A DNA stretch of 64,000 nucleotides from Candidatus Undinarchaeota archaeon. Lineage in GTDB: Archaea > SpSt-1190 > JASMDC01. The DNA lies in the NCBI GenBank assembly GCA_964519305.1, contig CAZFHY010000010.1, positions 1 through 64,000 on the forward strand. The letters run 5' to 3'. How positions within the stretch are numbered: position 1 is the stretch's first letter; the number at the start of each line of letters is the position of its first letter. The position numbers were made by a program, and so were the translations under genes. Under the pieces are notes generated by a model, which saw nothing but the letters and a program-made list of their open reading frames with translations, was not told the DNA's origin and did not search any database. This document shows positions 1 through 64,000 of this stretch, piece by piece.

Positions 1-63
1 GCAAATCAGAAATCGCTTTTATCATGAATCGAATCGTGAAATGTCAAACCCGGGCCAGTAGTT

Positions 64-588
64 GTGAAGGATCTAATAGAATCATCACCATATTTTTCAC
101 TTCTGTTCGATGATGGTACATACCGCGTCTATCGATTTAATTATACTATGAGAAATGTATCTTATACTGGTGCGACTTCCATCTATGATTGTATATTTTC
201 AAATGGTAGGTTCTCATCAGACTTCAACAAAGAAAAGCAGCTCGTTTCATTGCTACAAGGATTAGAATGGAATAGAACCGTCATCGTCGTAGGTACTAAC
301 GATGATGACATGGCAATCGCCAAGGCCATATCAAGAAGGACAGGTGCTTTAATTGTACATGATTCTGTAACCATCGAAGATCAGAATACCCTACTCATCG
401 GTGGACCCGCGGTTAATAGCCATGTTGCGGCGTTTCATGATCACGAATTAGAAGCCATCTACCACGACGCTGACTGGGGCTCTTGTTTGTTTACAACGGA
501 TAATGCAATCATCATCGCGGGATTATCCTCCGCTGGTACCCACGATGCGGCCGACCATCTCATCAATGCTCTCCAAGGATTCGATTAG
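64..588 (+). CDS. Protein with an S-layer-type C-terminal domain; 5' end uncertain, possibly a fragment
   Basis: Motifs VIVVG..DD.AIA, LLIGGPAVN and IIIAG....GT.DAA are typical of archaeal S-layer/cell-surface-association domains. The region is visibly AT-richer than the rest of the window. Confidence 0.5.
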   Translation: MKDLIESSPYFSLLFDDGTYRVYRFNYTMRNVSYTGATSIYDCIFSNGRFSSDFNKEKQLVSLLQGLEWNRTVIVVGTNDDDMAIAKAISRRTGALIVHDSVTIEDQNTLLIGGPAVNSHVAAFHDHELEAIYHDADWGSCLFTTDNAIIIAGLSSAGTHDAADHLINALQGFD

Positions 589-752
589 TTGTATTACGCT
601 ATGATTTGCTTGAATAATCTATTTGCATTACTTCGTGGTTTGTGAGGTATCGATTAAGCCTGTCGCGTCCAGATCAGAGCATCGGTCGTCACTGGAAGTG
701 ACGACACGCCTACAGCAATCCTTATAAGGCGGCGTACCTGCTGGAATCGGCC

Positions 753-2426
753 ATGGAGAGCCAGCTCTCTGACCCCAATGACAACCCCTACGACAGGTTG
801 AGCCCCTTCGAGGTACGGGAGCTCCTCTTGGACGCAGCTGAGAAGGGGGCGGAGGAGCGGCGCTCTACCGGTCAGGAGGCCGATGTGCTGGACGCCAGCA
901 GAGGCAATCCGAACTTCCTCAACACCGCGGCCCGTGACGGTTACAACCTGCTCGGTCTGTTCGCCAACGACCTTGCACGGGAGCAGACCCCCCAGGACAT
1001 GGACGGTCTGCTGCCGCCCAAGGAAGAGATATACCGCAAGTTCGACGAGTTCCTGAACGGGCTGCACGCATCGCACGTGTTCGGTGACACCGCAACATTC
1101 CTCCGCCGCGCCATCGACTACGTGGACAAGGAGCTTGGCATCGCCAAGGACAAGTTCGTTGCCGAGCTCGTGGACGCCTCACTTGGAGGCATCTACCCCA
1201 CACCGCCGCGGATGCTGCCTGCTGCTGAGCGTGTGGCCCAGCAGTACTCGGGGCACGTTCTCATGGGCGATGACATGGACCTCGCGTCTAAGTTCGACGT
1301 GTTCGCAACCGAGGGCGCCACGGCTGGCATCGTGTACACGCTCAACTCGCTCAAGACCAACCGCATCCTCCACCAGGGCGACAAGATCGCTCTGATCACA
1401 CCCACATACTCACCCTACCTGGAGCTGCCCGGTCTTGCCGAGAACGGCTTCGAGGTCGTCGCCCTCGAGGGCACTCAGGACAGCGAGTGGCAGATAGACG
1501 ACGCCCAGCTCGCAAAGCTCAAGGATTCCGATGTCAAGGCCTTGTTCCTGGTGAACCCGACCAATCCCACATCGGTCAATATCTCCCAGGACTCGCTGGA
1601 GAAGATCGCAGACCTCATCAAGACCGAGCGCCAGGACCTGATCGTCATGACCGATACGGTCTACGCGAACTTCATCGACGAGTTCGACACGCTGCTCACA
1701 GAGGTGCCGCGCAACACGATCGGTATCTACTCCTACTCCAAGTACTTCGGAGCGACAGGCTGGCGTCTGGGCACGGTGATGCTCCACGAGGACAACATCA
1801 TCGACGAGAAGATCGCCAATCTCCCGCAGGAGGACAAGGACGCTCTCTGGGAGCGGTACAAGATCAAGGCGCCCGATCCCTCGCAGCTCAAGTTCATCGA
1901 CCGTATCGAGCTGGACTCGCGCTCGGTGTCGCTCAGCCATACCGGCGGCCTCTCCACACCACAACAGGCCATGATGACCCTCTTCGGTCTCTACGACCTC
2001 GTGGACGATAAGCAGGAGTACCGCCAGTACATCCAGGACGTGCTAAAGGGACGGCACGAGTCCCTCTACAATGGGCTCGGTTCGTCCATCCCGCCCATGG
2101 CCACCACCAACTACTATACGCTCATCGACGTGGCGGACATGGCCGAGAAGAAGTACGGTACCGAGTTCCGCGAGTACATCGAGAAGAGCATGCACCCTGT
2201 CGAGTTCCTCGAGAAGATGGCCCACGACAGCCTCACCGTGCTCCTGCCGGGGATGGGCTTCGCGGCGCCCCGCTGGACGGTCCGGGTCTCGCTGGCCAAC
2301 CTACAGGAGAGCACCTACGAGGACATCGGGAAGAGCGTGGTGGCGACGGTCGACGACCTCCACGACGAGTACCAGGCCCAGCAGGGTGGCGGTGGCGCCC
2401 CCGTCCCGGTGGACGTCTACGCCTGA
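753..2426 (+). CDS. asdA: Aspartate 4-decarboxylase (PLP-dependent, bifunctional aminotransferase)
   Basis: LSPFE, SRGNPN, EGATAG, LVNPTNP, SYSKYFGATGWRLG (PLP Lys) and HTGGLSTPQQ motifs. Confidence 0.9.
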   Translation: MESQLSDPNDNPYDRLSPFEVRELLLDAAEKGAEERRSTGQEADVLDASRGNPNFLNTAARDGYNLLGLFANDLAREQTPQDMDGLLPPKEEIYRKFDEFLNGLHASHVFGDTATFLRRAIDYVDKELGIAKDKFVAELVDASLGGIYPTPPRMLPAAERVAQQYSGHVLMGDDMDLASKFDVFATEGATAGIVYTLNSLKTNRILHQGDKIALITPTYSPYLELPGLAENGFEVVALEGTQDSEWQIDDAQLAKLKDSDVKALFLVNPTNPTSVNISQDSLEKIADLIKTERQDLIVMTDTVYANFIDEFDTLLTEVPRNTIGIYSYSKYFGATGWRLGTVMLHEDNIIDEKIANLPQEDKDALWERYKIKAPDPSQLKFIDRIELDSRSVSLSHTGGLSTPQQAMMTLFGLYDLVDDKQEYRQYIQDVLKGRHESLYNGLGSSIPPMATTNYYTLIDVADMAEKKYGTEFREYIEKSMHPVEFLEKMAHDSLTVLLPGMGFAAPRWTVRVSLANLQESTYEDIGKSVVATVDDLHDEYQAQQGGGGAPVPVDVYA

Positions 2427-2474
2427 GCCCGCGTGGGTGAAAGACATAAATCAATAGATTGACTATTAGATACT

Positions 2475-2942
2475 ATGGGTGGCACCCGAGGTCAGGCTCT
2501 CTTCGCCTACCTCCACACCTACGGCTGGCTGCTGGCCATTTTCATCCTCGCCTTCATCTTCCTCTACCGCGAGGGCCTCATCTTCCCGGAAAGGGAGATC
2601 AATCCCTCATGCATGGGATTCGACACGCTTTCCTATGTGACCCACCATATCGCCAGGGATGGTACATTCTCCATCACGATCAAGAACTATGACAACGAGG
2701 CGATCATCTTGCGTAAGATGCTCGTGACCTGGGGCGAACTGGAAGCTGAGTGGAATGGCGGGAAAGCGATCGGTATCGATGACCGTCGCGAGGTGTCCTT
2801 CGGCGGTGTGGACTTGGACCAGCACTCCGGTTACGTGTACCGTGTGGACATTGCTATCACCTATGAGCGTGGCGGCTTCTCCAACCGCACTGACAGCGCG
2901 ATCTGCGTCGGGAAGATCATGCGGTCGGACAGGTTAGGTTGA
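2475..2942 (+). CDS. Archaeal pilin-like protein with class III signal peptide
   Basis: RGQ followed by a hydrophobic ..TYGW.. helix. Paralogous to the N-terminus of 58960-60366 (shared C.GF....Y..H and A.C.GKI). Confidence 0.7.
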   Translation: MGGTRGQALFAYLHTYGWLLAIFILAFIFLYREGLIFPEREINPSCMGFDTLSYVTHHIARDGTFSITIKNYDNEAIILRKMLVTWGELEAEWNGGKAIGIDDRREVSFGGVDLDQHSGYVYRVDIAITYERGGFSNRTDSAICVGKIMRSDRLG

Positions 2943-3707
2943 ACCGCCCCGACCTATCTGCACCCGGGCGCCCGTATGAAGGTCGAGCAGTTCGGCGGCC
3001 GAACCTCCAACGACCGACAGTTCCAGAAGGCCCGCGGACCCGGGCACGACCACGAGCGTTCCGGGCGGACGGTCATAGGCCTGGCACACCTTGACGTCCT
3101 TTCCATCGATAAGTGTCCGTCCCTGTACGTCCGTGGCGGGTACGGACGTGATGACGTTACCGAACCGGTCCACGTGGACCACCCATGCCTCGACCTCCCC
3201 CTCTTCCGGCAGCGGTGTCTCCCGCCATGGAAGGCGAACGAGGTCCGTCGGGTCCACCGGTTCTCCCAGTTCGGCCAGGGGGACATCGATGGCCAGGTGC
3301 GCTGCCACGGGTGCGAACACGTCCCTACCGTGGAACGTGCACGATACATCGGGGAGGTGGAAGTCGGGGTTCGTGCAGGAGAACGCCTTCAGCACGCCGC
3401 CGTCAGCTTCCGCGGCCCAGGTCATGAGACCATTGTCGGGTCCAACGAACCTGTAGTGGGCCGTCTGCAGGGCAAGAGCACGGCGCGCGGTCCCGACACC
3501 AGGGTCCACCACCGCGCAGTGCACGGTCCCGGGCGGGTAGAAGCTCGACGCGTTGCGTAGTGCGAAAGCGCCTGCCTGCACGTCCTGGGGCGACACGTCG
3601 TGGGTGATGTCCACCACAGGCTCGTCCGGTGCTATGCTAGCGATGACACCCTTCATGGCGCCTACGAAGCCGTCGACGGTACCGAAGTCGGTCAGGAGCG
3701 TTATCAT
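2934..3707 (-). CDS. SAM hydroxide adenosyltransferase (DUF62 / chlorinase-fluorinase family)
   Basis: ITLLTDFG, VVDPGVGT.R, GPDNG, TFHGRDVFAP and DRFGN motifs. Confidence 0.92.
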   Translation of the reverse strand: MITLLTDFGTVDGFVGAMKGVIASIAPDEPVVDITHDVSPQDVQAGAFALRNASSFYPPGTVHCAVVDPGVGTARRALALQTAHYRFVGPDNGLMTWAAEADGGVLKAFSCTNPDFHLPDVSCTFHGRDVFAPVAAHLAIDVPLAELGEPVDPTDLVRLPWRETPLPEEGEVEAWVVHVDRFGNVITSVPATDVQGRTLIDGKDVKVCQAYDRPPGTLVVVPGSAGLLELSVVGGSAAELLDLHTGARVQIGRGGST

Positions 3708-3710
3708 GGC

Positions 3711-4463
3711 CTATCGGTAGATGGACGGGTACTGCTGGCTCTCCATCCCTTCCATGGCCTTCTTGGTCTGGCTCATCAGCGTCTGCATCTTCGACTCGAT
3801 ACGGTCGGCCGTCTCGAGGAGGGGCTTAGTGGAGATCTTGAGCTTGAGCACCTTGGACATGGCGTCGAGCGCCGCAGCGGCGGCGGCCGGGTCGGGGTAC
3901 TCGTAGTGGGCGTCGGCAAGGAATCCCATGGCGGGAATGCCCCTTTCAGCGCACTCCATCATCAGAACACCGTAGACGCCGGTAAGGAACCCGAGGTGGA
4001 TTGTCTCGAGGCCGACGTTCTCGATCTTCTTCATCTCGCGAGCGGTCGTCGCCACGCCGTACACGTTGGGCTGGTCCTCCTGCTGCCGGGCCGATTGTGC
4101 GATACCGCCGATGGATACGATCTGCTTGGCCTGGTGCTTCTGGACCCAGTTCACGATACAGTCGGCCACGTCATGGACCATGGCCGGGGGGACCGCGGTG
4201 TCGGACACGAACACGACGAGGTTGTCCTTGGCGTAGATGCGGATGGGAGCGGTCGGGATACCGTCCTTGATGAGGGTGATGGGAGGGAAGCGCTTGGACT
4301 TCATGTACCCGATGTACTTCATCTTCAGCTTAGAGGTTAGGTACTCGGTGGCGATAGCGCCTACAAGACCCACCGAAGGGAACCCCTCCACGACGATAGG
4401 ATTGTCGAGCTTCTCGAACTTCAGATCGATGATCTTGACGGTGCTTTCTGAGTCATCTCCCAT
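3711..4463 (-). CDS. PAC2-family proteasome assembly chaperone
   Basis: VEGFPSVGLVG.IA, YPDP.AA and a C-terminal ..IYR tail. ATG at 4463 preferred. Confidence 0.85.
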   Translation of the reverse strand: MGDDSESTVKIIDLKFEKLDNPIVVEGFPSVGLVGAIATEYLTSKLKMKYIGYMKSKRFPPITLIKDGIPTAPIRIYAKDNLVVFVSDTAVPPAMVHDVADCIVNWVQKHQAKQIVSIGGIAQSARQQEDQPNVYGVATTAREMKKIENVGLETIHLGFLTGVYGVLMMECAERGIPAMGFLADAHYEYPDPAAAAAALDAMSKVLKLKISTKPLLETADRIESKMQTLMSQTKKAMEGMESQQYPSIYR

Positions 4464-4624
4464 GGTAATCACACTTCAATAGAACGCCTCGCCGGCGTCC
4501 CGGGCACGGGAGCCGGCGTTACTATTTAAATATACGCTGAGCGGCCGGTGCCCCGCTTGGGGGGAAGGCCCGCCCGAGGATAACACATTTATTTCCATGC
4601 AGAGGTGACAGCTCTGGCGAGGGC

Positions 4625-5704
4625 ATGGAACGACTGCTCAAGATCATCAAGACCCTGAGCGAGGCGATCGGCGTCTCAGGGAACGAGGAAGAGGTACGGC
4701 GCATCATGATCGAGTACCTGCGACCCCACGTGGACGAGGTTCGTATCGACAAGCTGGGCAACCTCATCGCTATCAAGAAGGGCAAGATCGACGCTCCGCG
4801 CATCATGCTCGCCGCGCACATGGATGAAATCGGGCTGGTCGTCAAGTTCATCGACGACAAGGGATTCATCAAGTTCGCCCGCGTCGGTGGGATCCACTTC
4901 TCCACCCTCGTCAACCGTCGGATCGTGGTCCACACCGAGAACGGCCCCGTTAGGGGTGTCATCGGTATCCGCCCACCTCACCTCCAGAAGGAAATCGACG
5001 AAAAGGACCTGGACCTCTTCGTCGACGTGGGGGCCTCCACCAAGAAGGACGTGGAGTCCATGGGCATCTGCATCGGTGACTACATCACCTTCGACCAGCA
5101 CTTCGAGGAGCTCGGTGCTCCGAACATCATCACCGGAAAGGCTCTGGACAACCGTATCGGGTGCGCTGTGCTCGTTGAGACCGTCCGTCGGTTGAAGGAC
5201 AGCGACTGTACAATCTTTGCCGTGGGCACGGTACAGGAGGAAGTAGGCCTCAAGGGAGCCCGGGTCGCCGCCTATGGCCTCAAGCCCACACTTGCCATCG
5301 CCCTTGACGTCGCGGTGTCAGCTGACTTCCCCGGTGTAAAGCTCCACGAGGCGCCAGTGAAGGTCGGCGAAGGCCCCGTCATCATACTCATGGAGGCCGG
5401 CGGTAGGGGGACGATCACCCATAAGGCCGTAAAACACCTCTTGGTGGATGCAGGGAAGGCAAAGAAACTCCCGTACCAGCTCAAGGTGAGCGAAGGTGGT
5501 CAGACCGATGCCGCCATGATCTATCTGAGCCGCGAGGGCATCCCATCGGGCGTGCTGTCAGTGGCGTCCCGCTATATCCACAGTCCTATAGAAGTGGCCA
5601 GCCTGAAGGACATGAAGGACACAGTCACCCTTCTTGTGGAGGCGGTCAATGCGGTCCCCGCCAACATCGAGTTCGCCTCGGAACCCTCTGTCGTGCTCCG
5701 GTAG
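4625..5704 (+). CDS. M42 family (TET/FrvX) aminopeptidase
   Basis: AAHMDEIG, GKALDNR, QEEVGL.GA, G.TDA and RYIHSP motifs. Confidence 0.93.
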   Translation: MERLLKIIKTLSEAIGVSGNEEEVRRIMIEYLRPHVDEVRIDKLGNLIAIKKGKIDAPRIMLAAHMDEIGLVVKFIDDKGFIKFARVGGIHFSTLVNRRIVVHTENGPVRGVIGIRPPHLQKEIDEKDLDLFVDVGASTKKDVESMGICIGDYITFDQHFEELGAPNIITGKALDNRIGCAVLVETVRRLKDSDCTIFAVGTVQEEVGLKGARVAAYGLKPTLAIALDVAVSADFPGVKLHEAPVKVGEGPVIILMEAGGRGTITHKAVKHLLVDAGKAKKLPYQLKVSEGGQTDAAMIYLSREGIPSGVLSVASRYIHSPIEVASLKDMKDTVTLLVEAVNAVPANIEFASEPSVVLR

Positions 5705-5899
5705 GTCCATCATGACGGAGGACCCATCGCCCACGCTCCGCAGACGTATTACTTCACCGGACAGCACCATCCTTGTCCTGGACTGAGTCGGCCTCCTAAC
5801 TTACCTCTCCAGCGAGAGGAGCTGGCTCCTGTTCATTACGACATTGCTCGGAGCGCCCCCGGGCTTTCTCGTAGGTACGGGACCGGGACTCCCTGCACT

Positions 5900-5946
5900 G
5901 AAAGAGGAATAGAAGAAAATGGGGGCCCTGGTGGTGAAGGGCCCCC
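5900..5946 (-). terminator. GC hairpin followed by a pyrimidine/T-rich tract
   Basis: Minus strand reads GGGGGCCCT..AGGGCCCCC then ATTTTCTTCTATTCCTCTTT. Confidence 0.55.
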
Positions 5947-5971
5947 GAGAGGGAAGGTCGGTGTATGTGGT

Positions 5972-6007
5972 TGGGGGGTGGAAACGGGTTCGAACCGTTA
6001 TCCACTC
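5972..6007 (-). ncRNA. Candidate tRNA-like minihelix (acceptor stem + T-arm + CCA)
   Basis: Minus strand reads GAGTGGA-T-AACGG-TTCGAAC-CCGTT-TCCACCC-C-CCA. There is no D-arm or anticodon arm. Confidence 0.35.
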
Positions 6008-6074
6008 ATGACGGGCCTTTCCTCCCCGGCAGTGCCGTGCCCGCGGGCGGTCGCGATGGACCGCCCACGACGAC

Positions 6075-6115
6075 AAAGAAAGCGGAGAGCCCTTCCAGTG
6101 GGAAGGACCCTCCGC
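6075..6115 (-). terminator. Terminator-like hairpin downstream of hcp
   Basis: Minus strand reads GCGGAGGGTCCTTCC-CACT-GGAAGGGCTCTCCGC then TTTCTTT. Confidence 0.6.
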
Positions 6116-6161
6116 AGGTCGGGAAGGCAGGGAGGTCTCTAAGTAAGCGTGATTCCACTGA

Positions 6162-7826
6162 CTATCGCCCCTCCATCATGGCCTTGACGTCCTCTTCAGC
6201 GGTGCCGGCCAGCTTTATGTCGAAGTTGTCCACCAGCACCTTGGCCACGTTCGGCGAGAGGAAGGCGGGCAGGGTGGGGCCCATCCGGATGCCCTTCACT
6301 CCAAGATGGAGCAGGGCCAGGAGCACCAGCACGGCCTTCTGCTCGTACCAGCCGATGTCGAAGGAGATCGGCAGATCGTTGATGTCCTCCACCTCGAACA
6401 CCTCGGCCAGCTTCAGTGCCGTGACGGCCAGCGAGTACGAGTCGTTGCACTGGCCTGCGTCGATGACACGGGGGATCCCGCCGATGTCGCCCAGGTCCTC
6501 CATGTTGTACCGGTACTTGGCGCACCCGGCTGTGAGGATCACCGTGTCCTTCGGGAGCGTCTTGGCGACCTCCGTGAAGTACTCCCTCTCCTTGTGACGG
6601 CCGTCGCAGCCGGCCATGACCACGAATCGCTTGATGGCGCCGCTCTTCACGGCCTCCACGATCTTGTCTGCCACGGAGAAGATGGCATTGTGGGCGAAGC
6701 CGATGGTAATGGACTTTCCTGGATTCTCCTCCAGGTCGCCCAGCGCCAGGGCCTTGGTGATGATCGGGGAGAAATCCTTGGGTGCGTCACCCTTGCGGTC
6801 GGGCACGTGTTGCACCTCAGGCCAGGCCACGGTCCCAGTAGTGAAGATGCGGTCCCTGTAGCTCTCCTTGGGCGCCTGGATGCAGTTCGTGGTCATGAGG
6901 ATCGCACCAGCGAACGCATCGAACTCGTTTCGCTGTCGGAACCAGGACGAACCATAGTTTCCCGCGAGGTGGGCGTACTTCTTCAGCCCCGGGTAGGCGT
7001 TGGCGGGGAGCATCTCGCCGTGGGTGTAGATGTTGATACCCTTTCCCTCGGTCTGCTTCAGAAGCTCCTCCAGATCACGCAGGTCGTGACCGCTCACGAG
7101 GATACCGGGACCCTTTCGGGTACCTGTTGCTACTCCCGTGGGCTCTGGGTGCCCGTACTTGCTCGTGTTCGCCCCGTCAAGGAGGGCTAGCACGTCCACG
7201 CCATGCTTGCCGCACTCCAGGGTGAGCCCTACAAGGTCATCAACTCCAAGTGAATCGTCCAGGGTAGCGACCAGGGCACGCTGGACGAATGCATCCACAT
7301 CCTCGTTCGTCTGACCGAGCACACCAGCGTGGTGAGCATAGGCGGACATGCCCTTCAATCCTAGGGTGAGGAGCTGTCGTAATGAGCGTATATCCTCGTT
7401 CTCGGTGGCCAATACGCCGACCTGCTGCCCCTTCGCGAGGAGCTCTTCGGTGTGCGCCTCCGACTTCCACGTGGCGGCGTCCGGGAGCTCTCCTGAGAAC
7501 TCGGCATTGTTCTTCTCGCGATAGGCGATCAGGAACAGGTCCATGGCCCGGTCCCTCTTACGCAACGCCAGCTTGATGAGCTTGACCATGCGGTCGCAGT
7601 CGAAGTTCACGTTGGTGATCGTCGAGAACAATCCTTCGTGGACGAAGTCGTCGATCCCTTCGTCGACAGCGCCCAGTTCCCGTGCCTTCGACGAGTATAC
7701 GGATATCCCTTTCAGCAAGTATATTAGCAGGTCCTGTAGGACGGCTACTTCCTCGCTCTTTCCACACACACCGCGGACGGTGCATCCCTGGTTCCTGGCT
7801 GTCTCTTGGCATTGAAAGCAGTACAT
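6162..7826 (-). CDS. hcp: Hybrid cluster protein (hydroxylamine/NO reductase, prismane)
   Basis: [11 protein letters not shown]...GVCGK, SGHDL, THGEM, TTNC, GCDG, GCAKY, GQCND and WYEQKA motifs. Confidence 0.97.
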
Positions 7827-7840
7827 ATCACTCTACTCCT

Positions 7841-8602
7841 CTATTCTTTCTGGACCGATCCATCGATCCCTATTACCATATGCTTGAGATTGAGGTCGAC
7901 GCCTGACGCCTCAAGTGCCTGCTTGACCATTATGTAGAGGCCGTGGCAGCAGGGCACCTCCATTGTCGCTACGGTAAGCGACGAGAGGCCGTTGTGCTCG
8001 ATGATGGCCTTCAGCTTGTCGACGTACGGCGACGTGTCATCAAGCTTTGGGCAGGCGATGGTGACGGCCTTCCCCTTGATCAGTTTCTGGTGAAGGTCTG
8101 GGTAGGATACTGCAACACAGTCGGCCATCACGACGAGGTCCGCCCCTTTGAAGAAGGGTGCGTTCGGCGGGAGCAGGTGGAGCTGCACAGGCCACTGCCG
8201 CAGCTGGCTCTCCTGAGGTGCTGTTGCTTCACCTGACACGGCCTCCTGTCGCCTGTCCCTGAGCATGGTTCCGGGGCATCCGCATGCCATTCGCGGCGGC
8301 GCCTTTGGCGGAGGGACGTCCACTTTCCCGAGGGGATTCTCGGTGAGCTCCTTCTTCCCCTGCTTCCGCAGGTTCTCGTTCGTGGCATCGAAGTCGAAGG
8401 CGTCCACGTCCTTCTCCACGATATCGATCGCGTCCTCGGGACAGTGGCCGAGACAATTACCAAGGCCGTCACAGTAGACGTCCTTGACAAGGCGTGCTTT
8501 GCCGCCGACAATCTGGAGCGCTCCCTCGTGGCAGTTAGGGATGCACAGACCACAGCCCGTGCACTTGTCCTCATCTATCTGGACTATCTTGCGTACAACC
8601 AT
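7841..8602 (-). CDS. 4Fe-4S dicluster protein of the type usually linked to hcp
   Basis: CTGCGLCIPNC, CDGLGNCLGHCP, CGCPG, QWPVQL, CPKLD and MEVPCC motifs. GGTGAT SD lies upstream of ATG 8602. Confidence 0.88.
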   Translation of the reverse strand: MVVRKIVQIDEDKCTGCGLCIPNCHEGALQIVGGKARLVKDVYCDGLGNCLGHCPEDAIDIVEKDVDAFDFDATNENLRKQGKKELTENPLGKVDVPPPKAPPRMACGCPGTMLRDRRQEAVSGEATAPQESQLRQWPVQLHLLPPNAPFFKGADLVVMADCVAVSYPDLHQKLIKGKAVTIACPKLDDTSPYVDKLKAIIEHNGLSSLTVATMEVPCCHGLYIMVKQALEASGVDLNLKHMVIGIDGSVQKE

Positions 8603-8630
8603 ATCAATCACCGACCTTTGCTATACTTTC

Positions 8631-8662
8631 ACTAGCTAGTATCTTTAGTATAGTTAACTATA
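8631..8662. promoter_or_regulatory. Divergent promoter with palindromic candidate operators
   Basis: Perfect palindromes ACTAGCTAGT (8631-8640) and TATAGTTAACTATA (8649-8662) in the AT-rich spacer between the ferredoxin/hcp genes and the HxlR gene. Confidence 0.5.
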
Positions 8663-8690
8663 AATACTTGGAGGTTTCAAAGAGTATACC

Positions 8691-9050
8691 ATGGACAAGG
8701 AGTGCACGGTCTATCAGAGCACCCATCTATTCGGAAAGCGATGGACGCTGCTCATCCTCCTTGAGCTCTTCAAGGGGAACTGCGGATGGAAGCGCTTCTC
8801 GGTGATAAAGAAGGCAATGGAAGAGATCACTCCCAAGATGCTATCTGCCCGTCTGAAAGAGCTCGAGCAGGAAGGGCTCCTCAAGAAGCAGGTCGATGCC
8901 TCCTCGTTCCCCGTCAAGAGCGAATACAAGCTGACCAGAGCGGGTGAGGACTTCATCTCGGTCATACAGGCCCTAAAGCAGTGGACGCTAAGGTGGAAGG
9001 TCGACAACGTCGCCTGCTCCAAAGCCAACTGTTCAGAGTGCGTGCTCTAG
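8691..9050 (+). CDS. HxlR-family winged-helix regulator
   Basis: C......GKRWTLLIL, ITPKMLSARLKELE and P.K.EY.LT..G motifs, plus a Cys-rich tail. Confidence 0.9.
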   Translation: MDKECTVYQSTHLFGKRWTLLILLELFKGNCGWKRFSVIKKAMEEITPKMLSARLKELEQEGLLKKQVDASSFPVKSEYKLTRAGEDFISVIQALKQWTLRWKVDNVACSKANCSECVL

Positions 9051-9125
9051 GACAGGAATTGCTGTGAATAGCGGCACGCCGGCCTCCTTTCTTTAAAGAC
9101 GATTGAGGGTCATATAATCTATACG

Positions 9126-9245
9126 ATGCTCCGTACAATCGAGTCCGACTGCGCTTGCGGCGCCCACATCCGAGTGGACACCGACCGGGAGGACAACGAG
9201 TTCCGCTGCCCCCTGTGCGACCACCCTCTGGACGCAGAGAACTAA
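9126..9245 (+). CDS. Small Zn-finger protein (39 aa), below the ORF-track cutoff
   Basis: MLRTIESDCACGAHIRVDTDREDNEFRCPLCDHPLDAEN, with CxCG and CPxC. TTTAAA box at about 9092. Confidence 0.65.
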   Translation: MLRTIESDCACGAHIRVDTDREDNEFRCPLCDHPLDAEN

Positions 9246-9331
9246 GGCGCCCACGGCCCCCTCCGGGTGGACGTGACAGGATTGCTCTGGACCAGCCAGA
9301 CATATAATGGTTGGGCCTTCCAGAGTGGCCC

Positions 9332-10330
9332 ATGATGGGAACGGCAGCACGACCTATCATGGTCCTCATCGCTGCTGTCGTGTGCCTGCTCGCTCTGGCA
9401 ACGGTGCTCATGCCCCCCGGCGCAGGTACGTCCGCCCGCTTCGTCCGCATGCGTCCCGCTCTCATGGAGGCGGCACTTGCACGTGGTGAGATCGCGGCAT
9501 TCGTGGCCTGGGAGCCACATTGTACAAGGTCCGTGCTGTCCGGAACGGCACGCGTGCTCGTCGCTTCAAAGGATATCTGGCCTTCCCATCCCTGCTGCGT
9601 CCTCGCGGCCCGGCAGGAGCTTCTTGAGGAAAGGCCGGGGCTGGCGTCCGCCCTGCAGCGGGTACATGACCGCGCCACGGCCTACCTGAACGAGCATCCG
9701 GACGAGACCGCTGATATATTCGCTGCGGCCACCGGTATGGACCGGGAGGCAGCACGGGCAGCCATGGATAATATTGCCTTCCGTACCGGGCCGGACCGGG
9801 AGGGGATGACCACGTACATGCAGGCCATCCGCGACGCAGGCCTTGTTCCTCCAGAGACCGATCCCGCGACCGCGGTGACCGGGCTGGTGCCTGAGCAGCA
9901 GGAGATCGATGCTCCGACCGGCCCTATAACGCTGCGAGTCGGATGGCTGGAGGGTGACATCCACCAGGCCGCTTACCTCGTGGCAAAGGAGAAGGGTTAC
10001 TTCACTGACGAGGGCATCACGATCAAGGAGGTCGTGTTCGAGAACGGCGTCAAGGAGATGGACGGTTTCGCGGGCTCAGACATTGATGCCGGGTACCTGG
10101 GAGCAGCTCCCCTCCTTCTCAAGGGCACTGTTGCGCAGGTGCCGGTCACCGTGCTCGCCGGAGTGAACGAAGAGGGTTCCTGCATCGCCGTGCACGCAGA
10201 CGGGCCTATCAAGGCAGTGACCGACCTGGCCGGGCGTGACATCGCCGTCCCCGGGTTCGGTACAGTGCAGCACGTGCTAGCGGTCCGTGCGCTCGATGCT
10301 GCGGGCGTTACCGTGGAGGGTGGACCTTGA
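9332..10330 (+). CDS. ABC transporter substrate-binding protein (SsuA/NMT1/THI5 family), circularly permuted
   Basis: N-terminal TM anchor. The AFVAWEP and HPCC motifs precede the LRVGW, AKEKGYF..EG and DL.G..IAVPG.GT motifs. Confidence 0.85.
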   Translation: MMGTAARPIMVLIAAVVCLLALATVLMPPGAGTSARFVRMRPALMEAALARGEIAAFVAWEPHCTRSVLSGTARVLVASKDIWPSHPCCVLAARQELLEERPGLASALQRVHDRATAYLNEHPDETADIFAAATGMDREAARAAMDNIAFRTGPDREGMTTYMQAIRDAGLVPPETDPATAVTGLVPEQQEIDAPTGPITLRVGWLEGDIHQAAYLVAKEKGYFTDEGITIKEVVFENGVKEMDGFAGSDIDAGYLGAAPLLLKGTVAQVPVTVLAGVNEEGSCIAVHADGPIKAVTDLAGRDIAVPGFGTVQHVLAVRALDAAGVTVEGGP

Positions 10331-11079
10331 ATCTCCGTCGTGGTGCAGGTATCATCATAGTGCTCGCCCTCTGGCAGCTTGCCTCGTGGTCCGCTGCAGC
10401 GCAGAGCGGTACATTCGCGGTCCTCTTCCCGGGACCACTGGTCGTCGCCTTGGAGGGTGTTCGTCTCCTCGGCTCCGGAGAGCTGGTCCGTCATGCGGCG
10501 GCCTCGCTAGGCCGTGTGCTTGTCGGACTTGGCGCGGGCTCGCTCGTAGGCATCCTACTGGGCTATCTAATGGGGACACGGTCTTGGGCACGCGACCTTT
10601 TCGAGCCGGTGGTCGAGCTTTTACGGCCCATCCCGCCCCTTGCATGGATCCCACTGGCCATCCTGTGGCTGGGCATCGGTCTTGCCGACCAGGCGTTCAT
10701 CATCTTCCTCGGATGCGTGTTCCCCATCCTCCTGAACACCTACGAAGGAGTGCGTGCCATCGAGCCTCGCTATCTGGAGGCTTCCCGCGTGCTCGGGGCC
10801 GATGACTCGACGACATGGCGGAGAGTGGTGGTCCCAGCAACGCTCCCGCATGTGCTCACCGGACTGCGCGTGGGTGCGGGCGTGGCATGGATGTGCCTGG
10901 TGGCAGCGGAGCTCCAGGGCGTGAGGACCGGTTACGGTCTCGGCTACATGATGGTCGTGGCCCAGGACGTTGCCCGTGCCGACCGTATCATGGTCGGGAT
11001 GTTGAGCATCGGGATACTCGGCTATCTGATGAACCGGGGGATGCGCTATCTTGAGGGGAGGTTTGTACCATGGCGGTAG
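10327..11079 (+). CDS. ABC transporter permease (SsuC/TauC type)
   Basis: LRPIPPLAWIPL, an EAA-like loop (EASRVLGA) and LVAAE. Confidence 0.92.
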   Translation: MNLRRGAGIIIVLALWQLASWSAAAQSGTFAVLFPGPLVVALEGVRLLGSGELVRHAAASLGRVLVGLGAGSLVGILLGYLMGTRSWARDLFEPVVELLRPIPPLAWIPLAILWLGIGLADQAFIIFLGCVFPILLNTYEGVRAIEPRYLEASRVLGADDSTTWRRVVVPATLPHVLTGLRVGAGVAWMCLVAAELQGVRTGYGLGYMMVVAQDVARADRIMVGMLSIGILGYLMNRGMRYLEGRFVPWR

Positions 11080-11807
11080 ACGCACCGGTACTGACCGTTA
11101 AAGGCCTCACCAAGTCCTTTGACGACCTCGATGTCATCGACGGTCTCGACCTGACGGTCCGTCAGGGCGAGCTCATGGCCATCGTAGGACCCAGCGGGTG
11201 TGGGAAGACCACGCTGCTGCGCATCCTTGCAGGGCTCGAGACGCCATCGGCGGGGAGCGTGAAGGTGCGGGGCGAGCCCATCACCGGACCGGGGCCTGAC
11301 CGTGTGCTCATCTTCCAGGAGGGTACCGTGTTCCCTTGGGCCACCGTCGAGGAGAACGTCGCGTTCGGTATGGAGGCCCGCGGGGTTGTCGATCATGATC
11401 GGGTAGCTGAGGCAATCCGCACGTGCGGTCTGGACGGGTTCCAGGACCACTACCCGCGTACCCTGTCAGGTGGGATGGAGCGACGGGTCGCTCTGGCAAG
11501 GGCCATGGTGGCCGAGCCTGACATGCTCCTCATGGACGAGCCGTTCTCATCCCTGGACGCCCAGACATCCAGGGTCCTCCAGAACACTCTGATGCGTCTG
11601 TGGAAGGATACCGGTACTACGGTCGTCCTGGTCACCCACGATGTCGAGGTGGCCCTCCGGTTGGCGAGCAGGGTGATAGTGGTGTCCAACCGCCCTCTCA
11701 AGGAATGCGCTGCACATGATCTTACTGACAAGGACGAAGATCGTGAGATGGTCCGCCGTAAAGTGCTCCGTGTTCTTGAGGCCGAAGTGGGAGAGCGGCT
11801 GTACTGA
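11070..11807 (+). CDS. ABC transporter ATP-binding protein (SsuB/TauB type)
   Basis: GPSGCGKT, LSGGM, LMDEPF and VTHD motifs. Confidence 0.94.
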   Translation: MAVDAPVLTVKGLTKSFDDLDVIDGLDLTVRQGELMAIVGPSGCGKTTLLRILAGLETPSAGSVKVRGEPITGPGPDRVLIFQEGTVFPWATVEENVAFGMEARGVVDHDRVAEAIRTCGLDGFQDHYPRTLSGGMERRVALARAMVAEPDMLLMDEPFSSLDAQTSRVLQNTLMRLWKDTGTTVVLVTHDVEVALRLASRVIVVSNRPLKECAAHDLTDKDEDREMVRRKVLRVLEAEVGERLY

Positions 11808-11852
11808 GCTACCGGACCAGAGTTTATAACTCATGAACGTGGCCTCTTCATC

Positions 11853-12344
11853 GTGGAGTCATTAGAAGAGCCCGTCTCACTCGACTTCATCGCCGGAATC
11901 GGCGGTATTCGCGCCATCAGCGTCATCAGGGCCCTTTCCAAGGGCGAACGCACCGAGACGGAGCTCGCTGAGGAGCTTGGTATTACAGAACAGGTCATCA
12001 GAGGTATCCTCCAGCGATTCTATGACGCGAAGCTGGTCAACTTCCGCAAAGAGCGACAGCCCAACGGCTGGCTCGTGTACCATTGGGAGCTCTATCCCGA
12101 ACGACTTGCCGAGGCGATCGACCGTCGCAAACGTAAGATACTGAGCCTCCTGAGAAAGCGCTTCGAGTTCGAGCGTTCCAACCACTTCTTCATGTGCAGG
12201 GAACGATGTCAACGGTTCACTTTCGAGGAAGGGTTCGAGAACGACTTCATCTGCCCCTTGTGCGGTGAATCACTGCGTCAGCACGAGAACGAGTTCGCCT
12301 GTCAGGAGCTCGAGGACTACATCGGACGTATCGAGTCAACATAG
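11853..12344 (+). CDS. tfe: Transcription factor E (TFIIE-alpha homolog)
   Basis: Winged helix with ELAE.LG and GW..Y.W, plus Zn ribbon C...C..RFTFEE...F.CP.CG. Confidence 0.9.
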   Translation: MESLEEPVSLDFIAGIGGIRAISVIRALSKGERTETELAEELGITEQVIRGILQRFYDAKLVNFRKERQPNGWLVYHWELYPERLAEAIDRRKRKILSLLRKRFEFERSNHFFMCRERCQRFTFEEGFENDFICPLCGESLRQHENEFACQELEDYIGRIEST

Positions 12345-12356
12345 GAGGTCACGATC

Positions 12357-12509
12357 ATGGCTATCATGAAAGGGAACGATGACCGGGCCGCGGTCAGGAA
12401 GGTCTTCGATACCTGGTACAAGGAGAAGCTGGGCATCGGTGAGGAAGAGGAACAGCCAAAGGCTTCGCCCTCTCGATCCAAGGACACTAACGGGTTCATC
12501 ACGGCCTAG
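12357..12509 (+). CDS. Small hypothetical protein (50 aa)
   Basis: MAIMKGNDDRAAVRKVFDTWYKEKLGIGEEEE..., with a strong AGGAGGT SD overlapping the tfe stop and GC3-rich codons. Confidence 0.55.
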   Translation: MAIMKGNDDRAAVRKVFDTWYKEKLGIGEEEEQPKASPSRSKDTNGFITA

Positions 12510-12639
12510 ATCCGGACATCTCACCGTTGCATCGGCCGGCACCAGGATAAGCTCTAGATCGATAACAGAAGAGCTAGATGAAACATCTCAAAAAGATTCG
12601 GAATTGATCGTTCTGGATCCATATTGACTGTCTGCACCA

Positions 12640-13776
12640 TCACACAGCCGCCGCCCGCATGGCGTCCTTAACCGCATCCATCTCGGCATCGGTCTTCACC
12701 CCGCTCCCCGTGAGATGGGTGGGGCCCACTGTATACCCCTGCTCACGGAGCGCGTCCATAACGCGCGATGTCCGTGGAACGTCCATCACCAGGTCCTTAC
12801 CAAGGGCGTGGAGGTCGTAGAAGAGAGGGATGTCGGGCTCCGCCGACAACTTTTCCAGGAGCTTCTGCGCATCGGGTGCAAGTCCCTCCTGGTCCACCAG
12901 CGAGGACACGAGCTCCTTGTCGTTGAGCGGGCCCGTCCACAACGGACCGGCCCACGCGGTAGGCTTCCCGCATCCGGGGCACAGCTCGCGAGGGCGCTTG
13001 CCCGTCCCGCGCCAGCCACAGTGCATGCAGTGGGCGACGTACCCGATGTGGTCCATGGTGGCGTCCGCCCGCGCTTTCCCCTTGCGCGTCTCAAGGTAGA
13101 TCCGGAAGAAGTGGATGGAGGCGTGCGAGAGCACGGGTCTGACTCCGTAGTCGTCCCGGAGGAGAGGGAGTGCTGAGGCGTACACCATGATCCGTATCGC
13201 CAGTTCGTGGCAGTAAGGGGTCTTTAGCGACCGGGAACCGTACTTGCGCATGCACACCTTGGGATGGACGCCACAGAGCACGGCGCCATCGGTCGCCGAG
13301 ACACCGATGAGCCCTCGACGTGGTCTGATGGCAGCGGACACCCCTTGGAGGAAGGGTGTGGGGCAGCCAAAGGGATCCACATCGATAATATCGAACCATT
13401 CCCTGCCGAGGACTACCGCCCTAGCGTCACCCTGCACGGCTTCCACTATGTCGGACACGTCGTTACGCTCGATGTTGGCCCGGATGAGCTCCACTGCGGC
13501 CGGTTTCGCGTCACAGGCGACAACGCGGGTGGCCCCTGCCTCGAGAGCTGCACGGACCGATCGCACCCCGGTGGCCGCCAGCATGTCAAGGACGGAACCC
13601 TTCCCGCCGAGGAACTGTTTGTACACCAGGAGCGATATGTCCCTGTTGTGGACCATGTCCGGATTGTAGAACACCGGCGCATGAGTGGGATAGGCACCTG
13701 GGGCGATGGCCTCCAGGTCGGGGACGACGAGGTGTGCTGCTCCTTCCTTCACCTCGATGAGCGGGAAATCGACCAC
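12640..13776 (-). CDS. trm1: tRNA (guanine-26-N2)-dimethyltransferase
   Basis: VFYNP.M..NRDIS, AATGVRS, DVDPFG.P, ATD, E...RI and GPLW.GPL motifs. Start uncertain (GTG 13776 preferred). Confidence 0.93.
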   Translation of the reverse strand: MVDFPLIEVKEGAAHLVVPDLEAIAPGAYPTHAPVFYNPDMVHNRDISLLVYKQFLGGKGSVLDMLAATGVRSVRAALEAGATRVVACDAKPAAVELIRANIERNDVSDIVEAVQGDARAVVLGREWFDIIDVDPFGCPTPFLQGVSAAIRPRRGLIGVSATDGAVLCGVHPKVCMRKYGSRSLKTPYCHELAIRIMVYASALPLLRDDYGVRPVLSHASIHFFRIYLETRKGKARADATMDHIGYVAHCMHCGWRGTGKRPRELCPGCGKPTAWAGPLWTGPLNDKELVSSLVDQEGLAPDAQKLLEKLSAEPDIPLFYDLHALGKDLVMDVPRTSRVMDALREQGYTVGPTHLTGSGVKTDAEMDAVKDAMRAAAV

Positions 13777-13844
13777 GAAGGGCTGCGACCCGGAAACATT
13801 TATCAATCTTGGGCGGGCGCGCCCCCCCGCCGGGTGCCTGCTAC

Positions 13845-14594
13845 ATGCTCATCGATTGTCACGCTCACATCAGTGATCCCCTGTTCGATGACGAGCGCGA
13901 CCACCTGCTCGATGTAGCGTGCGCAGCAGGCCTGGGGACCGTGGTCGACTGTGCCCTGGGAGCGGACAACCTGCCCCGTTCCTTTGCGCTCGCTGACGCA
14001 CGTCCGGACCTCGTGGTGAGCACTATCGGCTGCGATCCGAGGGAGACCGACGAGGAGACCATCGAAGAGGTATGCCTCCTCGCTGAGCGTCACCGGGACC
14101 GGCTGGTGGCATTGGGCGAGGTCGGGCTGGATTTCGCCCGTTCCGAGCCATCTGAGCGTGAGCGACAGCGAGGTGTGTTCGGCCGGTTCATCGAGCTGGC
14201 CCGGGACCTCGACCTACCCCTCATCGTCCACTCGCGCAGCGCCGGGAAGCATGCAGTGCGCCAGCTCCTCGAAGCGGGATTGTCGCGGGTGCTCATGCAC
14301 GCCTACGACGGACGTGCCGGCTATGCACTAGAGGGAGCTAAGGCAGGGTTCGTGTTCTCGGTCCCGCCTCGCGATACGACCCAGAAGGTGAAGCTCGTGC
14401 GTGCCCTCCCCATGGAGTGCCTGGCGCTCGAGACGGACTGCCCGGCGCTCGCCCCGGAGCCGGGTGCGATGAACATCCCTGCGAACATCGTCCTGTCGCG
14501 TGACCTGGTGGCCAGGATCAAGAACTTACCGCCCGAGGACGTCGCTGACGCCACCACTGCCACGGCAAGACGCCTCTTCGACCTTCGGCGGTGA
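13845..14594 (+). CDS. tatD: TatD-family nuclease
   Basis: IDCHAH, GEVGLD, VHSR and LETDCP motifs. Confidence 0.9.
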   Translation: MLIDCHAHISDPLFDDERDHLLDVACAAGLGTVVDCALGADNLPRSFALADARPDLVVSTIGCDPRETDEETIEEVCLLAERHRDRLVALGEVGLDFARSEPSERERQRGVFGRFIELARDLDLPLIVHSRSAGKHAVRQLLEAGLSRVLMHAYDGRAGYALEGAKAGFVFSVPPRDTTQKVKLVRALPMECLALETDCPALAPEPGAMNIPANIVLSRDLVARIKNLPPEDVADATTATARRLFDLRR

Positions 14595-14657
14595 ACCGGA
14601 GTTACCCCTGCCGGGGGGCAGGAGAAAGGTATATGAAAGCTACGTCTGAACTCCTGT

Positions 14658-16691
14658 ATGGTGCCTCCCGAGATCAGCGATTCCGAGCAGGTAATCCAGA
14701 AGTTCGAGAACTTCTTCAACACGTTCTACAACGACGAGCTGCTCAGGATAGTACGGGAGGGTGAGAACTCTATCAAGGTGGACTTCCGCGAGCTGGACTC
14801 CTTCGACATCGACCTGGCCGACGATCTCCTCAACCGTCCCCGGGACATCCTCGCCTGCGCCGAGGAAGCGATCACCCGGCTGGACCTTGGTGAGGACTTC
14901 GTGGAACTGAAGGTCCGGTTCGAACACCTTCCCGAGAGCCAAGGTGTGTACATCCGCGACCTGCGGAGCGACCATCTGGGTAAGTTCATCTGCATCGAGG
15001 GCCTGATCCGTCAGGCCAGCGACGTCCGGCCCGAGATCTTGGAGGCTACCTTCGACTGCCCCAACTGCGGGAACCTCATCATCATCCCCCAGACCGGCCC
15101 CCACCTCAGGGAGCCGACCAAGTGCATCTGCGGTAGGAAGGGGAAGTTCCGCATGACGGACAAGAAGCTCACGGACATGCAGAAGCTCGAGGTGGAGGAG
15201 CTGCCCGACAACCTCATTGGCGGGGAACAGGCAAAGCGACTACGTGTGTTCATCCGCGACGACCTGGTGGATCCGACCATGGGACACAAGGTCATCCCTG
15301 GTACCGAGGTGTTCATCAACGGCACTCTCGGTGAGGTCACTGTGACCAGCAGCCACGGCCAGCCCACCAGACGCCTGGACATCTTCCTTGACGCCAACTT
15401 CATCGATCCCAAGATCACCCAGTTCGAGGACATCGAGGTCACTCCCGAGGACGAGGAGGAGATACGGCGTCTTGCGGCCGACCCTCATATCTACAAGAAG
15501 CTCAAGGAGTCCCTCGCGCCCTCGATCTACGGCCATAACGAGATCAAGGAGGCGCTCTCCCTCTTCCTATTCGGCGGCATCCGTAAGCAGCGCAAGGACG
15601 GCACCGAGACCCGGGGCGACATCCATATCCTGCTCATCGGCGATCCCGGGGCAGGGAAGAGCATGATGCTCAAGTATGTTGAGAAGATGGCCCCCAAGGC
15701 GCGGTACGTGTCAGGGAAGGGTGCGTCAGCCGCTGGCCTCACTGCATCGGTCGTCAAGGACGAGTTCCTCAAGGCGTGGGTGCTCGAGGCAGGCACCCTG
15801 GTGCTCGCCAACAAGGGCATCGCCTGCATCGACGAGCTGGACAAGATGACCCAGGACGACCGGTCCGCCATGCACGAGGCCATGGCGCAGCAGACCGTCA
15901 CGATCAGCAAGGCAAGCATCCAGGCGACGCTCAAGGCACAAGCTGCCATCCTGGCCGCAGCTAATCCCAAGCACGGACGGTTCGATCCTTACCAGCCCCC
16001 GGCCGACCAGATCGACCTCCCGCCCACCCTCATCAACCGGTTCGACCTCATATTTCCCATCAGGGACAAGCCGGACAGGGAGAAGGACACACGGATGGCC
16101 GAGCACATCCTACACCTCCACTCGTCCGTTGAGGACCAGAAAAATCCTCCGATCTCCCAAGAAATCCTACGCAAGTACATCTCCTTCGCCAAGCGTACCT
16201 CCAGCCCCCGTCTCACTGAGGCGGCCATTCAGGAGATCAAGAACTTCTTCGTCGGGCTACGAGGCCAGTACAGCGAGAAAGAGCGGAGCGTCCCCATCTC
16301 GGTCCGCCAGCTGGAGTCCATGATCCGCCTCGCCGAGGCGTCCGCCCGCGTCAGGCTGTCCGACCGCGCCGAGGCGGAGGACGCCCAGCGCGCCATCCGT
16401 CTGATATTCGCCTACCTCAAGGAGGTCGGTTTCGACCCTACGACCGGGAAGCTGGACGTCGACCGCGCCTCCGGTGTAACGACCGCGAGCAAGCGCAACC
16501 TCCTTACGAATATCCTGGGGATCGTCCGGTCGCTCGAGGAGGTCGAAGGCTCGGCCGTCAAGACCGAGGACGTGCTCCGTGAGGCAAGCGGCAAAGGGAT
16601 GGACGAGCTCGAGGTCGAGAAGGTCATCCGCGAGCTCATGCAGGTCGGGGAGATCTTCGAGCCCCAGCGTGGATATATAAAGAGATTATAA
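14658..16691 (+). CDS. mcm: Replicative helicase MCM
   Basis: GDPGAGKS, IDELDKM, AAANP..GR and a Zn finger. No intein. Confidence 0.97.
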   Translation: MVPPEISDSEQVIQKFENFFNTFYNDELLRIVREGENSIKVDFRELDSFDIDLADDLLNRPRDILACAEEAITRLDLGEDFVELKVRFEHLPESQGVYIRDLRSDHLGKFICIEGLIRQASDVRPEILEATFDCPNCGNLIIIPQTGPHLREPTKCICGRKGKFRMTDKKLTDMQKLEVEELPDNLIGGEQAKRLRVFIRDDLVDPTMGHKVIPGTEVFINGTLGEVTVTSSHGQPTRRLDIFLDANFIDPKITQFEDIEVTPEDEEEIRRLAADPHIYKKLKESLAPSIYGHNEIKEALSLFLFGGIRKQRKDGTETRGDIHILLIGDPGAGKSMMLKYVEKMAPKARYVSGKGASAAGLTASVVKDEFLKAWVLEAGTLVLANKGIACIDELDKMTQDDRSAMHEAMAQQTVTISKASIQATLKAQAAILAAANPKHGRFDPYQPPADQIDLPPTLINRFDLIFPIRDKPDREKDTRMAEHILHLHSSVEDQKNPPISQEILRKYISFAKRTSSPRLTEAAIQEIKNFFVGLRGQYSEKERSVPISVRQLESMIRLAEASARVRLSDRAEAEDAQRAIRLIFAYLKEVGFDPTTGKLDVDRASGVTTASKRNLLTNILGIVRSLEEVEGSAVKTEDVLREASGKGMDELEVEKVIRELMQVGEIFEPQRGYIKRL

Positions 16692-16711
16692 TTTCAGGAC
16701 GGTGAACGATC

Positions 16712-17548
16712 ATGAGCTTCCAGCGATTACCAGCGATGAAGGTGCGCATCGCCAGCCTGGTCAAGGGGCGGTACCATCGTGGACAGAAGGAGATGGAGCC
16801 CAACGTGCTCATCACCCCTGGCGGGACCACAGTATCGCGGATCCGTGTGCTGGCCACGGTCGTGTCGCGCTTCATCAACGAAGAAGGCACCTATGCTTCC
16901 GTCACTTTGGACGACGGCTCGGAGACCATCAGGGTCAAGGGATTCAGGGATGATCTCCACAAGATCAAGGATCTGGGCGTCGGTGACACCATCGATGTAA
17001 TCGGCAGGGTGCGCGAGTACGAGGGCGAGCTTTATCTCATCCCCGAGACCGTGATCACGATCACTGACCACAACTGGGAGCTCGTTAGGCGACTAGAGCT
17101 CCTGCGCGAGGACGGTCGCGAGCAGAAGGTGCTCGATCGTGCCGACGAGCTAAAGGCACAGGGCAAGGGTGCCGACGAGGTAGCCGCTGCACTGGCCTCG
17201 GAGTTCGGTCTCTCCGACCGGGAGGTCGAAGGGGTTATCTCAGAGCCCGTGACGCCCCCACCAATGACCGAGACGCTGGATGCACAGGCGCCTGCGCTCA
17301 AGACCCCCGCCCCTGCACCCGCTGCAGGAGAGGAGAAGAAGGCTGCGGCCGCCGTTGATAGCGGACCCAGCCCCAGGGCCGCACTGCTCTCGCTCATCCA
17401 GAAGCTGGACGAGGGTGACGGAGTCCCCTACGCCGCGCTCAAGGACGCGTCCAAGATGGGGGACGAGATGGACGAAGTGCTCACCGAGCTAATCACCGAG
17501 GGCGAGATCTTCGAGCCCCGCACTGGCAAATACAAGAGGTTGGACTGA
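16712..17548 (+). CDS. RPA32-like OB-fold ssDNA-binding protein with C-terminal winged helix
   Basis: SR.RV.ATVV, TLDDGS.TI, VIG.VREY and GEIFEPR.G.Y motifs. Confidence 0.8.
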   Translation: MSFQRLPAMKVRIASLVKGRYHRGQKEMEPNVLITPGGTTVSRIRVLATVVSRFINEEGTYASVTLDDGSETIRVKGFRDDLHKIKDLGVGDTIDVIGRVREYEGELYLIPETVITITDHNWELVRRLELLREDGREQKVLDRADELKAQGKGADEVAAALASEFGLSDREVEGVISEPVTPPPMTETLDAQAPALKTPAPAPAAGEEKKAAAAVDSGPSPRAALLSLIQKLDEGDGVPYAALKDASKMGDEMDEVLTELITEGEIFEPRTGKYKRLD

Positions 17549-17967
17549 TGGCCGATAATATACCTGACTATAATGCTCTGCTCGAACGGGCCGTTGCGGC
17601 CCTTCCCGAGGACACTACAAAGGACATCCGGTTCGAGGTGCCGAAGGCCCAGGCCAACACCCAGGGCAACCGCACCTTCGTCCCAAACTTCAGCGAGATC
17701 GCTAACTACCTTCACCGGGAGCCGGGGCACCTGCTCAAGTTCCTCCTCAAGGAATGCGGTACTGCAGGCAACCTGGACGGGCACCGGGCCGTGTTCATGG
17801 GCAAGATCACGCCCATGAAGCTCAACGACCGCGTGAACAAGTACGTGGCGGAGTTCGTCACCTGTCAGGAATGCGGGAAACCCGATACCAAGATCGTGAA
17901 GGAGGACCGGATCAGGTTCCTCAGGTGCATGGCGTGCGGCGCAAGGCACTCTCTCAGAAACCTGTGA
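17548..17967 (+). CDS. eif2b: Translation initiation factor aIF-2 beta
   Basis: Y..LL.RA, RFEVP, C.ECGKPDT and C.ACGA motifs. Confidence 0.95.
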   Translation: MADNIPDYNALLERAVAALPEDTTKDIRFEVPKAQANTQGNRTFVPNFSEIANYLHREPGHLLKFLLKECGTAGNLDGHRAVFMGKITPMKLNDRVNKYVAEFVTCQECGKPDTKIVKEDRIRFLRCMACGARHSLRNL

Positions 17968-18824
17968 AGCGTACGCGCTTCTGCTGCGTTTGCGGCAGGG
18001 TGGGTACCTTCCCGGACAACCTCTGTCCGGAATGCACTCCCGCAGATATCGTTGAACCAGCTCCGTCCAGTTCAAGCACCAAACGTGAGATGGCTCGCTT
18101 GTGCCCGGAATGTGCCAGGGTGCAGTTCCATCCTGATGAGCCTTTCGTCGAAGGCGATCTGCCCAAGGTGTTCAAGAAACGGTACTGCGAGGACTGCGGC
18201 CGGATACGCTCAGGGCGTATCAACGCCATCGTACAGGTACGTAGCTCGCGCCCCCTCACCGAGCTACAGGTGGAACAGGTCGCCAAGGGGCTATCATCTG
18301 TCCCATGGACACGCTACCGCGCCAAGGAGGTGGCCGGGGGTGTGGACTTCCACTTCCTTGAGCATTCGGATGCCGTGAACGCAAGTCGTCGCATAACCAG
18401 TCGGCTCGGCGGGCTCATGACCTCGACCAGGACCTTGGTGACCCAGGACCGTAACACCGGGAAGGGTCTGTATCGCATCACGGTCCTCGTGCGCCTCCCG
18501 GAAGCCCATCCCGGTGAGCTCGTGCGCATTGACACGGGGATCGGCCGTCTCGTCTCCTTGGGTAGCAAGGGTGCAATGATACGCGACCTTGCGACCCGAG
18601 AGATTATCAGGCTGACACGGAAGCAGGCCGCTACGCTCAAACCCGCACCGGATGAGACGGTCCACGAGGCAATGGTGTCGGCCGTGTCCCCCGGCGAGGT
18701 GTTCGTCACCCTCATGGATACCTTCGAGACCCTCACAATCCCTCTTCCGCCCGGACCTTTCCCCGAGGAGGGCGATAAGGTGCAGGTCGTGATGGATGGC
18801 GCCCGTCCTCTATTGGTTTTTTAA
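17964..18824 (+). CDS. nmd3: NMD3-family ribosome-associated protein
   Basis: FC..CG, LCPEC, C.DC.R.RSG...AIVQVR and YR.T.LVRLP motifs. GTG overlaps the eif2b stop. Confidence 0.85.
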   Translation: MKRTRFCCVCGRVGTFPDNLCPECTPADIVEPAPSSSSTKREMARLCPECARVQFHPDEPFVEGDLPKVFKKRYCEDCGRIRSGRINAIVQVRSSRPLTELQVEQVAKGLSSVPWTRYRAKEVAGGVDFHFLEHSDAVNASRRITSRLGGLMTSTRTLVTQDRNTGKGLYRITVLVRLPEAHPGELVRIDTGIGRLVSLGSKGAMIRDLATREIIRLTRKQAATLKPAPDETVHEAMVSAVSPGEVFVTLMDTFETLTIPLPPGPFPEEGDKVQVVMDGARPLLVF

Positions 18825-18847
18825 ACGTTCGGGGCATTGGATTCATC

Positions 18848-19153
18848 GTGCCTAAGACCCAGGAGGCCGATTCGGAGATCAAGCGGGCCCGTGTCCCCGG
18901 GGATAACGAGCTTATCGGAGTCGTTGAGCAGCGCCTCGGGAACAAGAAAATGCAGATCATGTGTTCCGATGGAAAGCTCAGGCTTACACGCGTCCCAGGC
19001 TCCAAGCGACGGTTATGGGTCAGGGAAGGGGACTTCGTCCTCGTCCAGCCATGGAGCATACAGAGCGACTCCCGGGGCGATGTCGTGCACCGATATACCG
19101 GTGCCGAGGTCGAGTGGTTGAAGAAAAACGGCCATATTGATGAGTTTCAATGA
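18848..19153 (+). CDS. eif1a: Translation initiation factor aIF-1A
   Basis: GVVEQRLG, C.DGK.R..R.PG and WVREGD.V.V.PW motifs. Confidence 0.95.
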   Translation: MPKTQEADSEIKRARVPGDNELIGVVEQRLGNKKMQIMCSDGKLRLTRVPGSKRRLWVREGDFVLVQPWSIQSDSRGDVVHRYTGAEVEWLKKNGHIDEFQ

Positions 19154-19914
19154 TCGAGGACGAAGGCGAAGAGGCTGTCGATGTCAAGCGCCTGAAGGGC
19201 CGCGAGGACCTTAAGGTCTACGGTGACGTCTTTGAACCGCAGACGCTCAAGGCACTGTACAAGCTCGCCAACCGCCGGGTTTTCGACCGGTTCAGGGGCG
19301 AGATCTCGGTGGGCAAGGAGGCCAACGTGTTCCTCGCAGAGGACGAGGACGGTGCTTACGTAGCCCTGAAGATATACCGCCTCGGCACGGCCGACTTCCG
19401 TAACTTCCGCATCTACATCGAGGGTGATCCACGGTTCGCCTATACGGGTTCTCGTCGCAAAATGGTCAAGCTCTGGACAAGTAAAGAGTACCGTAACCTG
19501 TTGCGTCTCGCCGAGGCAGGTGTGCGCGTGCCGGAGCCCATCGACGTGTTCGGTAACGTGCTTACCATGGAGTTCATCGGCATCGACGGTACACCATCAC
19601 GGGAGCTCAGGTTCGCGCCCGCGGACACCGACTGGAACGACGTGTTCGACCATCTAGTGGCCGACGTACGACGCGCGTACCAGAAGGCGGACCTGGTCCA
19701 CGCCGACCTGAGCGAATACAACATCCTTCTTCATGAGGGAACACCGGTCATCATCGACTGCGGCCAGGCCGTGCTGACCGTCCACCCGCGGGCAGAGGAG
19801 TTCCTGCGGCGGGACGTGCACAACGTCCGGGCCTTCTTCAGCCGCCGTATCGAGGTCCCATCCGAGGAGGACCTTATGGCACATATTACAGGAGGAGAGA
19901 GCAATGGAAGCTGA
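19150..19914 (+). CDS. rio1: RIO1 Ser/Thr kinase
   Basis: GKEANVF, ALKIY, HADLSEYNIL and IID.GQAV motifs. Confidence 0.95.
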   Translation: MIEDEGEEAVDVKRLKGREDLKVYGDVFEPQTLKALYKLANRRVFDRFRGEISVGKEANVFLAEDEDGAYVALKIYRLGTADFRNFRIYIEGDPRFAYTGSRRKMVKLWTSKEYRNLLRLAEAGVRVPEPIDVFGNVLTMEFIGIDGTPSRELRFAPADTDWNDVFDHLVADVRRAYQKADLVHADLSEYNILLHEGTPVIIDCGQAVLTVHPRAEEFLRRDVHNVRAFFSRRIEVPSEEDLMAHITGGESNGS

Positions 19915-20449
19915 GAACACCATTGATTTCGTACGAATCCCCAAGGAACGAATAGGTATACTTATCGGCAAGAGCGGTAAGAGCAAGTCCAAGATCGAGC
20001 GATATCTCAAGATACGTCTCGAGATCGATAGCGGTACAGGTGAGATCACGATCGTCGTGCCTCCCGATCCGCGGGACCCGCTAACCGTGTTGAAGGCCAA
20101 GTCGATCGTCAAGGCCATCGGTCGCGGGTTCACGCTCGAGGACGCGCTATACCTCCTCGAGGACAATATGATGCTCGAGATCCTTGACCTATCATCGGCC
20201 CTCTCCAGTGAAAAGGCCATGCACCGCCAGAAGAGCCGCCTCATCGGTACAGAAGGCCGCACAAAGACCTTCATCGAGAAGCAGTTGGGCGTGCGCATCG
20301 CGGTCTATGGGAAGACCGTGTCGATCATCGGTCCCCCGGAGACAATCCAGCTCGCCATGGAGTCCGTCGAACGTATCCTCTCGGGCACGCCGCAGTCCGC
20401 TGTGTACCACATGATCGAGAAGCGATCAGCGCAGTTCGGAGGCTTCTGA
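19904..20449 (+). CDS. KH-domain rRNA-processing protein (Dim2/Pno1-like)
   Basis: RIG.LIGK.G, AIGRGF and RLIG..G KH motifs. Confidence 0.9.
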   Translation: MEAENTIDFVRIPKERIGILIGKSGKSKSKIERYLKIRLEIDSGTGEITIVVPPDPRDPLTVLKAKSIVKAIGRGFTLEDALYLLEDNMMLEILDLSSALSSEKAMHRQKSRLIGTEGRTKTFIEKQLGVRIAVYGKTVSIIGPPETIQLAMESVERILSGTPQSAVYHMIEKRSAQFGGF

Positions 20450-20450
20450 G

Positions 20451-22139
20451 GTGAGCGAGGACAGGTCCACCGAGGAGTTCTTCGACGCCACGTTCCGGGA
20501 GGTCGGTATCGCCGAGTTCTTCCGCAAGAACCTCCACATGCTCGGGTACGGTGGCACTATCAAATCGCTCACCACAGCGGTCCACGAGTTCCTTACAAAT
20601 TCCCTGGACGCGTGCGAGGAAGCGGGTATCCTACCGGACATAACCGTCAAGCTGCTGTCGCGCAAGGGAGAGAACCACTACCAGCTGGTGGTCAGGGACA
20701 ACGGTCCCGGCATCCCTATCAAGTACATCGACAAGGTGTTCGGTAAGATGCTGGCGGGCACTAAGTTCCACCGCTACATCCAGTCACGCGGCCAGCAGGG
20801 TATCGGTGCTGTGGGCGCGATCCTGTTCGGCAAGATCTCCACAGGGAGGCCGTTCAGGGTGGCGACGTGCACCAATGACGGCGTCATACATACCCTTGTG
20901 ATGGACCTCGACCTCAAGCGGAACACGGCCCGCGTTCACGAGACCATCAAGGAACTGGTCGAGCTCGAACCCGAGGAGGCGCGCGGTGTGCGCATCGAGG
21001 CGTTCTACAAGGACGTCCAGTACTCCCGGGGTTCGACAGGAGCGTACGAGTACGTGCGAAGGACGGCAATCGTCAATCCCCACGCCCGTATCACACTACT
21101 GGAGCCGGACGGTACGGTCATCGAGTTCCCGCGCACATCCGACACGATCCCCAAGAAACCGAAAGAGATCAAGCCCCACCCGCTCGGGCTCACGCCTGAC
21201 GACCTGGTGCAGATGGCCAAGCGTCCCAGTAGCTACCGCAAGCTCTCCACCGTGCTCATCAACGAGTGCTCCCGTGTCACTAACAACACGATTGGTGACC
21301 TCCAGGAGGCAGTGAGCGTGGACATGAGCATGAAGCCCGAGGTGCTCAGCCACAACCAGGCGGAGGAGATCGTCAAGGCGTTCCGCCGCATCAAGCTCAT
21401 GGCGCCCCCCACCGACGGGCTCATCCCCATCGGCGAGGATCAGATCGAGCGTTCGCTACGCGAGATCCTAAAGCCCAATTACATCGCCGTGTCGGTCCGA
21501 CGGCCCACCGTTTACAAGGGCGGTGTGCCCTTCCAGGTCGAAGTAGGAATGGCCTACGGCGGTGAGGCGGGACGCCGTGTGGGCAACAACGAGAAGCTCG
21601 AGGTGCTCAGGTTCGCCAATCGTGCACCCCTGCTCTTCGACGCCGGCGGTTGCGTCATCAACAAGGCGGTCGGTTCCGTAGACTGGAAGCGCTATGGTAT
21701 GCGCTCCATCGACGAGGCACCGGTCTCGGTGTTCGTGAACATAATCTCGCCTCATATCCCCTACACGTCCACTGGCAAGCAGGCCGTGGCGGAGGAGGAG
21801 GAGATCCTGGTAGAGATCCGCAACGCTCTCATGGAGGCGGGACGGAAGATTGGTAGGTACCTCTCCGGAAGACGACGTGAAGGGGAGCTGAAGGCCAAGC
21901 GCAACACATTCCTGCGCTACATCCCCGAGGTGGCCGCCGCTCTGGCGGAGCTCACCGGTGGGGACGAAGAGGTCTACCGGGCCGCCCTGGAGTCGGCCGT
22001 CGACCGCAAGCTCCAGCTAATGGAGATCGGTGAAACGATGGATGAAGACTCCGAAGGAAGCCCGCCCGAGGAGGCCGACGCCCCGGGCGACGAGGACGAC
22101 GAGGAGGAGAGCAAGGAGGTGAGAGATGATGACGAGTAA
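20451..22139 (+). CDS. top6B: DNA topoisomerase VI subunit B
   Basis: E...NSLDA, DNGPG, SRGQQGIG, RFANR.PL and TGKQA motifs. Confidence 0.96.
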   Translation: MSEDRSTEEFFDATFREVGIAEFFRKNLHMLGYGGTIKSLTTAVHEFLTNSLDACEEAGILPDITVKLLSRKGENHYQLVVRDNGPGIPIKYIDKVFGKMLAGTKFHRYIQSRGQQGIGAVGAILFGKISTGRPFRVATCTNDGVIHTLVMDLDLKRNTARVHETIKELVELEPEEARGVRIEAFYKDVQYSRGSTGAYEYVRRTAIVNPHARITLLEPDGTVIEFPRTSDTIPKKPKEIKPHPLGLTPDDLVQMAKRPSSYRKLSTVLINECSRVTNNTIGDLQEAVSVDMSMKPEVLSHNQAEEIVKAFRRIKLMAPPTDGLIPIGEDQIERSLREILKPNYIAVSVRRPTVYKGGVPFQVEVGMAYGGEAGRRVGNNEKLEVLRFANRAPLLFDAGGCVINKAVGSVDWKRYGMRSIDEAPVSVFVNIISPHIPYTSTGKQAVAEEEEILVEIRNALMEAGRKIGRYLSGRRREGELKAKRNTFLRYIPEVAAALAELTGGDEEVYRAALESAVDRKLQLMEIGETMDEDSEGSPPEEADAPGDEDDEEESKEVRDDDE

Positions 22140-23211
22140 CGAGCCCACCCTGGACAACATCCAGGCACTGGCGGCCGAGCTGGCCAGGCAACTGGAGGGG
22201 GGTGAGGAACCGCAACTATCAATCCCACTACGGACCATCTCTAATGTCTACTTCGACGAAGCGAGCCAGTCCATCCGACTGGGGAACAAGCGGTTCACGC
22301 GTTCTTTCCTCAACACGGCGCACACCCGCCGCTTCATGCAGACCCTTCTCATCCTGGCGAGGTGCAGGTCGCTGCTCGAGGAGCAGCGTCACGCCTCGAT
22401 CAGAGAGATGTACTACCAGCTAAAGCGCTCGGTCAAGTTCACCAAGGAGAACACCTTCGACGACCAGAAGGAGTCCAATCCGCTCATAGAGGACCTCGAG
22501 GTCACTCTGGACGTCCTGCGTGAAGAGCTGAACCTCAACGCAAAGAAGCGAGGTACCCTGTACGGGGACATCACCCTCACCCAGTCCGGTGACACCTTCA
22601 ACTGCGCGAAGCTCGGCCGAGGCGGCTGGTCCATCACGTCGAACGTGGAGGACATCGAGGTGAAAGAGTCATCGGCGGAGTTCGTGCTCGTCATCGAGAC
22701 CGACGCTATGTACGAGCGGCTTGTGGAGGAGGGGTTCCAGAAGAAGCACAAGTGCCTCCTGATCGCGACAGAGGGTCAGGCGCCACGGGGCGCACGCCGG
22801 CTCATCCACCGTCTCTCGAACGAGCATAATCTGCCCATCATCGTGTTCACTGACGGCGATCCCTACGGATGGTACATCTACTCCGTGATCAAGCAGGGTT
22901 CCATCAACCTCGCCTACCTCTCGAAGTGGCTCTCCACTCCAAAATGCAAGTTCGTGGGGATGACCATGGACGATATCGAGCGGTATGGACTGCAGAACGT
23001 CACCGAGGTGCTCAAGCCCAACGACGTCAAGCGCGTGAAGGAGGAGAAGAAGTACGCGTGGTTCCAGGACGAGCTCTGGCAGCGCCAGCTCGACATGGCG
23101 CTCCAGAAGAAGGTGCGTATCGAGCAGCAGGCACTGGCCAACAAGAGCCTGCAGTTCGTGGCCGACTCCTACCTCCCGGAGAAGATCGAGACCGAGGACT
23201 TCCTGCCATGA
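22126..23211 (+). CDS. top6A: DNA topoisomerase VI subunit A
   Basis: RE.YY (catalytic Tyr), VIE, D.DPYG and EQQAL motifs. Confidence 0.96.
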   Translation: MMTSNEPTLDNIQALAAELARQLEGGEEPQLSIPLRTISNVYFDEASQSIRLGNKRFTRSFLNTAHTRRFMQTLLILARCRSLLEEQRHASIREMYYQLKRSVKFTKENTFDDQKESNPLIEDLEVTLDVLREELNLNAKKRGTLYGDITLTQSGDTFNCAKLGRGGWSITSNVEDIEVKESSAEFVLVIETDAMYERLVEEGFQKKHKCLLIATEGQAPRGARRLIHRLSNEHNLPIIVFTDGDPYGWYIYSVIKQGSINLAYLSKWLSTPKCKFVGMTMDDIERYGLQNVTEVLKPNDVKRVKEEKKYAWFQDELWQRQLDMALQKKVRIEQQALANKSLQFVADSYLPEKIETEDFLP

Positions 23212-23936
23212 GCACCGATAGACCGATCACGGCACGGACCTTCAAGGAGCGTGAGTCCTATGCACGGCTCGCCGCCCCGGTACCGTTCGCCGTGAGGCTC
23301 GACGGCCGCACGTTCCACGCCCTGTCCAAGGAGCTGGACTGGGATATGCCCTTCGACGAGGGCGCCATGCGGGCGATGGTGGCCGCCGTGCGGGGGACAG
23401 CCGAGGGCATCGGCGTGCCGCCCGGGCTGGCGTTCATGTTCTCGGACGAGGTATCCCTCGTGTTCCTCGAGGACGCTCCCTTCGGCGGTAGAGTGGAGAA
23501 GCTCGCTTCCGTACTGGCCTCGGGCCTGGCAGGACGCCTATCCATCACCCTGGGAAGACCTGTATCGTTCGATGCACGGACCGTGCTCCTCACGCCCGCA
23601 GGTGTGGGTGATTACCTGGTCTGGCGACAGCGCGAGGCGTGGAACAACCACGCCCACGGTCACGCCTACTGGGCGCTGCGGCGTGAAGGATTGGACGGTC
23701 CCACCGCCACAGCACAGCTCAAGGGTGTGCGCAAGGCCGAGCTCCACGAGATGTGCTTCTCCCGGGGCGTCAACCTCGCAAAGACCCCCGCCTGGCAGCG
23801 GAACGGCGTGCTCCTGGTCCGGCAGGGCGGGGAGTACGACGAGCGATGGGACCCGCCGCGGTTCGCCACCAGCGAAGGCCGGCGCATCCTAGAAAGGCTT
23901 ATAACAACTGATGACCGGAAAAAAGAGGGGATTTGA
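23208..23936 (+). CDS. thg1: tRNA(His) guanylyltransferase / Thg1-like protein
   Basis: RLDGR.FH, FSDEVS, FDAR, WRQ.EAW.N and PAWQR.G motifs. ATGA overlap with top6A. Confidence 0.9.
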   Translation: MSTDRPITARTFKERESYARLAAPVPFAVRLDGRTFHALSKELDWDMPFDEGAMRAMVAAVRGTAEGIGVPPGLAFMFSDEVSLVFLEDAPFGGRVEKLASVLASGLAGRLSITLGRPVSFDARTVLLTPAGVGDYLVWRQREAWNNHAHGHAYWALRREGLDGPTATAQLKGVRKAELHEMCFSRGVNLAKTPAWQRNGVLLVRQGGEYDERWDPPRFATSEGRRILERLITTDDRKKEGI

Positions 23937-24325
23937 TCATGAAAGGAAGCTGGTTCCTTGCGTTCGCAGTGGTGTACGCAATGCTATCTCTTGCCGTCGC
24001 GTTCAGCATCCGGGACGCTGCTGTATCAATTTTCATCCTATTCACGACCCTCATGGTCGTTCTTATGGCCAAGCGCTCGGTGGAGAACCGCCTGCTCCTC
24101 ATCGACCTGGTCCAGGGCATCGATGCGCGGAAGCGGTCACTGCTCCCGACGGGATCTTCCGAGGAGGACGAGCCGGAGAGGGCGCCCTCCAGCAAGAAGA
24201 AGCGTAAACGCAAGAAAAAGGTCATGAAGAAGGACCTTGGAGTCCCTGCCATGGTCGCAGGCTACCCTACGCTCGAAAGCATGGGAATCGATACTTCGGA
24301 GAAGAACGAAGATTCTGAAGAGTGA
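23933..24325 (+). CDS. Hypothetical membrane protein (2 TM, basic/acidic tail)
   Basis: Two hydrophobic segments, in operon context. Confidence 0.6.
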   Translation: MIMKGSWFLAFAVVYAMLSLAVAFSIRDAAVSIFILFTTLMVVLMAKRSVENRLLLIDLVQGIDARKRSLLPTGSSEEDEPERAPSSKKKRKRKKKVMKKDLGVPAMVAGYPTLESMGIDTSEKNEDSEE

Positions 24326-24337
24326 GGTCTGTCCGGT

Positions 24338-24862
24338 CTACTCGAGACCTTGCAGCTTGTCCAAGTAGCCGTTCTTGCGCAGCCAATCCTCCTCGGCCTT
24401 GCGGTACTTGTGGACAATATCGGCCTTCTGGTCGGCTTGGACCGGCCAAGGCTGGACCACGATGGTGTTGCCTTCACGGATCCAGAGCCGGCGCTTGCGC
24501 CCAGGTGTACGGGTCACCCTGGTCTTGCCGTCCTCGCATAGTACGTACATGCGCTTGAACCCGAGTCGCTGGGTGACGATGCCGAAGAGCTCGGTATCCT
24601 TGGGGAGGTAGACACGGCTGACGTACTCTTCGCCATCCCTGCTGACCCCGCCTACGACCGGGCTCGCCCAGGCGTTCCGGTCGCGTACGTTGTCGACGTG
24701 TACCTTTGTAGTGGTGCCGATACCAGCACCAGTAACGAAGATAGTGTAACCCCAGATATGTCCGATACCGTCACCACGCTGGCCCTTGGCAGTGATCTCG
24801 AGCTCGACGACCATGCCGGCCTTCAGTTGTTGCTGTTCAGTATCGTCCGATGTACCCAACAA
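24338..24862 (-). CDS. TRAM domain-aIF-1A fusion protein
   Basis: N-terminal G..VELEI...G.RGDGI....GYTIFV.GA..G (TRAM) followed in frame by GIVTQRLG..C.DGK.R..R.PG..RLWIREG (aIF-1A). Confidence 0.85.
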   Translation of the reverse strand: MLGTSDDTEQQQLKAGMVVELEITAKGQRGDGIGHIWGYTIFVTGAGIGTTTKVHVDNVRDRNAWASPVVGGVSRDGEEYVSRVYLPKDTELFGIVTQRLGFKRMYVLCEDGKTRVTRTPGRKRRLWIREGNTIVVQPWPVQADQKADIVHKYRKAEEDWLRKNGYLDKLQGLE

Positions 24863-24962
24863 GCTCGGGACGCGTGGGGAGATTTAAAAGCTTTTCCAAC
24901 ACGGCGGGCACGCGCGCTAATCGTATACCTTTTTAATGGTTGGTGCATCCCTCTCGGACGCC

Positions 24963-25349
24963 ATGGCCAAGAAGACTACCTCCAAGATGACGAAGGAGGA
25001 GATGGAAGAGGAGCTCCGCGAAGAGGTCAAGGAAGAAGTGAAGAAGGAGTTCGCGCTCGAGAAGAAGAAGATCGAGGAGGACATCGAGGCCGACCTCAGA
25101 CGTGAGATCGACCACGAGATCCAGCTCAAGAAGGCTGAGGTCAAGTTCACCCTCGAGGAGGCTGTCCTCACCTTTGTGGGAGGTCTGGCCATCGGTCTCG
25201 GACCGTGGATCGGGTACACCTACCTCAACCTGGACCCGTCGGACTTCGCGTTCGCGGTCGTGAACGTGCTGGCGGCCTGGTTCGGTCTGCTCGTGTTCAT
25301 CGTCCCCATCATCCGCAAGATCGAGCAGATCACCGAGCGTCTCGGTTAA
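24963..25349 (+). CDS. Hypothetical membrane protein (acidic coiled coil + 2 TM)
   Basis: Strong coding bias, an E/K-rich N-terminus and two TM helices. Confidence 0.65.
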   Translation: MAKKTTSKMTKEEMEEELREEVKEEVKKEFALEKKKIEEDIEADLRREIDHEIQLKKAEVKFTLEEAVLTFVGGLAIGLGPWIGYTYLNLDPSDFAFAVVNVLAAWFGLLVFIVPIIRKIEQITERLG

Positions 25350-26191
25350 GCGGTCCCGTCACGAGGGCCCATCCCTGCTTTATCAAGCCGCTGCGCTAGC
25401 TCGGAGAACGTCGACACGTCGACGTTCCTAACACGCTCGTCCGCCAGCGAACCCAGCGCCTCCCTGATCTTCGCTCCATCGTGCTTCTCCACGGTCAGGA
25501 TATGTCGCCCGTGCAGTATTGCGTTCCGGACCGTCTGGTTACGGTGTTGGAATAGAGCCCGCACGACCTCGTCGAGCACCATGTCCCGGGCCACGTCACG
25601 CGGGATCAAACGCAGGGCCATCGAATCGACACGCGGACGGGGGTGGAACGCAGAGCGGTGAATCGGGAAGAGCAGTTCGACATCTGCGTAATGCTGCACC
25701 ATCACGGAAAGACGGGAGTATTCCCTCGAACTGGGCTCGGCCACCATGCGCAGAGCGAACTCGCGCTGGAGCACGAGCACGATGGGGACACGACATGTCG
25801 CGATGAGCCGGAACATCAGGGGCGAGGATATGCTGTACGGAACGTTGGATATCACCCGCTCGGCAGAAGGAAGGTCGGTGGATAGAGCATCTGCCTCGAC
25901 CACATCGACATTGTCAAGATCCGCGAGCTCCTCACGTGCAACCCGGGCTATCCCCCGGTCCTTCTCAATGGTGGTCACATGTCGTGCGACCGAGGCGAGC
26001 TCACGTGTGAGGAACCCGAAACCGGTCCCCACCTCTAGCACGGTGCGGTCCTCGGCATCTAGCTCACGGACCTCGTGTGTGAGCACCGAGCGCCGGACGA
26101 GGAAGTTCTGGCCAAAGGATCGCTTGGTGGCAAGGCCATGACGTCTGAGTAGGTCGTCCGCCTCTGCTGCGAGATCCCCTACGCTACCCAC
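25346..26191 (-). CDS. rsmA: 16S rRNA m6,2A dimethyltransferase
   Basis: GQNFL, LEVG.G.G.LT, SNVPYSISS, Q.EFA.R and F.P.P.VDS motifs. Confidence 0.94.
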   Translation of the reverse strand: MGSVGDLAAEADDLLRRHGLATKRSFGQNFLVRRSVLTHEVRELDAEDRTVLEVGTGFGFLTRELASVARHVTTIEKDRGIARVAREELADLDNVDVVEADALSTDLPSAERVISNVPYSISSPLMFRLIATCRVPIVLVLQREFALRMVAEPSSREYSRLSVMVQHYADVELLFPIHRSAFHPRPRVDSMALRLIPRDVARDMVLDEVVRALFQHRNQTVRNAILHGRHILTVEKHDGAKIREALGSLADERVRNVDVSTFSELAQRLDKAGMGPRDGTA

Positions 26192-26195
26192 AGGT

Positions 26196-26777
26196 CTAGT
26201 ACCGCCGCTTGGGCGGCGCGGGCGGAGCCACGAAGATGTAGTACTTCTCCTTCTCTTCGAGTTCGGATAGAACGCGGCGTGCGATGACCTTCTTCGGATC
26301 GGGCATGAGCTTCACACGCTTGCGCAGGTCTTCGAAGTCCTCGAACGGCTTGAACTTGCGCTCGTCGATGATGGCCCACATGTGCTTCTTGCCCACACCG
26401 GGCAGGAGCTCGAGCTGGTGGAGGCGCGTTGTGAGCGCCTGGGACCTGTTGAAGAACTGTATGAACCGCTGCTGCTGGTGGTCCACGACCTCCTCGATTA
26501 TGTAGGGGAGCTCTCCGCGCGCCATCTCGGTGAGACGTTCGGGCTTGATGCGTCCGCGGATGTGATGGATCTCGTCCCGGCGGCCTTCGCCGATGTACAC
26601 CCGATCGTTGGGTTGGAGGTACACTCCGGACTTCACGGTGGCCTCAAGGAGAATGAACTTCTTCACACCAAGGCCCTGGACCACGGCTTCCCGCTTGTAG
26701 GCGGGTTTTTCCATGGGATGGCCGTCTGGCATGAAATCAAGAGCTATCATATACTCCTCGCGGTCGTCGTCCTCCAC
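26196..26777 (-). CDS. DUF655 predicted RNA-binding protein
   Basis: F.LLE, FFN....T.RLHQLELLPG.GKK; conserved rpl21e-rpo4-DUF655-rsmA order. Confidence 0.9.
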   Translation of the reverse strand: MEDDDREEYMIALDFMPDGHPMEKPAYKREAVVQGLGVKKFILLEATVKSGVYLQPNDRVYIGEGRRDEIHHIRGRIKPERLTEMARGELPYIIEEVVDHQQQRFIQFFNRSQALTTRLHQLELLPGVGKKHMWAIIDERKFKPFEDFEDLRKRVKLMPDPKKVIARRVLSELEEKEKYYIFVAPPAPPKRRY

Positions 26778-26781
26778 GGCG

Positions 26782-27132
26782 TTACCCCCTGTATTTTTCC
26801 ACTATGGCAAGGATCTGGTCCTGCACGTCCTTCTTGAGGGATATCTTATCCTTTGAGAGGATAACGTTCAGCTCGGCGGAGTTGGCAGGGAGCAGGTCCA
26901 CGATCTTGGCGATGTGCACTTCCTTGATCCTTGGTAGGCCAAGGTCCGCGATCTCGTTGGCCAGCTTGTTCGCGTCCTCTAGTTCGAGGCGAGTGAATCC
27001 CTGGGCATATGCCAGGGCCAAACGCTGCTCGTACCGAAGCTCGCCGTCCTCGGAACGCTTCTCGAGGATCGATTTGACGAGACTGATAGGGACCGTCCGT
27101 TCTTCCCGGATCTCCTTCCCTACCATGTTCAC
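26782..27132 (-). CDS. rpo4: RNA polymerase subunit Rpo4 (F)
   Basis: L.YEQ..AL.Y and KIVDLLP....EL motifs, plus operon context. Confidence 0.9.
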   Translation of the reverse strand: MNMVGKEIREERTVPISLVKSILEKRSEDGELRYEQRLALAYAQGFTRLELEDANKLANEIADLGLPRIKEVHIAKIVDLLPANSAELNVILSKDKISLKKDVQDQILAIVEKYRG

Positions 27133-27425
27133 TCACCAAGTGGGCGGAGGTGTACCGCCCGTGCGATTATGTCCTTGGTCTTGTTGCCGTCCTTCAACCG
27201 GACGACATAGGCATCACCGCGCTTCTCCACGACGATCCCAGTACGGCCCTGGAACTTCGGGTGAGGCATCCCCTTGTGGACGCTGGGCTCGATAGTGACA
27301 GCAGCCCGGTCACCGACCTCGAAGGTCCGGAGGAGCTGGTTGACCGTCACTTTACCCTTCTCCCGGGGCTTCTTCTGGAGGACGTTCCGTGTACGGACAC
27401 GGAATCCATGTGATCGTTCGACCAT
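27129..27425 (-). CDS. rpl21e: 50S ribosomal protein L21e
   Basis: SHGFR..TR, HKGMPH..FQGRTG and HLRP motifs. Confidence 0.96.
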   Translation of the reverse strand: MVERSHGFRVRTRNVLQKKPREKGKVTVNQLLRTFEVGDRAAVTIEPSVHKGMPHPKFQGRTGIVVEKRGDAYVVRLKDGNKTKDIIARAVHLRPLGE

Positions 27426-27468
27426 GAGTATCCCTCGATGACTCCCGCGGTGAAGTTAAAAAGGTTTC

Positions 27469-28008
27469 CTATAGGTCGTGCCCTTCCGTCCCTTTCTCAA
27501 GCCCTTCCTCACCGATCCGATAGGTCTCGACGGTGACGGACCGGCCTGATACATCCAGCACCATGAAGGACGGTTCGCGGACCACTCCTGCTGCGGCCCA
27601 CGAGCCTGTCGCGCTCCCCGGATTGAGCACGAGCAGCCCATTGAGCATATCCTGTCTGATCTCGTGCGTGTGGCCAAGAACAAGGACATCGACGCCCATT
27701 TCCCGAGCGGTCACTACGGCAGGCTCCCGACCCATTTCATCTAATGCCTCATGGCCATGGGTCATCCCTACCTTGATACCGCCCACTCCGATTATCTTGT
27801 TCTCAGGGAGGTTGAGGAAGTCGATCTCACCGCGTACCGCGTACAAAGGGGCCAGTTTCCGCAGCTCTTTGAGCGTAGAGAGCGTATTGATATCGCCTGA
27901 ACAGAGGATGAGCTCGACTCCACGCTCCCTGAACGTCTCGAACACGATAGGTGGGACTGAACGGGCTCTACCTGGGACGTGTGTATCGCCGAGAACGCCG
28001 ATAATCAT
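27469..28008 (-). CDS. YfcE/Vps29-like metallophosphoesterase
   Basis: GDTH, SGD, THGH, GHTH and NPGS motifs. Confidence 0.9.
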   Translation of the reverse strand: MIIGVLGDTHVPGRARSVPPIVFETFRERGVELILCSGDINTLSTLKELRKLAPLYAVRGEIDFLNLPENKIIGVGGIKVGMTHGHEALDEMGREPAVVTAREMGVDVLVLGHTHEIRQDMLNGLLVLNPGSATGSWAAAGVVREPSFMVLDVSGRSVTVETYRIGEEGLEKGTEGHDL

Positions 28009-28020
28009 GATAACGTTCCC

Positions 28021-28218
28021 CTACATCCTGAGGCTCGGCATGAGCGACACCTTCTTCTGGCAGGCCATGCACTGCCAGACGATGTCGAGGATGCGCTCCT
28101 TCGGTTTGGTCTTCTCCTCTTCATAGATGCGCACGGGGAGCATGTACCCCCGTCCGCAGTCGCAGGGGATCTTCTCGTGAATATTGATGTCCACATGGAC
28201 GGGATAGCGCGAAACCAT
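28021..28218 (-). CDS. Small Zn-ribbon protein (65 aa)
   Basis: MVSRYPVH...CDCGRGYM...WQCMAC, filling the gap upstream of the phosphoesterase. Confidence 0.6.
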   Translation of the reverse strand: MVSRYPVHVDINIHEKIPCDCGRGYMLPVRIYEEEKTKPKERILDIVWQCMACQKKVSLMPSLRM

Positions 28219-28240
28219 TAAATGCCTTCTCCCGGCGCGC

Positions 28241-29908
28241 TCACGCGGGGAGGGATTCTCGCTTGTACAGGAACACATCATCGCCCAAGGACGTTTCTTC
28301 GCTCCCGACGACCTCTGTGAACCCGTGTACGCCAAGGAGCTCGCGGATGTTCTTGAGGTCGTAGGCCCGTTCCATATCGCTACGCTCGTCGTCATCCGGT
28401 GGTAGAGCGTTGTAGTAGTACCAGCAACCGCTGAGGCCCAGATCGTTCAGTGCCCATATTAGCTCACCCCTGTCCCTCACCTCCCGCGGCTCGCCCTGGA
28501 ACGAGAGCATATAGGGCGCGATCACGTGAGGGCCGTTCACGATGACACTGCAGCGTGGGTCCACTGATGCCCTTTCCTGCAGCGCACGGTACTCGATGTA
28601 CCGGATGTCGCCGTTACGTTGCTCGTGGAAAGCGCGGCCCGTCTTCACAAGCTCCCAGGAAAGCACAAGTATGACTGCGAACGCCATGACGCCCGGTGCC
28701 TGCTGGTGGTACCTCACGGACCAGGAGAAGAGCACAGCGATACCTTGGGCCGCAAGGACCGTGAGGGGGAGCAGAAGGACAGGGAGCGTGCCCATGGACT
28801 CCCTTTCTAGAGCGGTTGTGAAAAAGAACATGTAGGCAAGTGCGAACGCCATGGTCCAACCGCCAATCAGGGATAACGCCTCAGGCCGTCGGTCGGAAAG
28901 ATCCACGGCCCCAGCGAGCGCCAGAAGGAGAATATAGGACGGGACATGGCTCCGTACCATGGTAGCCAGACGGCCGATCGCTGAGCCGGTCGCTGGCTGC
29001 TCGAGGACGTCATCCTGGTATGCCACCAGGACTATATGTGGGAGGGTCGCCAGAAGGAACGCCACCACGAGTATCGGCACCGTACGCTCGGAACCACCCT
29101 GCCAGTACACGAGGAAGCCCATGAAGAAGGCGGGTACCATGGCAAGATGGTCAGGACGCACCTCGACAGCGAGCAGGAGGAGCGCAAGGGCCAGTGCCAG
29201 GGTTCTCGGTCTCCTATCACGTCGAAGGAAGAATACAAGGACCGTGATCGAGATCAGGAGAAGGGGAGCTGTGAACGCTTCGGTCGTGCTCGCCAGAAGA
29301 TAGGTGGGGGCCAAGGTGAACAAGGCCGCAGCTGCCATGGGGGCATGGGGGCCGCCCAAGAGGAACCGGCCTAGAGAGTAGGCGACGAGCGGGAGGAGCG
29401 CGCCCGAGACCGCGTTCAGGCAAAGGAGCACGGGGAGCGACGCACCGAATAGCACGAAGTGAAGGCGGTGCCAGAGAGCACGGCCGTACACCGCATCAGG
29501 GACGTCCGTCCCGAGAAGGTCGAACGCCCTTCCATGCCGCATGATATCTGCTGCTGCAGTATGGTCCAGTGGTGCGGTACGCACGACATCCAATCGAATC
29601 CACAGTCCGCCGATAACCAGAAGTGCGAGGGCGAGAGCGGTGGTCCGATCCTCACGGAGGAACCTCATCACTCTACGCGGTGCCGAAGTGGCCATGAAGA
29701 GCACTGGTGAGGCCCACAGGGCCAGAATGACGAGGAGCGCGTTCACGGTGCGTATGAGCGTGAATGGCACGACGTCCTGCGGGACAATGGGTCCCGCTAT
29801 GTTGTAAAGAAGGATGGGGATGACGCACCAAGCGATGAGGCTGAGCTCTAGAGCGACATGTCGCCGCTGATCGGCTCCCTCCGCCAGCGTCATGGCAATT
29901 GAAGGCAT
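28241..29908 (-). CDS. Multi-TM GT-C-fold (PMT/ArnT-like) glycosyltransferase-like protein
   Basis: More than 10 hydrophobic segments, Y.L.R, P.Y...ST..E and VRP motifs, and an extracytoplasmic C-terminal domain. Start uncertain. Confidence 0.6.
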   Translation of the reverse strand: MPSIAMTLAEGADQRRHVALELSLIAWCVIPILLYNIAGPIVPQDVVPFTLIRTVNALLVILALWASPVLFMATSAPRRVMRFLREDRTTALALALLVIGGLWIRLDVVRTAPLDHTAAADIMRHGRAFDLLGTDVPDAVYGRALWHRLHFVLFGASLPVLLCLNAVSGALLPLVAYSLGRFLLGGPHAPMAAAALFTLAPTYLLASTTEAFTAPLLLISITVLVFFLRRDRRPRTLALALALLLLAVEVRPDHLAMVPAFFMGFLVYWQGGSERTVPILVVAFLLATLPHIVLVAYQDDVLEQPATGSAIGRLATMVRSHVPSYILLLALAGAVDLSDRRPEALSLIGGWTMAFALAYMFFFTTALERESMGTLPVLLLPLTVLAAQGIAVLFSWSVRYHQQAPGVMAFAVILVLSWELVKTGRAFHEQRNGDIRYIEYRALQERASVDPRCSVIVNGPHVIAPYMLSFQGEPREVRDRGELIWALNDLGLSGCWYYYNALPPDDDERSDMERAYDLKNIRELLGVHGFTEVVGSEETSLGDDVFLYKRESLPA

Positions 29909-29975
29909 GTTGCGTTTTAAGAGTTTTTTGGCGCCGGGGCTCAGGTTCAAAAACCTTGACCCTTTAGTGAGCGTC

Positions 29976-30530
29976 ATGGCCGTCAACAAGGTCTACGTGT
30001 CCGCCAACCAGCTGCTGGACGACTCCTTCCGCCTTGCGCGAAAGATCTACGAGGACGGGTACCACCCGGACTTCCTTCTAGGACTGTGGCGCGGGGGCAC
30101 GCCTCCCGGTATCGCTATCCACGAGTTCTTCCGCATGAAGAAGCTCGATCCCTACCACACGGCCATCAAGACACAGTCATACACGGGGATCGAGGAGCAG
30201 AGCGAGCAGATCGAGATCAAGGGTCTAGGTCATGTCATAGATCGATGTGATGCTGATGAGAAGATGCTCATCGTTGACGACGTGTTCGACACAGGCCGCA
30301 CTGTCGACGCCCTTATCAAGGAGATCAAGAAGCTCGCTAGACGGAACACTCCCGATATCAGGGTCGCGGTCATATACTACAAGCCCACCAAGACCCTCGT
30401 GGACGTCAAGCCCGACTACCACCTCCGCACCACGGAGGACTGGATCGTGTTCCCGCACGAGCTGGAAGGTCTCACCAAGGAAGAGATCATGGTGAAGAAC
30501 AAGTACGTCTACGATGTACTGTTCGGCTAG
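29976..30530 (+). CDS. Purine phosphoribosyltransferase
   Basis: LIVDDVFDTGRT PRPP motif, WRGG and WIVFPHE. Confidence 0.9.
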   Translation: MAVNKVYVSANQLLDDSFRLARKIYEDGYHPDFLLGLWRGGTPPGIAIHEFFRMKKLDPYHTAIKTQSYTGIEEQSEQIEIKGLGHVIDRCDADEKMLIVDDVFDTGRTVDALIKEIKKLARRNTPDIRVAVIYYKPTKTLVDVKPDYHLRTTEDWIVFPHELEGLTKEEIMVKNKYVYDVLFG

Positions 30531-31405
30531 GTACGCAGCTCGTCCCTGAACCGCAATCCCATCATCCGATAGGCCAGACGCGCGCATGTGAAGTCGCTCG
30601 CATGACCTCCGTCGGCGGGCGTCAGCTCCACGACATCGCAGCCTACGACGTTCCTTGATCCGAACACGACTTCGAGTAGAGAAACTACGTCGTACCAGTC
30701 CAGACCCCCGGGCTCGGGTGTACCGGTGTGCGGGATCACCGATGGGTCGAACACATCCATATCGACGGACACGTACACGTTCGCCTTAAGGTGCATGATC
30801 ACGTCATCCCAGTCACGTTTCCCCCGTGCTTGAGGTGCCATGACGACCTGGATATCCTCGTCACGTATCCGCTCGGCTTCAGGCGAACTCATGCTACGCA
30901 CGCCGACCTGAACGGTCGAGCTCACCGTTTCTCTGATCCTTGCCATGGTGCACGCATGGGAGAGCGGCTCCCACTCGTACTCGTCGCGCAGGTCAGCATG
31001 CGCGTCAAGGACGAGCACCGATAGCCCCGTGTTATCACGAGCGCAGGCGCGCACTGCCCCGACCGTTACCGAATGCTCTCCACCGAGCACTACGGGAAAG
31101 GCACCCCGTGAGAGGATGTCTGCCACTTGCGACTCCACGCGTCCTAGCACGTCATTAGTGTCACCGGTCACCTCCACGGGCGACTCGGTCACGATCCCTA
31201 GTGCTGCCGGTGTAACACGGAGTGCCTCGTCGAACAGCTCCATGTGTTGAGAGGCCTCTATTATGGCACCCGGTCCTCTAGCAGCACCGCTGTGCCATGT
31301 CGCGGTCCCATCGAAGGGGACAGGGAGCACCGCTATGCGGGCAGTTGCAGGATCGACCCGGTCCGCAGGGATTGCAGCAAAGGTAAGTTCGTCCTGTTCA
31401 GGCAC
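30527..31405 (-). CDS. speB: Agmatinase
   Basis: GGEHS, DAHADLR, D.DVFDPS, GTPEPGG and DVVE motifs. Confidence 0.93.
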   Translation of the reverse strand: MPEQDELTFAAIPADRVDPATARIAVLPVPFDGTATWHSGAARGPGAIIEASQHMELFDEALRVTPAALGIVTESPVEVTGDTNDVLGRVESQVADILSRGAFPVVLGGEHSVTVGAVRACARDNTGLSVLVLDAHADLRDEYEWEPLSHACTMARIRETVSSTVQVGVRSMSSPEAERIRDEDIQVVMAPQARGKRDWDDVIMHLKANVYVSVDMDVFDPSVIPHTGTPEPGGLDWYDVVSLLEVVFGSRNVVGCDVVELTPADGGHASDFTCARLAYRMMGLRFRDELRT

Positions 31406-31552
31406 GATTGCATCGTCCGCGGTAGCCTTTTTTATGTGTTCCTATGGCTCCCTCTCGAACTGTCACCACTGCGTAATGACAAACTATATATACTCCTTTA
31501 GCGTACTATATACTTGCCCAATAGATGGGGCTATGGAAAAGGTGATCTTGTC

Positions 31553-34500
31553 ATGGAAAGGGGAAAGGAATTACAATTGTTCGCGGTTCTTGCCGCGTTA
31601 GTACTCTTCGTGCTAGTAACGGCCGAAGATACGAAGGTTTGCTGCTATAACGGCGTAACGGCCCAGTACGAGCTTCTCGACACCGCTGACGGTAAGGTCG
31701 ACGGGAGTTGTAATCCTGCTGATGGCGGTGAGCTGAAATATAGCTTCATGGACATGAGCTACTGTTCTTCAAGTGAGAACGCTCAAACGGAGACCTCTCC
31801 ATCGCCGAGCCCTTCACCAGCGGCGACAGAGGGACCGAGTCCCTCACCAGAGGCGGCTGCATCACCGAGCCCCTCGCCGGAGCCCACTCCTTCACCTACA
31901 CCAGCACCTACAGGGACGCCCGACGAGGCCGTTGGCCAGGACCGGTGGGGGACATCATCCACGTTCCTCTACGGCGACGGCACCCTGTCAGGTAACTACA
32001 AGTACAGGTACCAGAACGGTCGCTGGCAGATCGAGATATCCGCCCCGCCCGATTATGCCTTGAAGTTCAGGGACATCACCGAAGAATGGCTCGAACAGAA
32101 CGAAGGCAACGTGATGGGCGGTCATTTTAAAGAGATCACCAAAGAGCTCGCTAAAAGGAACTATAAGGACGGAATGCAGTACCTCTGGGACCACATGCGC
32201 AGTACAAAGGGATGGCTTGGAGTGGAACACTCCATCAAAATCCTCTCCGATGATGGAGATGTCAAATATGGTCATGATTCGGGGGATGACAAGTATGAGG
32301 ATTTCAGGAATGGGATGCAGGGATCCATCGCCGAGAATCCCTGCGCGTTCGCCGATGTACGGATGCACGTCAACGGTGCGCCCACGGGCGATGACAAACG
32401 ACTCTACTCCGTCGAGTTCTGCATCCTGAGAGGCAAGGACGGAGATGGAAAGGAGTACGAGGACCGGAACGATGATAAACCCGGATACAGCGAGGAAGCG
32501 TGCATCGACTATCTCAAGAAGCACGGTCTGCGTGACAAGGACGGTAAGAAGATCGGGGTCGATGAACGCGGGGAGGGTCACCAGCTCACTCTCGTCTATG
32601 CAGATAGCGGCCAGATGTTCTCCACCGGTGCGCTGGGCGTGGACGTGTACGGTGAGAACGGTCAGAACAAGGTCATCGAATCCCTAGATCCGGCCGTGTC
32701 ATCGTACGCACCCGATTACAAACCCACATATGCCTCAACGCTCCAGGAGGAGCAGGTCACTGGTGCCGACCAGGCCGCTGAGCAGGTGGAGGTCGCATCG
32801 GACTGGCAGCAGGATGCCATCGATGCCACTAGCGACGAGGTGGAGCGGGCTGCTGAAGAGGCCGCGAAGGAAGCGGCCGAGGCCGCGGAAAAGAAGGCTG
32901 AAGGTCTACAGCCACTCGACTTCGCCGCGCTCAAGTGCCCTGACAGCGGTGAATACAGCAACGCTGGGGAGTTCAACGCAGAGTACGCCTCCATGGCAAA
33001 AGAGCTCGCCGTCTTCTATGCCCAAGTCACCGGATACCTCGAGGTCCTGCGCACGTCGGTGAAGACGCAGCAGGACAATTGTCACGAGGCCATCGACTCG
33101 TTCACTGGACAGTACGCCGTCAGCTGCGAGATTAAGGACCTCAAGGACAAGGAGGCAAAGGACCTGGAGCTTACTGTAGTGGAGGACGCTTTTGATCCGG
33201 GGATCTGTTCCAAGGCGGTCGTCGATCATTGCCTGAAGGACGAGCTGTGGAAATGCAGCAAGGACCTCAGCGATGAGACCGCGGGCAAGGTTACGACCTG
33301 CGAGATGTGCACGGTCGAGCCGTGCTGTATCGGAACGGACTGTAAGGCATGCGCTAAGGCGGAGAACAACGAGTACGAGAAGCTACCGAAATGCACGGAA
33401 TCTTCAGGTGTCATCTGCCGTCAGCAGTTCGAATGCTGCACGAACACAGGTACAGACATACTCACTGAAGCCTTCCTCCCCCAAGAGGAATGTGCCTTCA
33501 TGGGAGGGTTTTGGGGTAACTGCCCTCCCGAGCTCGAATTCACGAATGATGAGGAGTTCGGAAGGTACGGGAGCTATCTGTGCTCACAACATTACCTGTC
33601 AACGACTGCCGCGTGCAAGTGTACAAAGAGCGGTATAAAGAAGGCCGAGTGCATCGTTATGCGGTACAATATGATCTGGGACGAAACAGATCGTAATGAC
33701 AAGGTCATCCCCGAGGAAGAGAAGTCCGATACAACAGAAGAGGAATCATCTTCCGAGGAAAGCACTGAGACCACGGAAGAGGAGACGGCTACCGAGGAAG
33801 GGGATGAGGCCACAGAAGAGGGAACGACCGACGAGGAGGATGCCGGACCGACGGACGAGGAGAAGGAGCAGAAGAAGACCCTCGATACTGAACCCTTCGG
33901 CCTCGCCAGTTGCCAACCAAAAGGATCGCTGGAGCTCGGTGATGGCGCAGAGCCGTACATCAAGACCGAGAAAGGAAGACACACCGTAGTCGACCCCATC
34001 AAGGTCGACGCGTGCCAGCGTCAGGTCGCTGACCTCAAGGACCTGTGCATCCTGGACGGAGCGAGCATATTGTTCGACGACGATAAGAAGCGCGGTCCCA
34101 CCGAGGTGCTTGCTAAGCTCGATACTCTCATCACCACCATGAACGGGTATGTCGCGGGTATGAAGGACTCGGCGCAAGTGGCCGAGGAGATGAAGGAACA
34201 GGGCGACGAGACGCTCGAGAACATCGACTCCGATGCCATCGATCCGGAGCTGGTCGACAAGTTCGAGGAGCTGCTGACAAGGGACGCTGACAAGGTCCAG
34301 GACACGCAGAAGGACCTCAAGAACGTAATCACATTCGTCAAGGGCCAGCTGATGGCCGACCTCTCGAACATCCATTTCTTCAAGCACGTACCGTCCTTCG
34401 CCGTCGTGGCGTCAAAGGATTGGCGGTACGAAGCACGATGCAATCCGTTCCAGAAACCTCACTTCGACGAGAAGTGCGAACCGATCGGGGACGGTGAAGA

Positions 34501-37500
34501 GACGGAAGAAGGGACTGAGGACGAACAGCCCGAGGATACTACCGATGAGGGCGGCGAAGAAGGCAGTGAGGAGAAGGTCGATCCATTCAACGAGGAGGTA
34601 ACATGCGAGGGACCCGGAGCGCCATCTCCGTTCTGGTGCCCGCTCAAAGAGCGTGGCGGATGCAACGCCACACAAATAACGGTCGTAGTCGCTGATACGA
34701 ACCCTGATTCCTGGGACGACCGCAAGCTGCTCGACCTACTTAGGAACGTGAATCCCGATGACCTTTTCATCAATGAGGAGAAGTGCTCCGAGTACAACAC
34801 CGAGGACGGTGGCGGTACGGCCGTCGATGAAGGCGATGTGCCGCCCGTCGTCGACACCGGCGGGACACCCTGGTACGGTTCCATCACACCGGGCGAGGAC
34901 ATCCCCGAAACGGAGAAGGACCCGCTCGTACAGTGCTGCCAGCGCATCTTCGGTATCGAGGATTCCGCCTGGGCAGGCGGTGGTATCGTCGACACGGCCC
35001 GGAGCTGGCTTGGTGTACCCTATGTGTTCGGCGGTACCAGCCGCTCGGGGTGCGACTGCTCAGGCCTTACTATGAACGTGCTCAAGGAGAACGGCATCAA
35101 TGTGCCGCGGACCGCGTCCCAGCAGTACTACGCCTGCGAGAGCAACGGTGGTACGTACGTGGACTGGGGCGACCTCCAGGCGGGCGATATCGTCTTCTTC
35201 GAGAACACCTACAAGCCCGGGGTCTCCCATGTGGGCGTCTATGCGGGCGACGACCGGATGATCCATGCGCCCAAACCGGGCGACGTGGTCAAGATCGTCC
35301 AGCTCTCCAACTCGTACTTCCGCGAGCACTGGACCGGTGGATGTCGGTACGTGGAGGGCGGTGCAAGCTACGAGGCGCTCGACATCGACTGGTGCGAGGA
35401 CGACACTGAAGAGCTGTGCTGCCAGGGCCCTGGCCTAGAGCTGGAAAAGAAGATCACCGAGCAGGAGTGCGGGCTCACGTGCGAGGAGCTGTGCGAGGGC
35501 AAGTACGAGCGCCATTCGTACAAGTATCTCGTCTGTCGCCATAAGTGCGGAGCCCGTGACGAGCAGTGCTCGGAAAAGCCCGAGGAGACGGCCTGCGAGG
35601 TCGATGGGATGGACGGTCTGTGCTGCGATGAGAAGTGCATGGTCCACGCCCTCATGTGCGCGGGCCGGGTGGAGGCATGCGTCGGCTCCCTGAGCCTCGA
35701 TCCCTGCACCTATGACGACGAGGACGGCGTGTGCTGCGGCGGGCGCTGTCTCACCGGCGAGAAGGACTGCAGCTCGTGCAAGGACATCACCGTGTGGGCC
35801 CTCAATCCCGAGACCGGTCTGTGCGATAAGTTCACCAATACCTGTGACGTACCCGACGGTTGGATCGACTGCGAGAACTTCGGGTGCGACACCGACGAGG
35901 ACGAGTTCCTCGACTGCTCCAAGGACGGCGAACTGGGCATGTGCTGCGGGAAGAAGTGCGCTCTCAACGCTGAGGACTGTGTGCCCGATGACAGCTGCAA
36001 GGGCATGGGCGACGGCGTCCCGTGCTATGCCAAGGACGTGCCTGGTGTGTGCTGCGGCGAGAAGTGCGCCGTGGGCGGTACCAGGTGCGGCGAGTGCGTA
36101 CAAGCGACGACCCATGCCAAGGACCCGGAAACGGACACGTGCAAGGAGTTCCCGACACCTTGCGACGTACCGTACGGGTACACTGCCTGTGAAGGGTACG
36201 GTTGTACCGGCCTCATCGATGGCGCCGCATGCACCAAGGATGATGAGCGCGGTATCTGCTGCGGCGACGGGTGCGTTGTGGATGCCACCGGATGCGTACA
36301 GGATACAACCCCCTGCGAAGGAAAGGCAGAAGGTGGAGCATGCGAGTCCGATGGTCAGAACGGCGTGTGCTGCGACGGTCATTGCGCGCTCGGCGGCTCA
36401 ATCTGTGGCGTCTGCGCCCAGGTCATCACATTCGCCCTCGATAAGACAACAGAGCAGTGCGAGCAGTACCCGACACCATGCGACGTGCCCAAGGGAGCAC
36501 CCCCGTGCATCGTCGAGAGCTGCCTCTCCGAATGTCAGAACGAGTTCCCTGAGAACCCGTCCCTGGCCCGCAACTGTCGTGAACTGTGCGAGACCATGGA
36601 CATCTCCTGTGAGGAGCGATGCATCATGGACTTCAACGGACGCGACGAGCGCCTTGCGTGTATCGAGCGCTGTCCCGGGGTGATCACCGAACAGATGTCC
36701 GAGAGCCTCAGATGGTGCGAGGAGGACTGCATCGACTTCAACAACGGAGAACCAGCGCCCACCCTGCTATGCTTCAGGCTGTGCCGTGCGATCCACCCGC
36801 GGATCCACGTGACCTTCGCCCTGCTCCGCGACGGTCAGGAGGCCGAGTCGTTCTTCACCGGCGAGAACCCACGAATGCGGGTCGAGGTGGAGAACCGTGG
36901 TAGTGCAGGATTCGCGGGCGACATGAACGTCGCGCTGCGGGTGCTCGACGCCTGCGAATGCGAGCCCTGTCCGGACGACTACATGTGCAGCTGCGACTGC
37001 GAAGAGGAGGAGCGCCAGGTGTTCTCGCTCGATAACATCATGCTCGCCCCCGGCGAGAAGGCGCGGTACCTCACCGACCCGGTCCGCCTGCAGAGCGAGC
37101 TGGCCGGTACGACGGTCCAGCCGGTGGCTACTGTGAGCGATACCTACGACCAGGTCATAGGCAAGCCTCTTGGCAGTTTCTACGGTGTGAGCGAGGCCGA
37201 GAAGATGGCGGTTAACGATGCGTGGTTCCTGGTCAACGACCGTGAGCGCGCGACCGCCGCCTATCCCGGCGAGTATGCCGTGGGTTTCGTGGTGTTCTCC
37301 ACTGATCAGGTGCCCGTGACGCTCGAACTGTTCATGGTCGGATGGGACGGAGCTCCCATCGAGGGCATGGACACGTCCCAGACCATCACCTGGCCCACAA
37401 GGATGGAGACGTTCACCACAGGCGAGCTAGATGTCGATACAGCCCACGTGGACTTCGTCATCCGCCTCGGGTACAAGGTCACGGACGCATCGGGTACGGT

Positions 37501-38188
37501 CCTGGCCGAAGGCACTCTCGACGAGCAGGGCAGACCGCCCGGCCTGTGCGAGGGACGCGACCTCACCACGTGGTGCGAGGGGTTGCATGAGCGCGTGAAG
37601 CTGTCCTATCCCGACGCTTACCTTGAAGTGAAACGGCCCATGCTCGACGTGGCGGACGCTGCCTTCATCGATAACGACGGGCTCGCGGTGAACCGGCTGT
37701 CCGGGAGCGATTCGGTCCGGGCCAAGCTCGAGCTGACCAACCTTGCAGCACAGACCTTCGAGGGGACCGTGATCGTGAAGGTCGTCGGTACTGACGGCAT
37801 GGCTGTCCCCGAGTCGGTCGTGGCACTGGACATCGACCGTGGTCTGGAGGGCGCTGGCTCGTCCATCGAGGTTGAGTCCGGGTTCGTATGGCCTAAGCCG
37901 GGCTCGTCCTTCCGCATCTGGATCACGGCAACGGACCGTGATGGTAGGATCTGGCTCGACCAGATAGTCCCGACCGCGCTCTTCCCGTTCGCCGAGCTGA
38001 GCGTGACCCAGGACGCCACCGAGGGACTGGTGCGGAACACGATCTTCACCACTATCATCCACGAGGGGTGCCTAGCCAGCATCCGGTGCGACGATTGCCT
38101 GACGACATGCGAGCTGCGTGTGGACCGGGCGAGGTGCACGGTCACTCGTGAGCGTTGTGACTGCGAGTGCATCATGGAGGCAATATAG
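31553..38188 (+). CDS. Giant secreted Cys-rich protein 1 with intact NlpC/P60 endopeptidase domain
   Basis: Signal peptide after a GGTGAT SD. LGVPYVFGG..GCDCSG..PRTA..Q..GDIVFF..HVGVY..MIHA at about 34985-35350. Cys repeats. Confidence 0.88.
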   Translation: MERGKELQLFAVLAALVLFVLVTAEDTKVCCYNGVTAQYELLDTADGKVDGSCNPADGGELKYSFMDMSYCSSSENAQTETSPSPSPSPAATEGPSPSPEAAASPSPSPEPTPSPTPAPTGTPDEAVGQDRWGTSSTFLYGDGTLSGNYKYRYQNGRWQIEISAPPDYALKFRDITEEWLEQNEGNVMGGHFKEITKELAKRNYKDGMQYLWDHMRSTKGWLGVEHSIKILSDDGDVKYGHDSGDDKYEDFRNGMQGSIAENPCAFADVRMHVNGAPTGDDKRLYSVEFCILRGKDGDGKEYEDRNDDKPGYSEEACIDYLKKHGLRDKDGKKIGVDERGEGHQLTLVYADSGQMFSTGALGVDVYGENGQNKVIESLDPAVSSYAPDYKPTYASTLQEEQVTGADQAAEQVEVASDWQQDAIDATSDEVERAAEEAAKEAAEAAEKKAEGLQPLDFAALKCPDSGEYSNAGEFNAEYASMAKELAVFYAQVTGYLEVLRTSVKTQQDNCHEAIDSFTGQYAVSCEIKDLKDKEAKDLELTVVEDAFDPGICSKAVVDHCLKDELWKCSKDLSDETAGKVTTCEMCTVEPCCIGTDCKACAKAENNEYEKLPKCTESSGVICRQQFECCTNTGTDILTEAFLPQEECAFMGGFWGNCPPELEFTNDEEFGRYGSYLCSQHYLSTTAACKCTKSGIKKAECIVMRYNMIWDETDRNDKVIPEEEKSDTTEEESSSEESTETTEEETATEEGDEATEEGTTDEEDAGPTDEEKEQKKTLDTEPFGLASCQPKGSLELGDGAEPYIKTEKGRHTVVDPIKVDACQRQVADLKDLCILDGASILFDDDKKRGPTEVLAKLDTLITTMNGYVAGMKDSAQVAEEMKEQGDETLENIDSDAIDPELVDKFEELLTRDADKVQDTQKDLKNVITFVKGQLMADLSNIHFFKHVPSFAVVASKDWRYEARCNPFQKPHFDEKCEPIGDGEETEEGTEDEQPEDTTDEGGEEGSEEKVDPFNEEVTCEGPGAPSPFWCPLKERGGCNATQITVVVADTNPDSWDDRKLLDLLRNVNPDDLFINEEKCSEYNTEDGGGTAVDEGDVPPVVDTGGTPWYGSITPGEDIPETEKDPLVQCCQRIFGIEDSAWAGGGIVDTARSWLGVPYVFGGTSRSGCDCSGLTMNVLKENGINVPRTASQQYYACESNGGTYVDWGDLQAGDIVFFENTYKPGVSHVGVYAGDDRMIHAPKPGDVVKIVQLSNSYFREHWTGGCRYVEGGASYEALDIDWCEDDTEELCCQGPGLELEKKITEQECGLTCEELCEGKYERHSYKYLVCRHKCGARDEQCSEKPEETACEVDGMDGLCCDEKCMVHALMCAGRVEACVGSLSLDPCTYDDEDGVCCGGRCLTGEKDCSSCKDITVWALNPETGLCDKFTNTCDVPDGWIDCENFGCDTDEDEFLDCSKDGELGMCCGKKCALNAEDCVPDDSCKGMGDGVPCYAKDVPGVCCGEKCAVGGTRCGECVQATTHAKDPETDTCKEFPTPCDVPYGYTACEGYGCTGLIDGAACTKDDERGICCGDGCVVDATGCVQDTTPCEGKAEGGACESDGQNGVCCDGHCALGGSICGVCAQVITFALDKTTEQCEQYPTPCDVPKGAPPCIVESCLSECQNEFPENPSLARNCRELCETMDISCEERCIMDFNGRDERLACIERCPGVITEQMSESLRWCEEDCIDFNNGEPAPTLLCFRLCRAIHPRIHVTFALLRDGQEAESFFTGENPRMRVEVENRGSAGFAGDMNVALRVLDACECEPCPDDYMCSCDCEEEERQVFSLDNIMLAPGEKARYLTDPVRLQSELAGTTVQPVATVSDTYDQVIGKPLGSFYGVSEAEKMAVNDAWFLVNDRERATAAYPGEYAVGFVVFSTDQVPVTLELFMVGWDGAPIEGMDTSQTITWPTRMETFTTGELDVDTAHVDFVIRLGYKVTDASGTVLAEGTLDEQGRPPGLCEGRDLTTWCEGLHERVKLSYPDAYLEVKRPMLDVADAAFIDNDGLAVNRLSGSDSVRAKLELTNLAAQTFEGTVIVKVVGTDGMAVPESVVALDIDRGLEGAGSSIEVESGFVWPKPGSSFRIWITATDRDGRIWLDQIVPTALFPFAELSVTQDATEGLVRNTIFTTIIHEGCLASIRCDDCLTTCELRVDRARCTVTRERCDCECIMEAI

Positions 38189-38216
38189 GATAGACCATAA
38201 GAGAGGTCCATGAGAT

Positions 38217-41200
38217 ATGGTAAGGGGGTTCCTGAGCATCGGGAGGATGGCCGCGGCTCTAGCTGTAGCCGTGGCCTTACTCCTGTCCGGGATCCCGACG
38301 GTCGCTGCTGATGGTGACGAGAATCCCTGCGCAGGCCTCGACATTATGGCGGGCACCATGAACCTCCCCCACGGTGGCGGAACGGACCTCAACCACGTGG
38401 CGTTCTGCATCCCCGCGGGGACCGAGGGCGCGGCAGGCTGCGCCGACCATCTCAAGGACGAGTACGGTCTCGAGCCCGTGGAGGGGACCGATAACCAGTT
38501 CGAGTACACGGGCGAGGAGGAGCTGGACCCGGAGGCGGTCCTCGCTGAGCCCGGTGGCGAGCGAGGGCAACTCGTAATGTCCTCATCGGGCCTCGATGTG
38601 CGCATCAACGGTGCGCCCAGCATCACCGAGGACGGCATCCGCGCCTGGCTGTCGGAAAAGAACCCGGCGCTGCTGGAGGCCGATCCTGACCTCCCATTGA
38701 CGTTCTACGAGACGAGCATCGAGTATAACATCGATCCGGCCATCGCCCTATCCTTCTTCCAGATGGAGTCGAGCTACGGGAAGGCCGGTAGGGCCACCTC
38801 CACGCTCTCCATCGGCAACATCAGGGAGTATGGCGACGGTCCTGCCATCGACGGCTTCAGGGCCTACGACACGTGGTCCGACGGCGTGGAGGACTACTAC
38901 CAGCTCCTCTCCGGCGACGTCTACGTGTCCAGTGGGCTGACCACCGTCGAGCAGATCGTCCCGAAGTACGCGCCGGCGGCGGACAATAATGTGCCCACAC
39001 AGTACATAAACAGTGTACGCGCCACGGCCGAGGCGATCCAGCAGTACGAGGAGGTCATGGGCCCTGATGGCGGCATTTCCACCGGCAGTGGCGGCGGGGC
39101 GCGCGGCTGCTACCCCCACAGGCCCACACCACGACGGTTGCCCGACTGCCCGAAGATGGACAACTTCGACAACGTCGTAGACTACCTCACCGAGATCGAG
39201 GCCATGTTCGACGATATGCTCAAGTTCTACGAACCGCTGGTCAACGAGCTGAAGCACTTCAGGTCCGTGCTATTCGCCGAGCAGGCGAAATGTCACGGTG
39301 CCATCAACGACTTCGCCTCCCGCTACGGTGTTCCGTGCGAGATGGACGCGTTCAGCGCGTCCGAAGAGGGCGAAGAAGAAGAGAGTGAACCTGAGGCGGA
39401 AGAGGACGCTGGTGGCAGTGAAGCGGAGCCCGAGGAGGACACGTACGAGCCGAGCACGGGGATCGAGGGCGACCTGCACCCCGAGGAGGAGGTCACCCTG
39501 TCCGTCTACGGGCCCGAGGTAAGGGACGCCCATCCGCTGGAAGCGCTTGTCCTCAGCGATGGCTTCGGCCCGGCCCTGTGCGCCGCTGCCGTGAAGGACA
39601 ACTGCCTTGCCGACGACGCATGGCAGTGCCGGAAGGGCGAGGGCCACCTCCCCGCGGTCGTCGGGACTTGCAGCATGTGCGTGGCCGAGGGCTGCTGGGC
39701 CGGTACCGGGTGCGGCACGTGCGGCGAGGAGGACGACAGCGATGACAGCGAGGGTGAGAAGAAGCTCACACCAGTGTATACGGACGGGAGCTCAGGCACC
39801 TATCCACGATCTGAGGACGAGGCCCTCACCGGCGGCACGGACCCATTCGGTGTCAAGGAATGCAAGGGCGAAGGGCTGGCCGAGGGGGAGAGGACCTACG
39901 TAGTCATAGAGCGCGGGGTGCATGCGAACGTAGAGGCGCTCGAGCTCCAGCGATGCCAGCAGGCAGCGATCGACGTCAAGGACCTGTGCATGCTCGATGG
40001 TTCAGGCGACTTCCTGGGCGATGGCGGTGTCCACGGCCCCACCGATGTGCTCGTTGGACTTGACGACCTCATCAGGGACATCGAGTCGTTCGTTTTCGAC
40101 CTCGGTAAACTGACCGATGAGGTCCACAAGATGGCCGAGGAGACCAAGAAGGACCTGGACGGCAAGGACGCGATAAACTGGCCCACCGCAGGTTCCCAGA
40201 CATCTGGATACGGGCCTAGGGGCGCGCTATGTGCCGACGCGAACCTGTGCAAACCCCACTTCCACCACGGCCTCGACATCTCGCAGGCGGGCACGGTACC
40301 GGTCATCGCCGCGGCCGACGGCAAGGTCTCGGGCCTGGTCAAGGAGTCGTCAGGCAGCTGCTACGGCAACGCGGTGTTCCTGGACCATGGCAACAACCTC
40401 CAGACGCGGTACGGCCACCTCCGATCCCTCGAGGTGAGCATGAGCCAGGTGGTCGACCAGGGCCAGCGGATCGGGCTCCAGGGCAACACGGGCTGTTCGA
40501 CAGGGCAGCACCTGCACTTCGAGATACGGGTCAACGGCCAGTCCGTTGACCCGCTTGAAGTGCTCGAGGGCAAGAGCAACGTCTTCCTGCTCTTCCACGA
40601 GGCGGAGATCTTCTCGACCATGTCGAAGAACGCCGAGAACATCAAACCGACGCAGGAGGCGCTCAAGGCGTTCGTCACGTTCCTCCGCGAGTACACTAAT
40701 GACGTGTGCGGTGCGGGCGGGACGAGCGAGGGCGACGTGCCATCGTTCCTTGTGGGTGCGTCCGATGAATGGGCGAATGGCGAGAGTTGCGATGTATCCT
40801 TCCCACCGTTGTTCGATGGGGACGACTGCACCTCCACGCAGGACGCCGACACCGAGGAGGACCCGCCCGAGGAAGAGGAGGAGGAAGCAGGCACGAAACC
40901 GGAGGAGAGCGGCGAGCACCTGGACGACTGCCCTTCAGAGAAGCATCGTGGTGGGTGCATCGCTACGACCACGACCACCTCGGTCAGTGATTCGAACAGC
41001 GACGCGTTGGACGAATCGATCGAGATCCTGCTCTCACTCGCCGGCTGGTACCCGGACGAACTGTTCCTCGACGATGAAAAGTGCTTCGGGTACAACACAG
41101 AGGGCGGGAATCCTAGTGTGTCCGGATCCGCGTCACCCGGCGGCAGCCCAGATCCCGGCAGCGAGAGCTTCGGTACCGACGAGGGTGCGGAGGACGACCT

Positions 41201-44200
41201 GCTCCCCGGTCAGGACGCCGAGGAGGGTGACGACGATCCACTAGTCCAGTGCTGCCAGCGTCTCTTCAACACCGAGACCGTGACGGGGACAGGGGGCGCC
41301 ATCGCCTACACGGCGCACAGCTGGCTGGGCGTTGCATACGCGTTGGGCGGCTCCGACCGCGTCGGCGTCGACGGTCCAGGTCTCGTGCTGGGCGTCATGC
41401 GCGAGAACGGCTTCGAGCTCCCCCGGACGGCCGCGGCACAGCTGGGATCTTGCGAGCAGCTGGGCGGTATGCGGATCGCCTGGAACGTGCTCCGACCCGG
41501 CGATCTTGTATTCCTCAAGGACGATGGATCGACGGACGTGTCCCACACCGGAGTATTCGTGGGCGATGACCTCATCGTCAACGCACCGGGTCCCGAGGGC
41601 GTTGTGCGGCTTGACAAGCTGTCCACCTTGCGCCACCGGTGGTCAGGCGGATGTCGGATCGGTTCAAGCGCATCGTCAGATGCAATTGTCGTCAGCTGGT
41701 GCCAGGAGGAGGTAGATGAACTGTGCTGTCGCGGTCCCGGCCTCGAGCTCGAACTGGCCATCTCCGAGGAGGCCTGTGGTATGTCCTGCGACGAGCTGTG
41801 CGACAGGAAGCATACACGCCACACGGTAGCCCACACGCTCTGCCGTCATGCATGCGGTGCACGGGACGAGCAGTGCGACGGCAAGACCGACGAGAGCGCG
41901 TGCGAGGTCGATAGCGTCGAGGGCCTGTGCTGCGAGGAGAAGTGCATGGTTCACGCATTGATGTGCGCGTCTCGTGTCGAGGTCTGTATCGATATAAGAG
42001 ACGGGGAGCAGTGCTCCTTTGGTGGTGATGACGGTATTTGTTGCGGTGGTCGCTGCCTCACCGGCGGCGGTGCGTGCACGCCCTGCGCAGTGGGCCCGAC
42101 ATGGGCCAAGGACCCCGCGAACGGGGAGTGCGAGCAGTTCGAGAGCGTCTGCGACGTCCCGACGGGACGGACCGATTGTGGCCCCTGTTCCGAGGTGGAC
42201 GCATTCGGCAAGGACCCGGCGACCGGGAAGTGCGAGCGGTTCGACTCCCCATGCGACGTCCCCTACGGCTGGTCGGAGTGCGAGGGACACGGATGCGCAT
42301 CTCTTGACGACGGTGCCGTGTGCTCCATCGATGGCACGGCGGGCATCTGCTGCGGTGGCGGCTGCACTGTCGGGGCCACATCTTGCATGGACGATCCAAC
42401 CGTATGTACAGACGTGGGCGAGGGCGAGGCCTGTGCAACCGACTCAGCGGGCGTATGCTGCAACGAACGCTGCGCGGTAGGTGCCGTCGCGTGCGGCGAA
42501 TGCCCCCGGGCGGTCACCCATGCCTACGATCCATCGAGGGGCCAGTGCGTGCGATACGACACGCCGTGCGATGTACCCAAGGGATGGCCGCCTTGCATCG
42601 CGTCCTCCTGCCTCACTGAGTGCCAGAACGCCCACCCGTCCAACCCTGCCCTTGCCCATGCCTGCCGGGAGCAGTGCGAGGGCGCTGACATATCCTGCGA
42701 GGAGCGGTGCCTGGCGGCGAGCGACGACACGGACGAGCGCACCAGCTGCATCGGGCAGTGCTCGAACGACGTCACCAGCAGCATGCCCGAGACGCTCAGG
42801 TACTGCGAGACTGGCTGCCTTAGTGATGACGACGCCCAGACTGGCCTCTGCATGAGCATGTGCCGGGCGACGCATCCGCATGTGAACATCGAGCTCGCTA
42901 TCGTCAGGGGAGAGCAGGAGGCCTCGTCCCTGTTCACGGGCGAGCGACCACGCCTTCGCATCATCGCCGAGAACCGCGGTTCGCGTGAGTTCGCCGGGAG
43001 CATCGAGGCGGTGCTGCGCGAGTTGTCCGCCTGCACGTGCCCGGCCTGTCCGTCAGGGGATGTATGCCACTGCGGCTGCGACACAGGAGAGCGGCCCGTG
43101 GTGCGCTTCGACGACGTGATGCTCGGCGTCGGGAAGAAGACCACCTATCTCTCCGATCCGTTCATTCTACCCGCGACACTGGCAGGTACGACGCTGCAGC
43201 CGGCCGCGACCCTCCGGGATGCCAGTGGTAGGACCGTGGGAGCACCACGCGGTCCTTTCTACGGTGTGGCTGCACCGGGACCCGTCTCGATCGATGACGC
43301 CCAGTTCACCGTCGACGGGAGGGAGCGGGCCACCACCGCCGCCCCCGGAAGCACGGCAACGGCCTCGCTCATCCTCACCACCGCCCGCGCGCCCACCAGC
43401 GTCACGGTATCCGTGGTCACTGCTGTCGGCGTCCCGGTCGAGGGCACCGAACGCATCCACGAGCTTCCCTTCCCCGTCCAGAACAAAGCCCTTGCCACGG
43501 GCCCGCTGACCGTCACCAGCGCTCAAGCTGGATCGCTGTTCCGCATCAGTTACCGAATCGAGTCCGGTGGTGTCGAGCTGGCCGCTGGAGTGCTCGATGA
43601 GCAGGGCAGACCGCCCGGTATGTGCGACGGTCGGGAGCTCACCACTGAGTGCGAGCAACTCCACCTGCAGGCCCATCGTTCGTACCCCCACGCGTTCCTG
43701 GAGGTGCTCCGACCTAAACTCGTGGCGACCGACGCGTCGTTCATGGACGCGGACGGCCGCGAGGCCATACTTATGCCCGCTGGGAAGACAGTCCGGGCCA
43801 TGGTCGAACTGGCGAACCCGTCTGGACGTCCCTTCACAGGCACGGTGACCGTGTCTGTGACGCAGGAGGACGGCTCTACTGCCCTTGGTTCAGATCAGAC
43901 CATCGAGGTCGAGCGTGGGCTCGATGGATCGTTGTCACGGTCGTTCGAGACAGCGAGCTTCCAGACCACTGCAGGCCGTTCGTACCGCATCCGCGTCCTT
44001 GGGAAGGACCGCGACGGTGCGGTCTGGCTCGATGAGATCGTACAAACTGTCCTCTTCCCCATGGCCGGGCTCAACGTTCCGGAGAGCGCTGTCAGCGGCA
44101 TCAGCCGCAACGACGTGTTCACATCCGTTGACCACGAGGACTGCCGTGCCAAGGTAACCTGCGTGCAATGCCTCTCGACCTGCGAGCTGCGTGTCGAGCG

Positions 44201-44264
44201 GACGCGCTGCACCGTCACACCTTTTAACTGTGACTGCCATTGCACCATGGAGGCGATCTCATGA
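38217..44264 (+). CDS. Giant secreted Cys-rich protein 2 with GH73-like glucosaminidase, M23 peptidase and inactive NlpC/P60 domains
   Basis: Signal peptide; YNIDPA.AL.FF..ESSYG..GNIR..YAP; HHGLD, YGHL, HLHFE; NlpC/P60 with DGPG in place of DCSG. Confidence 0.88.
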   Translation: MVRGFLSIGRMAAALAVAVALLLSGIPTVAADGDENPCAGLDIMAGTMNLPHGGGTDLNHVAFCIPAGTEGAAGCADHLKDEYGLEPVEGTDNQFEYTGEEELDPEAVLAEPGGERGQLVMSSSGLDVRINGAPSITEDGIRAWLSEKNPALLEADPDLPLTFYETSIEYNIDPAIALSFFQMESSYGKAGRATSTLSIGNIREYGDGPAIDGFRAYDTWSDGVEDYYQLLSGDVYVSSGLTTVEQIVPKYAPAADNNVPTQYINSVRATAEAIQQYEEVMGPDGGISTGSGGGARGCYPHRPTPRRLPDCPKMDNFDNVVDYLTEIEAMFDDMLKFYEPLVNELKHFRSVLFAEQAKCHGAINDFASRYGVPCEMDAFSASEEGEEEESEPEAEEDAGGSEAEPEEDTYEPSTGIEGDLHPEEEVTLSVYGPEVRDAHPLEALVLSDGFGPALCAAAVKDNCLADDAWQCRKGEGHLPAVVGTCSMCVAEGCWAGTGCGTCGEEDDSDDSEGEKKLTPVYTDGSSGTYPRSEDEALTGGTDPFGVKECKGEGLAEGERTYVVIERGVHANVEALELQRCQQAAIDVKDLCMLDGSGDFLGDGGVHGPTDVLVGLDDLIRDIESFVFDLGKLTDEVHKMAEETKKDLDGKDAINWPTAGSQTSGYGPRGALCADANLCKPHFHHGLDISQAGTVPVIAAADGKVSGLVKESSGSCYGNAVFLDHGNNLQTRYGHLRSLEVSMSQVVDQGQRIGLQGNTGCSTGQHLHFEIRVNGQSVDPLEVLEGKSNVFLLFHEAEIFSTMSKNAENIKPTQEALKAFVTFLREYTNDVCGAGGTSEGDVPSFLVGASDEWANGESCDVSFPPLFDGDDCTSTQDADTEEDPPEEEEEEAGTKPEESGEHLDDCPSEKHRGGCIATTTTTSVSDSNSDALDESIEILLSLAGWYPDELFLDDEKCFGYNTEGGNPSVSGSASPGGSPDPGSESFGTDEGAEDDLLPGQDAEEGDDDPLVQCCQRLFNTETVTGTGGAIAYTAHSWLGVAYALGGSDRVGVDGPGLVLGVMRENGFELPRTAAAQLGSCEQLGGMRIAWNVLRPGDLVFLKDDGSTDVSHTGVFVGDDLIVNAPGPEGVVRLDKLSTLRHRWSGGCRIGSSASSDAIVVSWCQEEVDELCCRGPGLELELAISEEACGMSCDELCDRKHTRHTVAHTLCRHACGARDEQCDGKTDESACEVDSVEGLCCEEKCMVHALMCASRVEVCIDIRDGEQCSFGGDDGICCGGRCLTGGGACTPCAVGPTWAKDPANGECEQFESVCDVPTGRTDCGPCSEVDAFGKDPATGKCERFDSPCDVPYGWSECEGHGCASLDDGAVCSIDGTAGICCGGGCTVGATSCMDDPTVCTDVGEGEACATDSAGVCCNERCAVGAVACGECPRAVTHAYDPSRGQCVRYDTPCDVPKGWPPCIASSCLTECQNAHPSNPALAHACREQCEGADISCEERCLAASDDTDERTSCIGQCSNDVTSSMPETLRYCETGCLSDDDAQTGLCMSMCRATHPHVNIELAIVRGEQEASSLFTGERPRLRIIAENRGSREFAGSIEAVLRELSACTCPACPSGDVCHCGCDTGERPVVRFDDVMLGVGKKTTYLSDPFILPATLAGTTLQPAATLRDASGRTVGAPRGPFYGVAAPGPVSIDDAQFTVDGRERATTAAPGSTATASLILTTARAPTSVTVSVVTAVGVPVEGTERIHELPFPVQNKALATGPLTVTSAQAGSLFRISYRIESGGVELAAGVLDEQGRPPGMCDGRELTTECEQLHLQAHRSYPHAFLEVLRPKLVATDASFMDADGREAILMPAGKTVRAMVELANPSGRPFTGTVTVSVTQEDGSTALGSDQTIEVERGLDGSLSRSFETASFQTTAGRSYRIRVLGKDRDGAVWLDEIVQTVLFPMAGLNVPESAVSGISRNDVFTSVDHEDCRAKVTCVQCLSTCELRVERTRCTVTPFNCDCHCTMEAIS

Positions 44265-47200
44265 GGTCGAGGGTGCTCGCTATCCTTTGTGTACTGGCAC
44301 TAGCCCTTGCTCTCGCCAGGCCCACGGTGAGCGTGTTCGTCAACGGTGGCCAGATCCACTCATCCTCCAATGACGGGAGCGTTGCTGCCGCAAACGCTGA
44401 CGCACCTGTCACGGTAAAGTGCACCGGGAGCGACTCCCAGGAGAGCCACATCGATATGTACATCGATGACTACTCATCGGGCCAGTTCATCTGGGGCGAT
44501 GCGTGGAACAGCGTTGTCGATGTCACCTACGACGTGGAGGGCACATACTCACTGCGCTGTCAGGGCAGGGTCGACTGCGGCGCCTCGAACATGGGCCCCT
44601 CCTGTCGCACCTACATCACTGTCACAGTGCCCGTTGGAGCAGCGACACCTACACCCGGTCCTGGCGGGCCGGGAGGTCCCGGCGGCCCTGGTGGTCCTTC
44701 AGGTCCCTCAGGTCCCCTCCCCGAGGGATGCATCGAGCCGGACCACGAACGCTACTGTGACGCATACGACCGGCTGTTCTCCCCCGACAACATCCGCCAG
44801 TACGACGCATCGATCAGGTCCAACGACGGTCTTATGCCACTGGTCGTGAACGGTGACGTGTACCCGTGCTACGAGGGTTGCAGCGACGGGAAGTGCTCCG
44901 GCGGTGACGGCACGGTGGTGTACGGCTCCGGCGTAGGGAGCCATGACCGGGCCAAGGCTCTCGTGCTGGGCGCTGAGCTGGGGATGCCTGTCGTCGAGCA
45001 CACCGGCGCGGTCCCTGGCGGCAATCTGGTGCTCCTGGGCTCGAGCACGTCCAACTCGGTGCTCGATGGTGTGGAGGACGGGATGCGTGTGCGGTACGAC
45101 CAGACCACAAACAAGGTGTTCGTGGGCAGCGAGGAGCTGGACTTCACCGCGGGCGAGCTGGCCGCGCGGTACGACGCGCCATTCATCGTGGCCTTCGAGG
45201 AGCAGGGCGGACGGTTCATCGTGGCGCTGGCCGGCAACGACCAGGCGGGCACCGCGAACGCTGCCAGCGAGTTCCAGAAGAACCTGTGCGAACCCACGTT
45301 CCGGTCCACCGTGTACGGCCTGCTGAAGGGAAGCGGCCGACCCGAGCCGGTCAAGGTGGACGATGGTGGTCAGACCATCGGCGAACGCTTCTGCCGTGAG
45401 CGGGAGGACGGCGAGGCGGGCGAGGTCCACGGATACTCACCGACGGTCGACTGGACCCACACCGACACGGACCCGACACCGCTGGGCGTGCTCGACACGG
45501 GTCTCATCGCCTGTCCCGAAGGCTGGTTCGACAACACGGTCGACTTCCGCACGGACGTGCTAACCACGCTCGACAATCTCCGCGACCTGTACAAGGTGCT
45601 CGGAGCCCACCTGGAAACGCTAGAGGACGCTCTTGACCAGCAGAAGGACCACTGTGCTTCGGCCCTGGGCACTCTGGGTACATTCCAGAACCCCGGACTG
45701 GAGGACGTGGACCTGAGCGACGCCTGCGACGTCGCACCTTGGGACGAGGAGACCGTGGCTACGTCCATGGTCCCCGAGGAGTGCCACCTCCCCAGCCCCG
45801 CCCGGCCCCGGACCTACTACTCCACCTCCTACCAGCGCGTCGTCGACGTCAAGGACGTGTGCACGCTCGACGGCTCGGGCACGCTCCTGGGCGACGAGAC
45901 CACTCACGGCCCCACACGCGTACTGGACAAGGTCACGGTCATGCGCAGCTTCGTGGACCACTTCCTCACCAGTTACCCCGATCTCCGTTCCACGATCAGC
46001 TTGCTGATCGACAACGAGCTCACCGAGATATCTCTTAGCGGCGAGGAGCCCGCTAACGACGCCGTCCCGCTGGTCGAGCGCCTGTCAGCCATCCTCATAG
46101 AGATGTCCCGCGATCCCGACACTGACATGGGTGCTGAGGAGTTCAAGGCCATGCTCGCTGACCTCATCCGGATGCTCCGGACATCGTCCACTGTCGAGGA
46201 CGTCTCGACACTAGGACACGTGTACCCCGGCCTCATGCTCTCGGACAGATGCGGTCCGGGCGAGGGTGACATCACCGACGACAACACCGATGAGTGGTCG
46301 GTACGTCAGCAGCAGGCAGTCCAGGCATTGGCCGCCATCGAAGCGGAGGACGTATTCATCTCGGCCGAAGAGTGCTTCGAGTACGCGTCGCGCTCGGAGG
46401 CCGGCTGCTCACGTATCTGTCGGGAGGAGTGCGGAGCGGATGCGGGCCATTGCCAGCGTCACCTGGGTATGTGCGTATGCCACAATCCAGACGGCACCCG
46501 TACAGCGACCACCCACTCCTGCACCGGGCCCATCATCGAGGAGGATGCCAAGCACATCATCGCCTGCTGTCTCAACGACCTCGGCGGTGTCGCAGCGGTC
46601 CCCCCTGCGCTAGGCGAGGAGGGCTCCTGCTCGGGACCGGACGTGCCAGGATTGACCTTCGACATCTGCTCCGACGAGTCGGGATACCTGTGCTGCATAC
46701 CTGGCGGGCTCGAGGCGGAAGAACGGGCCGACGACACCTGCACCATGGAATGCGGGCCCATGTGCGCCCTTATCCATCCCGACGACGAGGACGCTCGCAT
46801 CGCGTGCGTGGGCACGTGCACCTCGGATGCGGGATGTACGGACCGGGACGGCGATACCTGCGTGGTGGGCGCCAGCGAGGGTGCGTGCTGCGGAGGTACA
46901 TGCGTGGCCGGAGCTTCGGGCTGCGATGCCGGCTCAGGGTCAGGCTGCGCCGGGCTGAGTGACGGCGAGGCCTGTACTAGCGCAGTGGGCGTGTGCTGTG
47001 GAGGCTCGTGCGCCCTGGACGCCACGGACTGCGGTAGTCTGAGCACCTGCAACGATATGTGCCGGGACCTCGTGGCCATCGACCAGGTGTCCGCGTGCAC
47101 CACGGTGTGCGTGGAGATGGACGTGTCCTGCGAGGAGGGGTGCGGCGCGTTCCCCGATCCGGGTCCGTGCCTGCGCAAGTGCGGTAACGGCGCCGACGAG

Positions 47201-48757
47201 GACGGTGATGGCCGAACGGACGAGGACCCCATTGACGGCCGGGACAACGACGGCGACGGGAGGATGGACGAGGACGGTCCCGGTGAGAGCGTACCATCGT
47301 CACTGGTCACCTGCCAGCGCGAGTGTCTGGACGGGGACGACGCCGTACGGTGTCTGCGTGAGTGCAAGCTATCCATGCCCCGCGTCGACGTCCGCCTGGC
47401 CATCCTTCGTGGACTTGCCGAACAGCGCACATTCTACCACGGCGAGCGTGTCCGCCTCTCGCTCGAGGTGCGCAACTCAGGGTTCCGCGCCTTCGCTGGA
47501 GCTGCCGACCTCGCACTCCATCTCCTGCCATCATGCTCCTGCCCGGAGTGCCCCCAGGGCTTCGTATGCCCATGCTCGTGCACCGAGGAACGACGGTTCG
47601 CAGGCTCGCTCTCGAGCATCGTGCTACCGCCGGGCAGCGACTACCACGCACTCACCGGAGAGATCGCCCTCAACGGCGACCTGACGGTGACGGCCGTCCA
47701 ACCGGGCGCCGTACTGCGCCGCGCAGGGGGCGAGGTAGTGCTCGACGCACGGGGCCCCATCTCGTTCATGGTGGTGCCCGACATGCTCACCGTGGCCGAC
47801 GCCTACTTCCTCCGCGACGCGGAAAGGACGACCGAGGGCTACACCGGCGAGCAGGTCGTCGGGGCTGTGACCGTGACCAGCCATACCTATCCGGCGACGG
47901 TGGAGGTGTTCCTCGCCGACGTGCAGAACCAGATGGTGGACGGCTCGGCAAAGGTCCACGAGATCGCGGGGCCTGTTCAGGAGCTCGAGCTCACAACAGA
48001 GACGCTCACACTGGCTCACGAGCACGCCAATGCGGTGTTCTCCATCGGGGTGGAGGTGCGCGACGGTGAAGGTGCCGTGGTCGGCCGCCAGGTGCTCCCC
48101 GGCCAGGGGTACGCTACCAGCCGGTGCAAAGGCCGCGTGATGAACACGTGGTGCGAAGGCGAGCGGTCCCGGGTCCGTCTGGGATATCCCGACGCGAGCC
48201 TGGAAGTGCGGCCCTTGGAGCTCGAGATAGTGGACGCCGCCTTCACAGACGCTACGAACAATCCCCTGGACGAGATGTACACCGCCGGCGAGGCCCGGGC
48301 CACGCTGACGGTGCGCAACACGGTCCCCAAGTCCTTCGTGGGCACAGTGCTCGTCCGCGCCGTGAGCAAGGAGGGTCTGGTAGTGGGCGGGAGCGAGGAG
48401 CGACGCACGATCGCCCTTGGCCGTGGAGACACGTCCGAGCTCACAGGCCAGATGTTCCCGACGACCCTGGGCGAGAATTACCGACTTTGGGTGGTCGCCG
48501 AGCACCAGGACGGAACGGTGTGGACCGACGCCCTGGTCCCGTCCAATGTCTTTATGTACGCTGAGCTCGGTGTGCTGGACCCGACAGCGACCGATGGTGA
48601 GCGCACTGACATCTACACCACTGTGTCACAGGACCCGTGCGGTATGAGCATCTACTGTGAGAACTGTCTCGTGGGATGTGAACTACGTGTGGACCGGGAG
48701 CGGTGTAAGGTCTCAAAGCGCTTCTGCGCCTGCGAGTGCGCCTCCCTGCCGCTCTAG
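44261..48757 (+). CDS. Giant secreted Cys-rich protein 3 (non-enzymatic paralog with S-layer-like domain)
   Basis: ATGA overlap with the gene 2 stop and a GGAGG SD. Signal peptide. Shares KD.C.LDG..GPT.VL and CELRV.R.RC.V...C.C.C with genes 1 and 2. Confidence 0.88.
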   Translation: MRSRVLAILCVLALALALARPTVSVFVNGGQIHSSSNDGSVAAANADAPVTVKCTGSDSQESHIDMYIDDYSSGQFIWGDAWNSVVDVTYDVEGTYSLRCQGRVDCGASNMGPSCRTYITVTVPVGAATPTPGPGGPGGPGGPGGPSGPSGPLPEGCIEPDHERYCDAYDRLFSPDNIRQYDASIRSNDGLMPLVVNGDVYPCYEGCSDGKCSGGDGTVVYGSGVGSHDRAKALVLGAELGMPVVEHTGAVPGGNLVLLGSSTSNSVLDGVEDGMRVRYDQTTNKVFVGSEELDFTAGELAARYDAPFIVAFEEQGGRFIVALAGNDQAGTANAASEFQKNLCEPTFRSTVYGLLKGSGRPEPVKVDDGGQTIGERFCREREDGEAGEVHGYSPTVDWTHTDTDPTPLGVLDTGLIACPEGWFDNTVDFRTDVLTTLDNLRDLYKVLGAHLETLEDALDQQKDHCASALGTLGTFQNPGLEDVDLSDACDVAPWDEETVATSMVPEECHLPSPARPRTYYSTSYQRVVDVKDVCTLDGSGTLLGDETTHGPTRVLDKVTVMRSFVDHFLTSYPDLRSTISLLIDNELTEISLSGEEPANDAVPLVERLSAILIEMSRDPDTDMGAEEFKAMLADLIRMLRTSSTVEDVSTLGHVYPGLMLSDRCGPGEGDITDDNTDEWSVRQQQAVQALAAIEAEDVFISAEECFEYASRSEAGCSRICREECGADAGHCQRHLGMCVCHNPDGTRTATTHSCTGPIIEEDAKHIIACCLNDLGGVAAVPPALGEEGSCSGPDVPGLTFDICSDESGYLCCIPGGLEAEERADDTCTMECGPMCALIHPDDEDARIACVGTCTSDAGCTDRDGDTCVVGASEGACCGGTCVAGASGCDAGSGSGCAGLSDGEACTSAVGVCCGGSCALDATDCGSLSTCNDMCRDLVAIDQVSACTTVCVEMDVSCEEGCGAFPDPGPCLRKCGNGADEDGDGRTDEDPIDGRDNDGDGRMDEDGPGESVPSSLVTCQRECLDGDDAVRCLRECKLSMPRVDVRLAILRGLAEQRTFYHGERVRLSLEVRNSGFRAFAGAADLALHLLPSCSCPECPQGFVCPCSCTEERRFAGSLSSIVLPPGSDYHALTGEIALNGDLTVTAVQPGAVLRRAGGEVVLDARGPISFMVVPDMLTVADAYFLRDAERTTEGYTGEQVVGAVTVTSHTYPATVEVFLADVQNQMVDGSAKVHEIAGPVQELELTTETLTLAHEHANAVFSIGVEVRDGEGAVVGRQVLPGQGYATSRCKGRVMNTWCEGERSRVRLGYPDASLEVRPLELEIVDAAFTDATNNPLDEMYTAGEARATLTVRNTVPKSFVGTVLVRAVSKEGLVVGGSEERRTIALGRGDTSELTGQMFPTTLGENYRLWVVAEHQDGTVWTDALVPSNVFMYAELGVLDPTATDGERTDIYTTVSQDPCGMSIYCENCLVGCELRVDRERCKVSKRFCACECASLPL
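44654..44716 (+). repeat. Coding (GGP/SGP)n low-complexity repeat
   Basis: PGPGGPGGPGGPGGPSGPSGP. Confidence 0.8.
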
Positions 48758-48764
48758 GGGCACC

Positions 48765-49109
48765 CTACCAGGCGGTCATCTCCTTACGGACCTCGTCGGT
48801 CCACCGCGCGATGATCCCGAGGATCCGCTGCTTGAGCTGGTCCTTGTCCTTGATAGAGTAGAAGAATGTATAACCGCCTCGGGGATTATTGGACTGGCGG
48901 CGGCGGAGGATGTTCTTTTCGGTGAGCGACATGACCGCGCGCTGCACCGTGGTCCGGTCCTTGTCGAGGTCCTTGGCTATCTCGCGTGCCATGAGCTCTT
49001 CTGCGTTGGAGAGAAGATGCATCATCACTGCGTACTCGGTCCTTGAGAGCTCGAACCCGCAGGTAACGATCTCCTTGAACGATACGGTGCGGCAGGCGAA
49101 GGTCGCCAT
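48765..49109 (-). CDS. Predicted HTH transcriptional regulator (TrmB/MarR-like)
   Basis: C.F.LS.TE, EIAK.L.KDRTTVQRA...L and GGY.F.Y motifs. Confidence 0.8.
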   Translation of the reverse strand: MATFACRTVSFKEIVTCGFELSRTEYAVMMHLLSNAEELMAREIAKDLDKDRTTVQRAVMSLTEKNILRRRQSNNPRGGYTFFYSIKDKDQLKQRILGIIARWTDEVRKEMTAW

Positions 49110-49171
49110 GGGGCGCGATCGGCACCTCATCAATATCAACCTTTCGCCCGCCGCTATGGGCGCGGGTCCGC

Positions 49172-49498
49172 TCAGGATGAGAGAACGGCGTCCAGCTTCG
49201 TTTTCACGACTTCCTTGTTCCCGAAGCCTACGATCTGTCCCACCGGTTTACCATCGCGAAGTGCGATGAGCGTGGGGATACCGCGTATGCTGAACTGAGC
49301 AGCCAGCGTCGGCTGTTCGTCAGTGTTCACACGTGCGAACTTCACCTTGCCGCCATACTCGGCCGACAGCTGCTCGAACACGGGATGCATCATCTTGCAC
49401 GGCCCGCACCACGGTGCCCAGAAGTCGATGACCACCGGTGTCTCGCTCTTCAGTGCTTCCTGCTCGAAGTTCTCGTTTGTAAGGTCGATTATCGCCAT
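49172..49498 (-). CDS. trxA: Thioredoxin
   Basis: DFWAPWCGPCK and IRGIPT motifs. Confidence 0.96.
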   Translation of the reverse strand: MAIIDLTNENFEQEALKSETPVVIDFWAPWCGPCKMMHPVFEQLSAEYGGKVKFARVNTDEQPTLAAQFSIRGIPTLIALRDGKPVGQIVGFGNKEVVKTKLDAVLSS

Positions 49499-49628
49499 GG
49501 TATCACGCTCTTTCGGTCGTTAGTGACCATCTCTTTACGAAGATAGAGTCATCGGGCCCTTATAAGAAAGAGAGGAGGGGTGCACAATAGACCGTTGAGG
49601 ACGCACTCCTCCCTGTGTCGGACCCGTT

Positions 49629-50027
49629 CTACGTATCGGAGATGGTCCGTATCAGGTCGGTCATGGTGATGATCCCAACGATGGTCAGACGCCCTTTAAG
49701 GTCGCTGGGATGGGCGACGATCAGCCTCTGCACGTGGTGCTCGGTCATCTTGGCGGCCGCTTCCTTCAGGGTCGACCCCGGTCGTATAGTGATCAGGTCG
49801 CGCGTGATGACCTCCTCTGCGGTCAGAGCGTTGAAGTCGGCCCGGGCCATCGAGCTCACAATATCCCTTGTAGAAATCACACCCCACGGGTTCCCCTTCT
49901 CGTCCCGTACCAATACTGCCCGTATCCTGTTTTTGATCAGGATCCCGGAGATCTCCCTGAGCGTCGATCCGAGCCGTGCCGATACGATGTCCTTGGACAT
50001 TACGTCCTTTACCTGCATGTCTAGCAT
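49629..50027 (-). CDS. CBS domain pair protein
   Basis: VKDVMS, GVIS..DIV and GIITMTDL motifs. Confidence 0.88.
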   Translation of the reverse strand: MLDMQVKDVMSKDIVSARLGSTLREISGILIKNRIRAVLVRDEKGNPWGVISTRDIVSSMARADFNALTAEEVITRDLITIRPGSTLKEAAAKMTEHHVQRLIVAHPSDLKGRLTIVGIITMTDLIRTISDT

Positions 50028-50190
50028 CCGCTTCCCCAGTATACTTAGTAGTCCGAGACATATAAGGTCTGCGCCACAGGGGCCGTCCGGACGTTCTTGG
50101 ACGCGCTGCAAGGATCATCCGACAGGAGGCGGCCGTTAATCCCGATTGAGTTCGGATATACTATGTATCGAATGGGATCGCATGAAATTA

Positions 50191-51366
50191 TCAGTCATAG
50201 CTGCAAATTATCGCTTGATCCCTTGCATCGATCTTGGTAAAGATCACAAGGCCCTTGTGCCTTCCCTTACCCCTGACCTTTCTGTGGATGGTACGCAGGT
50301 CGATCTTTACCCCTCTTGCCTTGAAGTCCACCCGTCCGATACCGAGTTCGGACAAGGCAGTATTGATCGCTCCCAGCTCCGGGCCCAGCACTCGTTTGAC
50401 AAGATATCTCTTGAGAAGGGGGGTCTCGACCCTTTCATCCCCGGTAAGATAAGCGATCTTGGAATTGACAAGACTCAATCCGAACTCCTTTGCCAGGTCC
50501 TCGCTCATACGCGCTTTGATGAACGCGGGATCGGGCTCGTACAGGTATCTGCAGGGTGCGGATCGAGGAATGTCCGGTCCATCTTCTTCCTTTATCCGAG
50601 TGATACCTTCCGGTAATTTGGTGGCCAAGGTCCGGTTCCAATAAGATGATCCTTTGAAGTCCCCGAACCAGAGCATGACCTCCTTGACCTCTCCCTTGTA
50701 GGAGACTACCTCGATATCGCAATCAAGTTCGATCCTGGCCAGGTCCGTACCTGGAGATATCTTGACGCAGATGCTCGGCGAGATCGTCCGGAGCTTCTCT
50801 ACGAACGACAGGGGGGGTTCATACTCCTCGGTCTTTACCGTTCGTTCTTCTCCGGACCTCCTACTGGGATCGAAGAAGATGCAATCCACATCCTTCACAT
50901 TCTCGATGAACTCTTTATCGTCCAGTAATTTGACGCAATCTCCCTGGATGAAGTCGACCTTGTCCTCCAGATCATAGACGGTCACGTTGTGTCGTGCCAT
51001 CTCAAGGGTGGCCTTGTCCTTCTCGACCGCAACTACCTTCCATCGTGTCGCCATGGCGATAGTATCCCCACCGATCCCACAGCACACGTCCAGGGACCGT
51101 TCGATCTTACTCAGGGCCGACCTCATCTTCCACGTCCGGTATTCCGCCACATATTTCGAGGAGGCCTGGGCAAGGCCTTCCCTGCTGAACTTCATCAGAT
51201 GTGCTCGCGGGAACTTCAGTCTGCCCTTGACCAGGAAATGAACACGTTCCAGGATGTCCTCTATCTGGTCCTTATCCAATCCTTTCTTGTTCAGGATCGA
51301 GCGTCTCTTGCAGACATCCCGCACCTTCACGAGCTCTTCGATCAATCGATCCATGGTCACGCTCAA
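50191..51366 (-). CDS. Class I SAM-dependent methyltransferase with C-terminal THUMP-like domain
   Basis: LAQAS, DVCCGIGGD, FFDP.RR, VK.SPG and YLYEPDPA motifs. Confidence 0.8.
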   Translation of the reverse strand: MSVTMDRLIEELVKVRDVCKRRSILNKKGLDKDQIEDILERVHFLVKGRLKFPRAHLMKFSREGLAQASSKYVAEYRTWKMRSALSKIERSLDVCCGIGGDTIAMATRWKVVAVEKDKATLEMARHNVTVYDLEDKVDFIQGDCVKLLDDKEFIENVKDVDCIFFDPSRRSGEERTVKTEEYEPPLSFVEKLRTISPSICVKISPGTDLARIELDCDIEVVSYKGEVKEVMLWFGDFKGSSYWNRTLATKLPEGITRIKEEDGPDIPRSAPCRYLYEPDPAFIKARMSEDLAKEFGLSLVNSKIAYLTGDERVETPLLKRYLVKRVLGPELGAINTALSELGIGRVDFKARGVKIDLRTIHRKVRGKGRHKGLVIFTKIDARDQAIICSYD

Positions 51367-51541
51367 TGACCACCCCCGGTAGCAATATAAACCAATCCAC
51401 CGGTCCGGGATATCTCAGGTGCCGGAGGGGTGCTCCCCTGGAGGTTATTCCGACACCACGACCTCCACCTATCCCAGGAAGAGCTTCTGTGGACCCCCCA
51501 CTATACGACGTGACGACCGCTGTCCGGCCTTCTCGTTAGTC

Positions 51542-52054
51542 CTACACGACGCAGGTATCGTCCTTGAAGTAGTCCTTCTCGGCGACCTTTGCCCACCGGC
51601 CCCTGGTCATCATGGCCTCTTCCGAGGCGGATGTGTAGCACTCCCCGCCCTCGAACTTGTAGTGTTTCGCGAGGTCAACCGCGCCACCTTTGCCGTCGAG
51701 GAGGACACAGCACCCGCACTTGAGCTTGGTCGTCTCGTCCTTGATGCCATCGCATTCGCTCCATTCGTCCTCCATGCTGTGGAGGTAGGGATAGAGCTTA
51801 TGGTCGTCAGGTACTGTCCCATCGCCCATGTCCCGGGAGCTTGCGTACTTCGCGGTGCTCTTCAGGCAGACGTCGTCCTGACTGGAGATCTTGAGGACGT
51901 TCATGCAGTCATCGCAGGTCTCTTCCACCAACCGGGAGTCTCTGTACGCTGGAACGTAGCTCTCCTTCCCCTTGCAGACATCGTTGTCGCAGCAGCAGCC
52001 GGCGAGGAGGACGGCCAGCACTAGGATTAGTAATACGTTAAGTTGCCTTCCCAT
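51542..52054 (-). CDS. Cys-rich lipoprotein
   Basis: Hydrophobic leader ending in the LLAG-C lipobox; many Cys. Confidence 0.65.
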   Translation of the reverse strand: MGRQLNVLLILVLAVLLAGCCCDNDVCKGKESYVPAYRDSRLVEETCDDCMNVLKISSQDDVCLKSTAKYASSRDMGDGTVPDDHKLYPYLHSMEDEWSECDGIKDETTKLKCGCCVLLDGKGGAVDLAKHYKFEGGECYTSASEEAMMTRGRWAKVAEKDYFKDDTCVV

Positions 52055-52102
52055 GCATTTTTCGAGTCGCTGCAAGTTAATAAAAGTACTGTCGGTCCTT
52101 GC

Positions 52103-52789
52103 TCACCGGTCGGCTAGCGACAGTTCCACGATTATATCGTCCCTCGACGTGGACGCACCGACGCTGGACCGCACGTTCATCCCGCTGACGTACGAGACCC
52201 GCAGAGCGCTCCGTCCCGAGGGGATGTCCCCGAGACCGCTCGTCCGGACCCGTATGCTGTGCTTCCCGTCGATCACCCTGTCCAGGTCGAACTTGCAGGT
52301 GAACGTCGCAGGCCCTGGTCCCTTGAGGATACCGCAGAACGTCGACTCCCCCTCGAACGAGAGCTGAAGGGGGTTCCCGTCCAGCTCGGGCACTCGGTCC
52401 ATTGCGATCGGCAGCTCGTACCGGACGATGTTCCTTCCTGTGTTCGAGTCCTTCCCGATCCCGAGCACACCCTTTCCGACGTCCAGCGGGACGACGAAGG
52501 TCGCCTGCTGGAGCGCAGACTCGTCGATGTACCCGGACAATGAGGTGAGCATGGACCCGATCCTCTCGATCCTCAGCTGCTCGCACCCGGTGCACGTGAG
52601 AGCGTCCGGAGAAGTGAAGTAGTCGAGGGCGCCGCCGGACGGGCCGTCCGCCTCGCAGATCCTGCAATGGAAGGATGGTTCCAGGAACACAAGGTTGCTT
52701 GCCGAGCATAGTACCAGGACCGTGATGAAGAACTCGAAGCGTCGCACGACAAGGTGCTCCAGTTTCAAGATGAAGTCTTTCTCCGCCAT
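52103..52789 (-). CDS. Hypothetical membrane-anchored protein
   Basis: N-terminal TM, CxxC pairs and a beta-rich C-terminus. Confidence 0.6.
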   Translation of the reverse strand: MAEKDFILKLEHLVVRRFEFFITVLVLCSASNLVFLEPSFHCRICEADGPSGGALDYFTSPDALTCTGCEQLRIERIGSMLTSLSGYIDESALQQATFVVPLDVGKGVLGIGKDSNTGRNIVRYELPIAMDRVPELDGNPLQLSFEGESTFCGILKGPGPATFTCKFDLDRVIDGKHSIRVRTSGLGDIPSGRSALRVSYVSGMNVRSSVGASTSRDDIIVELSLADR

Positions 52790-52947
52790 CCTTCGGTCAT
52801 CCTATCCAACATGGAGTATTAAATCATTCCCGGTTTTTCGGGCGGTCCCGACGCAGGGAAATGCATGCTGTCCCCCGGTACGGGCAGAGCGCTCCAGGGG
52901 CGACAACACCACAAAGCATAAGTACGACCGCACCACCGTCACCCACC

Positions 52948-53454
52948 ATGGTGCTCACCCATGACGAGATCCTGAACGAGATGCAGGCAGGCAACATAGC
53001 TGTCGAGCCGTTCAACGAGACGGCGGTCGGCCCTGCGTCCGTTGACCTGACCCTCGCCCCCGAGATCCGCATCTTCCGCAACATCGACCACTCCATCCCC
53101 GTCACCGAAGGCGCCGATTTCCACGACATCACCAAGCGCAAGGTCATCGAGGACAAGTACACCATCAAGCCCAAGGAGCTCATCCTCGGCATCACCAAGG
53201 AGCGGGTCACCCTGGCGCCCACCATCTGCGGCTGGCTCAACTCCCGCTCGCGGTTCGCACGACTGGGGCTCATGGTCCACATCACCGCACCGTTCATCCA
53301 ACCCGGTGTCTCCAACCGGCAGGTGCTCGAGATATTCAATGCCGGACCCAACAACCTGGAAATCGTCCCCGGCGAGCGACTGTGCCAGCTCATATTCCAG
53401 CGGTGCGAGGGCGAAGCAGAATACCGGGGCCTGTTCATGGAGCAGGAGCTCTGA
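52948..53454 (+). CDS. dcd: dCTP deaminase
   Basis: PASVDLTL, RSRFARLGL, LEI.N and R.CQLIF motifs. Confidence 0.9.
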   Translation: MVLTHDEILNEMQAGNIAVEPFNETAVGPASVDLTLAPEIRIFRNIDHSIPVTEGADFHDITKRKVIEDKYTIKPKELILGITKERVTLAPTICGWLNSRSRFARLGLMVHITAPFIQPGVSNRQVLEIFNAGPNNLEIVPGERLCQLIFQRCEGEAEYRGLFMEQEL

Positions 53455-53457
53455 GGC

Positions 53458-55080
53458 CTAACCGCCACGGCAGAACGAGAAGTACCCGAACACACAGCTG
53501 CCGAAGACCACGATCGCCAACCCGGCGTAGATGTACATCTGGAGCTTCGACGGCTCCTTTGGCGCCAGATCCTCGGCCCAGTCCTCGCTGCCGTCGGCCA
53601 TCCTGAATGTCTCCGAACGGACCTCGGCGTCATCGTACACTCCGCCTTCCTGCGTAAAGGTCCCCGGCCCGGTCGTGGGCGCTACCGACGTGTCCGGCGG
53701 CGGGGTCACACCCTCCATTCCCGAGACGTTGAGGTCGACCGTCTCGTTGATGTCCTCGGTCCCCATGAGCGTTTTGTTCAGGGTGCCCGAGAAGATGCCC
53801 TCCAGCCCGGTCTCGTTACCACCTGCTTCCGGGTCGTAGTCCTCGATGTCATCCTTCCACGCATCGGGTAGACCCTCGTAGATGGAGCCTATGTCGTCGC
53901 TGCTGACGGTGTCATCTGTGACGTTCCCTGTATCCGTGTCGTTCGTTGCTGGCGCGTCCGGGTCAACCTCTCCGGGTTCGGGGGCGTCCATCACAACGGA
54001 GGGAACGTACACCTCAGCATCAGGCCTCCGCCATACCCTGGCCGTCCCGTCCCACGAAGACGTGTAGATATAGTCCGCGTCGGCGAACACATCGGTCACT
54101 GCATCGGTGTGCCCGGTAAGCGTCACGAGCAGCGTGAGGTCGGTGCGGTTCCAGAGCCGGGCCCTGCCGTCCCTGGAGGCGGTGTACACATAGTCATCGT
54201 CCGCATGGATTGCCGTAACGGTGTCGTTGTGTCCCGAAAGCGTCGCTATCGGTGAGAGGTCGTCCGCGCTCCACACCTGGACAGTGTATTCCTCGGCCTG
54301 TGTGTCCCGGCCGTCGGTGAAGACGTGCTCGTCGTCGGCGAACACCACCTGCATGCCCGTGGGCGTCGGTGCCGAGAGCGTGCCCTCGAGCGACAGGTCG
54401 GACCGGCGCCACACGCGCACCTCCTTGTCACCGAACGACGCCGTGAATACATGATCGGTGTTGGTGACGACGTCAGTGATCCAGCCGCGATGGCCACGGA
54501 GCACGTTCTCGAGAGCAAGGTCGGACCGGCGGTACACGCGCACGGTCTTGTCATCCGAGGCCGTGTAGACGCGCTCACCGTCGCTCCACACTCCCGTCAC
54601 CAGATCGGTGTGCCCCTCCAGTGTCACGACCGGCGAGAAGATTGTGTTGTCCCACACCCGGGCCACGGTCTCGAATGCGACCGTATAGATGTAGGAGTCG
54701 TCCACGACCAGCTCTGACACGGTCGCGCCGTCCATCCGGACCAGCAGGCCCGGGGAGAAGTCCTTGCGGCTCCACACCATGGCCGTGCCGTCGTCCGAGC
54801 CGGTGAAGATGTACTTCTCAACGGCCCACACGGTGTTCACGTAGTCGGTATGGCGGTCGAGCACGGCGACGAGGAGCGGGTGGGAACCTTCCTTGAGCAT
54901 CGGCGCAGCATCGGTGGTCGGCTCAGGCGTGGGTGCTAGCGTTGGTTCCGATGGAGGTGTCGTGACGTCCCCGGCAATGGTGGCGTTCTCGTCCGCGGAC
55001 GATGGCATTAGCAGAAGGACCGCGAGGAGGAGGACCGCGAACCTCGGCACCGTTTGCTGGAAGGTGGCTCCCGACGCCAT
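53458..55080 (-). CDS. Secreted, C-terminally anchored WD40-repeat protein
   Basis: Signal peptide, about 7 GH..V..V.....TAS.D...RVW repeats, an acidic linker and a C-terminal TM. Confidence 0.85.
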   Translation of the reverse strand: MASGATFQQTVPRFAVLLLAVLLLMPSSADENATIAGDVTTPPSEPTLAPTPEPTTDAAPMLKEGSHPLLVAVLDRHTDYVNTVWAVEKYIFTGSDDGTAMVWSRKDFSPGLLVRMDGATVSELVVDDSYIYTVAFETVARVWDNTIFSPVVTLEGHTDLVTGVWSDGERVYTASDDKTVRVYRRSDLALENVLRGHRGWITDVVTNTDHVFTASFGDKEVRVWRRSDLSLEGTLSAPTPTGMQVVFADDEHVFTDGRDTQAEEYTVQVWSADDLSPIATLSGHNDTVTAIHADDDYVYTASRDGRARLWNRTDLTLLVTLTGHTDAVTDVFADADYIYTSSWDGTARVWRRPDAEVYVPSVVMDAPEPGEVDPDAPATNDTDTGNVTDDTVSSDDIGSIYEGLPDAWKDDIEDYDPEAGGNETGLEGIFSGTLNKTLMGTEDINETVDLNVSGMEGVTPPPDTSVAPTTGPGTFTQEGGVYDDAEVRSETFRMADGSEDWAEDLAPKEPSKLQMYIYAGLAIVVFGSCVFGYFSFCRGG

Positions 55081-55264
55081 CGTATAATCTAATGCGCTCA
55101 AGGGTTATATTCCCTTTGATGGGGAAGGGCCATCGGTCCCGGTGATAGGGCACGAAGCGCTCACATCCGACAGCGCTCTTCTATGGGCACGACCATATGC
55201 ACAATGATCTCGGCGGTATCACTGGCCAGGAATGTGTGCGGGGGGCGAATCACCCCCCGCTGAG

Positions 55265-55378
55265 TGGGGCCACCGGGGTTCGAACCCGGGACACCCGGAT
55301 CTCAAATCCTTATCTTGGTATCGGAAGATCCAAGTCAGAACTTCAGTCCGGCGCTCTCCCAGACTGAGCTATGGCCCC
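55265..55378 (-). tRNA. tRNA-Phe(GAA) with 40-nt intron at 37/38 (55301-55340)
   Basis: GGGGCCA-TA-GCTC..GAGC-G-CCGGA-CTGAAG[intron]A-TCCGG-GTGTC-CCGGG-TTCGAAC-CCCGG-TGGCCCC-A. CCA is not encoded. Confidence 0.93.
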
Positions 55379-55404
55379 TTGCTTCCTTTCCGGAGTGCTG
55401 CGGT

Positions 55405-55416
55405 TTCCTTTATATA
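55405..55416. promoter_or_regulatory. TATA box in the divergent tRNA-Phe / radical SAM spacer
   Basis: TTTATATA about 25-30 nt from both starts. Confidence 0.55.
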
Positions 55417-55437
55417 CATTTCTTTTGCCATCGGTCC

Positions 55438-56370
55438 GTGGCCACAATCAAGCTGGGTACCACGGGCGCTGAGCTCAGTGCTGCGGTCCAAGCGCTCCCT
55501 ATCTGTCGCCATTGCGAGGGGTGTCAGGGTGCCGATCCGACCAATCCAGATCCGGTCCACCACGCCTCCATCGAGCTCACCGGGAGGTGCAACCATGAGT
55601 GCATATTCTGCTACTCGCGGGTGGCCGGCGATGCGGGGACGCTGCCCGAACCCGGGTACTACGGTGAGCCGGACCCGCGGGCCATCACCGTGAGCCAGTA
55701 CGGCGAGCCCATGATGGTGCCTGAGCGGTTACTAGCAGTGCTGCGCGAGGCCAGGGAGGCGTACGGTAACGTGCGGCTCGATCTCCAGACCAACGGTACC
55801 CTGCTCACGCCCGCCCTCTGGGAACAGCTGGAGGGGCTGGTGGACCTTTGCATGGTATCGGTCAACGCAGCAGATCCCACGCTCCATGCCGTGGTCAGTG
55901 GTGCGGACACGTTCGACCAGCTTAAGCGTACGCTCGAGCTGGTGGGGCGGTCAAGGGTGTGGGGCATCGTCCGCGTGGTCGATATGCCCGGAATCAACAG
56001 CGACCAGCTGCCCGCCATCTTCGAGCTCGCCCGTTCCACCGGCATGGACGAGGTCATGGTGCACCAGTGCGCCGTCCACGAATCCAACCGCGACCGGTTG
56101 GTGGCAGCCGGCCTCGACCTCGACGCCGTGGCCTATGTTCCCGGCCTGGTGATGCGCGTGGCCCGGGCCGCGGAGGAGACCGGGATGCGCGCCACCATCC
56201 AGGGCTGCGTGCTATCCACTCTCCGTACCATGGACGCCGACGCTCTACCGTACCTGGTCAAAGACTCGCTGTCCGAGGTGCCCGTGCTCAAGCGACAGCG
56301 GGCCCAGATGGGGAAGAGCGCGTGCGGTAAGGACTGCCCGGGGTGCCCCAAGCGCGCCGGCAATCCTTAA
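55438..56370 (+). CDS. Radical SAM protein of unknown function
   Basis: CNHECIFC, QYGEP and QTNGTLL motifs, plus extra CRHCEGC and C-terminal CGKDCPGC. Confidence 0.85.
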   Translation: MATIKLGTTGAELSAAVQALPICRHCEGCQGADPTNPDPVHHASIELTGRCNHECIFCYSRVAGDAGTLPEPGYYGEPDPRAITVSQYGEPMMVPERLLAVLREAREAYGNVRLDLQTNGTLLTPALWEQLEGLVDLCMVSVNAADPTLHAVVSGADTFDQLKRTLELVGRSRVWGIVRVVDMPGINSDQLPAIFELARSTGMDEVMVHQCAVHESNRDRLVAAGLDLDAVAYVPGLVMRVARAAEETGMRATIQGCVLSTLRTMDADALPYLVKDSLSEVPVLKRQRAQMGKSACGKDCPGCPKRAGNP

Positions 56371-56411
56371 GAAGGTGAGCCGCACCCACACCAAGCTGAG
56401 GTGTAGATCGT

Positions 56412-57434
56412 ATGAAGGAGGCGATGCTGTACAAGAAGGAAAAGGACGGCGTGGCCGCCTGTTCCCTCTGCAACCATATGTGCCGCATAAGGCCGGGGAA
56501 GCGCGGTGTATGCCGGGTGCGCGAGAACCGTGACGGCAGTCTGTACTCTCTTACGTACGAGCGGCCGGTCTCCATGGCCGTGGACCCTATCGAGAAGAAG
56601 CCGCTGTTCAACTTCCACCCTGGGACACGAGTGTTCTCCATCGCTACCGCCGGGTGCAACCTCACGTGCAGCTTCTGCCAGAACTGGTCGCTCTCCCAGG
56701 CCGATCCCGGGAACATCGGCTCACGCCAGATCACCGCCGCAGAAGTGGCCGAGCTCGTCGAGTCCGAGGGGTGCGCCGGTATCGCCTACACCTACTCCGA
56801 GCCCACCATCTTCTTCGAGTACGCCTACGATATCGCCAGGCTCGTGCACGAGAAAGGACTGTACAACGTGTTCGTCACCAACGGATACATGACCGTCGAT
56901 GCCGTGCGTGCCATCGCGCCGTACCTCGACGCCGCCAACGTTGACCTCAAGTCGATCCGGCCTGCATTCTACAAGGAGCGGTGCGGTGCGCCCAAGGGGC
57001 CTGACGCGGTGCTGGCGTCCATACGCGAGATGCGCGAGCACAACGTGCACGTGGAGGTCACCAACCTGGTGGTCCCCGGGCTCAACGACAGCGATGACGA
57101 CCTGCGCGAACTGTGCGAGGCCGTGGCCGCCATCGATCCCGGTATCGCCATCCATTTCTCGCGGTTCCATCCCGACTACAAGCTCCGCGACCGGCAGGCG
57201 ACACCCCCCGGGACACTGGAGCGTGCCCAGGCCATCGCCAAGGACGCGGGGCTGCAGTACATCTACCTGGGCAACGTACCCGGCAGCGACGGGGAGAACA
57301 CGTACTGCCCCGCCTGCGGGGGATTGCTTATTAAAAGGTACGGCTTCACGATCATCAGCGACGCGGTCTCGCGCACAGGGGAGTGCCCCGAGTGCGGCGA
57401 GGCCATCAAGATAGCAGGTGAGCGACATGGCTGA
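56412..57434 (+). CDS. amrS: AmmeMemoRadiSam system radical SAM enzyme
   Basis: DPIEKKPL..FHPG, GCNLTCSFCQNW, YTYSEP, SRFHP.Y and T.CP.CG motifs. Confidence 0.92.
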   Translation: MKEAMLYKKEKDGVAACSLCNHMCRIRPGKRGVCRVRENRDGSLYSLTYERPVSMAVDPIEKKPLFNFHPGTRVFSIATAGCNLTCSFCQNWSLSQADPGNIGSRQITAAEVAELVESEGCAGIAYTYSEPTIFFEYAYDIARLVHEKGLYNVFVTNGYMTVDAVRAIAPYLDAANVDLKSIRPAFYKERCGAPKGPDAVLASIREMREHNVHVEVTNLVVPGLNDSDDDLRELCEAVAAIDPGIAIHFSRFHPDYKLRDRQATPPGTLERAQAIAKDAGLQYIYLGNVPGSDGENTYCPACGGLLIKRYGFTIISDAVSRTGECPECGEAIKIAGERHG

Positions 57435-57945
57435 CGACGACAGGACCGAGGAGCGGGACGAGGACGAGGAGCTCGAGTTCAAGGAGCTCCGCTTCATGGA
57501 TGAGGAGGAAGTTGAAGAGCTTCTCGAGAAGAAGGGTTGGATGCATGCCCGGTTCGTGTACGAGGTCCAGCAGGCGGATGCCGACACTGTTCAGGCCGCG
57601 CTCAAGAAGATCGTCGCCACGCTCCGCTCTCAGGACCATGTCGAAGTGGCCGAGGTGAAGTACACCTCCGTAGAGGAAATCGGTAACAACGTGAACTCCA
57701 TGATCGGCGACGTGGGCGTGTACGCACGGGGCCTCGACGTTATGATGATGCTTGTGCTCAACATCACCCCGTCCACCGTAATCCTCATCGAGCCCGAGAA
57801 ACGTGAGCTATCGATCAATGAGATGCAGAACATCCTCACGGACGTGGGATCCATGATGGAGCACATGGCCAACGAGAACATCCAGCTCAACATCAAGCTA
57901 GATGGGATTGCACGGGGAAGGATGCTCGAGCCGGCAAGGGACTAG
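57427..57945 (+). CDS. Acidic hypothetical protein
   Basis: Strong coding bias; overlaps the amrS end; GGTGA SD. Confidence 0.7.
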   Translation: MADDDRTEERDEDEELEFKELRFMDEEEVEELLEKKGWMHARFVYEVQQADADTVQAALKKIVATLRSQDHVEVAEVKYTSVEEIGNNVNSMIGDVGVYARGLDVMMMLVLNITPSTVILIEPEKRELSINEMQNILTDVGSMMEHMANENIQLNIKLDGIARGRMLEPARD

Positions 57946-57958
57946 ACCACACTCTCAC

Positions 57959-58852
57959 GTGCTGTGCCTGCCCACACCAAGAGATATCCATAAAAAGCTC
58001 GCTCCTTATCGAAAGACCGTGGAACTCCCCACGCTCCACGTAATCCCGATAGACTCGGTCCTCCTCCACGAGGCGATCATCCCTGACAAGGTGCAGAGCC
58101 TTGCCAGCATCATCGAGTCCGACGGTGTCCAGAAGAACCCGATCATCGTCTCCCCTACAAAGGACGGGGAGCACTACATCGCTATCGACGGTATCCATCG
58201 TGCCGAGGCCATGCGTGAACTGGGGTGCGTGAGCGTGGTAGCATCGCTCGTCGACTACGCCGATGCCTCCATCGAGCTGTTCGGTTGGTCGCAGGTGTTC
58301 TTCTCCGTGGAGCAGGACGAGCTGCTGGGCATCATCGAGAAGGTGTGCGGACGCGAGCCTGAGCTGCGGGACTTCCGGGATGCGGCTCGCGCGCTTAAGA
58401 CACGACAGGCGTACTTCGGCTGCGCGTTCCGCAAGGGCAAGGGCGCCTTCCTGGTCCCCTGCGATGAGTTCTCGGTGGAGCAATGGGCCGTGTTCGATCG
58501 CGCCCTCATGGCCGAGGTCCGTGACAGGGAGATCGCCCATCGACCCGTCTCCAACGACTACTGTCTTGACGTGTTCGAGCGGGACGAGGACCTCGCCTGC
58601 CTGTGCCGGCGCCCGGTCATCACCAAGGACGAGGTCGTGCGCATGGCGCTGGCGCGGACACCGCTCCCGTCCGACACCACACGCCACATAATCCCCAACC
58701 GTCCGCTGGGGCTCAACACGCCCCTGGGCCTGCTCAAGGCGCACGTCCCCATGGACGTCGCCAACTCGATCATCGAGGCCGAGGTCCAGAACCGGTGGAC
58801 CAAGGGCGCCATCCGACACTATCCCGACTCGGTCTACATCTACGATGAGTGA
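57959..58852 (+). CDS. ParB/Srx-fold protein, SerK/SbnI (free serine kinase)-like
   Basis: LLHE, IDG.HR, DY....W and TK.EV......P..TTRH motifs. Start uncertain. Confidence 0.7.
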   Translation: MLCLPTPRDIHKKLAPYRKTVELPTLHVIPIDSVLLHEAIIPDKVQSLASIIESDGVQKNPIIVSPTKDGEHYIAIDGIHRAEAMRELGCVSVVASLVDYADASIELFGWSQVFFSVEQDELLGIIEKVCGREPELRDFRDAARALKTRQAYFGCAFRKGKGAFLVPCDEFSVEQWAVFDRALMAEVRDREIAHRPVSNDYCLDVFERDEDLACLCRRPVITKDEVVRMALARTPLPSDTTRHIIPNRPLGLNTPLGLLKAHVPMDVANSIIEAEVQNRWTKGAIRHYPDSVYIYDE

Positions 58853-58959
58853 ATCTCATCGTTGCGCGACGGTTGCGTCTACGTTTCAGGCAAGTGTTTT
58901 ATATCGTGAACAACTCAATATCATGAGAGTGAGAACATCTCCCAGAGCGTGAAAAGGCA

Positions 58960-60366
<1,407 letters not shown>

Positions 60367-60415
60367 GAACAGACCTACCTGTGAAGACAAGAGATCCCGT
60401 ATCCGGAGAACGGAT

Positions 60416-60949
60416 TCAGTCGCTCGCGGTCTTGGCCGCAGGTACCTTCCCGCCGAACCAGCCCTCGCGCTTCCAGCCCCAGTAGGCAAGGCCCAGCAGG
60501 GTGATGAGGGTTATGTCGCCGATGACGGTTAGCCGGGTGATCTTGATGCCCATCAACATGTTCAGGTAGATGATGGACAACACCACCAGAGCGATTGACA
60601 CCGCGAACGCGATAGTGAACCGCTCGATGGCGTCGATCTCCTCGTCGTCGAACAGTCCGATTGTCCAGGCGTACCCGGGCACAACGAACACCAGCAACAG
60701 GCCGGTGAGGATGAGCAGGGGCTTGATCGCATACTTACAGGCGGCGGTCTCGGGCATGGAGGTCGGCTCGAAGATCGAGATCGCCTCAGTCATCCCGGCC
60801 ACCTCGCACAGCCCCGTGTAGGAAGCGAGGCTCGCCCCGTAGAGCACAAGGATAGCCACCAGGGCCACGGGGATGAAGTACTTGTGGTCGGTGTAGGAGG
60901 TTATCTGCGCCTCCAACGCGTCGAGGCCCGAGGGCTCGTCGTCCGCCAT
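60416..60949 (-). CDS. DUF1616-like membrane protein
   Basis: LLVFVVPGYA...LF...ID.IER...AVSIA motif. Confidence 0.75.
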   Translation of the reverse strand: MADDEPSGLDALEAQITSYTDHKYFIPVALVAILVLYGASLASYTGLCEVAGMTEAISIFEPTSMPETAACKYAIKPLLILTGLLLVFVVPGYAWTIGLFDDEEIDAIERFTIAFAVSIALVVLSIIYLNMLMGIKITRLTVIGDITLITLLGLAYWGWKREGWFGGKVPAAKTASD

Positions 60950-61001
60950 GGAGCACCGAGCGCTATTGAGTTATTTAAATCTTTGTCGGGGGCGGCGCGG
61001 C

Positions 61002-61559
61002 TCAGGACTTCTTCTTGGCCCCTTTCTTCGGCTTTACCGGCTTCTTTTTCGGCGCTGCCTTCTTTTTCGTCTTCTTCTTTGTGGGCTTCTCGTCCGCATG
61101 ATCATGACAGCCGCATCCGCAACCCGCGTGGGCGTGCGCCGCGACCGGTTTACTGTCCTCGGCCCCGGTCGACTCGGCGCTCTGGGCCGCGATAATGTCG
61201 CGCAGCGCCTCCAGACCGAACACGACCTTCACTTCAGAGGTCACGCCCCCCTCGCCCCTGAGGCTCTCCAGGAACTGTGTGACCTGCTTGATGGCGTCCT
61301 GGTCCTCGGATTTCCATTCCTCGGCCTTACCCTCGGGGTAGACGAACATAAGGATACCGCGCTCCATGTCATGGTAGAGGAACACCTTCTCGATGCGCTC
61401 CGCGACGTTGCACTCGGGGCACACGATCATGTTCAGCTCACCGTCGAGCACGAGCTGGCGCAGTTCAGGATTCTTTGTGACGTTGACGCTCTCCCAGAGT
61501 TTCGCCTTGAAGATAGCACCGCACTCGCACTGGAACTCGTACTCGCAGAAGGTCGACAT
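61002..61559 (-). CDS. CpXC-domain protein with His/Cys-rich and Lys-rich tail
   Basis: C.CG..F...LW.SVN...NPEL...L.G......CP.C....FLYHD motif. Confidence 0.8.
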   Translation of the reverse strand: MSTFCEYEFQCECGAIFKAKLWESVNVTKNPELRQLVLDGELNMIVCPECNVAERIEKVFLYHDMERGILMFVYPEGKAEEWKSEDQDAIKQVTQFLESLRGEGGVTSEVKVVFGLEALRDIIAAQSAESTGAEDSKPVAAHAHAGCGCGCHDHADEKPTKKKTKKKAAPKKKPVKPKKGAKKKS

Positions 61560-61614
61560 GGTATCCTCTCTTAGCACGTGAAGGTTCTTAAAGCTGGCCC
61601 AGATGCAGCGCCGG

Positions 61615-61965
61615 TCACCGGAACATAGAGTCAGCGCTGTCGTGCTCCCGGGGATGGGTTTCGCTCGGTCCCTTGATGGGGCCGAACATGCGCTCGTACT
61701 CCTCCACGTTACGGGTAAGCCACCCGGCGATGCTCTTTGCCTGGTAGGGATCGATGACCAGACGCACCTCGGCCGTGCGCCGGAACACAGCACGCCCCGG
61801 ATCGATGGCGGCCGTTCCGAACGCCTCCGTAGGATCGGTCTCCTCCGAGAACACGATCACTTCGAAGAACCCCGGTCGCGGGCCTCCGAACACGCCGTTG
61901 ACGTTCACCGTCCGGTATCCGTCCCGCTCCTTGAACACCACCTGCGGCATCTCCTCCTCGTCCAT
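61615..61965 (-). CDS. Conserved hypothetical protein (DUF3467-like)
   Basis: YRTV.VNGVFGG, P.QAKSIA.WL..NV..YE..FG.I motif. Confidence 0.65.
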   Translation of the reverse strand: MDEEEMPQVVFKERDGYRTVNVNGVFGGPRPGFFEVIVFSEETDPTEAFGTAAIDPGRAVFRRTAEVRLVIDPYQAKSIAGWLTRNVEEYERMFGPIKGPSETHPREHDSADSMFR

Positions 61966-62017
61966 ACGGGCGGAAGGTCGCGTCATCTTTAAGAAAGGTC
62001 GCGGTCCAGTGGGTGCC

Positions 62018-63643
62018 ATGGGCTCCGGGCAGGGAGGATGGTCCTGTGTCCTCCGGGCGCTAACACCCTCCTGTGACGTCGCCGCGGTCATGGCGCTCGC
62101 CCTGCTACTGCGTCTAGTCTGGCTCGCCTCGGTACCGCCCGGGCTCATCCCCGACGAACTGTCCATCGGTTACGACGCCTACTCCCTACTGCTCACGGGC
62201 AGCGACATGCACGACGAGCCGTACCCCATCCTCTTCCTCTCCCTTGGCGAGTACAAGAACCCGCTCTACATCTACGCCACTATACCCTCGCTGATGCTCT
62301 TCGGGCTCGGTCCCTGGGGCGTGCGGTTCCCGGCGGTCGTTTTCGGCACCCTTGGCGTGGGGGCCGCGTTCGTTCTCGGCAGGGCGCTGGCAGGTCGCCG
62401 TGCCGGGCTGGCAGCAGCTCTGATGCTGGCGGTGTCGCCTTGGCACCACCACCTGAGCAGGGTCGCCTGGGATCCTGTACCCGTACCGCTCTTCATCGCC
62501 CTGGGCTGGTACATGCTCGAGGCTGGGCTGCGGGGACGGAGGAGGGCGCTGCTGGCCGCGCCGCTCCCCCTAGCGCTGGCACTCTACGCGTACGCCATCC
62601 CGCGGTTCTTCATCCCGACGTTCTTTGCAGGCGTGCTCTTCGTACGGCGGGACCTTGTGCGCGCCCGTCTGAACGACGTCCTGCTCGCGCTCGCGGTGTT
62701 CGTCGTCCTGGTCGCGCCCCTCGCCTCTACATACGTCACCATGCCCGATGCAGCGAACGCCCGGTTCAAGCTGGTCTCAATCTTCACCGATGATGTTCTC
62801 ATGTGGCAGCGCTCGCGGTACTCGGACATGGGGATCGAGAGCCCAACGGTTCTTTACGCTCTCCAGTTCGTCCAGAACTATCTGGCCCATCTGCACCCGG
62901 ACTTCCTCCTCCTCCGCGGTGACACCCAGGTGCGGTACACTACCCGGGTCGTGGGCAAGCTCCACCTCTTCGAGGGTCTCCTGCTCCTGGCCGGTATAGT
63001 GCATATGGCCCGAACGCGACGCCCGGTCCATATAATCCTTCTCTGGGGGCTCCTGCTGGTCCCCGTGGCCGCGAGCCTCACCATCGACAGGATCCCCAAC
63101 TCGATCCGCACTACCGTGGCCCTGCCCTTCATCCAGCTCGTGGCCGCCGTGGGATGGATGCGGCTCGAACCGGTCCTCAGGGACATAGGGCTCAAACTGC
63201 CGTTCCTGGCGGCGTCCTGCCTCCTTGTCGGCTACTACCTCGGATACTACTTCGTGGTCTACCCGGCCGATCCCAGCGTAAACTACTACTGGGACACTGG
63301 ATGGGACGAGGTCAGGGACTACCTGCGCGAGGAGGAGGGGTCGTGGGACGAGGTCCGTATCCCGAACAACATCAGGCGGACGGACAAGTTCCTCCAGTTC
63401 TGGACCGCTCGTGATCCGCTCATGACCCAGAGCAAGAGCTGGGAGGGCACCCCCTATCGTATCAAACCGCCCTGCAGCTATCGCCAGGACGGCGGCAGGC
63501 CCGGTGTGCTCTATATGGTGTACCTCCAGGGCTGGCCGCTCGACGAGGAGTGCAGGTTCGACGACCTGGGGCTCGCGGTCCGCAAGAACGTCACCTTCCC
63601 CCGTGGCCAGACCGCCTTCCTCTTCCTCGCACGCGAGGGGTGA
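62018..63643 (+). CDS. GT39/ArnT-like membrane glycosyltransferase
   Basis: PPGL..DE...GYDAYSLL.TG.D, YK.PLY.Y, VRFPA and SPWH...SR motifs. Confidence 0.85.
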   Translation: MGSGQGGWSCVLRALTPSCDVAAVMALALLLRLVWLASVPPGLIPDELSIGYDAYSLLLTGSDMHDEPYPILFLSLGEYKNPLYIYATIPSLMLFGLGPWGVRFPAVVFGTLGVGAAFVLGRALAGRRAGLAAALMLAVSPWHHHLSRVAWDPVPVPLFIALGWYMLEAGLRGRRRALLAAPLPLALALYAYAIPRFFIPTFFAGVLFVRRDLVRARLNDVLLALAVFVVLVAPLASTYVTMPDAANARFKLVSIFTDDVLMWQRSRYSDMGIESPTVLYALQFVQNYLAHLHPDFLLLRGDTQVRYTTRVVGKLHLFEGLLLLAGIVHMARTRRPVHIILLWGLLLVPVAASLTIDRIPNSIRTTVALPFIQLVAAVGWMRLEPVLRDIGLKLPFLAASCLLVGYYLGYYFVVYPADPSVNYYWDTGWDEVRDYLREEEGSWDEVRIPNNIRRTDKFLQFWTARDPLMTQSKSWEGTPYRIKPPCSYRQDGGRPGVLYMVYLQGWPLDEECRFDDLGLAVRKNVTFPRGQTAFLFLAREG

Positions 63644-64000
63644 TCGGAACGCTCCGTGTCGTCCCCATCCCCACGACCATGAGCACATCCTACCTCGTCC
63701 TGGACGAGGGTGCCGTGCTTGTGGACGCTGGCCAGCCGGGTATGTCGCGACGGCTCCTCCCGTCGTTGATGCGGGCGCTCGACGGCCGGCCCCTCGACCT
63801 CCTTATCATCACCCACGCCCATCTTGATCATGGTGGTTGCGCTGAGGCCGTCGTAAAGGCCACCGGGTGCGACGTCGCCATGCACGAGCAGGCCGCGGAC
63901 GCCCTCCCCCAGGGATCACCGGTACCGCCGGGGACCTCGGCATGGGGCTCGATGCTGCGCATCCTGCTCGCACCTGCACGAGCGTTCGGTCCCCTCACCT
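63640..64000 (+). CDS. Metallo-beta-lactamase-fold hydrolase (5' part, runs off the window)
   Basis: SYLV....VLVDAG and THAHLDHGG motifs. GTGA overlap with the upstream stop. Confidence 0.85.
   Translation, partial: MIGTLRVVPIPTTMSTSYLVLDEGAVLVDAGQPGMSRRLLPSLMRALDGRPLDLLIITHAHLDHGGCAEAVVKATGCDVAMHEQAADALPQGSPVPPGTSAWGSMLRILLAPARAFGPLT

What the first reader, a model, noticed from the sequence alone, without database searches (positions are those of the whole stretch)
31553..48757. Archaeal three-gene operon of giant Cys-rich secreted proteins armed with bacterial cell-wall hydrolases
Seen: three co-oriented paralogs of about 2200, 2015 and 1500 aa, separated by a 28-nt gap and an ATGA overlap. 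Each has a signal peptide and no C-terminal TM anchor. Together they carry NlpC/P60, M23 and glucosaminidase-like domains. Established: these families cut the peptidoglycan stem peptide, the cross-link and the glycan backbone respectively, and archaea do not make bacterial peptidoglycan. Small archaeal PG hydrolases have been reported, but I do not recognise this scaffold. Inference: a heteromeric, disulfide-stabilised surface apparatus that breaches bacterial walls, for predation, parasitism on a bacterial host or necromass scavenging. No integrase, phage or secretion genes flank it, so it looks like a domesticated chromosomal system.
Basis: partly seen in the sequence, partly recalled or inferred. 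Interest (0 to 1): 0.93.

Follow-up and report, generated by a model that had tools for sequence, protein, structure and literature searches.

The report
Giant secreted archaeal cell-wall hydrolases
Three neighbouring genes of a marine archaeon encode huge, cysteine-rich secreted proteins that carry enzymes for cutting bacterial cell walls; they belong to a 19-member protein family found only in this archaeal lineage, which suggests that the archaeon attacks or feeds on bacteria.

Summary
Three co-oriented paralogous ORFs (2211, 2015 and 1498 aa) lie on an archaeal contig, with a 28-nt gap and an ATGA overlap. Each has one N-terminal hydrophobic segment and no other.

P1 has an NlpC/P60 domain with an intact catalytic triad. 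P2 has an intact M23 domain, an NlpC/P60 domain whose catalytic Cys is Gly (also in three orthologs), and a sub-threshold GH73-like head. P3 has no recognisable enzyme.

The triplet is not a stand-alone apparatus. It is one of several tandem arrays of a family with 19 core members, about 3% of a 3.6-Mb genome. Members share a ~1100-aa scaffold: a helical bundle, Cys-rich linkers, three Ig-like beta-sandwiches and a Cys-rich cap.

This family holds all 4 NlpC/P60, 4 of 5 M23 and the only SLT match in the genome. No Mur ligase was found. The scaffold was found only in this genus-level lineage among 1.84 billion representative proteins.

The peptidoglycan-targeting reading is plausible. The heteromeric complex and the disulfide bonding are untested.

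Giant extracellular murein-degrading proteins in DPANN archaea and bactericidal archaeal hydrolases are already published. I therefore rate this a new variant of a known kind.

The parts
31483..31514 (+). A/T-rich TATA-like boxes upstream of P1; candidate archaeal promoter of the three-gene array
   Evidence: Read directly (ACTATATATAC and TACTATATAC, 40-70 nt upstream of the ATG). This is an inference; no transcript data.
31553..38188 (+). P1, 2211 aa. Signal-peptide-like N-terminus (aa 1-24), Pro/Ser linker (aa ~76-125), unknown head (aa ~126-455), helical and Cys-rich scaffold, NlpC/P60 domain, Cys-rich repeats, C-terminal module
34037..34111 (+). KD.C.LDG...GPT.VL scaffold motif in P1
   Evidence: The strict motif hits 3 of 6823 ORFs of at least 150 aa, and those are the three genes of the triplet.
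35012..35341 (+). NlpC/P60 domain of P1 with Cys (DCSG), His (SHVG) and His (IHAP) in place
   Evidence: Pfam 88.8 bits; genome search 95.3 bits; alignment to PDB 3h41; paralog alignment.
36533..38185 (+). Family-defining C-terminal module of P1: Cys-rich helices, three beta-sandwiches and a Cys-rich cap
   Evidence: HMM E 1e-196.
38217..44264 (+). P2, 2015 aa. Signal-peptide-like N-terminus (aa 1-31), GH73-like head, scaffold, M23 domain, catalytically dead NlpC/P60 domain, Cys-rich repeats, C-terminal module
38703..39017 (+). Glucosaminidase (GH73)-like head of P2; a sub-threshold assignment
   Evidence: Pfam 22.4 bits and 28.7 bits against cut-off 30.2. In the Atlas, 26 of 30 hits are PF01832 clusters at score 0.92. 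No PDB sequence match.
40260..40553 (+). M23 metallopeptidase domain of P2 with HxxxD (HHGLD) and HxH (HLH) motifs
41328..41624 (+). NlpC/P60-like domain of P2 with the catalytic Cys replaced by Gly (DGPG). The same change is in orthologs P0004-P0006
42564..44261 (+). C-terminal module of P2. The model shows a helical Cys-rich bundle, three beta-sandwich domains and a ~50-aa Cys-rich beta cap
   Evidence: AlphaFold2 model, mean pLDDT 84.6. Foldseek and VIA matches to adhesin stalk, CARDB and MG-type beta-sandwiches.
44261..48757 (+). P3, 1498 aa. Signal-peptide-like N-terminus, unknown head (aa ~25-400), scaffold and C-terminal module; no recognisable enzyme
45536..46207 (+). Long-helix bundle of the shared scaffold in P3 (aa ~426-649); it contains the KD.C.LDG motif at 45851-45925
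   Evidence: Model of P3 aa 400-1498, mean pLDDT 71.5, with helices at model residues 27-72, 118-135, 152-192 and 202-249. Motif.
47081..48754 (+). C-terminal module of P3
   Evidence: (HMM E 9e-177).

Best explanation
The three genes are tandem paralogs of a lineage-private family of giant, acidic, Cys-rich secreted proteins. The family has 19 core members in this genome.

Shared build. All members share a collinear scaffold of about 1100 aa:
- a Sec-type signal peptide;
- a variable N-terminal head;
- a long-helix bundle;
- Cys-rich linkers;
- three Ig-like beta-sandwich domains;
- a Cys-rich C-terminal cap.
Catalytic or binding 'cargo' domains are inserted at fixed points of this scaffold.

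Cargo in this array:
- P1 carries an active-looking NlpC/P60 endopeptidase, which would cut the stem peptide.
- P2 carries an active-looking M23 endopeptidase, which would cut the cross-bridge or stem, plus a probable GH73-type glycosidase head. It also carries a catalytically dead NlpC/P60 domain that may only bind the substrate.
- P3 is an enzyme-less scaffold member.

Proposed mechanism (inferred, not shown). The proteins are exported and oxidatively folded outside the cell. They then act on peptidoglycan of bacteria, because the archaeon has no Mur ligases. The conserved C-terminal stalk would serve as the common base or handle. The fast-diverging N-terminal half would contact the target.

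The data cannot say whether the outcome is killing of competitors, predation, attachment to a bacterial partner or scavenging of wall debris.
For: Domains and motifs:
-.
- PHROGs matches are confined to these two enzyme domains and point to phage tail lysins and endolysins.

Export:
- A single N-terminal hydrophobic segment in each protein.
- 18 of 19 family members have an N-terminal hydrophobic region.

No own substrate:
- Mur_ligase_M gives 0 matches in a 99.83%-complete genome, while the control rang in 12 of 14 genomes.
- No MCR match.

Family census:
- An HMM of the C-terminal module finds 19 ORFs at E <= 2e-143 and 5 weaker ones.
- 6 of the 19 carry M23 and/or NlpC/P60.
- Those six hold all 4 NlpC/P60 matches, 4 of 5 M23 matches and the only SLT match of the genome.

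Lineage restriction:
- 2 of 41 related genomes have the module, namely G000 and its congener G001.
- None of 15 class mates and none of 24 other archaea searched have it.
- Among 1.84 billion representative proteins, 59 hit at E <= 1e-3 and 24 at <= 1e-30. Of the 10 clusters looked up, the members that carry a source name are MAG proteins labelled 'Candidatus Undinarchaeales archaeon' or 'Methanopyri archaeon', 'hypothetical protein' entries without an organism, and two TARA reads; 7 clusters carry no name.

Conserved array with mosaic divergence:
- The same-genus genome has P1-P2-P3 in the same order.
- P1 is 34-45% identical in its N-terminal half and 83-95% in its C-terminal half.
- P2 is 50-68% identical, and its GH73-like head is not alignable.
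- P3 is 84-93% identical.

Oxidative-folding context:
- Three membrane-anchored proteins each carry two DsbA-like domains with CPFC or CPYC motifs.

Not a chimera:
- Archaeal MCM and topoisomerase VI are on the same window.
- Single-run contigs of 26 kb and 59 kb cover 30001-50000 with 0 differences. These runs may be the source samples.
Against: - No activity, localisation or expression data exist.
- No recognised peptidoglycan-binding module was found in the proteins. LysM and PG_binding_1 have 0 matches in G000 and G001.
- The GH73 assignment is below Pfam's cut-off and has no PDB sequence match.
- One of the two NlpC/P60 domains in the array is catalytically dead, and P3 has no enzyme.
- 13 of the 19 family members carry no wall hydrolase. 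Among them, 1 has C-type lectin, 1 has FG-GAP and 2 have Kazal_2 (one of these just below cut-off); 9 have no Pfam match above cut-off. The general role of the family may therefore be adhesion rather than lysis.
- NlpC/P60 and M23 families also include members with non-murein substrates (established knowledge).
- AnmK was absent and MurQ was below cut-off. This gives no support to a MurNAc-based nutritional use.
- No anchor was found, so 'surface-displayed' and 'released' cannot be told apart.
Confidence: 0.6

Rival explanations
1. P1, P2 and P3 assemble into one heteromeric, disulfide-linked lytic apparatus. The enzyme-less P3 acts as the structural subunit, and P1 and P2 act as the enzyme-bearing arms.
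For: - Operon-like spacing: a 28-nt gap and an ATGA overlap that would allow translational coupling of P2 and P3.
- The same gene order in the congener genome.
- Complementary cargo across the three proteins.
- P3 is conserved at 84-93% while P1 and P2 vary.
- The strict KD.C.LDG...GPT.VL motif is private to these three genes.
Against: - Tandem arrays of 2-3 paralogs of the same family occur elsewhere: C1:9290-29961, C1:456479-465140 and C10:95504-105124. Tandem duplication is therefore a sufficient explanation.
- Each paralog has its own signal peptide and a complete scaffold.
- The helical bundle is modelled as a self-contained intramolecular bundle with block pLDDT of 77-93 over most of it.
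- There is no interface evidence of any kind.
Confidence: 0.2
2. The family consists of adhesins or cell-envelope proteins. The hydrolase-like domains do not cut bacterial murein. They would remodel the archaeon's own glycoprotein envelope, process the scaffold itself, or only bind ligands.
For: - The C-terminal module resembles adhesin stalk and CARDB-type beta-sandwiches.
- Paralogs carry lectin, FG-GAP and Kazal domains.
- One NlpC/P60 domain is dead yet conserved.
- No known murein-binding domain is present.
Against: - Four different murein-cleaving families (NlpC/P60, M23, SLT and GH73-like) are concentrated in one scaffold family.
- Catalytic motifs are intact in P1 NlpC/P60 and P2 M23.
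- No Mur ligase is available for a self-made substrate.
Confidence: 0.2
3. Assembly chimera or bacterial or phage contamination: the genes are not archaeal.
For: - The enzyme domains are of bacterial or phage type.
- Genome contamination is estimated at 4.29%.
Against: - MCM, topoisomerase VI, KsgA and DUF655 lie on the same 64-kb window.
- Contigs of single runs span from the flanks through all three genes with 0 differences.
- The exact P2 sequence is on 13 contigs, the longest 257,738 bp.
- Paralogs lie on 11 contigs of the genome, and the congener has 23 matches.
- GC of the region is 0.56-0.66 against about 0.60 elsewhere in the window.
Confidence: 0.02

Closest known systems
[quoted passage not shown] 2021, PMC8204110; passages read)
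   Same: - Giant archaeal proteins (up to about 3000 aa) predicted to be extracellular.
- They carry a bacterial-type murein-cleaving domain.
- They were proposed to bind or degrade bacterial walls.
- They occur in DPANN-type archaea.
   Different: - Enzyme type: SLT there; NlpC/P60, M23 and GH73-like here. No SLT was found in P1-P3.
- Lineage: a different one, with a 3.6-Mb rather than a very small genome.
- Scaffold: here Cys-rich with a private C-terminal module, not found in 39 other archaeal genomes.
- Sequence membership in fam00969 could not be tested because supplements are closed.
Modular archaeal peptidoglycan hydrolases such as the M23 + PG_binding_1 proteins of Halogranum salarium (Strock et al. 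2025, PMC12352652; abstract, section 6 and passages read)
   Same: - Secreted archaeal proteins with an M23 domain of bacterial type.
- The producer has no murein.
- Patchy distribution, read there as an arms-race signature.
- Bactericidal activity was shown there for two such enzymes.
   Different: - Those are proteins built from one catalytic domain plus a recognised wall-binding domain.
- Here the proteins are 1500-2200 aa and carry up to three hydrolase-type domains.
- No recognised binding domain is present here, so that paper's filter, as described in its section 6, would not have listed them.
- No activity is shown here.
Giant 'Archaeovorin' proteins of predatory Omnitrophota (West-Roberts et al. 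2023 preprint, 10.1101/2023.11.21.568195; passages read)
   Same: Very large secreted multidomain proteins with wall-degrading domains, proposed to serve attachment to and degradation of the prey cell wall across the domain boundary.
   Different: - The direction is reversed: there a bacterium attacks archaea.
- Those proteins are far larger (above 30,000 aa).
- No sequence relation was seen.
- Here the theme is many paralogs of 1-3 thousand aa on one scaffold.
Phage tail-associated lysins and tape-measure proteins, and bacterial multi-catalytic autolysins, with M23 and NlpC/P60 domains
   Same: - The same catalytic families embedded in long structural proteins.
- Best PHROG matches are minor tail proteins, tape-measure proteins and endolysins.
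- PDB matches include YkfC-type (3h41), MepS, TagE and ShyA.
   Different: - No phage genes were found among the 13 of 20 flanking ORFs that have Pfam matches.
- Similarity is limited to the roughly 100-130 aa catalytic domains.
- The rest of each protein matches nothing.
Beta-sandwich stalks of Gram-positive adhesins (antigen I/II C123, ester-bond repeat domains) and the archaeal CARDB domain
   Same: The three tandem beta-sandwich domains of the C-terminal module align to these folds. VIA Z is 10.6 to 8f9l_B (rmsd 3.1, 116 aligned) and 8.4 to CARDB 3idu_A (rmsd 2.8, 99 aligned). Foldseek E is 1e-9 to 6e3f.
   Different: - Sequence identity is 6-12%.
- Whole-module TM scores are only 0.2-0.3.
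- There is no Pfam CARDB match.
- The Cys-rich helical entry and Cys-rich cap have no counterpart in those proteins.
- A common Ig-like fold says little about function.

Membership tests
NlpC/P60 (PF00877, cysteine peptidase clan CA) | Profile match above the curated cut-off | tested here: met
   P1 scores 88.8 bits and P2 scores 43.9 bits against cut-off 23. The genome search gives 95.3 and 50 bits.
NlpC/P60 (PF00877) | Catalytic Cys-His-polar triad, in P1 | tested here: met
   DCSG, SHVG and IHAP align with the corresponding residues of PDB 3h41 and of the paralogs.
NlpC/P60 (PF00877) | Catalytic Cys-His-polar triad, in P2 | tested here: not met
   The Cys position is Gly (DGPG) in P2. It is also Gly in orthologs P0004, P0005 and P0006. 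The third residue is Asn in P2. The fold is kept, so P2 is a probable pseudo-enzyme.
Peptidase M23 (PF01551) | Profile match above cut-off, with the HxxxD and HxH zinc and catalytic motifs | tested here: met
   97.6 bits against cut-off 28.7. HHGLD and HLH align to TagE 5j1l and other M23 structures.
GH73 glucosaminidase (PF01832) | Profile match above cut-off and the catalytic Glu | tested here: inconclusive
   22.4 bits and 28.7 bits against cut-off 30.2. In the Atlas, 26 of 30 hits are PF01832 clusters at score 0.92, sharing 158-160 of 256 features. No PDB sequence match at E <= 10. A QMESSYG segment is present, but its equivalence to the catalytic-Glu motif is recalled, not aligned here.
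Modular archaeal peptidoglycan hydrolases as defined by Strock et al. 2025 (catalytic domain plus recognised wall-binding domain) | A recognised cell-wall-binding domain in the same protein | tested here: not met
   No such Pfam domain in P1-P3. LysM and PG_binding_1 have 0 matches in G000 and G001.
DPANN giant SLT-domain proteins (Castelle et al. 2021, fam00969) | Murein-like lytic transglycosylase (SLT) domain | tested here: not met
   No SLT match in P1-P3. The only SLT match of the genome (27.2 bits against cut-off 21.3) is in the paralog at C19:1049-7411, outside the window. Membership of that paper's cluster is not testable here because supplements are closed.
CARDB / Ig-like adhesin stalk domains | Profile match or a clear structural match of the beta-sandwich domains | tested here: inconclusive
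   No Pfam match. VIA Z is 8.4-10.6 to single beta-sandwich domains. That range is close to the typical best Z of 7-8 quoted in that output for models without a clear match.
Archaeal C-terminally anchored surface proteins (PGF-CTERM / archaeosortase type; definition recalled) | C-terminal hydrophobic helix after the sorting motif | tested here: not met
   No hydrophobic window in the C-terminal parts of P1-P3. The proteins end in a conserved Cys-rich segment, C..C...CEL.VD...C......C.C.C.
Operon (one transcript) | Same strand, short or overlapping spacers, one promoter, co-transcription | tested here: inconclusive
   Strand and spacing are met. TATA-like boxes lie upstream of P1 only. Co-transcription could not be examined.

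The most novel reading that the evidence does not exclude
This lineage is an archaeal predator or obligate antagonist of bacteria, and the family is its lytic arsenal.

- The lineage belongs to a class whose other genomes here are 0.6-1.2 Mb, yet its own genome has grown to 3.6-3.8 Mb.
- The growth would come largely from giant secreted proteins: ORFs of 800 aa or more add up to 23.5% of the genome length (ORFs of both strands summed without removing overlaps).
- The 19-member family would be a surface-mounted arsenal. A conserved Ig-like stalk and Cys cap dock the proteins on the archaeal envelope.
- Hypervariable N-terminal halves recognise prey.
- Arrays such as P1-P2-P3 work together to cut the glycan, stem peptide and cross-link of prey walls.

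This would be an archaeal mirror image of the archaea-eating Omnitrophota.
Probability: 0.15. Interest if true: 0.9.

Novelty: new variant of a known kind. Interest (0 to 1): 0.62.

Why it matters
Antagonism of archaea against bacteria is barely documented.

What is already published:
- One paper shows that two archaeal peptidoglycan hydrolases, each built of a catalytic and a wall-binding domain, kill a bacterium (PMC12352652).
- One genomic survey proposes giant SLT proteins in tiny DPANN archaea (PMC8204110).

What this locus and its family add:
- A private, heavily expanded scaffold gathers almost every murein hydrolase domain of the genome.
- It sits in an archaeon with a 3.6-Mb genome, whose 15 class mates in the genomes searched have 0.6-1.2 Mb.
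- The enzyme-bearing members diverge in a mosaic fashion between sister species, as expected for proteins in an arms race.

If activity is confirmed:
- The family would supply new multi-enzyme antibacterial architectures.
- It would give a testable handle on whether some marine archaea of oxygen-poor waters live off bacteria.
- It would offer a case study of genome expansion in a clade known for genome reduction.

Tried and rejected
- Complex prediction on the last 189 aa of P1, P2 and P3, with P3 as partner: verdict 'no answer', score 0.00 against mark 0.32, controls not folded. This is no evidence either way.
- The look-up of sequencing runs: 8 DNA holders from 2 studies, no RNA holder listed. 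Expression and co-transcription therefore stay unexamined.
- Cys parity as a proxy for all-paired disulfides. After the N-terminal hydrophobic region, P1, P2 and P3 have 128, 104 and 76 Cys, all even. Across the family only 12 of 18 are even (one member had no detectable hydrophobic region), one-sided p = 0.12, and the cleavage sites are uncertain. Not significant.
- The search for related loci in genome contigs with P2: 8 pattern matches, none confirmed.
- The search for homologous proteins with the P2 C-terminal module: 4 proteins including P2 itself. With the P3 scaffold: 2 proteins. Both searches are limited by length and shared words.
- Atlas search with the P3 head (aa 25-400): no usable hit.
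- PDB sequence search with the P2 head (P2 aa 122-300): only chance-level rows, E >= 0.5.
- Fold search of the long P3 model. The list is filled by the beta-sandwich part (model residues 608-1041). The helical bundle matched only designed helical bundles at Z 8-9.5, which the tool rates as uninformative for helices.
- PMBR (pseudomurein-binding repeat) search: 0 matches, but the control rang in none of 14 genomes, so it is uninformative.
- VKOR: 0 matches.
- Amidase_2 and Amidase_3: 0 matches in G000 and G001.
- Literature searches found no paper that describes this protein family. The library is partial and supplements were closed. The S2 Table of PMC12352652 and the supplementary tables of PMC8204110 and PMC10936187 could list these proteins or genomes.

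Full report
OBSERVATION

The + strand of the window holds three long ORFs: 31514..38188, 38217..44264 and 44240..48757.
- The P1 ATG is preceded by GGTGA at 31541-31545 and by two TATA-like boxes at 31483-31514.
- The P1 stop and the P2 ATG are 28 nt apart.
- The P3 ATG overlaps the P2 stop as ATGA.
- P1 and P2 are 40% identical over 1326 alignment columns. P2 and P3 are 32% identical over 674.
- Each protein has a basic N-terminus followed by a hydrophobic stretch and a small-residue site. Apart from one single window at P1 residue 1611 inside a Cys-rich repeat, no other hydrophobic window of TM strength was found.
- The proteins contain 5.1-5.8% Cys (128, 104 and 77 residues) and are acidic, with pI about 4.3.

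ORGANISM

The same window encodes MCM, topoisomerase VI B and A, KsgA, DUF655, an arginase-family protein and a phosphoribosyltransferase.
- The window is contig C10 of a 3.63-Mb genome in 42 contigs, 99.83% complete and 4.29% contaminated, with an archaeal 16S rRNA.
- The closest named public record is 96% identical in MCM and is labelled 'Candidatus Undinarchaeales archaeon'. The next ones, at about 50%, are Woesearchaeota and Nanoarchaeota MAGs.
- In the genome collection the genus has one other species (G001, 3.8 Mb). The 15 genomes of the same class are 0.6-1.2 Mb.
- A paper on DPANN archaea of oxygen-deficient zones reports MAGs of about 4 Mb of a lineage it calls SpSt-1190 and suggests they may be free-living (PMC10936187, passages). 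It does not mention these proteins in the passages I saw.

NOT A CHIMERA
- Eight metagenome runs from two studies hold all sampled words of 36001-46000.
- Contigs of single runs, 26,251 and 59,006 bp, cover 30001-50000 without a difference. These runs may be the source samples.
- The exact P2 sequence is on record from 13 contigs.

DOMAINS
- P1 has one Pfam match: NlpC/P60 at aa 1154-1262, 88.8 bits. Its Cys (DCSG), His (SHVG) and His (IHAP) align with those of the Bacillus cereus YkfC-type structure 3h41.
- P2 has M23 at aa 682-779, 97.6 bits, with HHGLD and HLH aligned to solved M23 enzymes.
- P2 also has an NlpC/P60 match at aa 1038-1135, 43.9 bits. The catalytic Cys is Gly and the third triad residue is Asn. 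The Cys-to-Gly change is shared by the three orthologs found in public data. This looks like a conserved pseudo-enzyme, perhaps a binding module (inference).
- The N-terminal head of P2 matches Glucosaminidase (PF01832) only below the curated cut-off: 22.4 and 28.7 bits against 30.2.
- A language-model look-up puts 26 of 30 neighbours of that head in PF01832 clusters at score 0.92. There is no PDB sequence match.
- Two of the three orthologs (P0005, P0006) lack the PF01832 match. In the G001 copy only 120 of the head's 269 residues align to P2.
- P3 matches nothing in Pfam, NCBIfam or PHROGs.

THE TRIPLET BELONGS TO A LARGE PRIVATE FAMILY
- P2 finds 34 matching stretches in its own genome.
- An HMM of the last ~540 aa (alignment A1, 18 sequences) finds 19 ORFs of 1090-2852 aa at E <= 2e-143, plus five weaker ones.
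- Together the 19 make up 36,192 aa, 3.0% of the genome.
- All-against-all BLAST of the parts upstream of this module shows further collinear blocks shared by all members.
- A 19-sequence alignment gives a family consensus of about 1100 aa with about 50 conserved Cys.
- The strict motif KD.C.LDG.{8,11}GPT.VL occurs in exactly three ORFs of the genome, the triplet itself.
- Other members also sit in tandem: C1:9290-29961 (three genes), C1:456479-465140 (two) and C10:95504-105124 (two).

CARGO

Pfam scans covered the window proteins and the N-terminal parts of the 16 other members.
- 6 of 19 carry M23 and/or NlpC/P60.
- One has three C-type lectin domains.
- One has FG-GAP repeats.
- Two have Kazal_2, one of them 0.1 bit below cut-off.
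- Nine have no match above cut-off.

Seen from the genome side:
- All 4 NlpC/P60 matches lie in this family.
- 4 of 5 M23 matches lie in this family.
- The only SLT match does too, inserted in the C-terminal module of the C19 member.
- So does the only, sub-threshold, glucosaminidase match.
- Amidase_2, Amidase_3, LysM and PG_binding_1 have no match in G000 or G001.
- Mur_ligase_M has no match, and its control rang in 12 of 14 genomes. The organism is therefore unlikely to build murein or pseudomurein stem peptides.
- MCR is absent.

DISTRIBUTION
- The C-terminal module was found in 2 of 41 related genomes: G000 with 25 matches and G001 with 23. It was found in none of 15 class mates and none of 24 other archaea.
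- A profile search of 1.84 billion representative proteins gave 59 hits at E <= 1e-3 and 24 at <= 1e-30. Ten clusters were looked up. Their named members are MAG proteins labelled 'Candidatus Undinarchaeales archaeon' or 'Methanopyri archaeon', 'hypothetical protein' entries without an organism, and two TARA reads. Seven clusters carry no name.
- NCBI's pipeline names the P2 ortholog 'peptidoglycan DD-metalloendopeptidase family protein'.
- M23 domains do occur in 4 of 4 genomes of one small-genome family of the same class, some in ORFs of 1203-2297 aa. Only the M23 stretch matches P2 there.
- NlpC/P60 was found in none of the 15 class mates.

STRUCTURE
- The C-terminal module of P2 was modelled with the paralog alignment (mean pLDDT 84.6). 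It shows a Cys-rich helical entry, three beta-sandwich domains and a ~50-aa Cys-rich beta cap.
- Foldseek and VIA-align relate the beta-sandwiches to adhesin stalk repeats, CARDB, MG domains and sugar-binding Ig-like domains. Sequence identity is 6-12% and whole-module TM scores are 0.2-0.3.
- A model of P3 aa 400-1498 (mean pLDDT 71.5) adds a bundle of long helices, 40-46 residues each, with block pLDDT of 77-93 over most of it. The bundle contains the KD.C.LDG motif and is followed by low-confidence Cys-rich linkers.

EVOLUTION

G001 has the three genes in the same order. Divergence is mosaic:
- P1 is 34-45% identical up to residue 1100, but 95% in NlpC/P60, 83% in the Cys repeats and 92% in the C-terminal module.
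- P2 is 50-68% identical throughout, with its head replaced.
- P3 is 84-93% identical throughout.
- MCM of the closest named record is 96% identical.

So the N-terminal halves of the enzyme-bearing members turn over much faster than the base. I read this, by inference, as the mark of the part that meets a changing target.

MECHANISM: SHOWN AND INFERRED

Shown by sequence:
- export-type N-termini;
- intact NlpC/P60 and M23 catalytic motifs;
- a conserved dead NlpC/P60 domain;
- a shared scaffold;
- no Mur ligase in the genome.

Inferred:
- secretion by Sec;
- oxidative folding, for which three membrane-anchored proteins with two DsbA-like CPFC/CPYC domains each are available, while VKOR is absent;
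- action on bacterial peptidoglycan;
- the C-terminal stalk as the common base and the N-terminal half as the target-contacting end.

Not resolved:
- anchored versus released;
- single proteins versus a complex;
- killing versus attachment versus scavenging.

AnmK is absent and MurQ is below cut-off. A MurNAc-based diet therefore has no support from these two markers.

COMPARISON WITH WHAT IS KNOWN
- Castelle et al. [quoted passage not shown] They proposed that these bind and degrade bacterial walls (PMC8204110, passages).
- Strock et al. 2025 found modular hydrolases in 175 of 3706 archaeal genomes. They showed that two M23 plus PG_binding_1 proteins of a haloarchaeon kill a bacterium (PMC12352652). 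Their screen required a recognised wall-binding domain, which these proteins lack.
- West-Roberts et al. 2023 linked giant genes of Omnitrophota to wall degradation of prey (preprint, passages).

The idea of large secreted murein hydrolases in archaea is therefore not new. What I found nowhere in four literature searches is:
- this scaffold family;
- its expansion to 19 paralogs;
- its near-monopoly on the genome's murein hydrolase domains;
- the combination of up to three hydrolase-type domains in one chain;
- its host, a large-genome member of a small-genome class.

Supplements were not readable.

VERDICT
- The heteromeric disulfide-linked apparatus is unsupported (0.2).
- Contamination is very unlikely (0.02).
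- Novelty: new variant of a known kind.
- Interest: 0.62.

Noticed in passing
G000 whole genome: The genome is crowded with giant ORFs. There are 205 stop-to-stop ORFs of at least 800 aa, summing to 23.5% of the genome length, and 58 of at least 1500 aa. They include one of 8478 aa (C1:224416-249849) and one of 4178 aa with 15.3% Cys (C11:61167-73700). Some may be spurious frames in a 60% GC genome.
   Followed up: partly
G000, e.g. C19:7415-10246, C10:92567-95494, C15:31571-34432: A second paralogous family has 22 members. Most (20 of 22) are about 930-1050 aa, have an N-terminal hydrophobic segment and end in a conserved GNPGNW...C motif. 10 of the 22 lie within 6 kb of a giant-family gene, often directly downstream. 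Three representatives have no Pfam match above cut-off. None lies next to the triplet in the window.
   Followed up: partly
G000 C9:94073-95950 (-), C18:66986-69298 (-), C3:80478-82949 (+): Three proteins of 626-824 aa each carry two DsbA-like Thioredoxin_4 domains with CPFC or CPYC motifs behind a single N-terminal membrane helix. They are candidates for extracytoplasmic disulfide formation in an organism with many Cys-rich secreted proteins.
   Followed up: partly
G000 C19:6107-6421: The only SLT (lytic transglycosylase) match of the genome, 27.2 bits, sits in an insertion that splits the C-terminal module of the family member C19:1049-7411. That member also has an M23-like domain whose first zinc-ligand His is Asp.
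   Followed up: partly
G005, G007, G009, G011: All four genomes of one small-genome family (0.9-1.2 Mb) of the same class have M23 domains. Some are in ORFs of 1203-2297 aa that share nothing else with P2. Large M23-bearing proteins may be a wider theme in this class.
   Followed up: partly
window 48765-49139 (-): A 124-aa winged-helix regulator (TrmB/MarR-like, E 6e-8) lies convergent to P3 and ends 8 nt after the P3 stop. A link to the array is not shown.
   Followed up: no
window 53458-55101 (-), 55264-57434 (+), 58960-60366 (+): Downstream of the array are a 547-aa WD40 repeat protein, two adjacent radical-SAM proteins and a 468-aa Laminin_G_3 (concanavalin-like lectin) protein.
   Followed up: no
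window 28241-29989 (-): A 582-aa ORF with no Pfam match lies between the metallophosphoesterase and the phosphoribosyltransferase genes. It overlaps the start of the latter by about 100 nt.
   Followed up: no
G001:C53:1-14877: In the congener the 14.9 kb downstream of the P3 ortholog has no tblastn match to the genes that follow P3 in the window. The right-hand synteny is therefore not conserved, although the triplet is. The left side could not be judged because the contig ends about 450 bp upstream of the P1 ortholog.
   Followed up: partly

Follow-up and report, generated by a model that had tools for sequence, protein, structure and literature searches.

A family of giant, predicted secreted archaeal proteins with a shared scaffold and variable wall-hydrolase domains

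Why would a marine archaeon encode giant proteins with domains of the kind that cut bacterial cell walls, and why would neighbouring copies differ in the domains that they carry? The questions are raised by a 64,000-nucleotide window of DNA from a Candidatus Undinarchaeota archaeon (assembly GCA_964519305.1, contig CAZFHY010000010.1, positions 1-64,000, forward strand). Positions 31553-48757 of its plus strand, on which all features below lie, hold three tandem paralogs, g1 (2211 aa), g2 (2015 aa) and g3 (1498 aa), whose open reading frames span 31514-38188, 38217-44264 and 44240-48757. A preliminary description proposed that they share a scaffold with three cargo slots, filled by internal domain plug-in under a polymorphic-effector logic. 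Most of that observation is confirmed here and the interpretation partly supported; the three genes belong to a real, previously undescribed and nearly lineage-specific modular family, with 19 paralogs in this genome.

The gene array

The first gene (31553..38188) encodes a giant, putatively secreted Cys-rich protein. Its frame is open from 31514, and its true start is likely the ATG at 31553, because the sister-species ortholog begins MERG at the equivalent Met; a TATA-like run lies ~50-70 nt upstream. After a 28-nt spacer containing a GAGAGG motif follows g2 (38217..44264), likewise predicted to be secreted, with three wall-hydrolase-type domains by open reading frame, translation and Pfam. 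The third gene (44261..48757) is a scaffold-only paralog with no Pfam, NCBIfam or PDB match; its start is likely the ATG at 44261, given the 4-nt ATGA overlap with the g2 stop. The co-oriented array is apparently a single operon and probably co-translated.

A shared scaffold

Four blocks (B1, B2, B3 and B5) and a C-terminal module of ~515 aa are common to the three proteins and collinear. Pairwise BLASTP aligns g1 with g2 across 1326 aa (E 0), and g1 with g3 over the C-terminal half (E 2e-95), the B5/Cys region (4e-11), B2 (1e-6) and B1 (1e-4), with B3 reaching merely E 0.093. In a non-circular leave-out test, block HMMs built from 14-16 paralogs, all outside the window, matched B1, B2 and B3 in g1, g2 and g3 at independent E-values of 2.5e-8 to 3.7e-12; none of 60 shuffled controls scored above 2.8 bits. 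A B5 HMM built from five paralogs found g3 (1e-4) and g1 (4e-4), and did not find g2 below E 1. By BLASTP and by leave-out HMMs judged against shuffled controls, the conserved blocks do align across the three genes, as had been claimed. Nor do the flanking blocks fail to align more widely: B1, B2 and B3, followed by the C-terminal module, keep an identical order in all 19 paralogs of the genome (iterated block HMMs and a family HMM), and the three blocks are also present in more distant metagenomic members.

In g1, the blocks are B1 (CP..F/Y.N long helix; 32879..33157; iterated block HMM E 7e-26, leave-out E 1.4e-9), B2 (DxKDLCxLDGSG..HGPT; 33983..34180; E 1e-22, leave-out 9.7e-11), B3 (..NxDxW...DDLFI..EKC.EYN; 34622..34837; E 8e-22, leave-out 8.5e-11) and B5 (WC....ELCC.GPGLE; 35351..35539; E 3e-26). 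Its C-terminal module (36608..38182; family HMM E 3.9e-191) would comprise a helical Cys-rich part, beta-sandwiches and a terminal Cys knot, to judge from the model of a minimal family member, L024. The corresponding elements of g2 are B1 (39078..39368; E 2e-24; modelled as a helix of 52 residues, pLDDT above 90), B2 (39924..40121; E 4e-21), B3 (40917..41135; E 1e-20), B5 (41658..41846; E 6e-25) and the C-terminal module (42696..44255; E 5.3e-176). Those of g3 are B1 (45449..45730; E 5e-22, leave-out 4e-9), B2, merely 22 aa past B1 (45797..45994; E 1e-22, leave-out 2e-10), B3 (46217..46426; E 8e-20, leave-out 3.7e-12), B5 (46625..46810; E 2e-25) and the C-terminal module (47222..48745; E 5.5e-178).

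Cys-rich repeats of varying copy number precede the C-terminal module, and conservation is highest at the C-terminus. The family therefore lacks the variable C-terminal toxin that defines polymorphic effectors, and the proposed polymorphic-effector logic survives as an analogy only. The spacer and overlap between the genes leave no room for an immunity gene.

Cargo of the three proteins

Ahead of B1, in slot A, the preliminary description had placed an Ala/Glu helix in g1, a glucosaminidase in g2 and an S-layer-like region in g3. The first is borne out by an Ala/Glu-rich stretch in the translation. The second is tentative: the glucosaminidase (GH73)-like domain (PF01832; 38703..39008, residues 163-264), found in g2 only among the trio, scores 22.4 bits in the whole protein and 26.7 in a slice, both below the Pfam cut-off of 30.2, with weak lysis or tape-measure matches in PHROGs (best E 1.5e-4) and no match in a PDB sequence search. 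The third finds no support. The 379-aa N-terminal region of g3 (44312..45448) matches nothing in Pfam at a threshold of E 0.05, and no S-layer match was obtained from Pfam, PHROGs (best E 0.097), NCBIfam, PDB or the ESM Atlas (no usable match). A fourth variable region, absent from the earlier account, separates B1 from B2 and measures 275 aa in g1 (33158..33982; Cys-rich with an acidic linker, and without a Pfam match at a threshold of E 0.01), 185 aa in g2 and 22 aa in g3.

Slot B, between two long helices, holds an M23 metallopeptidase domain in g2 alone, as described (40260..40553, residues 682-779; Pfam Peptidase_M23 E 4.9e-28; PDB 5j1l_A E 6.7e-18). Its HxxxD (H683..D687) and HxH (H765, H767) motifs are intact. 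By alignment and length table the same slot is empty in g1, where 147 aa form a helix-turn-helix only (34181..34621), and it shrinks to 74 aa ahead of B3 in g3, the family minimum.

Slot C, between B4 (..CCQR..) and B5 (..LCC.GPGLE), holds NlpC/P60 domains in g1 and g2 and none in g3 by Pfam, again as described; in g3 it is reduced to ~30 aa directly upstream of B5, after ..IIACCL... The g1 domain (35012..35338, residues 1167-1275; Pfam E 2.7e-25, 88.8 bits against a cut-off of 23; PDB 3h41_A E 7.2e-21) has Cys1182, His1239 and His1251 all in place. The g2 domain (41328..41621, residues 1038-1135; Pfam E 2.5e-11) keeps the fold, but Gly1053 replaces its catalytic Cys and Asn1122 stands at the third residue. 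The Cys-to-Gly change recurs in the sister-species ortholog, and from these residues the domain is predicted to be catalytically dead.

Variation across the family

Among the paralogs, inter-block lengths range over 16-1046, 22-562, 74-603 and about 0-1012 aa (length table), and at least eight insertion hot spots were found rather than three slots. Domain content is not invariant. Cargo before B1 includes the glucosaminidase-like domain (g2), M23 (L025) and three C-type lectins (L026); between B1 and B2, M23 (L015, L016) and Kazal domains (L020, L021); between B2 and B3, M23 (g2), NlpC/P60 (L012) and FG-GAP (L018); between B3 and B5, NlpC/P60 (g1, g2, L025); and within the C-terminal module, SLT (L015). 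All four NlpC/P60 domains and four of the five M23 domains of the genome belong to this family. Whole-protein scans recognised no Pfam domain in 10 of the 19 paralogs, so wall hydrolysis cannot be a function that all members share. A search for known cell-wall-binding domains gave none. N-terminal hydrophobic stretches are visible by eye in 18 of the 19.

Predicted structures

AlphaFold2 models were obtained for L024 (mean pLDDT 79.8) and g2 (75.0), with pTM of just 0.40 and 0.54. The L024 model is helical over residues 77-415, followed by Cys-rich beta elements and by beta-sandwiches at 625-1079. Each of two matches to residues 74-422 is a single helical bundle (6z0c_A, Z 10.0, rmsd 4.4 Å over 178 aa; 3o1h_A, Z 8.4), with both values under the level of about 13 below which the tool advises caution for such bundles, and these fold matches suggest how the scaffold helices may pack. 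The C-terminal part resembles sandwich folds of adhesin, MG and Ig-like type (8f9l_B, Z 10.2, and Foldseek matches). In the g2 model, M23 (3tuf_B, Z 15.4, rmsd 2.9 Å over 129 aa; StM23 9gy1_A, Z 14.8) and NlpC/P60 (7cfl_A, Z 21.0, rmsd 1.6 Å over 121 aa) are discrete domains.

The proposal that cargo enters at loop tips of a helical bundle fares unevenly. The scaffold is modelled as helical, and M23 sits between a 41-residue helix (H321-361, model numbering) and return helices (H502-544), at a site that is a 5-residue turn joining two helices in the minimal member. Slot A, however, is an N-terminal extension rather than a loop, and in a crude test 12 of 20 hot-spot sites fell at coil positions, a result matched by 2069 of 20000 random placements (p about 0.10, not significant).

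Probable movement of cassettes

Related domains occupy different sites. All seven family NlpC/P60 domains form one group against 42 external matches (support 97/87), yet five occupy slot C and two slot B: g1, g2 and L025 carry theirs past the B3/B4 region, L012 and P0019 past the B2 helix. Their host scaffolds fall in separate clades of the C-terminal-module tree. The g2 M23 in slot B likewise clusters with that of L025, in slot A ahead of B1, and with one external protein (support 99/95).

Ordinary divergence could generate part of this pattern: a domain-rich ancestor would have duplicated, partly in tandem, and its copies lost different domains, so that empty slots are deletions and nothing was swapped. 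The three genes are mutually closest relatives (support 97 and 100), as tandem duplicates would be, and a single origin of the NlpC/P60 domains is what one ancient acquisition would leave. For same-slot cargo, loss is plausible because the scaffold-tree backbone is weak (10 of 27 branches open). Loss alone, however, requires an ancestor with duplicate copies of NlpC/P60 and of M23 at each of their sites. Moreover, the glucosaminidase-like cassette is missing from the syntenic g2 ortholog of the sister species, the difference being a clean indel, and no second copy exists in the genome of either species (G000, G001).

Comparison between the species adds a further argument. Identity is 90% for g3 (dN/dS 0.13), the most conserved of the trio, and 55% for g2, beside 96% and 87% for the reference genes MCM and agmatinase. 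In g1, it steps from 33-55% before about residue 1100 (dS 0.9-1.9, with values above 1 saturated and low-identity alignments inflating dS) to 81-95% thereafter (dS 0.4-0.76). This sharp step at the slot-C linker points to recombination, and g1 is a mosaic with its breakpoint there. Domain plug-in is thus supported, and we regard divergence by loss as an unlikely full account.

Proposed function

We consider it reasonably probable that these proteins form a modular chassis with movable cargo that acts on bacterial walls. The family would consist of Sec-secreted, disulfide-rich giant proteins, restricted to one lineage and encoded by an archaeon without peptidoglycan of its own. An elongated helical N-terminal scaffold (B1, B2, B3) would lead through small Cys-rich knots (B4/B5 and the repeats) to the C-terminal module, whose beta-sandwich domains, with the Cys knot last, may serve as stalk or anchor. 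About eight tolerant sites (the N-terminus, inter-helix turns and Cys-knot loops) would take in whole folded domains, which recombination gains, loses and moves among sites and paralogs. At this locus the cargo would cleave peptidoglycan through the NlpC/P60 endopeptidase of g1 and the M23 and perhaps glucosaminidase-like domains of g2, whose nucleophile-less NlpC/P60 probably only binds it; g3 would be the bare chassis. Elsewhere the same sites hold SLT-like, C-type lectin, FG-GAP and Kazal domains. We propose that wall-cutting and adhesive modules are displayed extracellularly, so that bacterial walls can be breached or gripped in order to kill, feed or dock, and that the family may be an archaeal toolkit to attack or dock onto bacteria. 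Attachment to the surface is conjecture, since the C-termini show neither a membrane anchor nor a sorting signal.

The likely target is the bacterial wall, because Mur_ligase_M had no match in this genome, rated 99.83% complete (a control matched in 12 of 14 genomes). The organism is accordingly not expected to make murein or pseudomurein itself, which counts against a different reading, in which these are envelope or attachment proteins, such as S-layer-associated stalks or partner-cell adhesins, and the hydrolases work on the envelope of the cell itself or scavenge debris of peptidoglycan for nutrition, instead of attacking living bacteria. That reading draws on the adhesin-like C-terminal sandwiches, on lectin, FG-GAP and Kazal cargo that is adhesive or inhibitory rather than lytic, on the 10 of 19 members with no recognised enzyme domain, and on g3, enzyme-free and the best conserved of the trio. 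Against it, the catalytic residues of the g2 M23 and g1 NlpC/P60 domains are intact, and the closest outside relatives of both domains are bacterial wall hydrolases. Scavenging and attack cannot be separated by sequence, and we judge this reading quite improbable overall.

Soundness of the assembly

Bacterial contamination or a chimeric assembly could have brought foreign hydrolase genes into the archaeal bin, and the hydrolase domains are bacterial in type, in a metagenome-assembled genome of 42 contigs with an estimated contamination of 4.29%; this is nevertheless extremely unlikely, as the host genome is archaeal, the array is flanked within the window by archaeal housekeeping genes (MCM, Topo VI A/B, NMD3, RIO1, DUF655, agmatinase) and an intron-bearing tRNA, its 17.4 kb lie on a single contig piece, for which four runs of two studies (which may include the source runs) show 0 differences, its synteny is kept in a second species, and a search of 41 genomes found the scaffold in this genus only.

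A tandem array of giant archaeal genes

The three giant paralogs g1, g2 and g3 (2211, 2015 and 1498 aa) lie in tandem on the plus strand. ORF calling and translation place g1 at 31514-38188 (+), g2 at 38217-44264 (+) and g3 at 44240-48757 (+), and the methionine matching position 31553 is the start of the g1 ortholog in a sister species of the same genus. A 28-nt spacer containing GAGAGG separates g1 from g2, the stop of g2 is overlapped by the first ATG of g3 (44261) as ATGA, a 4-nt overlap, and a TATA-like run lies 5' of g1. We infer that the three genes form one operon. The window DNA is archaeal, and carries archaeal genes for MCM, Topo VI A and B, NMD3, RIO1, DUF655 and Thg1. Pfam assigned no family at E ≤0.001 to a 582-aa ORF adjoining the array at 28241-29989 (-), and small ORFs lie 3' of g3 at 48.7-50.1 kb.

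The array region is identical over 17.4 kb in contigs of four runs, which may include the source assembly. None of these contigs convincingly bridges a cassette; in the one candidate, a 'skips 3904' joint, one of the two sides measures just 21 letters. In three of the four runs, short contigs of low depth and 80-90% similarity map at 34886-36628 and 47087-48800, over the conserved stretches for NlpC/P60, the Cys repeats and the C-terminal region, a pattern consistent with related strains or paralogs being present together in these waters.

One scaffold shared by nineteen proteins

The genome (3.63 Mb in 42 contigs, 99.83% complete) holds many further paralogs. ORF extraction followed by phmmer and hmmsearch over the whole genome defined a family of 19 full members of 1081-2846 aa, partly arranged in tandem arrays (three plus two genes on contig C1, and three plus two on C10). 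All 19 end in a C-terminal module of about 515 aa, detected at E 1e-139 to 1e-194. Ahead of this module, iterated block HMMs recovered the conserved scaffold blocks B1, B2 and B3 in 19/19 members and in constant order, with B5 present in 10 of the 19 and B4 confined to the g1-g2 pair. The paralogs contain 3.6-7.1% Cys and 12-19% Asp+Glu, and 18 of them have a hydrophobic N-terminal stretch when inspected by eye.

The blocks named in the preliminary description of g1-g3 are visible in a MAFFT alignment of the three proteins and in BLASTP. For a non-circular test, block HMMs were built from paralogs outside the window only. Those for B1, B2 and B3 match g1, g2 and g3 at E 2.5e-8 to 3.7e-12, whereas none of 60 shuffled controls exceeded 2.8 bits against the leave-out HMMs. 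The leave-out B5 model is weaker (g3 at 1e-4, g1 at 4e-4, g2 not below 1).

Further giant ORFs of about 2100-3130 aa occur at C7:65253-78541 (+), where three stand in tandem, at C24:26829-36218 (-) and at C27:23279-30976 (+). They match only the final third of the C-terminal module (profile ~323-512, E 1e-14 to 1e-24) and, by sequence, may constitute a second, related family of giant proteins.

Cargo and its insertion sites

Between the blocks, lengths are hugely variable. In L024, the minimal member (1081 aa), the four intervals measure 25, 24, 133 and 140 aa. Cargo was catalogued by Pfam scans of whole proteins and of single intervals (63 slices of at least 90 aa). Before B1 lie a glucosaminidase-like domain (g2), an M23 domain with a weak SLT match at E 0.034 (L025) and three C-type lectins (L026). 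The B1-B2 interval carries M23 in L015 and L016, the latter with a weak SLT match (E 0.027), and Kazal_2 in L021 (2.7e-7) and L020 (2.7e-4). Between B2 and B3 are M23 (g2), NlpC/P60 (L012) and FG-GAP repeats (L018), and between B3 and the C-terminal module is NlpC/P60 (g1, g2 and L025). Most intervals contain no recognised domain, and whole-protein Pfam scans found none at all in 10 of the 19 paralogs. The conserved C-terminal module itself takes cargo, since L015 has a 205-aa insert within it that bears an SLT domain (E 2.3e-4, a weak match). In that protein (C19:1070-7414), the first half of the module is duplicated, the profile running over 7-258 and then 65-514.

The initial reading of the array had proposed three slots for cargo: A before B1, B between B2 and B3, and C between B4 and B5. 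Pfam recovers the NlpC/P60 domains assigned to g1 and g2 and the M23 domain of g2, finds nothing in g3, and leaves the g2 glucosaminidase below threshold. An 'S-layer-like' label for the N-terminal 379 aa of g3 found no support: searches of Pfam, PHROGs, PDB and ESM Atlas returned no S-layer family or structure for residues 25-403. For g3, a PDB sequence search gave 0 matches at E ≤0.1, and ESM Atlas gave no usable match for residues 28-405. The lone S-layer match joins the C-terminal module to 8s83_A at a chance-level E of 0.3.

The number of slots must also be revised. Alignment of 30 members to L024 (19 own and 11 external, P0021 being omitted for length) gives about eight insertion sites. 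Insertions of at least 40 aa fall at the N-terminus and after residues ~129, 157, 237-255, 351-368, 420, 485-490/532, 541 and 821 of L024, positions that are approximate, as MAFFT breaks some single inserts into pieces. The site near 157 is occupied in 24 of 29 sequences.

Predicted structure

In the AlphaFold2 model of L024 (mean pLDDT 79.8, pTM 0.40), B1 is predicted as a 49-residue helix, followed as far as ~415 by further helices and a pair of short strands. Next come beta elements rich in Cys (441-531), a helical part that is likewise Cys-rich (534-621) and, at 625-1079, beta-sandwiches. The segments with pLDDT below 50 (130-132, 159-163, 344-363, 417-426 and 494-496) correspond to five insertion hot spots, and slot B falls on a turn (238-242) between helices 217-237 and 243-261. 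A crude permutation test of whether hot spots favour coil was not significant: coil is touched at 12 of 20 sites, and 2069 of 20000 randomly placed sets reached that number.

Residues 288-1215 of g2 were modelled with an alignment deepened by eight bacterial NlpC/P60 or M23 proteins (mean pLDDT 75.0, pTM 0.54). Here, B1 is a predicted 52-residue helix, M23 is flanked by a 41-residue helix and return helices via low-confidence linkers, and a compact NlpC/P60 domain follows a long disordered linker. The models support a single bundle carrying cargo at its turns, the plug-in arrangement proposed at the outset, yet they fall short of demonstrating it. Residues 74-422 of L024 match single helical-bundle proteins at Z 10.0 and 8.4, scores below the caution level of the tool, and its C-terminal part matches Ig-like, MG or adhesin sandwiches. 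The fold searches were dominated by enzyme domains and beta-sandwiches and barely probed the N-terminal scaffold, so we do not claim its fold as new.

Hydrolase domains and their catalytic residues

The catalytic triad of NlpC/P60 enzymes is Cys-His-polar. In g1, this domain (PF00877, residues 1167-1275, E 2.7e-25, 88.8 bits against a cut-off of 23) has an intact triad of Cys1182 (DCSGL), His1239 and His1251, and matches PDB sequences to E 7.2e-21. The g2 domain (PF00877, residues 1038-1135, E 2.5e-11, 43.9 bits against the same cut-off) has Gly1053 (VDGPGL) in place of the catalytic Cys, as does its sister ortholog (VDGAGL). Its modelled papain-like fold (model residues 737-862) aligns with 7cfl_A at Z 21.0 and rmsd 1.6 Å over 121 aa. 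To judge by its residues, the g2 copy belongs to the domain family but is probably not an enzyme.

Zinc ligands of M23 peptidases form the motifs HxxxD and HxH. The g2 M23 domain (PF01551, residues 682-779, E 4.9e-28, 97.6 bits against a cut-off of 28.7) retains both, H683..D687 and H765-L-H767, and they are kept in the sister ortholog. Its predicted LytM fold (model residues 368-505) matches 3tuf_B (Z 15.4, rmsd 2.9 Å) and 9gy1_A (Z 14.8). Fold matches for M23 and NlpC/P60 were computed with VIA-align, and PDB sequence searches back both domains. The glucosaminidase of g2 is a tentative assignment: residues 163-264 match Glucosaminidase/GH73 (PF01832) at 22.4 bits in the whole protein and 26.7 in the slice, against a cut-off of 30.2, and the slot A slice gave only chance matches to PDB sequences (E 0.58 or worse). 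Pfam at E ≤0.01 found no cell-wall-binding domain (LysM, SH3, PG_binding or similar).

Elsewhere in the family, the B1-B2 M23 domains of L015 and of P0012, an external protein, lack the first His of HxxxD (..DTGMD..), which L016 retains (..HRGID..), and these two copies may be degenerate LytM-type domains. P0012 also has a Peptidase_C39-like domain adjoining its M23.

Turnover and proposed recombination of cargo

A tree of the C-terminal module, built from the 19 own and 11 of the 38 external sequences after removal of fragments and near-identical sequences, unites g1 and g2 as sisters (100), joined by g3 (97), with weak deeper branches. All seven NlpC/P60 domains of the family form one group against 42 external matches (support 97/87), and their host scaffolds, which come from different clades, hold two of them in slot B and the other five in slot C. 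The g1 domain is 57% identical to the slot-B copy of L012 and 47% to the g2 domain. For M23, a tree with 34 external sequences, taken from the 120 listed matches plus P0077, groups the g2-type domain (slot B) with one external protein and the L025 domain (slot A), at 99/95. Monophyly of the family was not rejected (p-AU 0.60). In L015, L016 and P0012, the B1-B2 interval is occupied by another type of M23, some 30% identical. A 211-aa stand-alone M23 ORF on C1 was considered as a donor cassette and rejected: it is of a different type and lacks a signal peptide.

Among the sampled matches, the nearest outsider in both trees is P0077, a bifunctional metagenomic hydrolase of 488 aa that is sister to the family's NlpC/P60 domains (95/77) and falls within the 99/95 M23 set. 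It carries M23 and NlpC/P60 in the same N-to-C order as g2, but is small, consists of just these two domains and an Ala/Pro linker, and has none of the scaffold blocks.

In the sister species, the array is syntenic. Among housekeeping proteins, identity between the two species is 96% for MCM and 87% for agmatinase. The g3 ortholog is 90% identical, with dS 0.44 and dN/dS 0.13; g3 is a bare chassis, and the most strongly constrained of the trio. The g2 orthologs are 55% identical, at a dS of 1.05, which, like any value above 1, is saturated and of qualitative use only. The g1 proteins are mosaic, being 33-55% identical to about residue 1100 and 81-95% identical thereafter, with the step inside the linker at the start of slot C. 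No paralog closer to the diverged half of g1 was found. The sister g2 is without the glucosaminidase-like cassette, its flanks being conserved, an indel that may be a gain or a loss, and a search with the cassette as query found no second copy of it in either genome.

Comparison with known systems

Among known systems, secreted archaeal peptidoglycan hydrolases come close to the present proteins. Woldo and Danwoldo of Halogranum salarium are such enzymes (PMC12352652): there too, an archaeon that lacks murein encodes secreted enzymes of M23 or glucosaminidase type with a bacterial origin, shuffling of domains is invoked, and bacteria are the target, as is probable here. They differ in being small, with one catalytic domain and known wall-binding domains (PG_binding_1), the design of the archaeal hydrolases tested so far (PMC12352652). 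The survey in that work demanded a recognised cell-wall-binding domain. Set against its sense of a modular hydrolase, the proteins here have the catalytic domains and lack a recognised wall-binding domain. The enzymes of this family are internal inserts in Cys-rich scaffolds of 1500-2200 aa, within a family of 19. A further paper, on DPANN genomes, notes murein-type lytic transglycosylases in three MAGs (PMC10936187). No description of the scaffold family came up in the library of papers searched.

Polymorphic toxins pair a variable C-terminal toxin with an immunity gene. MARTX toxins carry internal, strain-variable effector domains between conserved flanks, together with glycine-rich RtxA repeats, a cysteine protease processing domain and type I secretion. 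The array somewhat resembles both in combining a conserved carrier with exchangeable modules, and it had been proposed to follow a polymorphic-effector logic; this holds as an analogy only, since defining features of both systems are missing. With polymorphic toxins it shares a conserved delivery or presentation part and variable recombining modules (PMC3482391), multi-copy tandem arrays and fast turnover between close relatives. In the present proteins, however, the C-terminus is the most conserved part (515 aa in 19/19), the modules are internal and N-terminal, and the producer most likely lacks the target polymer. Nor is there room for an immunity gene at the g1/g2 (28 nt) or g2/g3 (4-nt overlap) junctions. 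With MARTX it shares internal variable domains between conserved flanking regions, but its cargo consists of extracellular wall hydrolases at several separate loops, not one central array, and g1-g3 have no Pfam match at E ≤0.01 to RtxA repeats, the cysteine protease domain or type I secretion.

Giant bacterial adhesins (5irb, antigen I/II C123, 8f9l) resemble the C-terminal module, which is predicted to form three to four tandem beta-sandwiches. Foldseek gave E values down to 3e-7 at low TM, and 8f9l_B aligned at Z 10.2 and rmsd 3.1 Å over 116 aa; the module profile showed no sequence similarity to adhesins, its best PDB match having an E of 0.3. Sandwiches are few here and long repeat arrays absent, and the Cys-rich knots and helical scaffold are foreign to adhesins. 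Phage tape-measure, ejectosome and tail proteins, likewise long helical proteins with an internal wall-hydrolase domain, are a parallel with weak matches behind it (phrog_2276 tape measure at E 1.5e-4; M23 regions of PDB 9k2v_E and 9m7n_A): the likeness is confined to the enzymes, no phage match exists for the scaffold blocks or the C-terminal module, and the window contains no phage context.

A possible surface weapon

The producer most likely lacks its own substrate, because Mur_ligase_M has no match in the genome (the control was positive in 12 of 14 genomes, two archaea included) and its hydrolase domains are concentrated in this family, which accounts for 4/4 of the NlpC/P60 and 4/5 of the M23 domains in the genome. 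The probable target, on sequence grounds, is bacterial peptidoglycan outside the cell. NlpC/P60 enzymes typically act as endopeptidases of the gamma-D-Glu-diamino-acid type, and inactive NlpC/P60 binders exist, RipD being an example. A RipD-type NCBIfam model matched weakly (E 0.0012). Protein g2 would combine an M23 cutter of peptide bonds, perhaps a cutter of glycans as well, and an inactive NlpC/P60 domain that perhaps binds the stem peptide, to which g1 would add an endopeptidase of the gamma-D-Glu-diamino-acid type. The outcome may be the killing of bacteria, the use of wall material as food, or docking.

It is possible, if somewhat unlikely, that this large-genome lineage, classed with tiny-genome DPANN-type archaea, has evolved in the family a dedicated display chassis and with it a surface weapon, anti-bacterial or predatory, analogous to polymorphic toxins. 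On this view, a helical bundle stapled by disulfides would stand on a stalk of beta-sandwiches and offer about eight loop sites to whole folded domains, and recombination would have diversified it into an arsenal of at least 19 proteins bearing wall-cutting enzymes, lectins, integrin-like propellers and protease inhibitors. Unlike polymorphic toxins, such a weapon would hold its cargo at internal sites and would need no immunity genes, because the producer would have no peptidoglycan. Anchoring at the surface is conjecture, no C-terminal anchor being visible.

The ways in which archaea fight, eat or attach to bacteria are largely unknown, and the hydrolases tested are few and are small two-part enzymes. 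The present family would represent a different design, in which giant secreted scaffolds display several wall-cutting and adhesive modules that are reshuffled between species. A chassis tolerating whole-domain insertion at defined loops is also of interest for protein engineering, and the g1 NlpC/P60 and g2 M23 domains are concrete enzymes for trial on marine bacterial cell walls.

Distribution and genomic surroundings

With the C-terminal module as query, a word-indexed homolog search returned one protein, a 90%-identical partial sequence labelled 'Methanopyri archaeon' by NCBI. A single-protein query of genome contigs returned one locus. Among 1.84 billion representative proteins, a profile search found 64 matches at E ≤0.001, 24 of them at ≤1e-30. 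When 38 external matches were compared with the own paralogs, 16 proved 70-100% identical to one, and seven had no BLASTP match. The distant full-length members P0017, P0021, P0023-25 and P0041, all from metagenome contigs, retain the B1-B2-B3 order, P0023 with B1 and B3 only. Among 41 genomes, the module occurs only in this genome and its genus mate, and is absent from the other 39, including 15 same-class genomes of 0.6-1.2 Mb. The two carriers measure 3.63 and ~3.8 Mb, against 0.6-1.2 Mb for the 15 sampled same-class genomes; their lineage, with its large genomes, is classed with archaea whose genomes are tiny.

Domain types usual for eukaryotic extracellular proteins, namely WD40, Laminin_G_3, C-type lectin, FG-GAP, Kazal and TSP-like domains, abound in the genome. 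Near the array are a 547-aa WD40 beta-propeller protein (53458-55101, -) and a 468-aa Laminin_G_3 (concanavalin-like) protein (58960-60366, +). At 55265-55378 (-), Rfam RF00005 (tRNA) matches 114 nt at 55.9 bits; the match is absent from ARAGORN output, and its length suggests an intron-containing archaeal tRNA. Because it overlaps the listed start of the ORF at 55264-56370 (+), the true start of that ORF is probably further downstream.
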